A stretch of DNA of 32,000 bases from Zestosphaera tikiterensis. GTDB taxonomy: Archaea > Thermoproteota > Thermoprotei_A > Sulfolobales > NBVN01. The notes beneath the pieces are model-generated. The model saw only the letters and a program-made list of their open reading frames with translations, searched no databases and was not told the origin of the DNA. The stretch covers positions 60,001 to 92,000 of the forward strand of contig NBVN01000001.1 of NCBI GenBank assembly GCA_003056265.1, in the 5' to 3' direction. This document shows positions 1-32,000 of this stretch, in pieces (the first letter of the stretch is position 1; every line of letters starts with the position of its first letter). The position numbers and the translations under genes are program-made.

Positions 1-103
1 CCTTAACGTTTAAAACAAGCAATCTATCTCCATCCTTTAAATTAAGCTTTTTCCTCACACGACTAGGAATAACGATCCTACCTTTCCTATCAATAACCAC
101 CAT
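1..103 (-). CDS. AbrB/SpoVT-type antitoxin, N-terminal part (C-terminus lies beyond the window edge)
   Basis: Reverse-strand translation from ATG at 103 (alternative GTG at 109) gives MVVIDRKGRIVIPSRVRKKLNLKDGDRLLVLNVK. This is the looped-hinge swapped-hairpin signature (GRIVIP..VRK.L.L..GD.L) of AbrB/MazE/SpoVT antitoxins. Confidence 0.6.
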   Translation of the reverse strand, partial: MVVIDRKGRIVIPSRVRKKLNLKDGDRLLVLNVK

Positions 104-274
104 TTCCACAAATCCCACCTCTCCCACTATACTATAATGAAATATTGGCTATAAAACTTTACATATCTTGTTTTATTGCTTGTAGAATAAGTTTTACCGT
201 CGCAGAGTTACTAATCATTTCTCCGATCGTGCGGCAGACTCTACTTGACTTTATGTGACAGAGCGATATTAGTT

Positions 275-324
275 CTAGCCTCCGAAGCTAGTGGTCTGGG
301 GTTCAAATCCTGGCGGGCCCGCCA
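275..324 (+). tRNA. tRNA-Arg(CCG)-like 3' segment: anticodon arm, variable loop, T arm, 3' acceptor strand and encoded CCA, with no contiguous 5' half
   Basis: The anticodon stem CTAGC/GCTAG is perfect, with loop CTCCGAA (anticodon CCG). T loop is TTCAAAT, acceptor 3' strand CGGGCCC, discriminator G, then CCA. The T stem TGGGG/CCTGG has a G-G mismatch. The required 5' strand GGGCCCG and a D arm are absent upstream. Confidence 0.5.
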
Positions 325-690
325 CTCATATATCGCCTATATAGGGTTTTCTAGGGATCTAGGCTAGCTCAATGGCGCTATAGGGCTCAAGTCAAGTTAT
401 GCATCGGTAGACCGGACTCACTTTACTTTAAGACGGGCTTAAGCTCATACTAGTCCCACTTCCTATCTTAAAGTAAGGCTTTTTGCGATGTTTAGTGTCA
501 AGCTAGTGCTGATGAGTATTGTGATGGCTTCTGCCATGAATTATTGGAGAGTATTTATTTTGGCTGTAATTCCCGTATAAATTTAGAGAGGGCTGCGACA
601 TATTTGATGTTTGTGAGAAAGGTTTATAAACGTTGGTGTTTAAATATGTTAGGAATCCGCTTAGGCGATGGGAGCAATGCTCCAAGCCTA

Positions 691-849
691 GGTGGGGGTG
701 ATCAAAACATAGATGGGAGGGTCGTGCCGTTGCCCTCGACAGCCGCCCATGAACCTACGGGATGAGGTAAGCGAGCCCTCTAGGTGGAGGCGGAACTCCC
801 TAGATAAGACCATGAAAACACATAAAATGATTGAAATGAACATCTAGGG
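691..849 (+). repeat. GC-rich structured element, copy A of a dispersed five-member family
   Basis: Hand alignment to the reverse complement of 3102-3215 (gatgggag..tc.tg.cgtt...ctcgacag...catg). Colinear motifs shared with 23001-23118: cctacggga, gaactccc.agataa, catctag. The 5-bp hairpin GAGGG-11nt-CCCTC lies at 717-737. Confidence 0.5.
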
Positions 850-920
850 AGAAACGGCACTAATTAATTCAGGAGGGTATTTTAAGCGATTAGGTCTGTA
901 TTACTATCGGGGGTTAGCGT

Positions 921-1157
921 ATGAATGAGAGAGTACGTGAGTTCAGTGTTGTTATACTGGAAGATGAGAGCGGTGGCTATATCGCGGTTGTACCGGAGCT
1001 TCCGGGGTGTCATACACAGGGAGACAGCTTGGATGAAGTGATTAAAAATGTTAGGGAAGCTATAGAGCTTTATCTTGAGAGTCTCTCTGAGGAGGAGAAG
1101 AAGGAGTTATTGAGCCGTAGAGTTGTCGGTCTTCAGAGAGTGAAGGCGGTTGCCTAG
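921..1157 (+). CDS. hicB: HicB-family antitoxin (UPF0150)
   Basis: 78 aa. The run FSVVILEDESGGYIAVVPELPGCHTQGDSLDEVIKNVREAIELYLE is the canonical HicB N-terminal fold signature. It overlaps the downstream hicA by 8 nt. Confidence 0.85.
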   Translation: MNERVREFSVVILEDESGGYIAVVPELPGCHTQGDSLDEVIKNVREAIELYLESLSEEEKKELLSRRVVGLQRVKAVA

Positions 1158-1386
1158 AATAACACCCATAGATCCCTACGAATTCATTAAGTTGCTTAGT
1201 AAGCTAGGATTCAAGCCCATACGGCAACGAGGCTCACACGTGATACTGCTGAACGAACAAGGTGTTAGAATAGTAGTACCTGTACATCCAGGGAAGAAGA
1301 TTAAACCTGGACTCATAAGAATCATATTAACTGAAGCCGGGCTTACTAGGGAAAAATACTTCAAGCTCCTAGAAGAGGACTGCTAA
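1150..1386 (+). CDS. hicA: HicA-family mRNA interferase toxin
   Basis: 78 aa with a TTG start. Shows the YcfA/HicA hallmarks EFIKLLSKLGFKPIRQRGSHVIL...VVPVHPGKKIKPGL. Confidence 0.85.
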   Translation: MPRITPIDPYEFIKLLSKLGFKPIRQRGSHVILLNEQGVRIVVPVHPGKKIKPGLIRIILTEAGLTREKYFKLLEEDC

Positions 1387-1429
1387 ACTTCCTGTCTTCG
1401 TATTTAAAGTTCTTCATGTCTAAATGGTA

Positions 1430-1744
1430 TTATATTATTATTGTAAAACGCAAATAAGGCTTCCCAAAACAGGTAGGCCCTAGACGGTATTCCTTGCCTA
1501 TTATCACGCGTATGAGGATATTAGCGTCGACGAAGACCCTCCTCAAGATATAACTCCTCCGCCGAATCGAGCAACCCCACTCTGCCCTGGGGAGACCCTC
1601 TATGAACTTCCTTACCTTGCGATAATCATCCTCGCCGAATACTCTGCACTTGATAACAATATCTACTTCCTCACCCTCCCCAGCTCCAAAGGCTCTAATG
1701 GCTTGAGAACTCCTTTCGTATCTTACCCTTATGACCCTAGACAA
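1430..1744 (-). pseudogene. Decayed vapBC remnant: DUF104-type antitoxin with two compensating frameshifts, fused to a truncated PIN N-terminus
   Basis: Starts MSRVIRVRYE like the paralogs at 3678 and 8468. The conserved GVLKPLEPLEL block is readable only in a shifted frame, and the frame returns at EGEEVDIVI. The C-terminal part RRVFVDANILIRVIIGKE is a PIN N-terminus that then stops. Confidence 0.6.
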
Positions 1745-2028
1745 TTCTTACCCTCATCCATACACTATATGCATTGAGGACAATTAGTCTTTTTCAGTTT
1801 CCAGATTATCTTGATTGATGTTCTTGACGATAATCACCCATGCAGAGTGTTTCCATTTGATGGTTTCCTCTGGAGACATTGTTTATAAGTCCCGAGTCTT
1901 CGGAGCTGGTGATCCCGGATCCCGAATCTCGGCAGGCTCGCCATATCTCCACAATCCCCAAGTGATAGTATTTACTCATTTAGATTATATGGTATAAAAT
2001 AATGGATATACGTATTAGAGATAATATG

Positions 2029-2748
2029 TTACGTTTTATAAAACGTGTTCCTATCGATATGGAATCCGCATCTAGTTTTAATGTTATGGAAGCCCCTATA
2101 TAGGTAATAAGACCCATATAATTCCCCCAGATTAAATCCTACGTGAGTAATTATGGCTAGCAGAAGAGATCCTGTTTGCTTGCGTAAGTATCCAGCTATT
2201 ATGCTCATAAGGAACGCTATAGCCAAGATGAAGGCTTGTTGGGTTATTGGTGCATTATGGAAAGGCAGCATATGCATAAATGAGAAGAGTGTAGCCGATA
2301 CAATTATTGTGAGCCATGGATTCACATCATGTCTAAGCATATATCCAAGGAAAAGCCCTCTAAATAATGTTTCCTCACCTGTAGGGGCTAGAGCTAGAGC
2401 GATGAGGAAGTACTGGATAGGGTTCTGCTCTATTCCTGGTATAGGGGACTTAAATTGCTCCGAATTAGTTATGTGGAGCTCTGCGTATGCTAGCAAGGAT
2501 GCTATGCAGGTAGCCACCGTGAATACTGCAATCATTCTAGTGAGCCTGACTGCACGTAAACCCAGGATACTATAATCTTCTCGCAAAGGTAGCAAAATAA
2601 AGAGCGTCTGCATAACTGTAGTACCTACTAAAGGCACACCAATAATGGGCACGAGCACTACACAAGTTAGCACACTCAAAGCAAAAACAGCAAATAACAC
2701 CAGGGCACCTTTAATAATGTAGAGGGCTCCATGACATTTCATTCCCAT
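2029..2748 (-). CDS. CPBP-family intramembrane glutamic protease (CAAX protease/Abi family)
   Basis: Multi-TM protein with motifs EETLFRG, FSFMH and HVGFN. The ATG at 2748 (or 2742) lies 30 nt after the upstream PIN stop, whereas the longer ORF start at 2868 would overlap that gene. Confidence 0.8.
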   Translation of the reverse strand: MGMKCHGALYIIKGALVLFAVFALSVLTCVVLVPIIGVPLVGTTVMQTLFILLPLREDYSILGLRAVRLTRMIAVFTVATCIASLLAYAELHITNSEQFKSPIPGIEQNPIQYFLIALALAPTGEETLFRGLFLGYMLRHDVNPWLTIIVSATLFSFMHMLPFHNAPITQQAFILAIAFLMSIIAGYLRKQTGSLLLAIITHVGFNLGELYGSYYLYRGFHNIKTRCGFHIDRNTFYKT

Positions 2749-2777
2749 CTCCCTTACACTAAGCGTGATGATCGGGT

Positions 2778-3479
2778 CTATTCCTTTTGTGAAATAACTT
2801 TGAGCCATGGTACTCGCTTGAAGTCCTCGTCTAGTGTTGCTATAGCGTTTATCCCATGTTGCCTGCATGTTAATGCTATTATTGCGTCTGTAGGCATTAG
2901 ACCGTATCCCTCCATGTACTGGATTATCTCTCCTGGCTCTGCCGTTAGTGGTAATGTCGTAAAGAGCCTCAGTACAGGCCAGACATCGTTTTTGACTAAG
3001 CCTACGAGCCTCTCATCCCTCCCCGCTAGTAACTCCCTTATCCTCCTAGAGCTAAGTCTTGTTGTAAGCGTTTCCCAGACCACGGTATTCCGTGGTTTGG
3101 GTTAGCCCTTGGTGTGGATTCATTAGCTTCGCCCGCACCGCATGGGGCTCTGTCGAGCCTAACGCCATGAGGCTCCCATCTGATGGTGTTACATCGAACA
3201 TCATCCCCCAAACCCTCACATCATAACTGATCATAGGGTAGGAGATCAAAATTTCACACTATATCATCACTCAAGAAATTAAGAGTTATTCAGAATATTT
3301 AAGCCTTACGACATCCCAGAAACAGCCTTAGATAGCCGTATATGACCTCATCAACTACTAGTGGGGTTGATGTATCCAATAATTTCACGATTTTCAACTT
3401 CCTTTAGGAGCTTCTAGGCCCTATCATCTTGGCCGGCGAGGAACGCTAGTATGACGCTAGTGCCCACGAAAACCTTCAT
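2778..3479 (-). pseudogene. vapC: vapC (PIN-domain toxin) pseudogene, hit by several independent lesions
   Basis: The N-terminal fragment 3303-3479 reads MKVFVGTSVILAFLAGQDDRA*. The first catalytic Asp is replaced by Gly, an in-frame TAG sits at 3414-3416, and there is a frameshift near 3355-3362. The C-terminal fragment 2778-3101 (..LMPTDAIIALTCRQHGINAIATLDEDFKRVPWLKV) aligns with the intact paralog 7822-8274. About 210 nt of foreign sequence separates the two fragments. Confidence 0.65.
3092..3302 (-). mobile_element. MITE-like insertion (GC-rich element copy E plus an A/T-rich flank) splitting the vapC gene
   Basis: The two vapC fragments together account for nearly the whole length of the intact paralog. 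The intervening segment is non-coding and homologous to copy A. A 12-bp hairpin, CCCAGACCACGG-TATT-CCGTGGTTTGGG with one G-T pair, lies at 3074-3101 on the junction. Confidence 0.5.
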
Positions 3480-3678
3480 CCTCTATCTCCTCAAGAACCT
3501 CAAGAAGCTCTTCTCTCCTAATGTCGGGCCTGTGCTTTCTTACAATACCATAGAATTTGTCGTCAATTAACTCACTTGACCTTATAATTATCTGAACTTC
3601 CTCGCCCTCCTCAAGGTCAACAGGCTCAAGTGGCTTGAAAACACCTTTCTCATACCTAACCCTGATAACCCTAGACAT
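3457..3678 (-). CDS. vapB: DUF104-type VapB-like antitoxin (apparently intact, partner toxin decayed)
   Basis: MSRVIRVRYEKGVFKPLEPVDLEEGEEVQIIIR. The same N-terminus as the gene at 8271-8468 favours the ATG at 3678 over the upstream TTG at 3693. Its 3' end overlaps the vapC pseudogene start by 23 nt. Confidence 0.8.
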   Translation of the reverse strand: MSRVIRVRYEKGVFKPLEPVDLEEGEEVQIIIRSSELIDDKFYGIVRKHRPDIRREELLEVLEEIEDEGFRGH

Positions 3679-3900
3679 ATGGTTGCCACCCAACTATAAT
3701 GTATGGCTTTAAAAAGATTAAAGCATGTTACAGTAGAATAAACCTACCGATGAGGAACAACTAATCATTTTACTGACCATGTAGCATGGTTTAAGTGGTT
3801 TATAAGCAACTTAGCGATGAAGTTCTCCAGCCTGGAGAGCCGGTGTAGGTATTCACGTGCGGGTTCAACTTCCAACGGGTCCGCTATTATTTGTTAAGTC

Positions 3901-4410
3901 CTACTTTAGCTTTCTTAGGGCCTCGTTTATTATCTTATCAGACACTCTGAATCCGTATTCTTTTAACCCTCTTAGCGCTTGGACTGGTTTGCCTTTATCT
4001 ATGAGGCCTTTATCATAAGCCAGTCGTAGAAGACCTACTGTCCCTTTGTTTTTAACTCCATGGATTTTGCTTTAAGTCTTGCAATTCTATCGTCTAGGAT
4101 AACTGTACACTTATACTCAACAGCTAATGTTATTGCCTCCGACTCGCCCATGCCTAAAGGGTCGTGAAGGGCCTCTACTAGTGCCCTATCCCGTGGCGTC
4201 AAAACTTTTACCTTGCCTTGGCGTACAAGGTCTCCCAGCTCCTTTGAGCCAGGCTTGTTATGACCCTCTGCGACAACTTCCTCGTAAACTGCGTGAGGTA
4301 TAATTATCTCCCATACCAAGCGCTTCTATAATGTCTGTCATATTTACCTGTGCAAGTGCTATTATGGCGCTGGAATCTAATACTAGGCAGTGGTTCACCT
4401 TATTACTCAA
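3901..4410 (-). pseudogene. DUF3368/COG2405-type PIN toxin pseudogene (two frameshifts)
   Basis: Three consecutive frames together encode one PIN protein. They read LVLDSSAIIALAQVNMTDIIEALG (about 4322-4410), VWEIIIPHAVYEEV...ESEAITLAVEYKCTVILDD (4035-4319) and GTVGLLRLAYDKGLIDKGKPVQALRGLKEYGFRVSDKIINEALRKLK (3901-4040). The second shift falls in an A-rich run near 4046-4056. Confidence 0.65.
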
Positions 4411-4417
4411 TCCCTAG

Positions 4418-4660
4418 CTACTCTCGGAGCTCTTTAGCACTATAAGGATAGGCTGGTATCCCTCTCCTATGAAGCTCTACTAGGAAGTCATATAGGCTCA
4501 TCCCAGCCAGCTCAGCTGCACGCTCAACACTAACAACGCCCCTAAGGAATAAGTCAATCGCATAAGCTAGTCTAACATCCTTCTCGACATCCCCAACATA
4601 ATGAGAAGGTACCTTAACCTTAACCACCACTTCACGAGGCAACCTATCCCTCACTACCAT
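4418..4660 (-). CDS. UPF0175 (COG2886)-type antitoxin, cognate of DUF3368 PIN toxins
   Basis: 80 aa. The segment AIDLFLRGVVSVERAAELAGMSLYDFLVELHRRGIP is the typical UPF0175 HTH region. It lies immediately upstream of the PIN pseudogene. Confidence 0.7.
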   Translation of the reverse strand: MVVRDRLPREVVVKVKVPSHYVGDVEKDVRLAYAIDLFLRGVVSVERAAELAGMSLYDFLVELHRRGIPAYPYSAKELRE

Positions 4661-4765
4661 TAATATATGGTAACTCTTAAGTCCTTATAACCTCGTAGCC
4701 GGAGATAGCATATCCCATACATTACCCCTTAAGATATGAATAGATTAGAAATTGCCGTTCGTCGG

Positions 4766-5548
4766 TTATGGCTTGCATATCTGCCTGGCTAGCTCTATTT
4801 CTCGCAGCCTCTCCTCCGTTATCGGTTGTTGCGCCTTCTCGATGCACTCTCCTGTAGCTAGTAGCTGTGGTGAGATGCAATATCCTTTTTCTCTGTCATC
4901 CCATTCTACCAGTATCATGTAGCACGGAGTTTCAATTTCAACCTTGTTTGGAGGCTCTGAGTTGACGATCAAGTAGTGATGCTCACCTATGTAGAGAAGT
5001 GCGGCTTCGACCACTTTCTCTAAGCTAGCGGTACAGCATAATAGACGCCGAACCCGGATAGGTGAGAAAGGAGGCCTTAGATAGTTAGTATAGAATTCCC
5101 TAGGGTCTAACACCCTTACCCAGCGCTCCATCAGCTGCCAGATATCGAAGTCCCGCTTGTTCCAGGTAACTAGTATAGCTTGCTTAAACCCCTCCTCGTA
5201 ACGCAGGTGAAGCGCGCTCGCAACATACACAGCGTCGTCGGGATCTTTAACAAACCCCTGTGCCTCTGAGAGATATCTTGCAACCTTCTCGTTGGGAAGG
5301 GGTTTCACACGCTTTAATATAGCTTTAAGAGCTAGGCGTATCTCATACTCGCTTCTACCAGCCTTCCGCGCTATTTCCTCTGTGTGCTTTAGGATCTCAC
5401 TACTTAGGGCTACAGGGTAGAAGAAGGAGTAGATGATCGGAGCTAGGGAGACTATGTAGCGGTTGAGTCCCTGCTCCCGGATGAGTGCCGCTATAACCAC
5501 GTTGGCGTCAAGGACTACTGCTGCATAGCGCCTTTCAGCCTTGCCCAT
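4766..5548 (-). CDS. PIN-domain protein with an extra C-terminal extension of about 95 aa
   Basis: PIN acidic residues lie in VVLDANVVIAAL, DPDDAVYVASAL and VTWNKRDFD. Residues from about 165 to 260 (four Cys, EHHYLIVNSEPP..) match nothing I recognise. Confidence 0.75.
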   Translation of the reverse strand: MGKAERRYAAVVLDANVVIAALIREQGLNRYIVSLAPIIYSFFYPVALSSEILKHTEEIARKAGRSEYEIRLALKAILKRVKPLPNEKVARYLSEAQGFVKDPDDAVYVASALHLRYEEGFKQAILVTWNKRDFDIWQLMERWVRVLDPREFYTNYLRPPFSPIRVRRLLCCTASLEKVVEAALLYIGEHHYLIVNSEPPNKVEIETPCYMILVEWDDREKGYCISPQLLATGECIEKAQQPITEERLREIELARQICKP

Positions 5549-5751
5549 GCCTTCCTTGTCGCCTCATCGGCTATTTTGAGGGCGTCTTCCATTTCCAGCT
5601 TTGACTCCATAGACACGGCTTCTAACAGTAGTAGCGTCTCAGCAGCCTTTGCCAGCTCCTCAGCACTCACGCCCCGGGCCCTAGCGAGTTCTACAACCTC
5701 TCTAGGAAGAGGCACTTTGACAAACATTATCTTCTCACTCTCTTCACTCAT
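5515..5751 (-). CDS. Putative cognate antitoxin of the long PIN protein
   Basis: Small acidic helical protein MSEESEKIMFVKVPLPREVVELARARGVSAEELAKAAE. Its 3' end overlaps the PIN gene start. The ATG at 5751 is preferred over the GTG at 5763. Confidence 0.55.
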   Translation of the reverse strand: MSEESEKIMFVKVPLPREVVELARARGVSAEELAKAAETLLLLEAVSMESKLEMEDALKIADEATRKAWARLKGAMQQ

Positions 5752-5864
5752 CCCATACCCCACTATAACCTATAGTCCCAACACAATTAAAAACCTATCA
5801 AAGAAGACCATAGGTAGTTTCTCAATCAACTCTTCCCATAAGGTAAGGGCTACTCCCAGAGAAG

Positions 5865-6017
5865 TTGGGCCCACCGATCCGTGTTTCAAGGGAGATTGCT
5901 CGGTAGCTCGGGGTATCCCACACCACGGTACACAGGAGGCTCAAGCACATCAAGCAAGCACTTGAGGAAATAAACCCTGGCATCCCAGAAACACTAGTCA
6001 AGGAAGAAGAGGTGTAG
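5865..6017 (+). pseudogene. Fragment of a helix-turn-helix protein with an in-frame TAG
   Basis: The frame reads ..REIAR*LGVSHTTVHRRLKHIKQALEEINPGIPETLVKEEEV, an HTH recognition-helix pattern. The stop is at 5904-5906 and there is no convincing start. Confidence 0.3.
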
Positions 6018-6082
6018 CTAGAAGTGTAGAGCATCTTAGGGATATTAACCGGGGCACAGTAGAAGTATTATAGGGATGCTCT

Positions 6083-7423
6083 ATGTGTAGCTCACTACTG
6101 TCAATACCAGCACTAATACTGATATCTCTGCAACTACTAGTGCTACTCGCAACAATAGTAAATGCGGGGTCTATTGGGGTATCCGTGAAGTGGGTTAAAT
6201 ATATAAACCCAACAGACGGGGACGGCCAAGCTTTTGGGACATGCGTATTCGGTGACTACGTAGCTGCCTTAGGATCGACTGGGGGTAAACCATATGTAGC
6301 CCTGCTAAGTAAAAGCGATGGCAGCGTAGTGAGGGAATGGAAGTCGACCGATAGCTGGGCGGGATGGTTTATTAACTGTGTTTCGATCAATGGGAAGCTC
6401 TACGTTATTGGCAACCCAGGTATCTACGTATTCGATGCTGACCTCAATATTCTAGCAAATATTAAAGTCGTGGATTTATCAGACTATTTCTCGCTGGCAC
6501 ATGATGGGAAGGCACTATATGTAGGTGGTTGGGTTGGTGAAGACGTGAACGGAGACGGTGAAAAAGAGGCAGTTTGGCTTGTTGAGAAGAGGGATCCACG
6601 TGACCTCAGCCTCATATCCTCGAAGAAGATATACGTTGGCTCATGGAAGGGGGGGACGATATATGACATAGATGTGGAGCCCTTTACCGGCAGAATATGG
6701 ACTGTAGGGGGTTACGCAGATTCCAAGGATACGGAGCACTCGTTGATAGCGGTTCTCGACAGCGATCTTGAAGTCCTCAAAGTGATTGACTACCCTGATG
6801 GCAGTGAGGGATATGTGGGTGGGTTTAATGGCGTAGCTTTTGACGGTAAAGGATACGTCTACGCCTCAGGCATCCTTGGTATCGCTAAATTTAGCTTGGA
6901 TGGAGAGCTGGTAGCCGTAAATAGGGACGTTGAGAGAGCACCTAAGATTGTGTATGGCTACGACCACCTACATGCCTTCAGAGTTGAATATATTAAAGCC
7001 TGCTTGAGGCACGTACTATACATCTATGATACCAATTTAAGCCTAGTTAAGAAATACGTGTTAAGTGAGAGCATAGACGCGGACTCATACTTCAATGTTC
7101 ATGGTAGGCCAACGCTAGAGGAGAGCAACATATATGTAGTAAGCTTCGACAAAGCCCTAGGTGAAGGTAACCTGAGGTTTGTTGTGTACTTTCTACAAAT
7201 AGAGAGTACTCCAGCATCGGAGACTATGTCTACGGTAGCTACTACGTCGCCGACTGTAACGACTGCTGCAACCACGGGATTAATGCCTCAAGAAACATCT
7301 ACAGTAGCGACTACATCGGCTACTCAGGTATTGCCGGGTATACAACTAGGTGTGGCCCTAGCAGTAATAGGAGTCATAGCTGCAATAGCAACTGTTGCAG
7401 TATTCGTGCCCAGGAAGCGGTAG
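6083..7423 (+). CDS. Secreted, C-terminally anchored surface protein (beta-propeller-like repeats, Thr-rich stalk)
   Basis: N-terminal signal-like hydrophobic segment and repeated G..Y..G beta-strand motifs. A T/S-rich stalk (STVATTSPTVTTAATT..STVATTSAT) is followed by a terminal TM helix and PRKR. Confidence 0.75.
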   Translation: MCSSLLSIPALILISLQLLVLLATIVNAGSIGVSVKWVKYINPTDGDGQAFGTCVFGDYVAALGSTGGKPYVALLSKSDGSVVREWKSTDSWAGWFINCVSINGKLYVIGNPGIYVFDADLNILANIKVVDLSDYFSLAHDGKALYVGGWVGEDVNGDGEKEAVWLVEKRDPRDLSLISSKKIYVGSWKGGTIYDIDVEPFTGRIWTVGGYADSKDTEHSLIAVLDSDLEVLKVIDYPDGSEGYVGGFNGVAFDGKGYVYASGILGIAKFSLDGELVAVNRDVERAPKIVYGYDHLHAFRVEYIKACLRHVLYIYDTNLSLVKKYVLSESIDADSYFNVHGRPTLEESNIYVVSFDKALGEGNLRFVVYFLQIESTPASETMSTVATTSPTVTTAATTGLMPQETSTVATTSATQVLPGIQLGVALAVIGVIAAIATVAVFVPRKR

Positions 7424-7677
7424 GCATCTTTGCATCCCTAAAACCAATATTTTTATAGTGCTGAATCCCTCCCTGTGAAACCATGGTAACTCCTGACTCC
7501 TCATGCCCCCTACCCTAAAATCCCTCTGATTCGCTGTCTAAGCTAAGGGTTAGAACAGGGCTCTCGAGACAAATGACACTATAGTATTAATGCTATCAGC
7601 GGAACCTCTATACGAACTCTTAACTTTACTCGGATTAAGTATCTCTTTGAATGATTAACCTTAACACCACTATACGA

Positions 7678-7703
7678 GTTTAAATCCTGGCGGGTCCGCC
7701 ACT
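7678..7703 (+). repeat. 26-nt partial copy of the tRNA-like 3' end at 301-326 (att-like direct repeat)
   Basis: gttTaaatcctggcgggTccgccact versus gttCaaatcctggcgggCccgccact, 24 of 26 identical. Weaker similarity continues about 20 nt downstream. Confidence 0.55.
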
Positions 7704-7821
7704 TAAATCCCACTATATGAATGTTCCCCCTTTCTCCAGTAAGGCCGTGACTTATAGTTCTGATGAGAACTAGGTTGATTCCAGCTTCATCATTGATTAT
7801 CTCAGCAGATATATTGACGGT

Positions 7822-8274
7822 CTAGGGCGCAACTCTTAGCCAAGGAATCCTCTTGAAGTCCTCGTCGAAAGTCAGAATTGTGTTTATGCCGTAGTGCTTA
7901 CATGTTAAAGCTATTTGTGCATCATTAGGAAGTAGCTTAAAATTTTGAATTATTTGAAGATATTCATCGTAGTCAAAGTAATCATTTATTATCTTAGTAT
8001 TCAAATCTTTTAGGAAAGAATCTATTGCGTCTATTACTTCCCTAGGATACCCCTGTTTTGAAATTAATCTACTTAAACCATACCCTCCCTTAACTATGCC
8101 CTTCTGTCTATAATACTCATACGTTGCAACATATAGGGCTTCATTAATTGCGATCCCCGAAATCGTAAAATGTGAGTCGCTATACGCTTCTAAGATTTGC
8201 TCAGCTAAGTCACTCTTCTCAGTTTTGAGTAAAATGCTGAGTATGAAGCTAGTATCAATGTAAGCTAGCCTCAT
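7822..8274 (-). CDS. vapC: PIN-domain toxin VapC (intact)
   Basis: 150 aa. The four PIN acidic positions lie in YIDTSFIL, INEALY, NDAQIALT and TFDEDF. It overlaps the upstream antitoxin by 4 nt. Confidence 0.85.
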   Translation of the reverse strand: MRLAYIDTSFILSILLKTEKSDLAEQILEAYSDSHFTISGIAINEALYVATYEYYRQKGIVKGGYGLSRLISKQGYPREVIDAIDSFLKDLNTKIINDYFDYDEYLQIIQNFKLLPNDAQIALTCKHYGINTILTFDEDFKRIPWLRVAP

Positions 8275-8468
8275 TGAATATGAGCCTCTTCCTCGATCTC
8301 TAGTAACTCCTTAATCGATGACCTTCCTAAAATCCCTCGATACTTCTTGAGTACTTTCCTTATATCACGTCTAATAGCGATTAGGACCTCCTCTCCCTCC
8401 TCTAGATCTACTGGTTCTAGAGGTTTGAGAGCACCATTTTCATAACGTACACGTATGACCTTAGACAC
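8271..8468 (-). CDS. vapB: DUF104-type VapB-like antitoxin
   Basis: MSKVIRVRYENGALKPLEPVDLEEGEEVLIAIR, a paralog of the gene at 3457-3678. Confidence 0.85.
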   Translation of the reverse strand: MSKVIRVRYENGALKPLEPVDLEEGEEVLIAIRRDIRKVLKKYRGILGRSSIKELLEIEEEAHIQ

Positions 8469-8610
8469 CTAACTACACCCAAGTATTATATATAATTTTG
8501 AGATTAAAACACGTTGTAATAGAGTAAGTTTACCATTATAGAATTTCTTATCATACCTCCTAAAATGTTGCTGACTTTACTTGACTTCATGTAACAGAGT
8601 GATATGGGTT

Positions 8611-8660
8611 CCAGCCTCTGGAGCCGGAGGTCCCGGGTTCAAACCCCGGCGGGCTCACCA
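8611..8660 (+). tRNA. Second tRNA-like 3' segment (anticodon-loop CTG, perfect T arm, encoded CCA) with no contiguous 5' half
   Basis: T arm CCGGG-TTCAAAC-CCCGG, acceptor 3' strand CGGGCTC, discriminator A, then CCA. The anticodon stem CCAGC/GCCGG has one A-C mismatch and the loop is CTCTGGA. The 5' strand GAGCCCG is absent upstream. It is a paralog of 275-324, 38 of 50 positions identical by my count. Confidence 0.5.
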
Positions 8661-8888
8661 TATACATTCCTTGGCATTTAGGAAGGTATATTGGGAATTA
8701 GTAACAATCGCTTCATTTAAAGTTCGGTTGATACTACTAGATATATCTAGCCGTCCTATAAGGGAACATAGTATTCACTACCCTAGAGACTGGCACCACA
8801 TTATTTCTACTTTATAGAATCAGAGGCGAGTTGAAGATTAGAAGATTAAGGGAGTAGAGGCAGTTAAGCCTTCAACCGCCCCCTGCAG

Positions 8889-11219
8889 TTAACCCCTATC
8901 AGCGGTTCCATACGACTCTATTATCTGGTAGAGCAACCTCATGCCTTGTGGGAGTTTTTCGACTTCATTTTTATGTAGCTTATTTCCAAGGATTGCCTTC
9001 ATTAGGGCTAGCTCCTCATTGCTGATTCCTTTGTAGTTTCCTTCGATAGCTTGTTTTGCTTTCTCCCTTGCTGATTCTATGTTGCCCATGAGGTAGTCTA
9101 AGACGGCCTCTTCCCAAAAGAGGTCGCCCTTTACGGCGTCCGAGAATTTGTTTCTTTTTGCTTCTTCCAGCTTGGTCCTAGCTGCCTTAAGATCTCCTTC
9201 CAATAGTGAGGTAAATATGGAGAGGGGTGAGGCTTGGACTTTAATGGTATCCCTTAGATCTCCTGGTAGCAGGTCTGAAACCTCCTCTATCTCCTCAAGT
9301 GTCTTCTTTAACTCGCTTATTTTACCTAGGTAGGCTTGCATAACGCCTATATGGACTAATGCGACAGCGTAATTGCCGAAATCATCTTTCTCTAACTCAA
9401 GTTGAGCTTCTCTCATCGAGTTATCCAACGCCCTCTCCATGTCATTTTCGTAGAATGCCAGTATTGTATCGCTCGCAAGTATAGTTGGTTCTATCTCCTT
9501 CTTCAGTTCAGATGGTAGCTTCTGGAATAAGGACTTTGATTCCTCTAATATCCTTCTTCCCTCATCCAAATTCCCGATCTTCATGAGCATGCCTGCCAAT
9601 AGGGCTGCGACCCTCGTATATAGGAACCTGTTGGATCTCAAGCCAACCAGGTGCCTTTTTATTATATCAACGCCCTTTCGGAGGTCTATTTCTTTAGTTG
9701 TGATTTCTACTAATGTTCTTTCTATTGCAAGCAGGGATTTTTGCTGTGTAGTTAGACCCTCACATTGTTGGAGTTTCTCAAGTACGCTATGGTAGAGGCC
9801 GAAACAGCAGGTCATCCAGCTCGAACCATGAAGAAGACGTTTCTCTATGATTGGGATGGCGTCTTTTATAAGACAGTTATCGGCCATTAGTAGAAGACCC
9901 CGCATCCTCTGCCTGATATCCGGGTGCTGGTTAAGCGCGAGAGCTACCAGTTCTACTAGGTGCTTTAGTCTCGGCTTGTTTGCAACTTTGGGGAGCCCCT
10001 CTACCCCCTCCCTAACCTTAACATCTTCACCTAATATCTCTATAAGGCCTAATCTTTCAAGCATGTTTAAACGCTTTAAACAAGCGGTTTGCCTTAAGGA
10101 GAGTATATTGCAGAGTATTTCAATAGGAAGTACCCCACCGCCGGCGATTAACAGTTCAAGTATGAGCTTGTCGTTCTCATCTATTACCTCCCCAATTTTC
10201 GACTCATAGTAGGATGCCACAACCCTGTTTATACATTCTGTTAGAGGTAGTCCTGCTGACTTATACAGGTTTATTATGCCGTGTATGAGGAGCGGTATCC
10301 CCCCGCTTAGCTTGGCTATTTGCAAGATGTCGTGCTGGGATAGATTAGTGCTCAGATCCTTTGAGAGCTTCTTCGTTAGCTCTATTGCTTCATTAGGAGG
10401 AAGTGGCTTGACCTCTATATCTAGTACTTTTCCTTTCCAGTAAGGGAGTTCCCTCTCTTTCAACTTCGATATTATGAAGACCCTCGCAGGGTATTCGATC
10501 CTCTCAACTAGGGATAATATGTATTCCTTGACCTGCTTGTTGACATCGTGGAAGTCGTCGAATACCAGAACCGTCGAATGTTCGTTTAAGAGGTTAGCAA
10601 GGGTACGGATATCGCTATTCATTACGGTCCTGACATCGAGGCCTGTTATGGTTGAAATGAGGAGTGTCAGATTTAGCTTGAGTGTCTCAGCCGTGTCAGA
10701 TACGATGGGTACATACCAGTATACTGGCTCTCTCTTCCTATAGCGCTTGATGTACCAGGCAGCAAGGCTCGATTTTCCAATCCCAGGGAGTCCCCATAAA
10801 TGTATTATTGGGACGTTGGATGAGTGTATGGTGTATAGCTCTTCTTCCCTGCCAACTAGCTCCTCACATTCTGGTATCACTGTATTCCTCAGCCTGATGA
10901 ACTCCCTGTGTTTTTCCTCATCTGAGAATGATACTTCTAGGGCCCCTCCATCAAATCTAATGCTAAATTCTTTTATATTTAACTCATGTAATTTAACATT
11001 TTTTTCTCCAACCCTCTTCCAGCAACTCCTTACTATCCCCAATTGCTCAAGGAGTTTGAGACGCCTTGAAATAGAGGATTCATTCAGTTTGAGAACGTCG
11101 GCGATTTCCCTGGTGTAGGAGGGTTTTATGCTTAATAACAGTAGAATTTGAATATTTATTTTATTTCTTATAGAGTTAATTATGATGTCAAGCTTCTCTG
11201 ATTCAGGTGACCGTGTCAA
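8889..11219 (-). CDS. STAND-class NTPase with an N-terminal ArsR-like wHTH and a C-terminal TPR-like helical repeat region
   Basis: The wHTH is YTREIADVLKLNESSISRRLKLLEQLGIV. Walker A is GLPGIGKSS and Walker B is VLVFDDFHD. A second wHTH-like segment (LKRLNMLERLGLIE) and about 300 aa of helical repeats follow. TTG start. Confidence 0.8.
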   Translation of the reverse strand: MTRSPESEKLDIIINSIRNKINIQILLLLSIKPSYTREIADVLKLNESSISRRLKLLEQLGIVRSCWKRVGEKNVKLHELNIKEFSIRFDGGALEVSFSDEEKHREFIRLRNTVIPECEELVGREEELYTIHSSNVPIIHLWGLPGIGKSSLAAWYIKRYRKREPVYWYVPIVSDTAETLKLNLTLLISTITGLDVRTVMNSDIRTLANLLNEHSTVLVFDDFHDVNKQVKEYILSLVERIEYPARVFIISKLKERELPYWKGKVLDIEVKPLPPNEAIELTKKLSKDLSTNLSQHDILQIAKLSGGIPLLIHGIINLYKSAGLPLTECINRVVASYYESKIGEVIDENDKLILELLIAGGGVLPIEILCNILSLRQTACLKRLNMLERLGLIEILGEDVKVREGVEGLPKVANKPRLKHLVELVALALNQHPDIRQRMRGLLLMADNCLIKDAIPIIEKRLLHGSSWMTCCFGLYHSVLEKLQQCEGLTTQQKSLLAIERTLVEITTKEIDLRKGVDIIKRHLVGLRSNRFLYTRVAALLAGMLMKIGNLDEGRRILEESKSLFQKLPSELKKEIEPTILASDTILAFYENDMERALDNSMREAQLELEKDDFGNYAVALVHIGVMQAYLGKISELKKTLEEIEEVSDLLPGDLRDTIKVQASPLSIFTSLLEGDLKAARTKLEEAKRNKFSDAVKGDLFWEEAVLDYLMGNIESAREKAKQAIEGNYKGISNEELALMKAILGNKLHKNEVEKLPQGMRLLYQIIESYGTADRG

Positions 11220-11419
11220 CGGCTCCGACTCCGGGAAAGTGCGGGGACCCCGATCGTTATATATCTCAGAGAACTATAAAAGCTTTCAAATAACATACGC
11301 ATAAGATAAAACAAACCCTGACAACAATAGCAACAATAACTGTTTCTGATATAAGTGCTCCATCCTCAGCTCAGTAAATATTAACGTTTCATCTTCAAGA
11401 TAAACCTAGCCAAATCTTC

Positions 11420-11590
11420 GACGCCTCGCAAAGCTCTGGCCCCCTTCCCGCCCTGAAGGGCGAGGGTTCCCCTTCCTAAGCGGTTCATTGGTTTGGAGGT
11501 ACATCTTTCTTCATTCACCTCCGGGCCGGGCCTCCGGCCCATTACCCCTATCCCCGAGAGGGGACTCGGGGTTATGGAATTTCTAATCAA
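11420..11590 (-). ncRNA. GC-rich highly structured element, copy B of the dispersed family (ncRNA or MITE relic)
   Basis: Three adjacent perfect hairpins: GGAGGT/ACCTCC at 11495-11522, GGGCCGG-GCCT-CCGGCCC at 11523-11540 and CCCCGAG-AGGGGA-CTCGGGG at 11552-11571. It shares the motifs ccaatgaacc and cgcccttcaggg with copies A and C. The flanks are A/T-rich. Confidence 0.45.
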
Positions 11591-11729
11591 TCATCGGCTC
11601 CTAAAACCTCAAAACTTCATGTGGAAAGCGTAGTATGGGTTGTTTATATGCTTTATTAGTTGATATTGTTTAATGTTTACTTCTCACACCAAACAACATC
11701 ACAAAATAAAGCAATTACTTATAAACCCT

Positions 11730-12479
11730 TCATCCCGCCTTAAAAGACAGGCTTTCGGTTATAAAAAAGTTTTGGAAATGGTTAACGCTCCCGCTATTTT
11801 TAATCTTTTTCACATTAGGTACAGCCATCACTACTCCTCCAATGAGCATTAGGGCTATGCCTGCATATAGCATGTTACTGTTATTAAACATTCCAGTGTT
11901 GATGTCGACGTTAAGTTTGTAGGATATTTTCCCTTCATCCGTATCATATCTGATGTTCTCCGCTTTGGCGGGTAGGTTTACGGTCAGAGTCTCCATGATT
12001 TTATAGTCTTCTCCCGCACCGTAAACGTGTGTGAAGACAAGCGTATTCCCGTACTGAGTAGTGAGAGTCAGTTTTTCACCAGGCTTTGCTATTGCAAGCT
12101 CCCACAAACCGTTGCCCTTATATACTGCGGCTCCCAGCAAGGTATACGTTGCTGTTAGCTTGTTATTAGCTTCATCAAGGCTTATGCTGAGATTTTCTAT
12201 TTGTTCAGGGGCAGCTCTCGGTCTTAGCTCTCTCACGAAAGTCGATATTGGATTATAGACTCGCTTGAACGCTATATACGCTTGAGCGCTGAACTTTATC
12301 TCCTCCCTCACATACGCTATACCGTTGTCTAACACATTTAGGGTTGTCACACCCTCTATCTCGAATACTGTGGGAGGCTGCACTTGCGCGTGGGAGACGA
12401 CACTAACAATAGCTATAAATAGCAATATCATAGGTAATGCGATTCCTAAAACTTTCTTATGCCCGAGCATATCGTTCAC
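11730..12479 (-). CDS. Secreted protein with a signal anchor and a C-terminal TM helix, co-operonic with the transglutaminase-like gene
   Basis: The N-terminal hydrophobic segment ends ..VSHAQV and a C-terminal TM (LYAGIALMLIGGVVMAV) follows. The start lies 3-12 nt after the upstream stop and is preceded by GGGGTG. Confidence 0.7.
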   Translation of the reverse strand: MNDMLGHKKVLGIALPMILLFIAIVSVVSHAQVQPPTVFEIEGVTTLNVLDNGIAYVREEIKFSAQAYIAFKRVYNPISTFVRELRPRAAPEQIENLSISLDEANNKLTATYTLLGAAVYKGNGLWELAIAKPGEKLTLTTQYGNTLVFTHVYGAGEDYKIMETLTVNLPAKAENIRYDTDEGKISYKLNVDINTGMFNNSNMLYAGIALMLIGGVVMAVPNVKKIKNSGSVNHFQNFFITESLSFKAG

Positions 12480-12482
12480 CCC

Positions 12483-14219
12483 TCAACCCCCTATTTGAAA
12501 TGTTTGAACGATTTGATCCACAGCAACTATCGTGTCCTGGTTAGCGACTGCTTGGTCAATGATATAGAATACTGCTAAACCATACCCCCGCACGTTCGTG
12601 TAGCGCGCTATTGCCATGTCTCCCGTGCCAAGTTTATATACAACGGTCTCTGCTGGAATATTTCCTAGGGCGCCGTTGGGGTTATCGGTTGTCACCTGAT
12701 ATCCCTTGTAGTATTCGTTGAAGACTGACTCTATGCTAGACTTTATATCGTTCCCGCTGAGGCTTCGACTCCATATTATTACTACTAGGATCATACCGTC
12801 TGGACTGGACAAGTCTACTTCGTAAGCATTTTCGTAAGCATAGTTCTCGGCTTCCCAATCCGCGGGCACAGTAATGGACCAGGGTAGATCGCCATAGGGA
12901 TTCACAATCTTTTTCGTGTTGGTTGGTGGCTGTGGTTGTGGTGGTTGAGGTTGTGGAGGTTGCGGCTGAGGCGGTTGAGGTTGCGGTGGCTGTGGCTGTG
13001 GTGGCTGTGGTTGTGGCGGTTGCGGCTGTGGTTGTGGAATCCCTCCTCCCCCTTGTCCTCCCCCTGCTTGTCCTCCCGCACCAGGCATAACACCAGGCAT
13101 AACGTATCCCCACTGTTCTAGAACGTTAGGCGGTAGTTCCGGCAGTTCCGGCGGTACTATTCCGGATGTTTGCGCTTTAACAACATCTAATATGAGGTGT
13201 GGGCCTTGGAGAGCTTCTTGAACTACTCTGGCACCTGTTTCAACAGCCTGCTGGAAACTAACCTTACCTCCTAGAGTGGTGCTCTCGATTGGCAGGAGTT
13301 GCCCGCTTGGGAGCACTATTATGGGTATCGCATGTCCCGGCATGAGAACTATGTAAGCTTTTAAGTTTTGACTCATCGCCACAGCAGCGAGGAATATTGA
13401 GGTGTCTATGCATGTACCGCTCCTATCCCGGATCACGTCTCTAGGGTATTTAACCCATTGAGATGCTTTACCTGACCAGAATGCTTCGGATTCTGTTTGG
13501 TATGTAATCCCGTTATATACGCTGAAGATCCACACCGCTTCGAGGAATGTGAGCGCTTCCTGATCGTTCAATGCCGCACCAGCACCCATACCTGTTAGCT
13601 TATTCGCCATAGCCGCATATCTTTCTACCACCGGGTCTTTCGGTGTGACCCACGCGGCTAATAGTTTATAGTTGCTGAATATATCTTGAAAGCTCCCAGT
13701 GTTCTCTTCCGGCGGTAGACCCGAGAATATGAAGTCGCGGCTTCCAAGAATGTTTATAGGCTTTGTTTTTGTTTCGGTAACTGGCTCACCGTCTGATTTC
13801 GTCTTGTACTCTATTTTCACGTAGAGCTTTCCTGGTGTGGCGGTCTGAAGGTTTGGCGCTTGTAAGAGTACGGGATAGTACAGATCTACTATCGCTCCAC
13901 CTGGAGGGATTAGCTTGTATTCCTTTGGTTCACTCCAGTCTGTTAGACCCTCGATTTTATAAGTTATTTTAACGTTATATAATGGGCCTGTTCCACTATT
14001 TTTAATGACTGTTTTAGCCACCCAATACCCTAGGCTTGGATTTCCATAAACTTTGTAAACCGCTGTCATGAAACTATCTATACTATATACTTTAACCTCT
14101 AAACGTCCTTCTCCTTCTCCTCCTCTAGCTATGTTCGGCAATGCCGCTAGAACTATTCCTAATACGAGAATCGCTACTCCTATAATTGTAAACATTTTAG
14201 CATTCTTCTCTATAGGCAA
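12483..14219 (-). CDS. Membrane-anchored transglutaminase-like cysteine protease-fold protein with a PQ-repeat linker
   Basis: N-terminal TM helix. The core GTCIDTSIFLAAVAMS...LMPGHAIPIIVL matches the Cys...His arrangement of transglutaminase-like domains. A Gly-rich stretch, a PQPQP repeat tract and a C-terminal beta-rich domain follow. Confidence 0.8.
   Translation of the reverse strand: MPIEKNAKMFTIIGVAILVLGIVLAALPNIARGGEGEGRLEVKVYSIDSFMTAVYKVYGNPSLGYWVAKTVIKNSGTGPLYNVKITYKIEGLTDWSEPKEYKLIPPGGAIVDLYYPVLLQAPNLQTATPGKLYVKIEYKTKSDGEPVTETKTKPINILGSRDFIFSGLPPEENTGSFQDIFSNYKLLAAWVTPKDPVVERYAAMANKLTGMGAGAALNDQEALTFLEAVWIFSVYNGITYQTESEAFWSGKASQWVKYPRDVIRDRSGTCIDTSIFLAAVAMSQNLKAYIVLMPGHAIPIIVLPSGQLLPIESTTLGGKVSFQQAVETGARVVQEALQGPHLILDVVKAQTSGIVPPELPELPPNVLEQWGYVMPGVMPGAGGQAGGGQGGGGIPQPQPQPPQPQPPQPQPPQPQPPQPQPPQPQPPQPQPPTNTKKIVNPYGDLPWSITVPADWEAENYAYENAYEVDLSSPDGMILVVIIWSRSLSGNDIKSSIESVFNEYYKGYQVTTDNPNGALGNIPAETVVYKLGTGDMAIARYTNVRGYGLAVFYIIDQAVANQDTIVAVDQIVQTFQIGG
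12923..13037 (-). repeat. In-frame tandem 15-nt repeat encoding about eight PQPQP units
   Basis: The plus strand reads as iterated ggYtgNggYtgNggN units. The copies differ mainly at synonymous positions. Confidence 0.9.
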
Positions 14220-14272
14220 ATTCTGTTCACCTAGCTACAAGAGCTATTGTTAGGGAAAATATTTAAAGTTTT

Positions 14273-14295
14273 GGTTTGACGTTTAACGTCAAACC
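14273..14295. promoter_or_regulatory. Perfect 11-bp inverted repeat (GGTTTGACGTT-T-AACGTCAAACC) just upstream of the TATA-like box of the transglutaminase operon
   Basis: The arms are exact reverse complements. The repeat lies about 55-75 nt upstream of the start at 14219, and an A/T box (tttaaatatt on the coding strand) lies between them. Confidence 0.4.
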
Positions 14296-14558
14296 CGGTT
14301 GCAACGGTTTCAGTATTAGTATAGGTTAGGTGTTAGATCTTAAGTTTTCCCCGTTTAAAGATCCTTATACATTATGATTGGTTTTTCTAAAGAGGTATCC
14401 TTATATGTTTTCGAGCTCTTTCGGCTCTATCTTTACTGCTTGACCTTTATTTCCTACGTAGTTCTTCTACTCCTATGTCTTCAGATGTGATTATGACTGG
14501 TTTTAGGATGCAACGCTTATATTCTTGTATACTATATGATTTGCATGGTATATACGTT

Positions 14559-14780
14559 TTGTCTGAAGTTGTAGCGGTTAGAGTTCCGAGGGAGCTTAAG
14601 GAGAAGATGAAGAAGTACCTCATTGATTGGAGTGATGAGATCAGAAGGTTTCTCGAGGAACGCGTTAAAGATCTTGAGTTCTTAGAGCTACTGGATAATA
14701 TCAAGGGGAAGGCTAGGAAGCGGAGGAGAACAAGGATAGATTCTGTAAAGATTATTAGGGAGGAGAGGGAGAAACGTTGA
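14559..14780 (+). CDS. RHH-type VapB-like antitoxin
   Basis: (M)SEVVAVRVPRELKEKMKKYLIDWSDEIRRFLEERV.. is a beta-strand plus helix pattern. The TTG at 14559 is preferred, and the in-frame ATG at 14475 would add 28 non-homologous residues. Its stop overlaps the start of the downstream PIN stub. Confidence 0.55.
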   Translation: MSEVVAVRVPRELKEKMKKYLIDWSDEIRRFLEERVKDLEFLELLDNIKGKARKRRRTRIDSVKIIREEREKR

Positions 14781-14833
14781 TAGTATTGGATGCATCCTTC
14801 CTAGTAAACTCGTCCTCGATGCGTACTCGTTAA
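14777..14833 (+). pseudogene. Truncated PIN toxin stub (18 codons)
   Basis: TTG-IVLDASFLVNSSSMRTR-stop. IVLDASFLV is a PIN N-terminal strand carrying the first catalytic Asp. The rest of the domain is absent. Confidence 0.5.
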
Positions 14834-15181
14834 GGTTAAACCTCCTAAGGATAAGAACCTAAGAGAGAAGCTTAGGACGTTACTAGAAGGTAAGAGAGTT
14901 GTGGTTAAAGGCAAGGTCTATAAAGTCGACGGTCTTATCAAGAAAGTCAACGATGAGAAGATAGCTCCTTGAATATATCTAATCCCGAAGAAACACATAC
15001 CTAAACTACTGCAACACGTCCCTCAAGACCTTATCATACTAGACTATAGGACTTCGTAACTAAATACTTGGCTTTCCCTATAGCATTCACTATTCCACGG
15101 CGGATGTGTTTAAGTACTGTAAAAGTTGATATATCTCTAGCTGTTAAAGGGTTAATTCTGCCTATTTATGTCTCTGCAGTT

Positions 15182-16244
15182 CTACTTGATTCTACTGCGT
15201 AATATCTGGAACGCTACAGTAAGTGTGAAGAGGGTTATGATTAACGTAACGGCTATCAACGTTATGTATGCGTTAACCTGCTGTTTTCTTAAAGCTTTAG
15301 CTCCAACCATCTCTGGGTAATCGCTTAATAGTGCTAAGACTGCTATACTCGTGGTTTCAGTGTTGACGTCACCTAATATTTCTACGTCTTCTTCACTGCT
15401 TGCTATGTATTCTGTCGCGATGCCTCCGTAGACTGGATGCTGTGCTTTTGATATTATATTAACGCATTTACTATAGATGCCGTTGTGTTCATGTATTACT
15501 TTAGAGTCCACATGCTTTAAAGCGTTGTAGAGATATATGAAGAGGGCGCATTTATATGTCGAATAATACCTTACACCCTCCACCTCCTCACGTGCTTTAA
15601 CGACTTTATCGTAGAACCCGTAGCCATCCCACATAGAAGTAAGTCTCTGGAGGAGCTCCTCAGCTACGCTAACGTCCCCTTCGATAAGTGCGTCCAGCGC
15701 TCTATAGACTAGGAGATCCGCATATTCCCGCCAGTCATTTATTGAAGTTCCGTTATGTATTTCATACTTAATGATGAAGGTAGTCCCGAATTTCTTAGAG
15801 TATACGGAACCCAGCTCTAAGATCGTCGAGTCCCTAACTTCGTTAGGGATGTTCACCCCTAAAAGCACTTCATGAAGTCCGTTGAACCCCCCCGTTAAAA
15901 TATTCCTCAAGCTTTTCTTTAACGACGTAAGCGTAGCGTGAGTTAAGGATCTTAAGCGCTTCAACTGCGAGGAGATTATCGCTAGCAACCCATATAGTAA
16001 CGTTGTCCGGGTAAGCTTCCACAGCAGCTCTTAATAACCCCACCTCCGGAACGACCTGCTCTTCAAGAAAGGATTTCAACCTATCCCTATCTAAACCGAC
16101 GTTAACAACATCCATTGAAGCCCTAAAGAAAGTTGAAAACAACAGCTCTAACAACATAAGCACTAACGGTAATGCCATCCCCAACGACTTTAAGGCCTCC
16201 CGCAAATTCATAAAGTACAACCCGAAAGCACTTCTCCTAAACAT
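15182..16244 (-). pseudogene. Membrane-anchored alpha/alpha-barrel-like (six-hairpin glycosidase-like) protein gene interrupted by a frameshift in a C7/G7 run
   Basis: ORF 15870-16244 ends ..EEYFNGG and ORF 15182-15988 continues GGFNGLHEVLLG. The frames meet at the run of seven C at 15887-15893, and removing one base fuses them. The protein has both an N-terminal and a C-terminal TM helix. Confidence 0.65.
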
Positions 16245-16400
16245 TCTAGTCTAAATTAAGGAGTTGTTAAGAATGATTAAGAGTAATGTTTAGACCCAAA
16301 CCCTATAAAGTTAAGACTTGAAAGACCTTTATCACAGATGCTGTAGTATATTACCTTCATCGTGTTGAACCCTATGCCTTTAAGGTAAGTCAAATAACAC

Positions 16401-17056
16401 TCAGCCTTTCGAGGTTTTCTCACGTACTATCCGAACTATCTTATCTATTCTGAAGCCTCCGACGAATACCCCATGACTGTCTTTGGATCCATTGACATAC
16501 TCTACCTCAAGACCCGCCCAAACCCCAACCTCAGGGTCTTCCTTAAGGATTATCCTAACGTTTTCAACCCTGCCAATCATAACGTATGGAGGTATACGAT
16601 ACATAGAGTCGTTGATTACGAATGAACCGTTTACGCTTTTAAGTACCCGTATCATAAGTATAGCGTTCTTCACCATTTCTAAGTCTTTAATCATAGGTGC
16701 TATTACTAAAGTTCCATTACCTAAGTCAATACTTACTAATAACGCTTTCTTCTCAACACATCCTGCAGGGAACTCATACTCAAGGGTCTCCTGATCAACG
16801 ACAGTGCCGTTCACGCCTATAGTCATCACGTGAAGGTAGTACTTATCCGGACATGATAGGCTATGATCTTCTGAAATCTCCACTATATCCTCCCTAACCT
16901 CCACAACTGGAACTGAAATCCGATTATTAAGCCATGCCGAACTACTAAAAACTTCTAAGGAATTATATAAGCGGAATTATATAAGCTAAAAATCAAACCT
17001 AGTGCTACAGCCACCGCAAATAACACTAACAGGACGAATATAATCCTCACATTCAC
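16401..17056 (-). pseudogene. Signal-anchored hypothetical protein gene frameshifted by a 14-bp tandem duplication
   Basis: The upstream frame from GTG 17056 (AGGTG upstream) encodes VNVRIIFVLLVLFAVAVALGLIFSLYNS, then stops. Deleting one copy of ggaattatataagc joins it in frame to ..LEVFSSSAWLNNRISVPVVEVREDIVEIS.. of ORF 16401-16904. Confidence 0.6.
16959..16986. repeat. Perfect tandem duplication of a 14-mer, ggaattatataagc twice
   Basis: Read directly: 16959-16972 is identical to 16973-16986. Confidence 0.95.
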
Positions 17057-17403
17057 GTAAGCACCTAAAAATTCTCCGCATTAGAAGTTAATAAGTTTTA
17101 CCTACGAGATTACTAATATGCTTGCTTTACCTAGTAATACATTGGAAACTAATTTCTACACGACTTTTAAATCCAAAAATAAAGCATGCTCTTTTTTATG
17201 AATTCTACCGAGTTTTCGGAGGTTCTGGATATTGCCTTAGTTCATTAAGGAATGGTTGTTTATGTTGGTGGTGTCGCTGCGGGTTTATGCTCTTTGATTT
17301 TTCCCTCGAAAATTTATTAAGTGTTGCTATAGATAATAAGTGGGATGTAGGGATTCTGACGAACGATGAGCAGTTGTGAGATAAGGGTGAAGAACCCAGA
17401 ACC

Positions 17404-17515
17404 CCTTCACATTCGCTTAAGGGAGTCTGACGGAGCAATGCGGGAGTCTAAGGCAGTGAAGCCAGGCTCCCGAAGGGCGGGTGTGGAGGAAACAATGAGG
17501 AATGAAGACCCAACA
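17404..17515 (-). repeat. GC-rich structured element, copy C of the dispersed family
   Basis: Its reverse complement aligns colinearly with 23001-23118: gggtc..att..cctcc..cccttcgggagcc ... agactccc ... cattgctccgtcagactccc. The internal direct repeat gggagtct occurs twice. Confidence 0.5.
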
Positions 17516-17521
17516 TAAAGG

Positions 17522-17926
17522 TCAGACCTCTGGAGGGTGGGTTATTTCTTTGAATAGCTCTAAGACCTTACCTACTATAGTGGTTCCACGTTCTGTGAGG
17601 CTGTATATGTTGAAGCGTTTTACTCGCTTTACCTCTACTAAGTTGAGTTCCATTAGTTTAGTTAAGTGATGTGAGATAAGCGTCCTATCCTGCTTAAGTA
17701 TGTATGCTATTACGCAAGTCGGTAGCGGTGATTGATGTAGGAGGTAGAGGATCTTGAATCTAGTAGGTTCTAAAACTGACCTTAAAAGCTTGAGGGGGTT
17801 TTCAAGACTTTCGCTTGGTAGGTGTAAGGTTTTATCAATGTCTTGAATTGGGGGGATTGCTGAGCAGAGACCTAACTCTCTAATCTTAAGCGTCACTTCC
17901 TTTAAAGGATGTTGATCCACGGCCAC
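17522..17926 (-). CDS. ArsR/SmtB-family winged-helix transcriptional regulator
   Basis: TRFKILYLLHQSPLPTCVIAYILKQDRTLISHHLTKLMELNLVEVKRVKRFNIYSLTERG is the canonical ArsR HTH plus wing. Confidence 0.8.
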   Translation of the reverse strand: MAVDQHPLKEVTLKIRELGLCSAIPPIQDIDKTLHLPSESLENPLKLLRSVLEPTRFKILYLLHQSPLPTCVIAYILKQDRTLISHHLTKLMELNLVEVKRVKRFNIYSLTERGTTIVGKVLELFKEITHPPEV

Positions 17927-18018
17927 CTACACCGAAAATATGTGGTTAAGAGTTGTTATTAACTTATGCGGAGTTAAGGCATACCTCTTAAATTAGAGAA
18001 AAGATATTTACCTACCCC

Positions 18019-18219
18019 CTACTCACCGTAATATCTTATAGCTCCCGACGGGCATATCCTTTGGCAACCTCTACAGAGTTCAACGCAGTTATCTGGGTTT
18101 ACTACCTTAGGCTTCCCGTCGTCGTTTACCGTATACACATTATGTGGGCAGAAGTTAACGCAGGTTAAGCAACCCGTACACTTACTGTAGTCTATTATTG
18201 GATACCAATCCCTAGCCAT
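18019..18219 (-). CDS. Small 2x[4Fe-4S] ferredoxin-type protein
   Basis: 66 aa with CTGCLTCVNFCP and CVELCRGCQRICP cluster motifs. Confidence 0.85.
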   Translation of the reverse strand: MARDWYPIIDYSKCTGCLTCVNFCPHNVYTVNDDGKPKVVNPDNCVELCRGCQRICPSGAIRYYGE

Positions 18220-18228
18220 ACCTACCCC

Positions 18229-18558
18229 CTACTCCTGAAGTGCTTTCTCTATTACCTGAATAGCCTCCTCAGTAGTTAAGTTCCTTATCTCAACAGGTTT
18301 AAACTTAGACTCTTCAAAACCTGTCTCCTTAAACACCCATCTAAACATCTTCAACTGCATATCTGGAGCACATCCCGCTACAACAAGCTTAGTTATCTTA
18401 TTGCCGTCAGATAATAAAGTCCTCCAGAAGTTATCACCGTCGGTAGCACATAGTTGTGGATGTATCGCGGCAAAATCAACTTTCTTCTCACGTCTGAACT
18501 TATTCACTACTGCAAATATATCTATTTTAGAGAACGAAGGACAAGTACCTTGACACAC
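18229..18558 (-). CDS. Small Cys-containing protein resembling a segment of HdrA-type heterodisulfide reductase (function uncertain)
   Basis: 109 aa. The pattern HPQLCATDG...LVVAGCAPDMQLKMFR...FKPVEIRN resembles the ..lC....vvaaCsP..he..F....v.iRe.. segment of HdrA-like proteins. It lies 10 nt upstream of the ferredoxin gene. Confidence 0.45.
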   Translation of the reverse strand: MCQGTCPSFSKIDIFAVVNKFRREKKVDFAAIHPQLCATDGDNFWRTLLSDGNKITKLVVAGCAPDMQLKMFRWVFKETGFEESKFKPVEIRNLTTEEAIQVIEKALQE

Positions 18559-18592
18559 ATACTACCAAACCCTTCATGTGAATCACCAATCA

Positions 18593-18610
18593 CGTGAATA
18601 AATATTCACG
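18593..18610. promoter_or_regulatory. Palindrome CGTGAATA-AA-TATTCACG overlapping the A/T-rich promoter region of the Fe-S gene pair
   Basis: The 8-bp arms are exact and lie 35-52 nt upstream of the GTG at 18558. An extra GTGAAT half-site sits at about 18578. Confidence 0.4.
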
Positions 18611-18974
18611 CAAATAAAAGCTTTACAGTAATTAAACACTTTAATTAAACTATAACAACATAAACAATCCTACAACATGCTCATCATAGAATAAACGCAT
18701 TGAATGCTGATATACTTCGGAATACTCACGTCCCACTATAGCTGATAACTCCGACTTATGTTTAAGCTCTTAAAGCAACGTTAGTAACTTACTTACTAAC
18801 TAACGACGGTAATTCGTTCTTAACTGGCTGAAAAGAGATGCCCCTCCTTAAGGGGGTTATCTCCATTTATCATCGTTCCTTAAAGGTCTTCAACTGTAAA
18901 ACTTAAGTAAACATAACGTTGTGGATAACCTTTAGAAGGGAAAGTATTAATTTAGATAATGAACGAGTATTTAA

Positions 18975-20192
18975 TTACTTACCTAAAGCACGAGCGTAGA
19001 AACTCCAAGCGTTCGGATCTCCTTTATCCAGTCTCCAAACGGCTATCCCCTTAAGCTCATATTTCACGGCTATAAACGCTCTATAGTAGCCCATCTCGCC
19101 GTCTACGAAGTACGCAACTTCGTTGTTTAGCTCTAGAACTTTCTCCATTAATTCCTTATCTATCGTGTAGTTCTTACCGCTTTTTTCAATAAGTGCGAGC
19201 CAATCTGGATAAAGTAGCCAACCCCTAAATGTTCCATCTACGGACCATGTCTTCCCGTAATTGGGGATTCCTAAGATCAGCTTTTCAGGTGGTATGTATT
19301 GTAGCGCATATCTTACGCAGTCTTCAACCCACCAAATCGGGGCTACGGGCTTAGGCCCGCTTACCCATTCATAGAAATCGTACGCCATGATGATAACTGC
19401 GTCGACTTCCGTCTTCCCTAACTTGGCGTAATCGTAAGTTGCTGTATAGCTGGAGGGCCACTCCATCCTTTTAGCTGGTACGTCCACCGTAAGTATGAGT
19501 CCATTACTATGGAGTTTCTTAGCAAGCCTATCTATAAATGACGCGAATTCTGTTGAGTATTCAGGTATTGAGACTTCGAAGTCTATGTTGTAGCCGTAGT
19601 AGTTATATTTCTTAGCGAGGTATACCAGCTCAGCAGATAACGAATCTATCGCGTTGGGGTCCGTAACGAGTTTCCTCACCAACTCGCTATTTGCTGAGAC
19701 CAGCATAGGCATAAGCTTAACTCCTAAACTGTTTAGGAACTCTATAAACTCCCTATCCTCCGCACATCTTTTATCGTACTTACCCACACTTAAATCCTCT
19801 GTAAGGTAGTACCAGTCGGGAGACACTATATCTATTTGCCTTGAGAACCTTTCTAAAACACTCCATTCACTCTTATCGCATGTGCTAAGCATCCAAGCAA
19901 TCACGAGTTGATTCCCTTGCGGTATTATCACTTTTCTCTCAGTTATAGTTGATGTTGAAGTGGTAGTAGATGTGAAGGTAATGAACTCAGTCCTTGACAC
20001 AGTCTTAACCACCGTAATAGTTACTGTAGTTGGTAAGGTAAAAGTCTTAATATCTGTTTTAATGCTTGTAATAAGTTTCGTAACCTCAACTGTATGTGTA
20101 GGAAAGCTCGAGCCTAACCCATAACCTAAGGCAATGCCCAACAAAAGAAGTGTTGCTAAGCCAATTACGTAACCTAACTTCATATCAATCAC
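18975..20192 (-). CDS. Membrane-anchored GH18-like (chitinase-fold) protein
   Basis: N-terminal TM helix and a Thr-rich stalk. YGYNIDFE matches the D-x-E end of the GH18 DxxDxDxE motif, with the upstream Asp residues replaced. The ATG at 20183 is an alternative start. Confidence 0.7.
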   Translation of the reverse strand: MIDMKLGYVIGLATLLLLGIALGYGLGSSFPTHTVEVTKLITSIKTDIKTFTLPTTVTITVVKTVSRTEFITFTSTTTSTSTITERKVIIPQGNQLVIAWMLSTCDKSEWSVLERFSRQIDIVSPDWYYLTEDLSVGKYDKRCAEDREFIEFLNSLGVKLMPMLVSANSELVRKLVTDPNAIDSLSAELVYLAKKYNYYGYNIDFEVSIPEYSTEFASFIDRLAKKLHSNGLILTVDVPAKRMEWPSSYTATYDYAKLGKTEVDAVIIMAYDFYEWVSGPKPVAPIWWVEDCVRYALQYIPPEKLILGIPNYGKTWSVDGTFRGWLLYPDWLALIEKSGKNYTIDKELMEKVLELNNEVAYFVDGEMGYYRAFIAVKYELKGIAVWRLDKGDPNAWSFYARALGK

Positions 20193-20318
20193 AACATAAA
20201 TATTTACTACTAACTACTTATTAATTAAAAATTAGTGTGTTACGTACTGAACTTTAGGTGGGGTTATTAACGTGAGGAACTATGTTGTAGACCGCGGCGT
20301 TTTAATTTTTAAGTTTCG

Positions 20319-22307
20319 TTAGTCTTTCTCTTCAATGCCTTGAAGGTGTTTCAGGAACCAACGCGTTATGTGCTTCAGTCTTTCAACTCTATGTTTTGGT
20401 TTTCCGCTTCTGCTGAGTTCGTGGTTCTCTCCTGGGAATAGTACGAGGCGTGTTTCAACTCCTTTAAGCTTTAGAGCTGTGAAGAACTCTATTGCTTGGT
20501 CTAGCCAGCAACGGTAGTCTTCCATACTGTGGATTATCAAGGTCGGGGTTTTCGCGTTCTCCACGTGCATTATCGGGCTCTTCTCGAGGTATGCCTGCGG
20601 GTTCTTCCAAGGTGGTTGACCGCATCCTATCATTTCAGAGTTGAAGTAGAAGCCTATATCCGTAGTTCCGAATTTACTTATCCAGTCACTTATGGATCTT
20701 TGGGTTACCGCAGCCGCGAATCTATCTGTATGTGTGACTATCCAGTTGACCATGAACCCTCCGTAACTGCCTCCAGCAACGCCAACACGTTTCGGATCGA
20801 GTTTACCTCTATACTTAGTTAGTACGTAATCAACAGCTTCCATTAAATCTTGATAGTCTCTCTCCCCGAAGTGACATCTTATATCAGCGAATTCCTCGCT
20901 ATAGCCGTCACTACCTCTGGGGTTGGTATACACTACTGCGAATCCTTTATGTGCGAGTAGGTGGAATTCGAAGAAGAAGCCGTCTCCATACATGGTTTTA
21001 GGGCCGCCGTGTATATAGAGTATCCAAGGCAGTTCCTCACTCTTCACAGCTTCTTTAGGGGGCCAAAGCACCCAACCATCTATTTCAACGCCGTCGCTTG
21101 CTTTAAACGTGAAGTGCTTAGGCTTCGTTAAGTTGAAGGACTTAACGAAGAATTCGTTGAAGTTGGTTAACTTGGTTAAGCTACTAGCTTTAAACGCGTA
21201 GAGTTCGGCAGGCTCGATGGGGCTCATGGATGTGAAGACTGCGAGGTCTTCACTTGAAGAAACGTCAAACTCGTCCACGCTTCTTCCGTCGAGTTCAACA
21301 TACTTCTCCAGCCCTCCATCTAAAGACGCACGGTAGAGTGTGACTTTACCGGCGTCGGGTACTAAGAAGTATATATGGCCGTCCTGAAGCCCGCCTCTAG
21401 AGACCCACTTAAGCGTTGGTGAGCAGCTTTTCCACCTAGCGTCACTCCCTAAAGTGTTTAACACGTTTCTATCTAGTCCTTTGGTTAAAGACTTAAACTC
21501 TCCGGAGTTGAGGTCATATACGTATACCCTATTATGCGAGGCGAAACCTCTTTCCCCGCTAACGTTCCTGCCTATAAAGGCTATCTTACTACCGTCAGGA
21601 CTCCACGTAAGCGCCGATACTGAATAACCCTTTATAGGGAGTTCAACACGTTCTCCCGACCCTACGTCAAGTATGAACACCCTAGATTCGTAAGGCTTTA
21701 ATTCATCGACGGATGCTGCGTAGGCAAGCTTTCTGCTGTCAGGACTCCAAGCTAGGGTGGTGACGTTGTAGTCGCCGTTAGTTAATTGTTGTGTGATGCC
21801 GCTTGACGTATCTACGATGAAAATATGTTTTCTGAGGTTGTAGGTGAATCCCTCGCCGTTATTCCATATCGGTATTCTGTCTATTACCTTCACGTCTTCA
21901 TGAACCTCACCCACCTTGGATATTACGGCGATTTTCTTAGAGTCTGGAGACCATCTATACTCTGCTATACCGCCTTTAAAGTAGGCAAGTTTCCATGGCT
22001 CTTTAGACTCAAGAGACGCTATGTATATGTTCGCCCCTTTCTCGCCTTCTAATAAACCACGCCGCGATATAAACGCTAGCTTCCTACCGTCAGGACACCA
22101 CTGCGGGCAGGTGTCTTCAGGCCCGCTAGTGAAGGGATATACCTCACCACTTCCTACGTTTGCTATCCATACAGCTGATTCATATAAGTTCTTCTCAAGG
22201 TTTATCTTGGCCGTGAGGAACGCAACCATCTCTAAAGACGGGTGGAGGACGGGACTTGACACTAGAACAAGCTTTGAAAGATCTTCGTAGTTTAGGAGGC
22301 TAACCAA
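20319..22307 (-). CDS. S9-family serine peptidase (acylaminoacyl-peptidase / prolyl oligopeptidase type)
   Basis: The N-terminal beta-propeller carries repeated WSPDG/WSPDS motifs. The nucleophile elbow is GVAGGSYGG, followed by a downstream Asp (SMEDYRC) and His (GENHELS). Confidence 0.9.
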   Translation of the reverse strand: MVSLLNYEDLSKLVLVSSPVLHPSLEMVAFLTAKINLEKNLYESAVWIANVGSGEVYPFTSGPEDTCPQWCPDGRKLAFISRRGLLEGEKGANIYIASLESKEPWKLAYFKGGIAEYRWSPDSKKIAVISKVGEVHEDVKVIDRIPIWNNGEGFTYNLRKHIFIVDTSSGITQQLTNGDYNVTTLAWSPDSRKLAYAASVDELKPYESRVFILDVGSGERVELPIKGYSVSALTWSPDGSKIAFIGRNVSGERGFASHNRVYVYDLNSGEFKSLTKGLDRNVLNTLGSDARWKSCSPTLKWVSRGGLQDGHIYFLVPDAGKVTLYRASLDGGLEKYVELDGRSVDEFDVSSSEDLAVFTSMSPIEPAELYAFKASSLTKLTNFNEFFVKSFNLTKPKHFTFKASDGVEIDGWVLWPPKEAVKSEELPWILYIHGGPKTMYGDGFFFEFHLLAHKGFAVVYTNPRGSDGYSEEFADIRCHFGERDYQDLMEAVDYVLTKYRGKLDPKRVGVAGGSYGGFMVNWIVTHTDRFAAAVTQRSISDWISKFGTTDIGFYFNSEMIGCGQPPWKNPQAYLEKSPIMHVENAKTPTLIIHSMEDYRCWLDQAIEFFTALKLKGVETRLVLFPGENHELSRSGKPKHRVERLKHITRWFLKHLQGIEEKD

Positions 22308-22468
22308 GACATAGACACCATTAAATAACTACGTCTAAGTTTTAAAACTAATTTCTCCATATAATATTATTAAGAAATTCTCGATTACTTCAGGCTTCTT
22401 TAAACCCTGCTGATGTTTCAGGTAAGTCCGCTTTTATATGGAAATACATTGAAAGCTTGGTGTGTTAA

Positions 22469-22957
22469 ATGGTTGCTGAATTGCTAGCTATTCTAGCAGC
22501 TTTATTCTTTGGCTTAAACCTAGCGACCTCTAGGAGAGGTCTCCTCCACGCTTACGCATATACCGGTGTGTTTCTAAGTTTAGTTATTGGCTGCCCTATG
22601 TACTTACTTACCTCCTTACTTGTCGGTGAGTTTAAGGACTTCACATTCGACGTTTATGGGTTGATCGCAGTTTCCTTAGCTGGACTGCTGCACTTCAGCT
22701 TGGGTAGATATCTCCTATATAGAAGCGTTCAGTTAGTAGGCGCTAACGTTTCAGGAACTATAACCGCTTCCAGCGCGTTATACTCAACTATTTTGGGGGT
22801 CCTATTACTTAAGGAGGAGTTATCAGCTCTTGCCGCTGTTGGAGTTTCATTAATTATAGTTGGAGTTACTATGGTATCGCTTAGGGGTTTGTCGGCGTTT
22901 AAATCGCTTAAAGGGGTTTCCTACGCGTTACTTACTAGCGTCATATTCTCGGTGACC
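22469..22957 (+). pseudogene. EamA/DMT-family transporter gene, 5' fragment (interrupted by the mobile element)
   Basis: First five-TM EamA repeat. After ..SYALLTSVIFSVT the reading frame runs into element sequence and stops at 22985-22987. Confidence 0.75.
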
Positions 22958-23000
22958 GCTCACCTCAACCGTGCCCTCATATATTAAACTGTGTTAGGCA

Positions 23001-23118
23001 CGGCTGGGGTCATTACGGCTATTATCCTCCCGACCACCCTACGGGAGCCGAACTCCCCTCAGATAATCGGGGTTCATCTAGATTCATCAGCCTCACTCAT
23101 TCATTGGCTTCAGACTCC
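23001..23118 (+). repeat. GC-rich structured element, copy D, forming the left-end region of the TnpB element
   Basis: Colinear similarity to the reverse complement of 17404-17515 and to 750-849. It lies between the insertion junction and the RHH gene. Confidence 0.5.
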
Positions 23119-23180
23119 AATAATATGAGGAGGGAAAGCTTTATAAGTCTTACTTCTTTCACTTCTTATAGGTGTCATAC

Positions 23181-23336
23181 ATGGTTAGGAAGACTATTGA
23201 AGTACTAGATGAGCTATGGAGAGAATTCGAGATTGAAGCTGTAAAGAAGTTTGGTCATTATGGTGCTATTAAGAAAGCGACAGAGGAGGCGATTAAGCTA
23301 TGGCTAGAGAAACAGAAGAAGAAAGAGCAACAATAG
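23181..23336 (+). CDS. Small ribbon-helix-helix (CopG/VapB-like) protein encoded inside the element
   Basis: 51 aa, below the ORF-track cutoff: MVRKTIEVLDELWREFEIEAVKKFGHYGAIKKATEEAIKLWLEKQKKKEQQ. An N-terminal beta-strand is followed by two helices. It overlaps the TnpB-like ORF by 37 nt. Confidence 0.6.
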   Translation: MVRKTIEVLDELWREFEIEAVKKFGHYGAIKKATEEAIKLWLEKQKKKEQQ

Positions 23337-24331
23337 TGGGAAAGCTAAGCCTAGATGAGGTCTCTCTCAGCAAGCTAATCAACTTAATGAGACTCTTCAG
23401 AGATGCCGTGGAATATGCGCATGCCCTACTGTTCAGAGTAGGAGTCGAGGAAAGCGAAGTTAAAAGGAAGGTAACAGGTATCCTATCTAATGCTTGGTAC
23501 GCTAACTCTGCTATAAAGGTAGCTAAGCTGTATAAGGAGCAAGAGAGGATTAAGCTGAGGAAACCGCTACTGTATTCTGTTGGCTGTTCAAGTGAGAAAG
23601 GTAATCGAAACATTAGGTTAGTGGCTACAGATAAAGCTCTAATCAAGATACCTCATGCGGATGGTAGACATGAGTGGATTAAAGCTACTGTCAAGTTCGG
23701 ACGAAGACACCTACCACTAATTCAGGAATTGATGACTGGTAGCTACAGTTATGGAGCAGGTATAACAATAAAGCTCAAAAGTAAGAGAGAGAATTGGAGG
23801 AAGGTATTCAGGAAGAGACTATATCTTTATCTAAATATTCCCATAGAGCTTTACCTAAAGTACTTTGAGAAGAAGCACAAGGTTCAGCCAGACGCTAACT
23901 TTTACGCTGGCTTTGACTTTAATGTTGATAGAATAAACATGGCCATAGTAGACTCATATGGGAGATTAAGAGATGTGAGGAATGCTCATTTTCCAGAAGT
24001 TGTAACGTTGCCTAGAGAGAAGGCTAAAGTGATTAGGCAAGAATCACTATCAAGACTTCTAGAATATGCTGTTGCTCATGGTGTAAGGTATTTTGCTGTT
24101 GAAAAGCTTAAGAGACCTAGTGAAAATCATGGAAAAGTTGGTAGGTGGTCTTTGAGGGAATACTTACAACAGATGAAGATACTTGTTAAAAAGGTAAATG
24201 GAGTCTTAATTGAGGTTAATCCAGCATATACCTCAATAGATGCTACAGCGGTAGCACTAAGTAGGAGAATTGACATTCATACTGCCTCAGCTTACTTGAT
24301 AGCCCTACGTGGTATAGAAAGATACGTTTAA
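23300..24331 (+). CDS. tnpB: TnpB-like (IS605 OrfB family) RuvC-fold protein lacking the zinc-ribbon insertion
   Basis: 343 aa. The RuvC-I Asp lies in AGFDFNVDRINMAIVD, the RuvC-II Glu in YFAVEKLK and the NPAYTS motif follows. The RuvC-III Asp lies in RIDIHTASAYLIALRG. Only about a dozen Cys-free residues separate NPAYTS from the last Asp, where CxxC..CxxC normally sits. Confidence 0.8.
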   Translation: MARETEEERATIVGKLSLDEVSLSKLINLMRLFRDAVEYAHALLFRVGVEESEVKRKVTGILSNAWYANSAIKVAKLYKEQERIKLRKPLLYSVGCSSEKGNRNIRLVATDKALIKIPHADGRHEWIKATVKFGRRHLPLIQELMTGSYSYGAGITIKLKSKRENWRKVFRKRLYLYLNIPIELYLKYFEKKHKVQPDANFYAGFDFNVDRINMAIVDSYGRLRDVRNAHFPEVVTLPREKAKVIRQESLSRLLEYAVAHGVRYFAVEKLKRPSENHGKVGRWSLREYLQQMKILVKKVNGVLIEVNPAYTSIDATAVALSRRIDIHTASAYLIALRGIERYV

Positions 24332-24359
24332 CACAAAAAGTCATAATTTAAAGTTTCTA

Positions 24360-24740
24360 CCGCTCTTAGTTAAGATTGGTACTACAGGCTTAAAAACACC
24401 GATTCTTTCGATATTTATCTCATATTTAATTGCCTTAGCTTCATACATACCGCTGTTGATTTTTAAATCTGAATTACGGCGTGAGCTAAGGGGTTTTAAC
24501 GTTATGCCGTTAACTTCTTTAATGGTGGCGGCGTTAGCCGTTAATATAGCGCAACTCATTCGCTACTACGCTTTAAGCTTAGGTAATGTTAGCGTAGTTA
24601 CGCCGATAGTTTCTACGAATCCTTTATTTGGTATCGTGTTTTCATACTTAATTAATAGGGAGGTAGAGGACTTCAGCCTTAAGTTAGTGTTTGGGTCGTT
24701 GATTATGATCGTCGGGATTTTCCTTATAACTGCTACATAG
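24360..24740 (+). pseudogene. EamA/DMT-family transporter gene, 3' fragment
   Basis: The frame is open from the junction: PLLVKIGTTGLKTPILSIFISYLIALASYIPLLIF...SLGNVSVVTPIVSTNPLFGIVFSYLIN...IMIVGIFLITAT. This is the second EamA repeat. Confidence 0.75.
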
Positions 24741-24913
24741 CAGTAACGCAGTGCCTGAAGTATTTCATGGAAAAATACGTCAAAATAGTGATGTAGGTCT
24801 ATATCTATTGAGTGAGGGCTTTAAAGATTGTTAAGCTCTGGCAAGGGTGGATTAGGTAATTACTTAAGTAAAGTTTATTTTACGTGATGAAACCTTATTG
24901 AGGTGGTGTAGGT

Positions 24914-25522
24914 TTGGTTCACGTTTATGAGGATATTCACTTAGTTAAGGACAGCTATGTTAACGTATATCTCATAGTAAGAGGTGCTGATGTGGTTTTA
25001 ATAGATGCGGGGTTGGAGTCTACGTGGTCTTTAATAAAAGACTATCTTAATACGTTAGGTTTAACTTTTAAGGATTTAACGGCTGTTGTTATAACTCACC
25101 ATCATAGAGATCATGTAGGCAGTTTAAAGTACGTCGTTCAAAACAGCAATGCCGTAGTAGCTGCTCACGTAGATGAGATTGAGTTAATTAAGTCTAGGTC
25201 TGGAGTGAATGTAAACGTAGCTTTAAGAGATGGGGACATGTTTAAAGGTTTGAAAGTTGTTCACACACCTGGACATACACCCGGGCATATATGCCTACTT
25301 GACTTAAAGACTAAGTCCTTATTCGTGGGTGATTTAGTAGTTGAGGAAAACGGAGAACTTAATGAAATACCCCATCATTACTCGATAGACCCTATGAAGA
25401 ATAGGGAGGCTATAAAGAAACTTAGGTATGTAGATTTCAATAATTTAATGCCTAGCCATGGCGAGCCCTTGCTGCATGTTGGTAAGGAAAAACTTGAGGA
25501 GCTTATAACGAAGTTAGTTTGA
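24914..25522 (+). CDS. Metallo-beta-lactamase-fold hydrolase
   Basis: 202 aa. HxHxDH motif in ITHHHRDHVGS, downstream His in HTPGHTPGH, and Asp in FVGDL. Confidence 0.85.
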   Translation: MVHVYEDIHLVKDSYVNVYLIVRGADVVLIDAGLESTWSLIKDYLNTLGLTFKDLTAVVITHHHRDHVGSLKYVVQNSNAVVAAHVDEIELIKSRSGVNVNVALRDGDMFKGLKVVHTPGHTPGHICLLDLKTKSLFVGDLVVEENGELNEIPHHYSIDPMKNREAIKKLRYVDFNNLMPSHGEPLLHVGKEKLEELITKLV

Positions 25523-25544
25523 GTGTGTTTCAGCAGGTCATGCG

Positions 25545-26315
25545 TTATTTAGGTATGCCCACAGCTTTTAAGAAGAGTTTAGCGCCTTCTATCAAGTACC
25601 GCGTGTCGTGAGACAGCGTTATGAAGTTAAAACCCATCCTCAACTTCTCCGCGGCGTCTTCAGGGGAGTTGGACATTATGCCAGCTATTTTACCTACCTT
25701 AAGGGTTGCTGTGAGTACTTTATTCAAAGCTTCGATATATGCTGGGTTTTTAAAGTCTCTGTAAGCCCCTAAAGACGCTGAAAGATCGCTTGGACCTATG
25801 AAAGACCCTGTAACTCCATCAACGTCTATTATCTCTTCTATGTTCTTCACCCCCTCAACCGTTTCTATCTGAGTCAGCAGTATGAAGCTTTCATTCCATC
25901 TCTCAAAATATTCTTTAGCGTCGCGAACGCCGTACATCACACACCTCCTAGGCCCGGTTCCTCTAATACCTTCAGGCGGGTATTTCATCGCCTTAACGGC
26001 TTTCTCAGCTTCTTCTCTAGTGTTTATCCAAGGAACTATAACTCCTTCAGCACCTAAATCCAGTACCTGCTTAATAATTACGAAGTCGTTCCACGGCACC
26101 CTCACTATAGGTACGATATCAGTGCCTCTAAGCGGCATCATCAGAAACTCAACGTCTTTAATGGTTAGCGGCGCGTGTTCCATATCAAAAACGAACCAAT
26201 CGAAAGGCAGGTTAGAGAGGATTTCAGTTACTTCTGGATGCGAGATAGTTATCCAAACACCGAATGTTGGTTCACCTTTAGAAACCTTACTTAGAACCCT
26301 ATTGATTAAAGGCAT
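25545..26315 (-). CDS. HpcH/HpaI-family aldolase
   Basis: GVWITISHPEVTEILSNLPFDWFVFDMEHAPL.. with downstream VRVP and QIET motifs typical of class II 2-keto-3-deoxyacid aldolases. The start is taken at MPLINRV (26315) rather than at 26378. Confidence 0.8.
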   Translation of the reverse strand: MPLINRVLSKVSKGEPTFGVWITISHPEVTEILSNLPFDWFVFDMEHAPLTIKDVEFLMMPLRGTDIVPIVRVPWNDFVIIKQVLDLGAEGVIVPWINTREEAEKAVKAMKYPPEGIRGTGPRRCVMYGVRDAKEYFERWNESFILLTQIETVEGVKNIEEIIDVDGVTGSFIGPSDLSASLGAYRDFKNPAYIEALNKVLTATLKVGKIAGIMSNSPEDAAEKLRMGFNFITLSHDTRYLIEGAKLFLKAVGIPK

Positions 26316-26430
26316 TTCTACCGACCTTGATTTACATGCATGAAATAATAAAAAGTTTTGGGCATATCCAAAGAGCACTGGTGGAACAGCGTATGAGAGG
26401 TTCCTTGCTACATGAGGAAGTAGTATTAGC

Positions 26431-27783
26431 TTATACAGCGTTAACTAATAGGTCCCTGAGCTTCTTTATGTTATCTTCCTCTTTTTCACCCAGAGGCTCT
26501 ATTTCAACCCTGTAGAGAACATACTTGCAGCTACCATTGCAGGCAGTGATCTCTACTGGTTTCTCCAGCTCCAGTTGACCAACAACTGCTTCATCCTCAT
26601 CTTCAGAGCTGCCTTCAGAGGCCTCCTGCTCGTCTTTTGGTAAATGTATTAGCAATCCTATTCCAGCTCCTAGTAGGACCATATAGCTTATGGCCTGGTA
26701 TACTCCCTTGCCAATATATCCAGGTAAACTGGAAAACTTTAGCTCGATTACAACATTTCTCGACTCCCAATGGACTAGTATATCTGGCCTCACCTTTAAT
26801 GGTGCTTCAAGATCCTGGTTGAAGCATACTACTACATCGCCTACACCCGACTTCCCGAGTTTCCCACACTGGTTGATTGCAGGTCTTTTGCCTTGCTCCC
26901 TAAGTACCCTTAGTAGCAGGTATAGCAGGTAGAGCTCATATAGTTTATCGCTGAGGAGGTTTACGTCCATGCTATCATGCTCTCTCCTCGATATCCTTTC
27001 AAGCACTTTTATAGTTAGCTCTCTGTATTCTTTCTCGGTGGATGGATCAAATAGATACTTGTATACCACGTTATCTAGTAGCTTGTCAACCCACTCAGGC
27101 CTCCACGGGGTATTAGATACCTCGTTAGTCAGCTCGTAGATATGGTCGAGAGTTTCAGGGCCATAGAGGTTTCCAGGTATGTATACTAGAAAGCTTTGTC
27201 CAACGGCATGTTCAAGCCGCTCCAGTGTTTGACAAGCCTCCTCCCTAGCACTCCTTAATCCAGGTAGCTTTGCTATCTCTTCAGGCGACAGACCTGTCCC
27301 CCCGGTTTCTGCAGAGCCTCCTCTCTCCAGTAAGCTACATATGTTGCTAAGCTCGCTTATCACGTAGTCTACAATGGCTCTCAATAATAGGTTCTCTGGT
27401 GAAGCCGAGGTGTAGCTTACAACTGCCTGGACGACGGGCCTGTAGTGTATATAGTTCACTATGGTTTTAGGCCAGTTGATGATCCCTCTTATAGACCACT
27501 CCTCGATATCCTCATAGATCCTCTTCTTAAGCACTATGTTACTAGCCTCCTCTAGTATCCCGGCCAGCTCCTCACTTATCTTCTTAAACCTATATGTGTT
27601 GAAAATAAGGGTGATCAAATCCTCTATGCTCTTTAAGGGTTCCAGCCTCTTCCCAGCTGCCTCATCTCGGCTAGACTTGAAGAGGCTTAGTGGATCATTA
27701 TCTAGTAGTAGGTAGAGATCAACGAGTTTTTCACTCATGTATTCGATATATTTAGTCCTTCTGTCCCTGCTGCTCGAAGACAC
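26431..27783 (-). CDS. mcrC: McrC-like subunit with a C-terminal PD-(D/E)xK nuclease motif
   Basis: VRPDILVHWESRNVVIELKFS..GVYQAISY fits the PD..ExK pattern. It lies directly downstream of, and overlaps, the McrB-like gene. The GTG at 27783 or the ATG at 27738 could be the start. Confidence 0.7.
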   Translation of the reverse strand: MSSSSRDRRTKYIEYMSEKLVDLYLLLDNDPLSLFKSSRDEAAGKRLEPLKSIEDLITLIFNTYRFKKISEELAGILEEASNIVLKKRIYEDIEEWSIRGIINWPKTIVNYIHYRPVVQAVVSYTSASPENLLLRAIVDYVISELSNICSLLERGGSAETGGTGLSPEEIAKLPGLRSAREEACQTLERLEHAVGQSFLVYIPGNLYGPETLDHIYELTNEVSNTPWRPEWVDKLLDNVVYKYLFDPSTEKEYRELTIKVLERISRREHDSMDVNLLSDKLYELYLLYLLLRVLREQGKRPAINQCGKLGKSGVGDVVVCFNQDLEAPLKVRPDILVHWESRNVVIELKFSSLPGYIGKGVYQAISYMVLLGAGIGLLIHLPKDEQEASEGSSEDEDEAVVGQLELEKPVEITACNGSCKYVLYRVEIEPLGEKEEDNIKKLRDLLVNAV

Positions 27784-29452
27784 ATTTCATCAAGCCCTCT
27801 ACCTGCCTTCTAACGCTTTCATTCCACAGCCTTGATAAAGGTAGTGCAGCCTCCACGCACATTCTCAGGACATTATCCACACGATCCTTATCCTTTTCAA
27901 ACCTCTTCCTATCTTCCTTGTTGAGCCTTACATAGTAGGCTGCAAATGTCTTGGCAGCGAGGTAGAGGCTCGCAGGACTAATAGTCACTAGTGCTCCTGA
28001 CAGCCTACTCCTACTCTCCCCCTCAGCCTTCTCATCAACGGGTTTTCCGCACTTGGTGTAGAGAACCCTTAGCTTATCATTAATCAATTCTTTAACCTTC
28101 TCTAGGACTTCATCAATATTCTCATTGGTTGATAACTCATTGTTTCTCTCTAACTCTTCCTTAAGGTTTTTATATATCTTGCCGAGCAACTTGTCAATAT
28201 CGCTTGGAGGGTTAACTTCGACAATAGCGAATCTACGTGCAAAGGCCTCGCCCACGGTGAATAGGTTTCTTGCATCAACGAAGTTCATTGTGACTATAAT
28301 GCGGAAATCTTCTGGGACTCGGTAGCCGGTTCCATCTTCAGACTTCTCGAGCTTCTTATTTTGACCAATGGCGAATTCAATGAATTTCTTAGCCACTTCA
28401 TCGGCTCGTCCATTTTCCACATACTCATTAATTTCATTTACTAGGTCTAGGGGTATGATCCTCTCATACGGGTTATGGCTTGAGAATATTAGGAAGAATT
28501 CCCCAAAGGCCTTATCTACATCAGCCCTGTTAACCTCGTCAATTATAAGGTATGCTCCCTTATACTTCATACCATTATTGCCTCCTGTAGACGCATCCTG
28601 CCCGCTTAGGTTCCTAGCCACTTCTCCCTGGCTCTTGCCGCTTCTCCCGTACTTCTCCCTGTTTTCTATATGTCTAACGAGGGCCCTCAGTAAGTAGCCA
28701 GACCTCCACTTAACACTACCAGACTCTAGGGTTACCCCACCTATCAAGTCATACCTGCTCCAATGAGCAGTAGCAACCACATAGTATGGCTCGAAGCCTC
28801 GTTTCTCGGTAACCATCTTAGCTAGCGTGGTCTTACCAGTGCCCGGAGGGCCAACTAGTAAAACATTCAATCCTGCGTCAAGCAGACCGTTAATGAAATC
28901 CACTAACCCATCCTCCACCGCTAATTTCTCTGATTCCTCAGGCTCTTCATAACCCATCCTTATGATCATTTCAGCGACCTCGCTGTCAAGTGGAGCTATA
29001 TAAGATTGAGGAGGTTTATAATCGGGAATTTTTTCGAGAGGAACCTTCTCACGGAATTCTTTGAAATCCCCTAACACCACGAAGAAATAGAATTCGAAGT
29101 TCTTCAACCACTTATTAGCAAAACTTTCATAATCGTTACTCCAAATACCCATATTCTTTAATTTATCCCTAAGCTCATTTTTACTCAGCTCAGTGCACTT
29201 CTGCTTTACTTTCGAGAACCCGATGAACCGTCCTCTTAGCTCTTGATTAAGTGCTTTACTAGTTATATAGTGGATTATACAGTCCCCAGGCTCCAACTTC
29301 GTCATACTTCTCCATTGAGAATCTTTAGGACTCCAGAGGCATTTACCAATATGACCGGGATAAGGTGCTCCAGTAATTTCCACATAGTACTTCTTACATT
29401 TATCCATTAGTTCCACCAGATGTCCTACTTCCATTATTATGGTACTGGCCAT
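27752..29452 (-). CDS. mcrB: McrB-like AAA+ GTPase with an N-terminal PUA/EVE-like domain
   Basis: Walker A is LLVGPPGTGKTT and Walker B is YLIIDEVNRADVDKAFGEFF. The McrB-specific IIVTMNFVD corresponds to the MNTAD signature, and ARRF is also present. The N-terminal 150 aa (GKCLWSPKDSQWRSMTKLEPGDCIIHY...RGRFIGFSKV) resemble PUA-like modified-base readers. Confidence 0.85.
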   Translation of the reverse strand: MASTIIMEVGHLVELMDKCKKYYVEITGAPYPGHIGKCLWSPKDSQWRSMTKLEPGDCIIHYITSKALNQELRGRFIGFSKVKQKCTELSKNELRDKLKNMGIWSNDYESFANKWLKNFEFYFFVVLGDFKEFREKVPLEKIPDYKPPQSYIAPLDSEVAEMIIRMGYEEPEESEKLAVEDGLVDFINGLLDAGLNVLLVGPPGTGKTTLAKMVTEKRGFEPYYVVATAHWSRYDLIGGVTLESGSVKWRSGYLLRALVRHIENREKYGRSGKSQGEVARNLSGQDASTGGNNGMKYKGAYLIIDEVNRADVDKAFGEFFLIFSSHNPYERIIPLDLVNEINEYVENGRADEVAKKFIEFAIGQNKKLEKSEDGTGYRVPEDFRIIVTMNFVDARNLFTVGEAFARRFAIVEVNPPSDIDKLLGKIYKNLKEELERNNELSTNENIDEVLEKVKELINDKLRVLYTKCGKPVDEKAEGESRSRLSGALVTISPASLYLAAKTFAAYYVRLNKEDRKRFEKDKDRVDNVLRMCVEAALPLSRLWNESVRRQVEGLMKCVFEQQGQKD

Positions 29453-29518
29453 TTATAAATTAACCGAATAACCACTTCAATTTATTTTAAAGGTGCTGAG
29501 TTATTTTTGGGTGGTTAA

Positions 29519-31978
29519 GTGGGTTTAGAGCCTAGGATTAAGGTTAAGCGTTGGGACGCTAAGTTAGAGGAGAGTTTATTGGGTTTGTGGGAGGCCGAAG
29601 GTCTTTATAAAGAGTCTATAGACTTCATAAACGATGATAAATACGTAGTTATAGATACCCCGCCACCCTATCCCTCCGGTGAGTGGGGTGTTGCTCAAGC
29701 CGGTCACTACGCGCAAATAGATATGGTTGCTAGAGCTTTAAGACTTCTTGGTTATAAGGTTTTAGTGCCTTTCTATGCCGATAGAAATGGGTTACCTGGC
29801 GAGGTGGTTGTTGAGAAGAAATACGGTGTGAGTGCTCATGAAATTGCTAAAGACCCTGAAGGGAGGAAGAAGTTTTTAGAAATGGTTAGTAAGGTTCTCG
29901 ACGAGTATGAAGCCAACTTGGTTAAGGTGTGGCGTAGGTTAGGCTGTCTTTTCGATTATTGGAGGGATGGTACGGACTCACCTAAGTATAGAAGAATAAC
30001 TCAAGCGACGTTCATAGATATGTGGAATAAAGGCCTTATCTACGAGTCAGTTAGGCCCGTCATGTGGTGCCCTAGATGTAAGACTACATTAGCTGAGGCG
30101 GAGGTAGAGTTCCTTGAGGAGGAGGGGAGGCTTTACTACATAAAGTTTAAAGTTGTTGAGACAGGTGAGGACATCGTAATCGCTACCACTAGGCCGGAAC
30201 TCCTCAACGCATGTAAAGCCGTGATATACCACCCGAATGACGAAAGATATAACAGGAGGCTTGCCGGTAAACATGCCGTCATACCGCTTTACGGCGGCGT
30301 AGTTCCAATACTGCCAAGTACCTACGCCAACCCTGAATTCGGTACTGGATTAGCTATGATGTGTTCCTACGGCGACACTAGGGATATCTGGTTCTTTAAA
30401 GAGCAGGGCCTAACACCTAAGATACTGATAAACCCCGACGGAACGATGAATGATGAAGCCGGATTCCTTAAAGGTCTGCCGGTAAAGGAAGCTAGGAAGA
30501 CAATCGCTGAAAAGCTTAATGAGGCAGGGCTTTTGCTGAAGGTTGAGTCACTAACTCATCAAGTACCTTCGTGTTGGAGATGTAAAACACCTATAGAATA
30601 CATACATATGAAGGAGTTCTTCTTAAAGCAGTTAGACTTTAAAGACGAAATCCTTAAAGTAGGTAACGCCATGCTTTTCAAACCACCTGAACATAAAGTC
30701 AAGTTTGACGTTTGGGTTACGTCCTTAGGTATGGATTGGCCAATCTCTAGAACCCGATATTACGGTACTGAAGTTCCTGTATGGAGATGTAAGAGGTGTG
30801 GGCACATAATCCTCGGCAGGTATGGAGAGTATGTCCGTCCTTGGGTGGATCCACCACCGGTTGAGAAATGCCCGAAGTGTGGAGCGCCTAAGGATGAGTT
30901 AGAGGGTGAGAAGAGAACTTTCGACACTTGGTTTGATTCCTCTATATCCGTCCTCTACGTTACGAATTGGTTGGAGAATCGTGAAGCTTCGTTAAAGGCT
31001 TTAGACCATGCGTTAAGGCCTCAAGGCTACGACATCATAAGGACGTGGCTTTACTACAGCACATTACGTGTTTGGCTTTTAACAGGTAAGCCGCCGTTTA
31101 AGTGGGTTAGGATTACAGGCATGGGGTTAGATCCTAAAGGTAGGGCCATGCATAAATCATTAGGTAATGTGATATATCCAATGCCGTATGTGGAGAAGTA
31201 TGGAGCCGACGCCTTTAGGTATTGGGCAGCTATAGCTGGTAGGTTAGGAAGTGATTATAGGTGGTCTGAAGACGTTGTAAGGGCGGGTCAAGCCTTCGCA
31301 ACTAAGTTGGTGAACATAGGTAGGTTTATATCGTTTTTTGACGAGCCGCAACTCAATGAAGTTAAGTTGAGGGAAATCGATAAAGCAATGATAAAGTACG
31401 CCGTTACAGTAGCTAAACGCGTTATTAAGTCTTACGAAGACCTAGATGTTTTCGACCCTATCAACGACTTATATAGGTTGGTTTGGGATGTCTTCGCCTC
31501 TAACTACTTAGAGGCTGTGAAACAACGGGCTTACGGGTTGGAAGACCTCAATCAAGAGGAGGTTTTAGGGGCTAGATACACACTTCATAGAGTCTTTAAA
31601 CTCGCGTTGAAGTTGCTACATCCTATAATGCCTTTCGTAACGGACTACATATGGAGGGAGATGTACTCAAGCAAAGGTTTAGGTAGGGAAGTGATTACTC
31701 AAGAAGAGCTTACGGATTTAGGAGGTGATGAGAAGCTTATTAATGCGTTAATTCAGGTGAACTCGGCTGTGTGGAAGTACAAGAAGGAGAATAACATATC
31801 ATTTTCAGAACCTCTTGAGGGCGTTCTCTACCTACCTAACGAATATGAAGCTATCTCGGAGGATCTTAAGGCGCTACATAGAATTCGTAAAATAGCCTTC
31901 GGTAAACCGCCTGAGAATATGAAGCAGGTAACCTTAGCTGAAGGCATATACCTAGTTTTTGAGTGGATGTTGAAGTAA
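29519..31978 (+). CDS. valS: Valyl-tRNA synthetase-like class Ia aaRS with degenerate HIGH and KMSKS signatures
   Basis: 819 aa. Shows DTPPPYPSG.., the CP1/editing block TTRPELLNACKAVIYHPNDERY..GTGLAMMCSYGD, zinc knuckles CPRCKT/CWRCKTP, then DTWFDSS and GYDIIRTW. Where HIGH is expected it reads WGVAQ, and where KMSKS is expected it reads AMHKS. Confidence 0.8.
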   Translation: MGLEPRIKVKRWDAKLEESLLGLWEAEGLYKESIDFINDDKYVVIDTPPPYPSGEWGVAQAGHYAQIDMVARALRLLGYKVLVPFYADRNGLPGEVVVEKKYGVSAHEIAKDPEGRKKFLEMVSKVLDEYEANLVKVWRRLGCLFDYWRDGTDSPKYRRITQATFIDMWNKGLIYESVRPVMWCPRCKTTLAEAEVEFLEEEGRLYYIKFKVVETGEDIVIATTRPELLNACKAVIYHPNDERYNRRLAGKHAVIPLYGGVVPILPSTYANPEFGTGLAMMCSYGDTRDIWFFKEQGLTPKILINPDGTMNDEAGFLKGLPVKEARKTIAEKLNEAGLLLKVESLTHQVPSCWRCKTPIEYIHMKEFFLKQLDFKDEILKVGNAMLFKPPEHKVKFDVWVTSLGMDWPISRTRYYGTEVPVWRCKRCGHIILGRYGEYVRPWVDPPPVEKCPKCGAPKDELEGEKRTFDTWFDSSISVLYVTNWLENREASLKALDHALRPQGYDIIRTWLYYSTLRVWLLTGKPPFKWVRITGMGLDPKGRAMHKSLGNVIYPMPYVEKYGADAFRYWAAIAGRLGSDYRWSEDVVRAGQAFATKLVNIGRFISFFDEPQLNEVKLREIDKAMIKYAVTVAKRVIKSYEDLDVFDPINDLYRLVWDVFASNYLEAVKQRAYGLEDLNQEEVLGARYTLHRVFKLALKLLHPIMPFVTDYIWREMYSSKGLGREVITQEELTDLGGDEKLINALIQVNSAVWKYKKENNISFSEPLEGVLYLPNEYEAISEDLKALHRIRKIAFGKPPENMKQVTLAEGIYLVFEWMLK

Positions 31979-32000
31979 CCCTTTTAACTCTTGAATTCAA

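Follow-up and report, generated by a model that had tools for sequence, protein, structure and literature searches.

In bacteria, CIMEs are non-autonomous elements flanked by att sites, and integron cassette arrays are rich in toxin-antitoxin (TA) genes. In Crenarchaeota, degenerate remnants located at tRNA genes are common (PMC3718332). Split tRNAs are known in Desulfurococcales, and where split-tRNA leaders have been described they are short and rich in G and C, with a 14-bp G/C stem (PMC3218864). The initial annotation of the stretch of DNA studied here (32 kb, analysed as a whole and referred to as the window) recorded two tRNA 3'-half loci and offered both split-tRNA halves and element-borne att copies as explanations. 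Our analysis indicates that these two loci, together with three further copies, are probably non-functional attR-type relics of the 3' part of tRNA-Arg, left by serial insertion.

Locus 1 (188-324) and locus 2 (8525-8660) had been described as homologous, and indeed they contain a direct repeat (193-324 versus 8529-8660) of 132 nt with 74% identity. Alignment with MAFFT placed the start of the homology near 184 and 8518 and its end exactly after the CCA. Over the 132 ungapped positions 34 mismatches were found (23 transitions and 11 transversions), 12 of which lie in the last 50 nt of the repeat, in agreement with the 38 identities out of 50 counted earlier for the tRNA-like part. A conserved core of 28 nt occurs twice in the window, compared to 0.00 occurrences expected by chance. 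The lack of a 5' half was confirmed as well: the acceptor strand GRGCCCG is absent upstream of either locus, and elsewhere in the window, outside the loci, this motif has only two unrelated minus-strand matches. No tRNA was called in the whole window by ARAGORN or by Rfam at the gathering threshold. The Rfam tRNA model gave only partial, sub-threshold matches of 18.4 (locus 1) and 22.1 bits (gathering score 29). The 9 nt GACAGAGCG just upstream of the tRNA-like part match the D-loop/D-stem 3' side of tRNA-Arg, so the tRNA-derived part may reach slightly further 5' than first described, and from its sequence GACAGAGCG may be a true remnant of this region. A D arm that Infernal aligned within the leader was treated as spurious; its D-stem 3' strand is unconserved and unpaired in both copies.

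The number of copies had been underestimated. A search (nhmmer) with a profile built from intact tRNA-Arg 3' halves revealed five copies instead of two, all on the + strand and within the first 8.7 kb, and none in the other 23 kb of the window:

275-324, + strand: relic 1, tRNA-Arg positions 27-76 including CCA (E=1e-12); anticodon loop CTCCGAA (CCG), G-G mismatch in the T stem
1893-1943, + strand: relic 2, tRNA-Arg(TCG)-type, strongly decayed (E=1.2e-06)
3827-3886, + strand: relic 3, variable region with an insertion, 3' end degenerate (GCTA) (E=1.2e-03)
7673-7701, + strand: relic 4, restricted to the stretch from the T loop through CCA, AGTTTAAATCCTGGCGGGTCCGCCA (model positions 24-50, E=8e-04)
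8611-8660, + strand: relic 5 (locus 2), CCG-type with five transitions including anticodon CCG to CTG (E=2.7e-12); anticodon stem with an A-C mismatch; I. aggregans has its intact tRNA-Arg(TCG) at this site

The copies are thus same-orientation direct repeats of a tRNA 3' part that bound inserted DNA, and relic 4 marks the left boundary of the last cassette. Relic 2 has an orthologue in a relic of I. aggregans, at L137 6419-6466. The stem mismatches of the two loci are as first reported. The assignment of locus 2 to tRNA-Gln, on the other hand, has to be abandoned: compared to a crenarchaeal tRNA-Arg(CCG) 3' half it differs by five transitions, so its CTG is a CCG with a C-to-T change, and a pair of Arg and Gln isoacceptors is incorrect because both copies derive from tRNA-Arg. 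An intact tRNA-Arg(CCG) is present in the Ignisphaera MAG L047. The T stem of locus 2 (CCGGG/CCCGG) is unlike that of the local tRNA-Arg(TCG) (GGGGG/CCCCT); a plain duplication of the target therefore cannot account for this copy, most of which must be element-borne. Pairwise, the copies in the window differ at 9-15 of 47 positions, compared to 0-2 for the intact tRNA-Arg(TCG) 3' halves of I. aggregans and the two relatives L144 and L145. The anticodon stem of locus 1 (CTAGC/GCTAG) is fully paired, which could hint at some constraint.

A related AT-rich leader is found 5' of four of the five copies. Directly next to each leader a minus-strand antitoxin gene begins, and the distance from every full copy to an antitoxin gene start is 60-150 nt. 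The leaders are of two types:

188-274, + strand: leader type A, copy 1, non-coding, 41% GC; box CTAATCAT at 211-218, 56 nt 5' of the tRNA part
1745-1892, + strand: leader type B, with TTTCCAGATTATC at 1798-1810, GATAATCA at 1829-1836, and TTTATAAG
1850-1877: inverted repeat TTTCCA..TGGAGA of the type B leader
3725-3826, + strand: leader type A, copy 3, with GTAGAATAAA at 3733-3742 and CTAATCAT at 3761-3768, 58 nt 5' of the tRNA part
8525-8610, + strand: leader type A, copy 4, 31% GC; CTTATCAT at 8547-8554, 56 nt 5' of the tRNA part

The antitoxin gene that leader copy 1 abuts is of the MazE/AbrB type (MazE_antitoxin, 7.7e-09) and starts at or before 127. The leaders of the two loci have a GC content of 31-41% (33-37% in the last 30 nt), and next to the tRNA part, on its 5' side, is a TATA-like stretch rich in A/T. 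Of the TATA-like box ATTATAGA in the initial annotation, the copy at locus 2 stands; the box is absent from locus 1 and lacks 3 nt in L140, the closest relative. The type B leader is homologous to leaders of Staphylothermus (L052), Hestiella (L101) and I. aggregans (L137). Searches with exact leader patterns gave no match in GTDB representative genomes, no match in viral contigs (IMG/VR, two different patterns) and 12 matches in metagenomes, all of them unrelated chance matches. With the leader absent from these viral contigs and GTDB representatives, no free element is known. A derivation of the leader from part of an SSV-type integrase gene was rejected: both copies contain stops in all six frames, which argues against a partitioned int gene of this type, and their substitutions lack 3-periodicity (12/8/14).

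The first part of the window (1-8500) is an island of TA modules and pseudogenes, to the right of which lies chromosomal flank:

921-1157, + strand: HicB, in cassette 325-1744
1150-1386, + strand: HicA, in the same cassette
1430-1744, - strand: decayed AF2212-like antitoxin ORF, in the same cassette
2778-3693, - strand: TA module directly upstream of leader copy 3, with a PIN fragment (2778-3083) and an AF2212-like antitoxin (3457-3693)
4418-5548, - strand: UPF0175 antitoxin (4418-4660) and PIN_2 toxin (4766-5548)
7822-8468, - strand: PIN toxin (7822-8274) and AF2212-like antitoxin (8271-8468)
8661-8888, + strand: chromosomal flank, orthologous to the sequence 3' of the intact tRNA-Arg(TCG) in I. 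aggregans
8889-11219, - strand: ArsR/ATPase gene of 776 aa, next after the flank

Among the ORFs of 1-8500, a Pfam scan found only TA families, CPBP-protease families or no families, and the ORFs of 1-8700 include no integrase or integrase fragment. A search for the left flank with a 42-aa antitoxin fragment gave no candidates, and contigs bearing HicA start near window position 783. In Staphylothermus L052, the DNA between an intact tRNA-Arg and its partial copy encodes a pair homologous to that at 7822-8468 (36% and 60% identity).

The gene of 776 aa to the right of locus 2 is 85% identical to its counterpart in I. aggregans DSM 17230. In that genome an intact tRNA-Arg(TCG), identified by ARAGORN, occupies the site of locus 2 and is followed by the same flank as in the window. 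Homology between the two genomes begins inside the tRNA, at the anticodon stem, and runs downstream; the upstream part is replaced by the leader. In L140, with a neighbouring protein that is 95% identical, the copy has lost 1 nt of its anticodon loop and combines locus-1-like with locus-2-like bases as a mosaic; its tRNA part has diverged by ~16% compared to ~4% for the leader. A succession in which an intact tRNA-Arg is followed by a TA operon of ~1 kb, the leader and a partial copy of the tRNA is seen again in Staphylothermus and in further Desulfurococcales MAGs; Staphylothermus L052, L037 and L042 are examples. In L042 the leader type of copies 1, 3 and 5 follows a MazE-type antitoxin, and the TA operon is oppositely oriented relative to the relic. 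I. aggregans itself carries a relic (L137), and the type B leader is conserved across these genera. In two relatives (L144 and L145) the TYW2/Trm5 orthologues are followed by an intact tRNA-Arg(TCG) and then by unrelated downstream DNA, indicating that the site is variable. No Pfam families, and so no integrase, were seen beside the intact tRNA-Arg in these two.

The second alternative of the initial annotation, element-borne att copies, is in agreement with the intact tRNA of I. aggregans, the five same-strand copies and the same architecture elsewhere. In such a history a tRNA-Arg gene of an Ignisphaera-like crenarchaeon would have served as a repeated insertion site. Each insertion would rebuild an intact tRNA at its left junction and leave at its right junction a partial copy of roughly positions 27-76 plus CCA. 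On the 5' side of this partial copy would lie the leader, as the right-end arm of the DNA that was inserted. Serial insertion would push older junctions downstream, yielding an array of partial copies on the same strand, separated by small cassettes that are mostly TA operons. The insertions were presumably site-specific events of the tyrosine-recombinase type, and to the left of the window the array probably begins with an intact tRNA-Arg. Further cassettes would lie in between, and the TYW2/Trm5 methyltransferase gene and tRNA-Thr(AGT) would come before this tRNA-Arg(TCG), as they do in I. aggregans (L137). Since an insertion array separated by small cassettes would give the leader the place of a conserved att-proximal arm of a cassette family, we take it to be such a non-coding arm and not a trans-splicing RNA leader.

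It might be argued that one old junction, consisting of a TA operon, a leader and a partial tRNA, was copied within the island by segmental duplication or gene conversion. The AF2212/PIN modules beside copies 3 and 5 (2778-3693 and 7822-8468) are indeed paralogous, sharing repeat families D4, D7 and D9, and the mosaic copy of L140 suggests gene conversion between copies. However, antitoxins that share one leader type differ in fold: those at copy 1 and in L042 are MazE-type, those at copies 3 and 5 AF2212-type. Copy 2 has a different leader type (B) that is common to other genera. Moreover, single cassettes between an intact tRNA-Arg and a partial copy are found independently in Staphylothermus, L037 and L042, and the short copy at 7673-7701 is the last cassette's own left boundary. 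Duplication as the general explanation is therefore considered unlikely.

Less probable still is the first alternative of the initial annotation, in which the loci are 3' halves of split, trans-spliced tRNAs with a leader that pairs with the trailer of a 5' half and a joining site of the bulge-helix-bulge type. The trailer of the separate 5' half would then be complementary to the leader stretch ...TACTTGACTT.... The conserved leader, the lack of a contiguous 5' half, the occurrence of split tRNAs in Desulfurococcales and the paired anticodon stem of locus 1 all fit with this reading. The only nearby complement of the leader, however, is a 9-mer at 389-397, which was paired manually with 243-251 over 9 bp and could not be extended to a longer helix or to bulge-helix-bulge geometry. 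With 31-41% GC the leaders do not resemble the known G/C-rich ones, and the tRNA part diverges no more slowly than the leader. Purifying selection on an intact tRNA part is not observed: stem mismatches are uncompensated, an Arg-type body carries an anticodon mutated to CTG, and L140 combines the indel in its anticodon loop with a partly deleted TATA-like box. The orthologous site in I. aggregans holds an intact tRNA-Arg, and five same-strand copies fit an insertion array rather than gene halves.

Hardly any weight is likewise given to a functional tRNA-like non-coding RNA or regulatory element of the adjacent TA operons, in which leader and tRNA-like part would be transcribed and would act on the TA system or its promoter. 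The constant proximity of full copies to antitoxin gene starts, the conserved boxes and inverted repeats in the leader and the TATA-like stretch next to the tRNA part could be taken to favour such a function. Yet unrelated antitoxin families share one leader type, which argues against an antitoxin operator, and the TA operon of L042 has the opposite orientation. The tRNA-like part also decays freely, and folding gave no support: the consensus fold of the two loci, at -16.9 kcal/mol and from two sequences, did not convincingly recover the cloverleaf arms, and shuffled versions of the 301-nt region fold at least as well (z = 0.63). A permuted tRNA was rejected, as locus 1 is followed by a D-arm-like TAGCTCAATGGCGCTA at 365-380 with no acceptor strand complementary to CGGGCCC, the helix with 389-397 stops at 9 bp and nothing comparable follows locus 2.

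With serial insertion at tRNA-Arg as the preferred explanation, the loci are best annotated as tRNA-Arg pseudogenes or att relics and not as split tRNA-Arg and tRNA-Gln halves. This label guards against wrongly reporting new split tRNAs from Ignisphaera-like archaea. The window would represent a tRNA-Arg gene that has acted as a repeated landing site, building a TA island. The presence of a conserved non-coding arm with single TA operons beside tRNA-Arg copies in several genera points to a possible, testable route for the spread of TA systems in hyperthermophilic archaea.

Compared to the split tRNAs of Nanoarchaeum equitans, Caldivirga maquilingensis and the Desulfurococcales Aeropyrum, Thermosphaera and Staphylothermus, the loci share a tRNA 3' portion without a contiguous 5' half, a conserved non-tRNA sequence 5' of this portion and a hyperthermophilic crenarchaeal host of the same broad order. 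They differ in having an AT-rich leader of ~86 nt instead of a short G/C-rich one (PMC3218864), and also in their defective stems, mutated anticodon, intact gene at the orthologous site, lack of a bulge-helix-bulge partner and lack of purifying selection on the tRNA part. The att duplications made by archaeal tyrosine recombinases (SSV-type, pNOB8-type and the 'gene capture' remnants of Sulfolobales) likewise consist of ~50-nt repeats of a tRNA 3' part, from anticodon stem to CCA (PMC8371274, PMC3718332). Further similarities are a tRNA-Arg gene as target, an intact tRNA at one end in comparable loci, degenerate remnants with accessory and TA genes, and a site that varies between strains. Unlike these systems, the array has no integrase gene or int(N)/int(C) fragment among the ORFs of 1-8700, its units are very small (~1-1.6 kb, often a single TA operon), and a conserved non-coding arm, not int coding sequence, lies beside att. 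The one mildly novel feature is the combination of small size, a missing integrase and a conserved arm in the cassettes.

With CIMEs and integron arrays the window shares same-orientation, small, integrase-less cassettes that are bounded by a repeated sequence resembling a recombination site, many of them with TA operons. In the window, however, the repeated site is a tRNA 3' part plus arm and not attC, mobility is putative, and no integron integrase, attI or other recombinase was identified. The GATTATC/GATAATCA boxes and TTTCCAG repeats are found at both cassette ends, at a fixed distance of 55-59 nt from the tRNA part. It may tentatively be speculated that leader and tRNA-Arg 3' part together form the recombination site of a previously undescribed family of integrase-less cassettes of ~1 kb, mostly a single TA operon each, that are mobilised in trans and, throughout Desulfurococcales (Ignisphaera, Staphylothermus, Hestiella and others), build up in tandem at tRNA-Arg genes, the boxes and repeats serving as arm sites of the recombinase. 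The support for such mobile cassette arrays would be comparative, consisting of the recurrence of single cassettes. If this idea is true, the array would be an archaeal counterpart, anchored at tRNA genes, of the cassette arrays of integrons or CIMEs.

A repeat search of the window revealed a 132-nt direct repeat of 74% identity (193-324 versus 8529-8660), and alignment with MAFFT placed the onset of similarity between locus 1 and locus 2 near 184/8518 and its end exactly at the encoded CCA. As an ungapped pair the two loci differ at 34 of 132 positions, by 23 transitions and 11 transversions. Twelve of these differences lie in the last 50 nt, reproducing the 38/50 identity that the initial annotation reported for the tRNA-like part. 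The most conserved stretch is not this tRNA part but a 28-nt leader core, TACTTGACTTYATGTRACAGAGYGATAT, in which the two loci differ at 3 positions; the window has two occurrences of the core, where chance predicts 0.00. No 5' strand GGGCCCG or GAGCCCG was found upstream of either locus, and the stem defects listed earlier were present in both, confirming two homologous loci that lack a 5' half. ARAGORN called no tRNA in the whole 32 kb and Rfam gave no match in the window at gathering thresholds. At relaxed thresholds the Rfam tRNA model showed partial matches scoring 18.4 and 22.1 bits, short of the gathering score (29).

Scanning of GTDB representative genomes with a T-arm/acceptor pattern yielded many crenarchaeal tRNA-Arg genes with the common 3' half CCGGCCTCCGGAGCCGGAGGTCCCGGGTTCAAATCCCGGCGGGCCCG. 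Locus 2 differs from it by five transitions, one of which makes the anticodon CTG from CCG. Locus 2 is a mutated tRNA-Arg copy and not the tRNA-Gln (CTG) it had been taken for. A profile built from eight intact tRNA-Arg 3' halves, run on the window by nhmmer, gave five significant matches, all on the plus strand and all within the first 8.7 kb. Both copies of the initial annotation were real; the copies at 1893-1943, 3827-3886 and 7673-7701 had been missed.

tRNA-Arg 3'-part copies and plus-strand leaders
275-324, plus strand: copy 1 (locus 1), nhmmer E = 1e-12; leader type A starting at 188
1893-1943, plus strand: copy 2, nhmmer E = 1.2e-06; leader type B at 1745-1892
3827-3886, plus strand: copy 3, nhmmer E = 1.2e-03; leader type A at 3725-3826
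7673-7701, plus strand: copy 4, nhmmer E = 8e-04, T loop to CCA only
8611-8660, plus strand: copy 5 (locus 2), nhmmer E = 2.7e-12; leader type A starting at 8525

A related AT-rich, non-coding leader (31-41% GC) precedes four of the five copies, with a common box, (G/C)(A/T)TAATCA or CTTATCA, 55-58 nt ahead of the tRNA part. Every leader directly adjoins the start of a minus-strand antitoxin gene, within a dense island of toxin-antitoxin modules and fragments (1-8500) that further encodes a CPBP protease and a secreted protein. The island yielded no integrase.

Toxin-antitoxin features of the island
At or before 127, minus strand: MazE/AbrB-type antitoxin, abutted by the leader at 188
921-1386, plus strand: HicB/HicA
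1430-1744, minus strand: decayed AF2212-like antitoxin, abutted by the leader at 1745
3457-3693, minus strand: AF2212-like antitoxin, abutted by the leader at 3725
4418-5548, minus strand: UPF0175/PIN_2
8271-8468, minus strand: AF2212-like antitoxin, abutted by the leader at 8525
Within 1-8500: three AF2212-like/PIN modules, one intact and two decayed

Leader type B is recognisably kept in the window, Staphylothermus, Hestiella and I. aggregans, with the pattern GTTTCCAGATTATC...GATAATCA...TTTCCAGTTGATGGTTTCCTCTGGAAACAT...TTTATA. Since one leader type occurs with antitoxins of different folds, the neighbouring tRNA-derived site is a likelier reason for leader conservation than toxin-antitoxin regulation. 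Derivation of the leader from an SSV-type integrase gene was rejected, as stops occur in all frames.

Some further features of the window were recorded. At 420-485 a strong hairpin of 13 bp, CTTTACTTTAAGA...TCTTAAAGTAAGG, precedes TTTTT and lies beside a weak C/D-box snoRNA-like Rfam match (snoR53Y, 478-553, 20.8 bits, E=0.52); these features may represent a small RNA or a terminator. A 578-aa membrane-anchored protein (12483-14219, minus strand) carries a long (PQ)n/PQPQPPQ tract from 15-nt tandem repeats (12916-13053); no Pfam family matches it, and it is conserved in I. aggregans. A 566-aa AAA_5 (dynein-related/McrB-like) ATPase overlaps a 450-aa protein without Pfam family (26431-29452, minus strand), and the two may form a McrBC-like defence pair.

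Directly to the right of locus 2 lies a 776-aa ArsR/ATPase gene, with an orthologue of 85% identity in Ignisphaera aggregans DSM 17230 and one of 95% on a metagenome contig (L140). At the position equivalent to locus 2, I. aggregans harbours an intact tRNA-Arg(TCG), downstream of which the sequence matches the window flank (...CCTTGGCATTTAGG...ATTGGGAA.TTAGTAACAATCGCTTCATTTAAA...GGTTGATACTACTAGATATAT...). In a three-way alignment the likeness between the window and I. aggregans runs from the tRNA anticodon stem onward. Upstream of that stem I. aggregans has the tRNA 5' half, preceded by a TYW2/Trm5 methyltransferase gene and tRNA-Thr; in the window, the leader and toxin-antitoxin island take their place. 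This shared 3' side with a different 5' side identifies locus 2 as the right-hand junction of DNA that entered a tRNA-Arg gene. In its T stem locus 2 is unlike the local tRNA-Arg(TCG), so most of the copy must have come with the inserted DNA and not from the target. Two relatives (TYW2 orthologues 88% and 81% identical) also have an intact tRNA-Arg(TCG) after TYW2, and the DNA beyond it is unrelated to I. aggregans or the window; this site is a variable point of insertion. A CPBP (Rce1-like) protease region with an adjacent tRNA-Arg relic (window 1796-2736, I. aggregans contig 5626-6565) lies on the opposite side of the 579/249/776-aa gene cluster in I. aggregans, indicating rearrangement between the two genomes.

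The same architecture was found in other genomes. A Staphylothermus MAG (L052) has, in order, an intact tRNA-Arg(TCG), a minus-strand PIN/AF2212 operon, a leader of 160 nt and a partial copy of tRNA-Arg from about position 28 onward (spacing 1006 bp). Its PIN/AF2212 proteins are homologous to the pair at 7822-8468 (36% and 60% identity), and the unit is collinear throughout with window 7677-8660 (spacing 959 bp). The motifs GATTATC/GATAATC and CCAGTAA/TTTCCAG recur at both ends of this ~1-kb cassette in the two genera (window 7702-7830 and 8469-8610; L052 2439-2560 and 3236-3395) and could be candidate protein-binding (arm) sites. In a second Desulfurococcales MAG (L037) an intact tRNA-Arg(CCG) is followed by minus-strand ORFs of 79 and 179 aa, read as a putative UPF0175/PIN-like pair, and by a partial copy 965 bp on. 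In a third (L042) an AF2212/PIN operon and a partial copy accompany an intact tRNA-Arg(CCG); a second relic there, with leader type A beside a MazE-type antitoxin, corresponds to locus 1. Other Thermoproteota MAGs (contigs L017 and L046, Caldivirga sp. RSNS23; L131, Desulfurococcus sp.; L072) also bear orphan partial copies of the tRNA-Arg 3' part, whose upstream sequences are unrelated, and such relics appear widespread.

The data are best explained by successive insertions into a tRNA-Arg gene within its 3' part, a behaviour known from archaeal integrative elements. Each insertion would restore the gene at the left junction and leave a partial copy with an arm of the incoming DNA at the right junction, and later insertions would displace earlier junctions downstream. 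That the copies are att relics, one of the two alternatives first offered, is quite probable given the intact I. aggregans tRNA-Arg at the site and the same flank. The units may be leftovers of larger elements that kept their toxin-antitoxin genes while the rest was deleted. That they form a family of non-autonomous cassettes is a tentative and rather doubtful proposal, worth testing because units of a single operon turn up next to intact tRNA-Arg genes in several genera; no free form was found in IMG/VR by exact leader-pattern search.

The other alternative first offered was that of split-tRNA halves. Intact tRNA-Arg(TCG) 3' halves of I. aggregans and the two TYW2-bearing relatives differ mutually at 0-2 positions; between any two partial copies, or between a partial copy and an intact gene, 5-15 of 47 positions differ, and the partial copies have unpaired stem positions. 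The L140 counterpart of locus 2 (6938-7090, minus strand), compared with window 8525-8660 and 188-324, lacks one nucleotide of the anticodon loop and carries seven substitutions over 50 nt. Its 86-nt leader has about 3 substitutions and one 3-nt deletion, which takes out part of the TATA-like ATTATAGA box of the initial annotation, so that this candidate promoter is not conserved. Several L140 changes match the locus 1 state, including a block of locus-1-like bases (CCGAAGCTAG), which suggests gene conversion between repeated copies. Copy 2 is orthologous to the I. aggregans relic beside the same CPBP-like region, with a tRNA part that is barely alignable. The anticodon stem of locus 1 is fully paired (CTAGC/GCTAG); it takes just one compensating step, along a route through states known from other copies (CCAGC/GCTGG in the intact L042 gene, then CCAGC/GCTAG in L140), and weighs little against decay. 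In view of the stem defects, the divergence and the L140 indels, the copies do not fit a functional tRNA half. Known split tRNAs of Desulfurococcales have strong, correctly spaced promoters, short G/C-rich leaders forming a canonical bulge-helix-bulge and a long G/C stem with the partner trailer, and intact bodies, and they supply an otherwise missing isoacceptor (PMC3218864). The window leaders, in contrast, are AT-rich and the bodies defective; with an unconserved candidate promoter and an intact gene at the site in relatives, the split-tRNA reading was rejected.

A permuted tRNA at locus 1 was considered because of a D-arm-like sequence and a leader-complementary 9-mer just downstream, and rejected: no acceptor strand matches, and the helix stops at 9 bp. 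The 9-mer AAGTCAAGT (389-397) lies 65 nt downstream of locus 1 and complements leader-core ACTTGACTT (243-251) exactly, but the pairing is not extendable and locus 2 shows nothing equivalent. The window contains 14 one-mismatch matches versus 8.9 expected, and the pairing is probably due to chance.

The main value of the analysis is that a false split-tRNA call is avoided and a possibly mobile toxin-antitoxin cassette family is flagged. Sulfolobus has documented cases both of degenerate remnants at tRNA genes and of vapBC pairs gained by horizontal transfer (PMC3718332). The phenomenon in the window is the same in kind as the already known archaeal tRNA-gene att relics. Unlike textbook archaeal cases, the units here are very small, lack an integrase and carry a conserved non-coding arm with repeated boxes beside the tRNA-derived site.

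Follow-up and report, generated by a model that had tools for sequence, protein, structure and literature searches.

GC islands and genes of the window

The window analysed here, a stretch of 32 kb of crenarchaeal DNA, carries three mini-elements, namely the tnpB-less elements A (590..857, + strand) and E (3066..3322, − strand) and the PATE-like element B (~11421..11765, − strand). They are followed by a GC-rich intergenic stretch, C (17404..17515, − strand), downstream of an ArsR-family gene, and by the left end of an SSO2105_N-type TnpB-like insertion sequence (IS; 22954..23180, + strand), which contains the GC-rich island D. Element E lies inside a vapC (PIN) pseudogene (2778..3478, − strand; defined from frame translations, tblastn and the orthologues P0001–P0003) with a vapB-like partner at 3457–3693, and the IS is flanked by the halves of an EamA transporter gene (22469–22987 and 24504–24740).

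A first-pass annotation had described A–E as five GC-rich islands in A/T-rich DNA. All five are local maxima of GC content (0.62 in A, 0.60 in E, 0.63 in B, 0.59 in C and 0.57 in D, in 100-nt windows), but the window overall is not particularly A/T-rich (mean 0.434, s.d. 0.062, 100-nt windows) and the maxima are not unique, as coding stretches are equally GC-rich (12784–13394, up to 0.67; 5803–6018, up to 0.60). The units A, E and B, as delimited above, are wider than the islands originally drawn, and island D is only part of a left end that begins near 22954. The first-pass observation that the open reading frames over A, E and B share no consistent frame holds, and no protein-coding gene lies between the element ends.

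Elements A and E

The TnpB nuclease uses omega RNA (reRNA) as its guide-RNA scaffold. Element A, of 268 bp, joins a left end that starts with GGGCTG at 590 and holds a TATA-like TTTATAAA at 623–630 to a complete type-1 TnpB omega RNA scaffold (~647/657–857; 3′ end ...CUAGGGAGAAACGG). The left-end start is conserved in nine solo copies among the fetched loci (numbered with the prefix L: L008, L010, L031, L033, L041, L002, L006, L009 and L013). Of the two covariance models for the A/E RNA, R1, made from relatives, matches A with 179.8 bits across the full model length and R2 with 71.8 bits; the score of 180 bits is on par with those of tnpB-linked copies. No tnpB lies upstream of A, and the fetched loci include no full-length parent with its left-end subtype. 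Conservation ends at AAACGG, and the adjoining DNA, into which transcription of the scaffold would continue (858..877, + strand), is, by analogy with TnpB omega RNAs, the predicted guide of A, with a T-run at ~882–885 on its 3′ side.

Element E has the same design, a left end (TATA-like CTTAAATATT at 3294–3303) fused to an omega RNA scaffold, here of type 2 (3233–3066; 3′ end ...CUGGGAAACGC). It measures 254–257 bp, with 2–3 nt left ambiguous by a GC(T) repeat present at each junction. R2, made without E, matches it with 129.8 bits and R1 with 47 bits (E = 1e-12). E is the lowest scorer with R2 among the type-2 copies, and the 5′ hairpin that reads GAUCCGCACUGCGGUGA in relatives has degraded in E; given both, E may be decaying. 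It splits vapC between the codons for Leu53 and Thr54, which are adjacent in the intact orthologues (P0001–P0003; uninterrupted, 144 aa, 84–86% identity), and the insertion boundary falls 0–2 nt past AAACGC. Judged against these orthologous sequences, E is a precise insertion of ~257 bp, that is, evidence of transposition relative to an empty site, which E alone among A, E and B provides. The vapC pseudogene has further lesions: its frame is shifted and is also broken by a stop codon, and Asp is replaced by Gly in the first catalytic motif.

The pairing of A with E, already proposed in the first-pass annotation, is borne out by concordant results: the two form the sole inter-island pair in a window-wide self-BLAST (711–751 versus 3181–3141, E = 0.036), their local alignment stands at z = 9.2 versus shuffles, and both match the covariance models.

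A TnpB omega RNA family in Thermoprotei

The core pattern of A and E retrieved 50 further loci from Thermoprotei (16 from genomes and 34 from metagenomes), with ~0.3 expected by chance. The type-1 structure comprises 36 pairs, 20 of them with compensatory changes, and the type-2 structure 25 pairs, of which 10 are compensatory (RNAalifold). Type-1 conservation ends exactly at AAACGG (31 copies) and type-2 conservation at AAACGC, and the 3′ flanks beyond ('guides') vary from copy to copy.

Where the element is full-length, the RNA starts ~10 codons past the RuvC-III motif and overlaps the tnpB 3′ end (L005, L028, L037, L043, L045 and L047); the layout recurs with decayed tnpB stubs at L011 and L023. 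The ORF upstream of the RNA matches PF07282 (Cas12f1-like_TNB) with 43.7 bits. TnpB loci that had been fetched by protein only (L052, L054, L055 and L056) carry the RNA in 4/4 cases (175–199 bits), again overlapping the tnpB 3′ end, and have an HTH_17+Resolvase tnpA upstream. Because of this overlap, the protein-fetched loci included, we identify the A/E RNA by comparative analysis as the omega RNA (reRNA) of a TnpB clade that numbers >1,000 homologues.

The A/E relatives thus resemble known TnpB omega RNAs (ISDra2, IS607-type TnpBs and Sulfolobus islandicus SisTnpB1) in the overlap with tnpB, in a conserved structured scaffold that extends to the right end of the transposon, beyond which a variable flank forms the predicted guide, and in a partner protein with a Cas12f1-like TNB domain and RuvC motifs. 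Unlike them, the A/E sequence family has no Rfam model, and most of the copies found are detached from tnpB, with the left-end TATA box as a putative driver. The left flanks gave no readable conserved TAM, and the predicted guides have no second target within the window.

Solo copies, which account for roughly three in four type-1 copies after redundancy is removed, keep the full scaffold. At solo locus L051 the RNA start is joined without a gap to a flank that matches the left end of the full-length L047 element at 95.8% identity over 48 nt. These properties bear on the possibility that the three mini-elements are inert remnants of degraded IS elements, with RNAs neither expressed nor used and TATA boxes that are incidental. 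The lack of a partner tnpB in the window, the degraded hairpin and low score of E, and the decayed tnpB stubs at L011 and L023 would fit such relics. Against them stand the retention of the full scaffold with compensatory changes in so many solo copies, the score of A, equal to that of tnpB-linked copies, and the architecture of the solo copies, which are exact fusions of left end and RNA with the TATA box at a fixed distance and not random truncations. We hold inert relics to be unlikely.

A TnpB-independent cellular role, regulatory or as an L7Ae-bound structural RNA, as for HgcC or a Halobacterium PATE-derived RNA, would account for solo RNAs with promoters of their own and for the K-turn-like motif CCGCC-CAU-GA...CGA-GGCGG that is conserved in type 1. 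HgcC RNAs are likewise stand-alone genes, overexpression of the PATE-derived RNA improves growth of Halobacterium (PMC4615843), and the copies at L010 and L015 both adjoin a coaBC-like gene. Yet those two copies are different 3′-hairpin variants with different upstream neighbours, the predicted guides differ from copy to copy, and each solo variant has a close tnpB-linked variant, which implies repeated recent origin. Exaptation as a host small RNA is, on this evidence, highly improbable.

Element B and a second omega RNA class

Element B (~345 bp) is recognized by its Rfam matches, fold z-score (−3.4), homologues and left-end hairpin. Its left end (11718–11765) consists of a degenerate hairpin and a TATA box, its scaffold is an omega RNA of the sot0042/HgcC class (~11423–11590), and its right end is a CGCCCUUCAGGGCG hairpin with a UUCA tetraloop. 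Homologues at L031, L022 and L049 give the same sot0042/HgcC matches; the structure alignment for this class comprises only 4 sequences. The L049 copy overlaps a tnpB 3′ end and adjoins a Y1 tnpA, and the B left end aligns to that of L031 with a similarity score of 24 (shuffles, 8.6 ± 1.3). B is read, from these alignments, as a left-end hairpin fused to an omega RNA of IS200/IS605 origin.

The Halobacterium sotRNAs are omega RNAs of IS1341-type tnpB genes, sot0042 among them (PMC4615843, PMC12558985). B and its relatives align across the whole sot0042 model (RF02656) and share its UUCA-tetraloop right-end hairpin, although at 39–49 bits (B, 41.6 bits, E = 1.8e-9) they do not reach the gathering score of 88, nor, at 26–36 bits (B, 25.7 bits), that of 50 for HgcC (RF00062). 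The matches support B as a distant relative of sot0042/HgcC, not a member by the Rfam criterion, in a host that is a crenarchaeon and not a haloarchaeon or one of the Thermococcales.

Island C, island D and the five-copy model

Island D belongs, as had been proposed, to the left-end region of the window's TnpB-like element. This left end, with a TATA-like CATATATTAAAC at ~22976–22987, a hairpin GGGAGCCGAACUCCC at 23042–23056 and a second TATA-like TTTATAAG at ~23139–23146, is conserved with a homologous element at L003, hairpin included, from the first bases ACCG(C/T)TCACCTCA onwards. A 51-aa ORF (23181–23336) precedes the TnpB-like gene (23300..24331, + strand), which encodes a protein of 343 aa with RuvC-like motifs and without a zinc finger (Pfam PF27229 SSO2105_N), 34% identical to the L003 protein (371 aa). 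The A/T-rich 3′ flank of this gene gave no omega RNA-like match, and the gene does not partner any of the three mini-elements. The left-end hairpins of D and L003 do match Rfam Sso133 (RF02814, Sulfolobus sRNA133) on the minus strand, opposite to the gene, at ~28 bits, below the gathering score of 44; Sso133 is unrelated to the three mini-elements. Comparison with L003 identifies D as the conserved left end and 5′ leader of an SSO2105-type IS inserted in the EamA gene, unrelated to A, E and B.

Nothing could be demonstrated for C, which has no Rfam or covariance-model match, no nhmmer match beyond its own genome and a fold z-score of −0.09; it is not a feature.

The first-pass annotation had taken all five islands for one dispersed family derived from the left end of this TnpB-like element, with C and D as a second robust pair. 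Beyond the shared GC maxima, the model can draw on an A–D local match (score 12) and a C–D match (score 15, z = 5.2 versus shuffles). Unrelated coding tiles of the window, however, equal or exceed the C–D score, the pair is missing from the window-wide self-BLAST at E < 10, and a profile of D with its true homologue at L003 does not recover C even at E < 100 and matches no other island; C and D thus pair at chance level. R1 and R2 match A and E but not B, C or D, and B falls in a different Rfam-related class. The motifs said to run colinearly through all five islands are each restricted or scattered: within the window, CCCTNCGGGAG is confined to C and D, CNATGAAYC occurs in A, B and two unrelated sites only, and RRACTCCC has 10 occurrences, 6 of which fall elsewhere than in the islands; each of these counts is close to shuffle expectation. 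The covariance models, the D profile, the coding-tile scores and the motif counts refute the five-copy family, to which we leave practically no probability. A and E instead group, by these comparisons, as one family with two subtypes, B as a different omega RNA class and D as unrelated, with C unsupported.

Three omega RNAs of differing class lie within 12 kb of a toxin–antitoxin-rich island, with no cognate tnpB nearby.

Origin and proposed mechanism

We consider it probable, with good confidence, that A, E and B are gene-less, non-autonomous derivatives of TnpB-carrying insertion sequences that have retained the omega RNA. This builds on what the loci demonstrate: RNA homology to RNAs that overlap tnpB 3′ ends, structure with compensatory changes, fusion of left end and omega RNA, and one precise insertion, that of E. 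The parents, previously sought in the TnpB-like element of the window, would be elements of types found in other genomes, IS607-type (serine-recombinase tnpA plus tnpB) for A and E and IS200/IS605-type (Y1 tnpA plus tnpB) for B. Internal deletion would have removed the protein genes and brought a very short left end, TATA-box promoter included, straight up to the right-end omega RNA module; the solo copies are not, as had been suggested, relics of IS left ends.

We propose that the left-end promoter drives a transcript of the scaffold plus ~20 nt of flank as guide, and that a TnpB encoded elsewhere in the genome may bind this RNA in trans and cut vacated insertion sites, so that the mini-element would be restored through homologous recombination, while a cognate TnpA would provide mobility in trans. 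Neither a cognate tnpB nor a cognate tnpA for A, E or B lies within the 32-kb window, in which the three copies are detached from tnpB, unlike the full-length elements of their relatives; any use of their omega RNAs in trans here is hypothetical. More speculatively, and in our estimate decidedly improbable, promoter-equipped omega RNA genes without tnpB could provide hyperthermophilic archaea with a stand-alone pool of guides, used in trans by TnpB or by a nuclease-dead relative, and some copies could have been exapted by the host, for example to silence or police loci.

There is precedent for PATEs whose encoded omega RNAs are acted on in trans (PMC10055086). Of the earlier suggestion of PATE- or MITE-like derivatives or TnpB-associated structured RNAs, the part concerning A, E and B stands and that concerning C and D does not. 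Like the IS200/IS605 and IS607 derivatives of this kind (Halobacterium VNG_R0052 and Geobacillus stearothermophilus PATEs; PMC10055086, PMC4615843), A, E and B are gene-less units of ~250–350 bp in which a left end is apparently fused to a right end and whose omega RNA would depend on TnpB supplied in trans; A and E differ in lacking a left-end hairpin and in their apparent IS607-type (serine recombinase) ancestry. All three are new archaeal cases of omega-RNA-encoding PATEs.

The window can now be annotated with three TnpB guide-RNA genes on gene-less mini-transposons and one unrelated IS end, and E offers a clean natural case in which a toxin gene is inactivated by an element that carries only a guide. 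More widely, an omega RNA family of two subtypes, missing from Rfam, is abundant in Thermoprotei, where the fetched sample consists mostly of solo copies with a promoter of their own. In archaeal annotation such RNAs are now miscalled as spurious ORFs or as over-extended TnpB genes of 432 aa, and their recognition helps the mining of thermostable TnpB/guide pairs.

The GC-rich islands

Five GC-rich islands, A to E, had been proposed in the first-pass annotation as copies of a single dispersed family. They are genuine local GC peaks, with maxima of 0.57–0.63 G+C in 100-nt windows against a mean of 0.434 (sd 0.062; 43.4% for the window overall), although other stretches are as rich or richer, such as the Pro/Gln-repeat coding region at 12784–13394 (0.67). 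This top-GC stretch is a tandem PQPQPP repeat in the gene of a 578-aa secreted/membrane protein (12483–14219, minus strand) and explains the internal direct repeats in the window self-BLAST.

Apart from paralogous toxin–antitoxin and tRNA-like repeats, self-BLAST of the whole window returned a sole inter-island pair, A–E (711–751 versus 3181–3141; 41 nt, 76%, E-value 0.036), for which pairwise local alignment gave z = 9.2, with 0 of 300 shuffles reaching the score. Alignment statistics thus upheld one of the two pairs initially regarded as robust and not the other: C–D is absent from the self-BLAST at an E-value below 10, and its local alignment score of 15 (z = 5.2) is the chance expectation for a 32-kb window, as D, aligned in turn to each 141-nt tile of the window, scores 17 and 15 with unrelated coding tiles. 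The colinear motifs thought to link all five islands dissolve on inspection, each box occurring in only two or three of them at near-shuffle frequency. There is no five-copy family of the kind proposed.

An RNA family with two subtypes

Islands A (unit 590–857, plus strand) and E (3066–3322, minus strand) share a core hairpin in which an 11-nt loop is conserved and the stem carries a double compensatory swap (GAGGG/CCCUC versus GAGCC/GGCUC). As noted at first pass for the islands generally, no consistent reading frame runs over A and E, the shared core lying in different frames; this, with the compensatory GG/CC swaps, rules out a protein-coding origin. A search pattern derived from the core (21 specified bases; ~0.3 chance matches expected) recovered 16 loci in Desulfurococcales/Sulfolobales genomes and 34 metagenome loci, and no copy in viral contigs. 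Copies are alignable across about 200 nt and fall into two subtypes: type 1, represented by A, with the scaffold terminus ...CUAGGGACAAACGG, and type 2, represented by E, with ...GGGGAAACGC. In RNAalifold predictions type 1 has 36 pairs, of which 20 show compensatory changes, and type 2 has 25, of which 10 do.

Covariance models confirmed the relationship. The type-1 model (R1, which does not contain E), run over the whole window without filters, scored A at 179.8 bits and E at 47 bits (E-value 1e-12), with nothing better than an E-value of ~1 elsewhere in the window; the type-2 model (R2, built without E) scored E at 129.8 and A at 71.8 bits and also matched type-1 copies elsewhere. The two subtypes are therefore homologous, and the family excludes B, C and D.

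Rfam at gathering thresholds and a tRNA search, both over the whole window, identified no known RNA family, and a permissive Rfam search over A and E gave a chance miRNA match only. A possible likeness to RNase P, SRP or H/ACA RNAs (GGAAGUCC, ACA) was dropped, as it lacks Rfam support and the motifs amount to a simple 3′ hairpin. A cis-regulatory leader of one gene is likewise ruled out, since the downstream gene differs at every locus and is often on the opposite strand; two solo copies (L010 and L015) adjoin coaBC, which is too weak for a claim of conserved synteny.

Association with tnpB

At several of the homologous loci fetched (L005, L028, L037, L043, L045 and L047), the RNA starts about ten codons past a ...WHRDxVACWNLL... 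or RDVVNAINIG motif of a long upstream open reading frame; the same layout, decayed, is seen in L011 and L023. The upstream frame matches Pfam PF07282 (Cas12f1-like TNB, formerly OrfB_Zn_ribbon; 43.7 bits against a cut-off of 26.3) and has more than 1,000 homologues, some annotated ‘RNA-guided endonuclease InsQ/TnpB’. As an independent test, TnpB loci were chosen by protein identity only, from Vulcanisaeta souniana, Ignisphaera cupida and two metagenome contigs. R1 matched all four (175–199 bits), each match covering the last ~190 nt of the called tnpB and stopping ~10 nt past it. Upstream, three of the four have an HTH_17+Resolvase gene (IS607-type serine-recombinase TnpA), as do L047 and L037. 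Judged from sequence by this defining arrangement at the tnpB 3′ end, the A/E family is the TnpB omega RNA (reRNA), the guide-RNA scaffold of the nuclease, for which Rfam has no model.

Gene callers stretch TnpB to 432 aa in the four protein-chosen loci (L052, L054, L055 and L056) and in the long upstream frames by reading through the omega RNA (...GDGSNAPS...DGSLVPLGSTATHDP...), and the same spurious peptide constitutes the small frames over A and E (544–765 and 3038–3211). Type-1 omega RNAs also keep a canonical-looking kink-turn (747–790 in A; alignment columns ~101–160), composed of the C-stem CCGCC, a 3-nt bulge CAU, GA, a variable hairpin and (C/U)GA-GG(C/U)GG, inside which some copies, including A, have a second motif, GGGAUGA...CGAGCCC. 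This kink-turn-like motif suggests that type-1 omega RNAs may bind L7Ae, which to our knowledge is not among the known features of TnpB guide RNAs.

Solo copies as mini-elements

About three-quarters of the non-redundant type-1 copies have no upstream tnpB. In these solo copies a TATA-like box, often GTTTATAAGCTC, precedes the RNA start at constant spacing. In one of them, L051, the 48 nt ahead of the RNA match the left end of full-length L047 (GGGGCWGAAACGTTTAAAT...GTATCGGAG) at 95.8% identity; in L047 tnpA comes after this left end, and in L051 the omega RNA comes immediately after it. Solo copies are thus not the relics of IS left ends envisaged earlier; they are best explained as internal-deletion derivatives that join a promoter-bearing left end to the omega RNA/right end. 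Within Ignisphaera cupida L054, a solo type-1 omega RNA (1871–2070, minus strand; 197 bits) lies ~1 kb upstream of a full-length tnpB that faces the other way and has an omega RNA of its own, so that solo and linked copies coexist within one genome.

The left-end start of A (GG followed by GCTG...TTGATG...TATA) is common to nine other solo copies, placing its left boundary at ~590 and its TATA box at 623–630. Type-1 elements start and finish with GG. These ends fit the GG overlap dinucleotide proposed for IS607 transposition (PMC4058570), from which we infer a link to that process; for the serine TnpA, the core dinucleotide is predicted to be GG in type 1 and GC in type 2.

Insertion of E into vapC

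Element E sits within a vapC pseudogene. Orthologues of 84–86% identity encode 144 aa in which ...YGYLRL runs uninterrupted into TTRLSS..., and in the window exactly 257 nt (3066–3322) separate those two codons, with a GC(T) repeat at both junctions leaving an ambiguity of 2–3 nt. The restored vapC sequence, the empty site of E, is AAGGCTTACAACAAGAC. The insert opens with the left end and its TATA box (3294–3303) and stops 0–2 nt past the scaffold AAACGC. This is direct evidence for transposition of a gene-less unit; that E might instead be a decayed part of vapC is ruled out by the intact orthologues, which reveal the insertion. vapC has since gained a stop codon, a frameshift and a catalytic Asp-to-Gly change, and the 5′ hairpin of E is degraded.

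Toxin–antitoxin modules are dense at 900–8470, a segment that holds two of the three omega RNA mini-elements. They comprise hicB/hicA (921–1386), at least three pairs of VapB-like (MSRVIRVRYE...) and PIN genes, one intact (8468–7822) and the others decayed (1430–1744 and 3693–2778), and further PIN_2 and PIN-like genes at 4035–5763. Two paralogous stretches of ~140 nt (183–324 and 8520–8660; 74.6% identical) terminate like tRNA 3′ portions, with an anticodon arm, T arm and acceptor ...GGTTCAAATCC...GCCCGCCA, and 31 nt of that 3′ end recur at 7678–7708. There is no matching 5′ acceptor strand upstream of either stretch, and neither ARAGORN nor Rfam calls a tRNA there. The stretches could be split-tRNA 3′ halves or att-type remnants bounding the toxin–antitoxin-rich segment between them.

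Island B carries a different omega RNA

Island B (~11421–11765, minus strand) folds with z = −3.4 against shuffles and matches two Rfam families below their gathering scores: sot0042, over the whole model (41.6 bits, E-value 1.8e-9), and HgcC (25.7 bits). In Halobacterium, sot0042 is the ‘sense overlapping transcript’ of IS1341-type tnpB genes; it is now seen as their omega RNA and has a right-end UUCA-tetraloop hairpin in common with the HgcC family (PMC4615843, PMC12558985). Homologues of B found with nhmmer (L031, L022 and L049) give the same Rfam matches; in L049 a Y1/HUH tnpA is followed by a tnpB (...VNEAHTSSKCPIHG...FNADLVGAYNIL...) whose 3′ end the RNA overlaps, the layout of a canonical IS200/IS605 element. 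B lacks an upstream tnpB and has in that position a degenerate left-end hairpin and then a TATA box (11718–11765); the left end scores 24 against that of L031, compared with 8.6 ± 1.3 for shuffles. With left-end hairpin and TATA box in place of tnpB, B is a PATE-like left-end/right-end fusion with a different omega RNA class. The early suggestion of element-associated structured RNAs or PATE/MITE-like derivatives therefore holds for A, E and B, as omega RNAs on gene-less elements, and fails for C and D.

Lone B-type end hairpins (ACAACYGAAAGCCUCGCCCUUCAGGGCGGGGAGGAGGUCAGA) occur in related contigs (L031 2310–2355, L045 1166–1237 and L049 1293–1334) and are solo IS200/IS605 ends without scaffold.

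Islands D and C

Island D (within 22954–23180, plus strand) was correctly placed in the left end of the window's TnpB-like element, an SSO2105_N-type IS (22954 to about 24455) that splits an EamA gene and encodes a 343-aa protein with PF27229 (SSO2105_N) and RuvC-like motifs and no zinc finger. In L003, a homologous element (6180–7481; 371-aa protein, 34% identity) has a left end that agrees with this one from the very first bases. Both left ends share a TATA box and a GGGAGCC...CUCCC hairpin and match Rfam Sso133 (~28 bits) on the strand opposite to the gene, with a palindromic TTATAA box just upstream of the match. An outward-reading RNA, scaffold followed by flanking DNA, is conceivable from such left-end sequences. 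A profile of the D and L003 left ends matched no other island, and no omega RNA-like match was found in the 3′ flank of the TnpB-like gene of this IS, which is A/T-rich and unstructured.

Island C (17404–17515, minus strand) has no Rfam or covariance-model match and, by nhmmer, no relative beyond its own genome, and it gives no fold signal either (z = −0.09). The left-end profile and tile scores rule it out statistically as a degenerate D-type left end, and we treat it as ordinary intergenic sequence.

Mechanism and novelty

Homology, structure, architecture and the one insertion are shown directly; the mechanism we infer from established TnpB biology, in which an RNA-guided cut of the vacated donor site leads to restoration of the element by recombination and PATEs need TnpB in trans (PMC10055086, PMC8612924). 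The left-end promoter would drive a transcript of the scaffold plus ~20 nt of flank as guide, predicted at 858–877 for A, 3065–3046 for E and ~11420–11401 for B, and TnpB and TnpA would come from full-length elements at other sites. Within the window, the three predicted guides have no second targets beyond chance at ≤3 mismatches, and the left flanks yielded no TAM.

Omega RNAs, archaeal TnpB systems and PATEs encoding omega RNAs have been described. New here are the RNA family itself, with its two subtypes and no Rfam model, the finding that most copies fetched from Thermoprotei are solo and have a promoter of their own, and the precise insertion into vapC.

Follow-up and report, generated by a model that had tools for sequence, protein, structure and literature searches.

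A mobile RHH-TnpB element of the archaeal clade RIIIr-4 with a predicted antisense RNA at its left end

Cas12 descends from TnpB, which is also a source of compact genome editors. In the characterised TnpB systems, the omega-RNA scaffold and the 3' end of the ORF overlap, and the guide lies beyond the right end. The closest described relatives of the element studied here form the archaeal clade RIIIr-4, which occurs in Euryarchaeota and Crenarchaeota, has His in place of the third RuvC Asp and lacks a C4 zinc finger (Altae-Tran et al., PNAS 2023, PMC10691335). In that work, RIIIr-4 was classed as non-mobile, no recent mobility having been found; a toxin-antitoxin role was proposed for it, and its 3' untranslated region was suggested as a possible guide. 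Here, we analysed a 32,000-nucleotide stretch of DNA from Zestosphaera tikiterensis (GCA_003056265.1, contig NBVN01000001.1, positions 60,001 to 92,000), referred to as the window, in which an EamA transporter gene is interrupted by an element. This element is a member of the known RHH/MazE-TnpB clade RIIIr-4 (PMC10691335), with which it shares an archaeal host (here Z. tikiterensis), a small RHH or AbrB/MazE gene right upstream of tnpB, the replacement of the RuvC-III Asp by His, and the absence of a C4 zinc finger between RuvC-II and RuvC-III. Unlike the clade as published, the element is mobile and its 3' region is only 28 nt long and unstructured. In place of a conserved 3'-end RNA fold, our analysis adds a predicted conserved antisense RNA at the left end, upstream of the genes and on the other strand, a helix of which would pair with the flank.

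The insertion was defined by comparison with an empty allele on the metagenome contig L083, which carries an uninterrupted 289-aa EamA gene. The window segments on either side of the element (19476-22957 and 24360-26359) show 97.4-97.9% identity to L083 and are contiguous there, and the features at the two junctions are as follows:

22469-22957, plus strand: 5' half of the EamA transporter gene, codons 1-163 (Pfam EamA, 9.6e-16; collinear with the L083 gene)
22955-22957, plus strand: target trinucleotide ACC, part of the flank and not of the element, touching the left end and present in the empty allele
22958-24359: inserted element, 1402 bp, missing from the otherwise 97-98% identical L083 allele
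24360-24361, plus strand: CC at the right end, target DNA in the window copy according to the L083 comparison
24360-24740, plus strand: 3' half of the EamA gene (Pfam EamA, 1.1e-11; L083 comparison)

The empty site reads GTGACC/CCGCTT (the slash marks the junction; on the minus strand, ...AAGCGG/GGTCACCGAG...) and the filled site GTGACC[GCTCACC...GTTTCTA]CCGCTC. A single placement of the break is compatible with both alleles, so that the insertion corresponds exactly to 22958-24359, without duplication. When the two EamA halves are joined, a 289-aa protein results; its orthologue P0238, encoded on L083, of the same length and 98% identical, reads ...FIFSVTPLLVKIG... over the junction, and remoter EamA orthologues also align there without a gap. 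The first-pass annotation, made from the window alone, had proposed a recent, duplication-free insertion with base-exact borders whose deletion restores an in-frame 289-aa EamA protein, and had recommended a search for the empty site, counting EamA orthologues that fail to align through the junction as evidence against it; the L083 allele and the EamA proteins bear out this proposal. A 7-bp repeat, ACCGCTC, occurs at both junctions (22955-22961 and 24359-24365), but its reading as a target duplication was rejected, because the reading frame is lost when the repeat is collapsed and the empty allele is incompatible with it.

The trinucleotide before the left end is ACC (once GCC) in 13 of 13 close and mid-distance copies, and RGG stands at the junction in another group of copies. 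The right junction varies: the copies L001 and L027 need two extra nucleotides removed to close their target ORFs, whereas the window copy does not, and on the basis of these two copies the right-end CC may, across the family, be either the element terminus or a 2-bp duplication. An empty-site reconstruction for a third copy, L007, was discarded for this boundary, since orthologues indicate that 17 aa are absent at the junction, which voids the frame argument; this copy has lost adjacent DNA between two target-like sites. Terminal inverted repeats are significant in the subfamilies L068, L023 and L028 only, and are not significant in the window copy.

Copies in Archaeoglobus profundus and in Thermoprotei MAGs align with the element over its full length at about 71% identity, and the homology stops at both ends. 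Furthermore, five sets of 1.4-1.5-kb units that are 88-96% identical lie in unrelated flanks, and the element ends are conserved across phyla. No further copy or other insertion site of the exact window element was found in the metagenome contigs by a single DNA pattern scan and a single protein scan. The filled and empty alleles, the homology stopping at the ends, the near-identical units in unrelated flanks and the fixed junction trinucleotide together establish that the element is mobile. An earlier suggestion that it may be a regulated or domesticated RNA-guided module rather than a plain IS conflicts, with respect to domestication, both with the evidence of the first-pass annotation itself and with this mobility, but stands insofar as the element, without TnpA, is not a plain IS605. 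It resembles the TnpB-only (IS1341-type) members of IS200/IS605 in having a TnpB-fold protein, no terminal inverted repeats, no target duplication in the window copy, insertion 3' of a short fixed motif (with the two extra right-junction nucleotides of L001 and L027) and a structured region that ends exactly at the transposon boundary. It differs from them in lacking TnpA, a zinc ribbon and an omega-RNA over the ORF 3' end, in carrying an extra DNA-binding gene, and in having a predicted RNA gene that is divergent and lies at the other end; where IS200/IS605 elements have subterminal hairpins at both ends on the same strand, the hairpin here is strong at the left and none is conserved at the right.

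Two ORFs account for the coding capacity of the element, and no further ORF within it fits. These genes and the region upstream of them comprise:

23140-23147: TATA-like box TTTATAAG with purine-rich stretches on either side, kept in the family alignment
23152-23167, plus strand: two ACTTCTT direct repeats, downstream of the TATA box and upstream of the start codon, read from the sequence
23181-23336, plus strand: ribbon-helix-helix (RHH) gene, 51 aa (family profile matches; ATG kept in relatives)
23300-24331, plus strand: TnpB-like gene, 343 aa (Pfam PF27229 SSO2105_N; D206, E268, H327; no zinc ribbon)

The large protein gave no match in local Pfam-A and PDB sequence searches, and its NCBIfam TnpB matches were weak and sub-threshold. 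Its AlphaFold model (pLDDT 89) was matched over its full length by Cas12f, Cas12k and ISDra2 TnpB as the best PDB hits (Foldseek, E 1e-9 to 1e-7; query-normalised TM-score 0.5-0.62), and the model has the WED/REC/RuvC fold common to Cas12f and ISDra2 TnpB. All 94 homologues lack a zinc ribbon, as well as any cysteine in the stretch from NPAYTS to D-x-H. D206, E268 and H327 are invariant among these 94 sequences, and N208, D210/R211 and H260 are further invariant residues at the RuvC site. The column of H327 is Asp in the relatives P0191 and P0216, which agrees with the published Asp-to-His rearrangement, and D325 is not conserved outside the family. The assignment as a TnpB relative without a zinc ribbon was thus upheld by the Foldseek matches and the lack of Cys pairs in aligned members, and the profile and structure checks proposed at the time recovered the Cas12/TnpB fold, with sequence profiles staying below threshold. 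The claim of an intact RuvC D/E/D triad held for D206 and E268 only, since the RIDIH motif has His, not the canonical Asp, in the third position.

The RHH and TnpB-like ORFs overlap by 37 nt, as had been described. No RHH profile matched the 51-aa protein itself; the RHH assignment comes from its relatives, which match RHH_6/RHH_3 and, in the PDB, the omega and 56B repressors. Throughout the family, a small gene of RHH or AbrB/MazE type, the two alternating, always lies upstream of the tnpB-like gene, so the adjacency seen in the window does recur in other archaea. A Y1 (TnpA) or serine recombinase gene is absent from the element, as previously noted, and from the rest of the window; nor was a Y1/TnpA gene found beside the relatives inspected, no copy examined being linked to TnpA.

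The TATA-like box is palindromic (AGAAAAnnTTATAAnnTTTTCT) in several members, and its region is a candidate bidirectional archaeal promoter. The ACTTCTT repeats may in turn serve as the RHH operator, by analogy with Arc of bacterial IS605, which represses the promoter of the transposon genes (Moon et al., bioRxiv 10.64898/2026.09.24.754181). Like the protein here, Arc is a small RHH protein within a TnpB-carrying IS, encoded beside an intergenic promoter that perhaps fires both ways. In contrast, the IS605 elements of Arc carry TnpA and a canonical TnpB, whereas the window element has no TnpA; the usual partner of Arc is tnpA, both lying on the other strand from tnpB, whereas the RHH gene here overlaps the TnpB-like gene and is predicted to be co-transcribed with it; and the RHH protein of the window family, unlike Arc, is interchangeable with AbrB/MazE.

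To the left of this promoter region, the non-coding sequence, which nhmmer recovered even from members whose protein identity is about 35%, is predicted to encode a structured RNA:

22955-23116, minus strand: predicted non-coding RNA, transcribed leftward (fold energy, covariation, G-U counts)
23089-23109, minus strand: 5' hairpin with a kink-loop-like signature, AGCC-AAU-GA...GA-GGCU; its 4-bp stem covaries (helices 1-2)
23027-23087, minus strand: central long hairpin, matching Rfam RF02814 (Sso133, Sulfolobus sRNA133)
23010-23019, minus strand: 5' strand of the 3' kink-turn, GCCGU (23019-23015), bulge AAU (23014-23012) and GA (23011-23010), by direct parse
22962-23009, minus strand: terminal hairpin adjoining the left end, an inverted repeat (helix 6; compensatory changes in 10 of 11 pairs)
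22955-22961, minus strand: 3' strand of the kink-turn, made up of GA (22961-22960), GC (22959-22958, closing the element) and GGU (22957-22955, flank), by direct parse

The fold energy is -69.6 kcal/mol (z -3.9) for the minus strand against -55.4 (z -2.6) for the plus strand. Among 33 family members, with pairing judged by pair counts and direct parsing of the sequences, 90.6% of cells pair and compensatory changes occur in 26 of 31 pairs, scores that were matched in none of 500 shuffles. G-U cells number 157 on the minus strand versus 36 on the plus strand, and this excess favours the minus strand for the RNA; a U-G pair in the central hairpin is invariant (33/33 sequences). The 5' end of the RNA would lie near 23116, about 25 nt to the left of the TATA-like box, judging from promoter spacing, and its 3' end at or beyond 22955; the kink-loop reading of the 5' hairpin is our own interpretation.

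On the predicted strand, the central hairpin matches the entire 73-nt RF02814 model at 28.1 bits (E 8e-4), short of the gathering score of 44, and the same domain in the relative L068 scores 57.9 bits, above gathering. The proposed RNA differs from Sso133 in being about twice as long, with an added 5' kink-loop hairpin and a 3' kink-turn/hairpin domain reaching the flank. Rfam lists RF02814 merely as an sRNA, without function or context; literature searches on SSO2105 and on Sso133 as an RNA returned nothing useful, and those on TnpB together with L7Ae nothing relevant. A C/D-box sRNA was also considered and discarded, as the Rfam sR14 and sR1 matches were insignificant (E 0.08-0.6) and the box spacing was wrong. 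The nearest positional parallels are the omega-RNA of IscB/IsrB and the bridge RNA of IS110, which likewise lie upstream of the nuclease or recombinase gene, in a left-end non-coding region touching the boundary. These RNAs, unlike the left-end RNA, are on the same strand as the gene; moreover, IscB is unrelated to TnpB, IS110 uses a serine nucleophile, and bridge RNAs read at least 10 target bases.

The 3' kink-turn helix crosses the element boundary: its internal 5-mer, which holds CC at 23017-23018, is matched by the two terminal nucleotides of the element together with the first 3 nt of the flank. In all 31 copies, helix positions 2 and 3 form base pairs with the flank (16 CC:GG and 15 GG:CC), position 4 is paired in 30 of 31, including one A-U compensation, and at least two CC/GG switches at the boundary are independent. 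Of the 33 members, 31 carry the kink-turn-like signature N5-(G/A)AU-GA...GA-N5. These aligned sequences show the structure of the predicted RNA, its strand and its pairing with the flank. Because the last helix needs the flank GG (RNA sense, matching the ACC target), the RNA must run over the left boundary and finish in flank-derived bases.

The right end gave a different picture:

24300-24359, plus strand: right-end block, ending in GTTTCTA, whose sequence is kept beyond coding need

The first-pass annotation had placed a guide scaffold within the 3' end of the TnpB-like ORF, with the guide starting at 24360. This canonical layout is how all characterised TnpB systems work, and it would agree with the conservation of the last ~60 nt of the element beyond coding need. 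However, no consensus fold or covariation was found on either strand among 12 diverse right ends (RNAalifold, plus strand, -0.58 kcal/mol and no covarying pair; minus strand, nothing), only 28 nt follow the stop codon, and the right end shows neither the G+C rise looked for in this hyperthermophile host nor a conserved hairpin matching the left one. We therefore dropped an omega-RNA at the ORF 3' end or right end, a layout that we regard as very improbable here. The sole conserved structured RNA predicted belongs to the left end, where it is encoded on the minus strand and runs out over 22958; if there is a guide, it would begin at or just past 22957 and read leftwards.

Overall, we favour, with a probability of roughly 0.55, an active or recently active non-autonomous IS with an antisense left-end RNA as omega-RNA equivalent. 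Such an element would have three working parts around one central promoter region: an RHH protein, most likely a repressor of the promoter of the element itself; a TnpB-fold nuclease that lacks a zinc ribbon, has D-E-H at its RuvC site and would partner the left-end RNA; and a ~160-nt RNA of the Sso133 family, with several kink-turn-like motifs, whose transcription would head away from the genes and leave the element at its left end. This RNA, divergent from the nuclease gene, would most likely be the family's equivalent of omega-RNA. Its scaffold would stop where the transposon stops, as canonical TnpB scaffolds do, but the gene for the RNA occupies the opposite end and the opposite strand. 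Its flank-derived 3' tail may guide the nuclease to the empty site, leading to homing and retention. As no transposase is encoded, one is presumably supplied in trans. Several points weigh against this explanation: the window RNA does not reach the Rfam gathering score; the would-be guide has its first 2-3 bases tied up in the scaffold helix, unlike in known omega-RNAs; and the right junction is non-uniform between L001 and L027 and the window copy. We also know of no TnpB relative whose RNA is encoded on the opposite strand. In addition, the published analysis found no recent mobility of the clade (PMC10691335).

The published toxin-antitoxin proposal, in which a TnpB nuclease toxin is held in check by an RHH/MazE antitoxin that blocks guide-target binding and the non-mobile unit spreads by horizontal transfer, fits the gene order, with a small RHH or AbrB/MazE gene upstream of and overlapping the nuclease gene, as well as the patchy distribution, and comes with a co-folding model (PMC10691335). 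We consider it fairly unlikely, since its conserved ends, fixed target and filled/empty polymorphism mark the unit as a discrete transposable element, and since the proposal leaves the conserved left-end RNA and its flank pairing unexplained; even so, the two readings are not exclusive, and an addiction function could coexist with mobility. It is also unlikely that the left-end structure is a single-stranded DNA signal rather than an RNA, that is, an IS608-like hairpin with guide/cleavage-site pairing for a Y1 TnpA acting in trans, the TnpB-like protein using another RNA or none. The absence of target duplication in the window copy, the insertion 3' of a fixed trinucleotide and the pairing of an internal sequence with the cleavage-site region are indeed IS200/IS605 hallmarks, and the right ends of L001 and L027 apparently finish in the target's trinucleotide; against this stand the 157 G-U cells, one of them invariant, the tandem G-A kink-turn signatures, the variable apical expansions and the match to a transcript-derived Rfam family, together with a right end that has no matching hairpin and the lack of a TnpA linked to the copies examined.

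We hold it possible, though only tentatively, that this is a distinct kind of RNA-guided element, in which a divergent multi-kink-turn guide RNA leaves through the opposite end and its CC/GG sets the insertion dinucleotide across the donor-target junction. In the strongest form of this idea, the TnpB-like D-E-H protein and the left-end RNA would themselves be the transposition machinery and work without TnpA, the internal 5-mer splinting the element end (..AC) to the target (GGU..) in the manner of IS110 bridge RNAs. Consistent with this form, no copy has a transposase gene, the RNA helix spans precisely the donor-target junction and its specificity switches with the target, the RuvC site has been remodelled (D-E-H, with N208, D210/R211 and H260 also invariant), and L007 shows its adjacent deletion between target-like sites. 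It is nevertheless quite improbable, given that no TnpB or Cas12 relative is known for strand transfer, that 2-3 target bases are read and no more, and that the idea is purely inferential.

To our knowledge, the guide of every characterised TnpB is read from the 3' end of the same gene. Should the favoured explanation be true, a whole archaeal clade would instead keep its kink-turn RNA in a separate gene, placed at the opposite end and on the opposite strand, which would widen the TnpB design space, and the orphan Sulfolobus sRNA family Sso133 would gain a function. The proposal would also offer a zinc-finger-free, heat-stable scaffold of ~340 aa with a target motif apparently set by two RNA bases. 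The element, without an encoded transposase, poses the question of what moves it, and its mobility corrects the published view of RIIIr-4 as immobile.

Joining window positions 22469-22957 to 24360-24740 yields a protein of 289 aa that contains two EamA repeats, and a search with this fused query found a protein (P0238, which reads ...FIFSVTPLLVKIG... over the proposed junction) of exactly the same length, 289 aa, with 98% identity. EamA orthologues with identities down to 34% also align without gaps at the proposed junction. The contig carrying P0238 (L083, from a JGI metagenome) matches window positions 19476-22957 and 24360-26359 at 97.4-97.9% identity, and these two blocks stand side by side there, the empty site reading GTGACC|CCGCTT versus GTGACC[GCTCACC...GTTTCTA]CCGCTC in the window. 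Moving the break by one base either way conflicts with one junction or the other, which fixes the 1402-bp insertion at exactly 22958-24359, without any duplication. The 7-bp repeat ACCGCTC, which spans both junctions, was considered as a target duplication and rejected, since collapsing it breaks the frame. The fused ORF and the empty allele thus bear out the first-pass annotation, which had described a real and exact insertion in the EamA gene. The first polymorphism to the right of the insertion, at window position 24365 (CCGCTC in the window, CCGCTT in L083), is a synonymous Leu change.

Elsewhere in the window, an AAA_5 (dynein/McrB-like) ATPase ORF (27752-29452, minus strand) overlaps the start of a 450-aa ORF without a Pfam match (26431-27783, minus strand), and the two possibly form a McrBC-like pair. 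Two PIN-domain ORFs (4766-5548 and 7822-8274, both minus strand) lie near a 776-aa HTH + AAA (ATPase_2/AAA_16) ORF (8889-11219, minus strand); long ORFs nearby without a Pfam match include 6083-7423, 11730-14219 and 15182-15988.

The element is a member of an already described family, the RHH/MazE-TnpB clade. This clade, an archaeal branch of the major clade RIIIr-4 (Altae-Tran et al. 2023, PMC10691335), has a small RHH or AbrB/MazE gene followed by tnpB, carries His in place of the RuvC-III Asp, is without the C4 zinc finger and was placed among non-mobile clades. The element studied here is mobile. Filled (window) and empty (L083) alleles both exist, and the full 1402 bp aligns at ~71% identity to a copy in Archaeoglobus profundus (L001) and to several Thermoprotei MAG copies, with homology among these copies ending at both element ends. 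Furthermore, units of 1.38-1.54 kb that are 88-96% identical to one another recur in unrelated flanks, in five sets (loci L009/L010; L011/L012; L018/L025; L028/L034; L044/L048/L053). The A. profundus copy (2650-4055) interrupts a tyrosine-integrase-like gene adjoining a tRNA gene (4684-4755), so that here the element landed inside another integrated element.

The 343-aa protein of the element is 100% identical to a Zestosphaera tikiterensis protein. A local Pfam search gave no match and NCBIfam gave sub-threshold TnpB matches only; the precomputed Pfam family is PF27229, SSO2105_N. An AlphaFold model built from 94 homologues (pLDDT 89) has Cas12f, Cas12k, ISDra2 TnpB and Fanzor as its best whole-length PDB matches. 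In the alignment of homologues, D206, E268 and H327 are invariant. Because two more distant relatives, P0191 and P0216, have Asp in the H327 column, and D325 is not conserved beyond the family, the third RuvC position is His rather than the Asp initially read there. The absence of a zinc ribbon, also read from the sequence at first, held up, as no family member aligned has cysteines at the usual position. Distant relatives from the broad clade (25-27% identity, 510-525 aa) occur in Thermus plasmids (L084, from T. oshimai) and in a Thermus phage (phiLo, L085), with neither an RHH/AbrB nor a TnpA gene annotated next to them.

The small ORF encodes 51 aa, has a conserved ATG at 23181 and overlaps the 343-aa ORF by 37 nt. 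Searched alone, the window protein matched nothing in Pfam or NCBIfam. A 21-member alignment built from relatives matches RHH_6, RHH_3 and RHH_1 and, in a PDB search, the omega repressor and 56B, an RHH protein of SSV. Among the relatives' loci, the small gene before the TnpB-like gene alternates between RHH and AbrB types, the same alternation as reported for RHH/MazE-TnpB (PMC10691335). Against Pfam MazE_antitoxin, three AbrB types score above the cut-off; a deep branch of the family has another AbrB-like type (MPEEYVFHARISK...IYIPKELSEKM...). In deep-branch loci L039, L040, L042, L044 and L051-L057, a different small gene (MPEEYVFHARISKTSHGLLCIYIPKELSEKM...), AbrB-like by eye and without a Pfam match, precedes the TnpB-like start by ~150-250 nt, with no overlap. 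In bacterial IS605 elements, the RHH protein Arc represses the transposon promoter (2026 preprint, bioRxiv 10.64898/2026.09.24.754181). The element's predicted control region and transcribed parts are as follows.

22955-23116, minus strand: predicted left-end RNA of ~160 nt, reading leftwards out of the element
23140-23147: TATA-like box, with purine-rich stretches on either side, palindromic in several members
23152-23158 and 23161-23167: direct repeats ACTTCTT, a candidate RHH operator
23181-23336, plus strand: RHH ORF
23300-24331, plus strand: TnpB-like ORF

The spacing of the TATA-like box would suit starting both the RHH-TnpB mRNA and the left-end RNA, the latter ~25 nt to its left.

The first-pass annotation had placed a guide at 24360, with its scaffold at the ORF 3' end. 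This placement found no support: in 12 diverse elements, no consensus fold was obtained for the last 180 nt on the plus strand (-0.58 kcal/mol, 0 covarying pairs) or the last 80 nt on the minus strand, and this despite strong sequence conservation over the final ~60 nt. Between the left end and the promoter, 170 nt stand out as a G+C island (0.62 versus ~0.40), are detected by a DNA profile in members down to ~35% protein identity, and fold better on the minus strand (-69.6 kcal/mol, z -3.9) than on the plus strand (-55.4, z -2.6). RNAalifold on 33 aligned left-end sequences (alignment A4) gave 30 pairs, and compensatory changes occur in 25 of these. When these pairs and the 5' hairpin were scored together (31 pairs), 90.6% of cells were paired (shuffled, 67.9%) with a covariation score of 0.615 (shuffled, 0.21; slid partners, 0.10-0.14), values attained by 0/500 shuffles. 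A plus-strand reading pairs 78.7% of cells versus the 90.6% of the minus strand, G-U cells number 157 on the minus strand versus 36 possible on the plus strand, and one U-G pair is invariant (33/33 sequences). An independent pointer to this RNA is its central hairpin (23027-23087, minus strand), which matches the whole Rfam RF02814 model (Sso133, 'Sulfolobus sRNA133') at 28.1 bits (E 8e-4, sub-gathering); the same domain of locus L068 scores 57.9 bits, above gathering. Locus L040 has a second, partial left-end RNA region (3776-3849, minus strand) in opposite orientation, ~230 nt past the full element's right end. In loci L068 (2068-2104 versus 3527-3564), L023 and L028, an inverted repeat of the left end's first ~35 nt lies 11-13 nt inside the right end; this repeat reaches z up to 9.5 in these subfamilies, and the window copy has no significant one.

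At least two G-A-rich internal loops of the RNA show a kink-turn signature, in which a stem is followed by a 3-nt bulge and by GA facing GA. The 3' motif, which is the most informative, reads GCCGU-AAU-GA...[hairpin]...GA-GC|GGU in the window. An internal 5-mer pairs with the element's last two bases and the flank's first three. By direct parse of 31 members, the second and third bases of the 5-mer pair with the second and first flank bases, respectively, in 31/31 (internal CC with flank GG in 16 copies, GG with CC in 15), and its fourth base pairs with the element's final base in 30/31, one G-C to A-U compensation included; at least two CC/GG switches are independent on a neighbour-joining tree of the proteins. 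Because the last helix pairs with the flank, a fixed ACC (or RGG) stands left of the element, and the RNA must continue beyond the boundary for its structure to be complete. The geometry is that of omega-RNA, whose scaffold ends at the transposon end with flank after it, but here both the end and the strand are the opposite ones. Several differences separate the left flanks of the window and L083, starting 16 nt out, so a guide taken from this copy's flank would have no more than 15 nt of perfect match to the empty allele.

The left-end trinucleotide RCC or RGG recurs at the right junction as the element's last base plus CC/GG, followed by C in 23/25 copies. For the window copy, the empty allele L083 shows that the right-hand CC belongs to the target. 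The targets of L001 (the integrase-like gene, 261 + 223 codons) and L027 (a methyltransferase, ...FLAKLA|RLLKNGG...) close only when the right-hand two bases are counted with the element. The family's right end may thus be ...ACC, with target mimicry in the manner of IS200/IS605 and a window copy short of 2 nt of the C4 run, or a 2-bp duplication may arise in some insertion events only. Locus L007, whose copy lies in a GH99-like gene, was rejected as a third case, as 17 aa are absent at the junction relative to orthologues; its junctions near 2148 and 3561, both ACC^CC-type sites, suggest a transposon-mediated adjacent deletion between two such sites.

For the RHH/MazE-TnpB clade, a toxin-antitoxin pair has been proposed and a long 3' untranslated region raised as a possible guide (PMC10691335). 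We consider a pure toxin-antitoxin role for the RHH and TnpB-like pair unlikely. A transposase gene would not fit in any copy, and no Y1 gene was found in the window or in the relatives' neighbourhoods inspected. That the left-end structure is a single-stranded DNA signal for a TnpA acting in trans is about as unlikely as the toxin-antitoxin role. Self-transposition by a complex of the left-end RNA and the TnpB-like protein is the least likely of these readings.

Overall, the new results are that the element is shown to be mobile, where the conserved RNA lies and on which strand, that this RNA is linked to an orphan Rfam family, and that its pairing with the flank follows target specificity. 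The element is most likely a TnpA-less IS of three parts, in which the RHH protein would act as the repressor, the D-E-H TnpB-fold protein would be the nuclease, and the left-end RNA, divergently transcribed, with kink-turn-like motifs and carrying left-flank sequence, would probably guide that nuclease.
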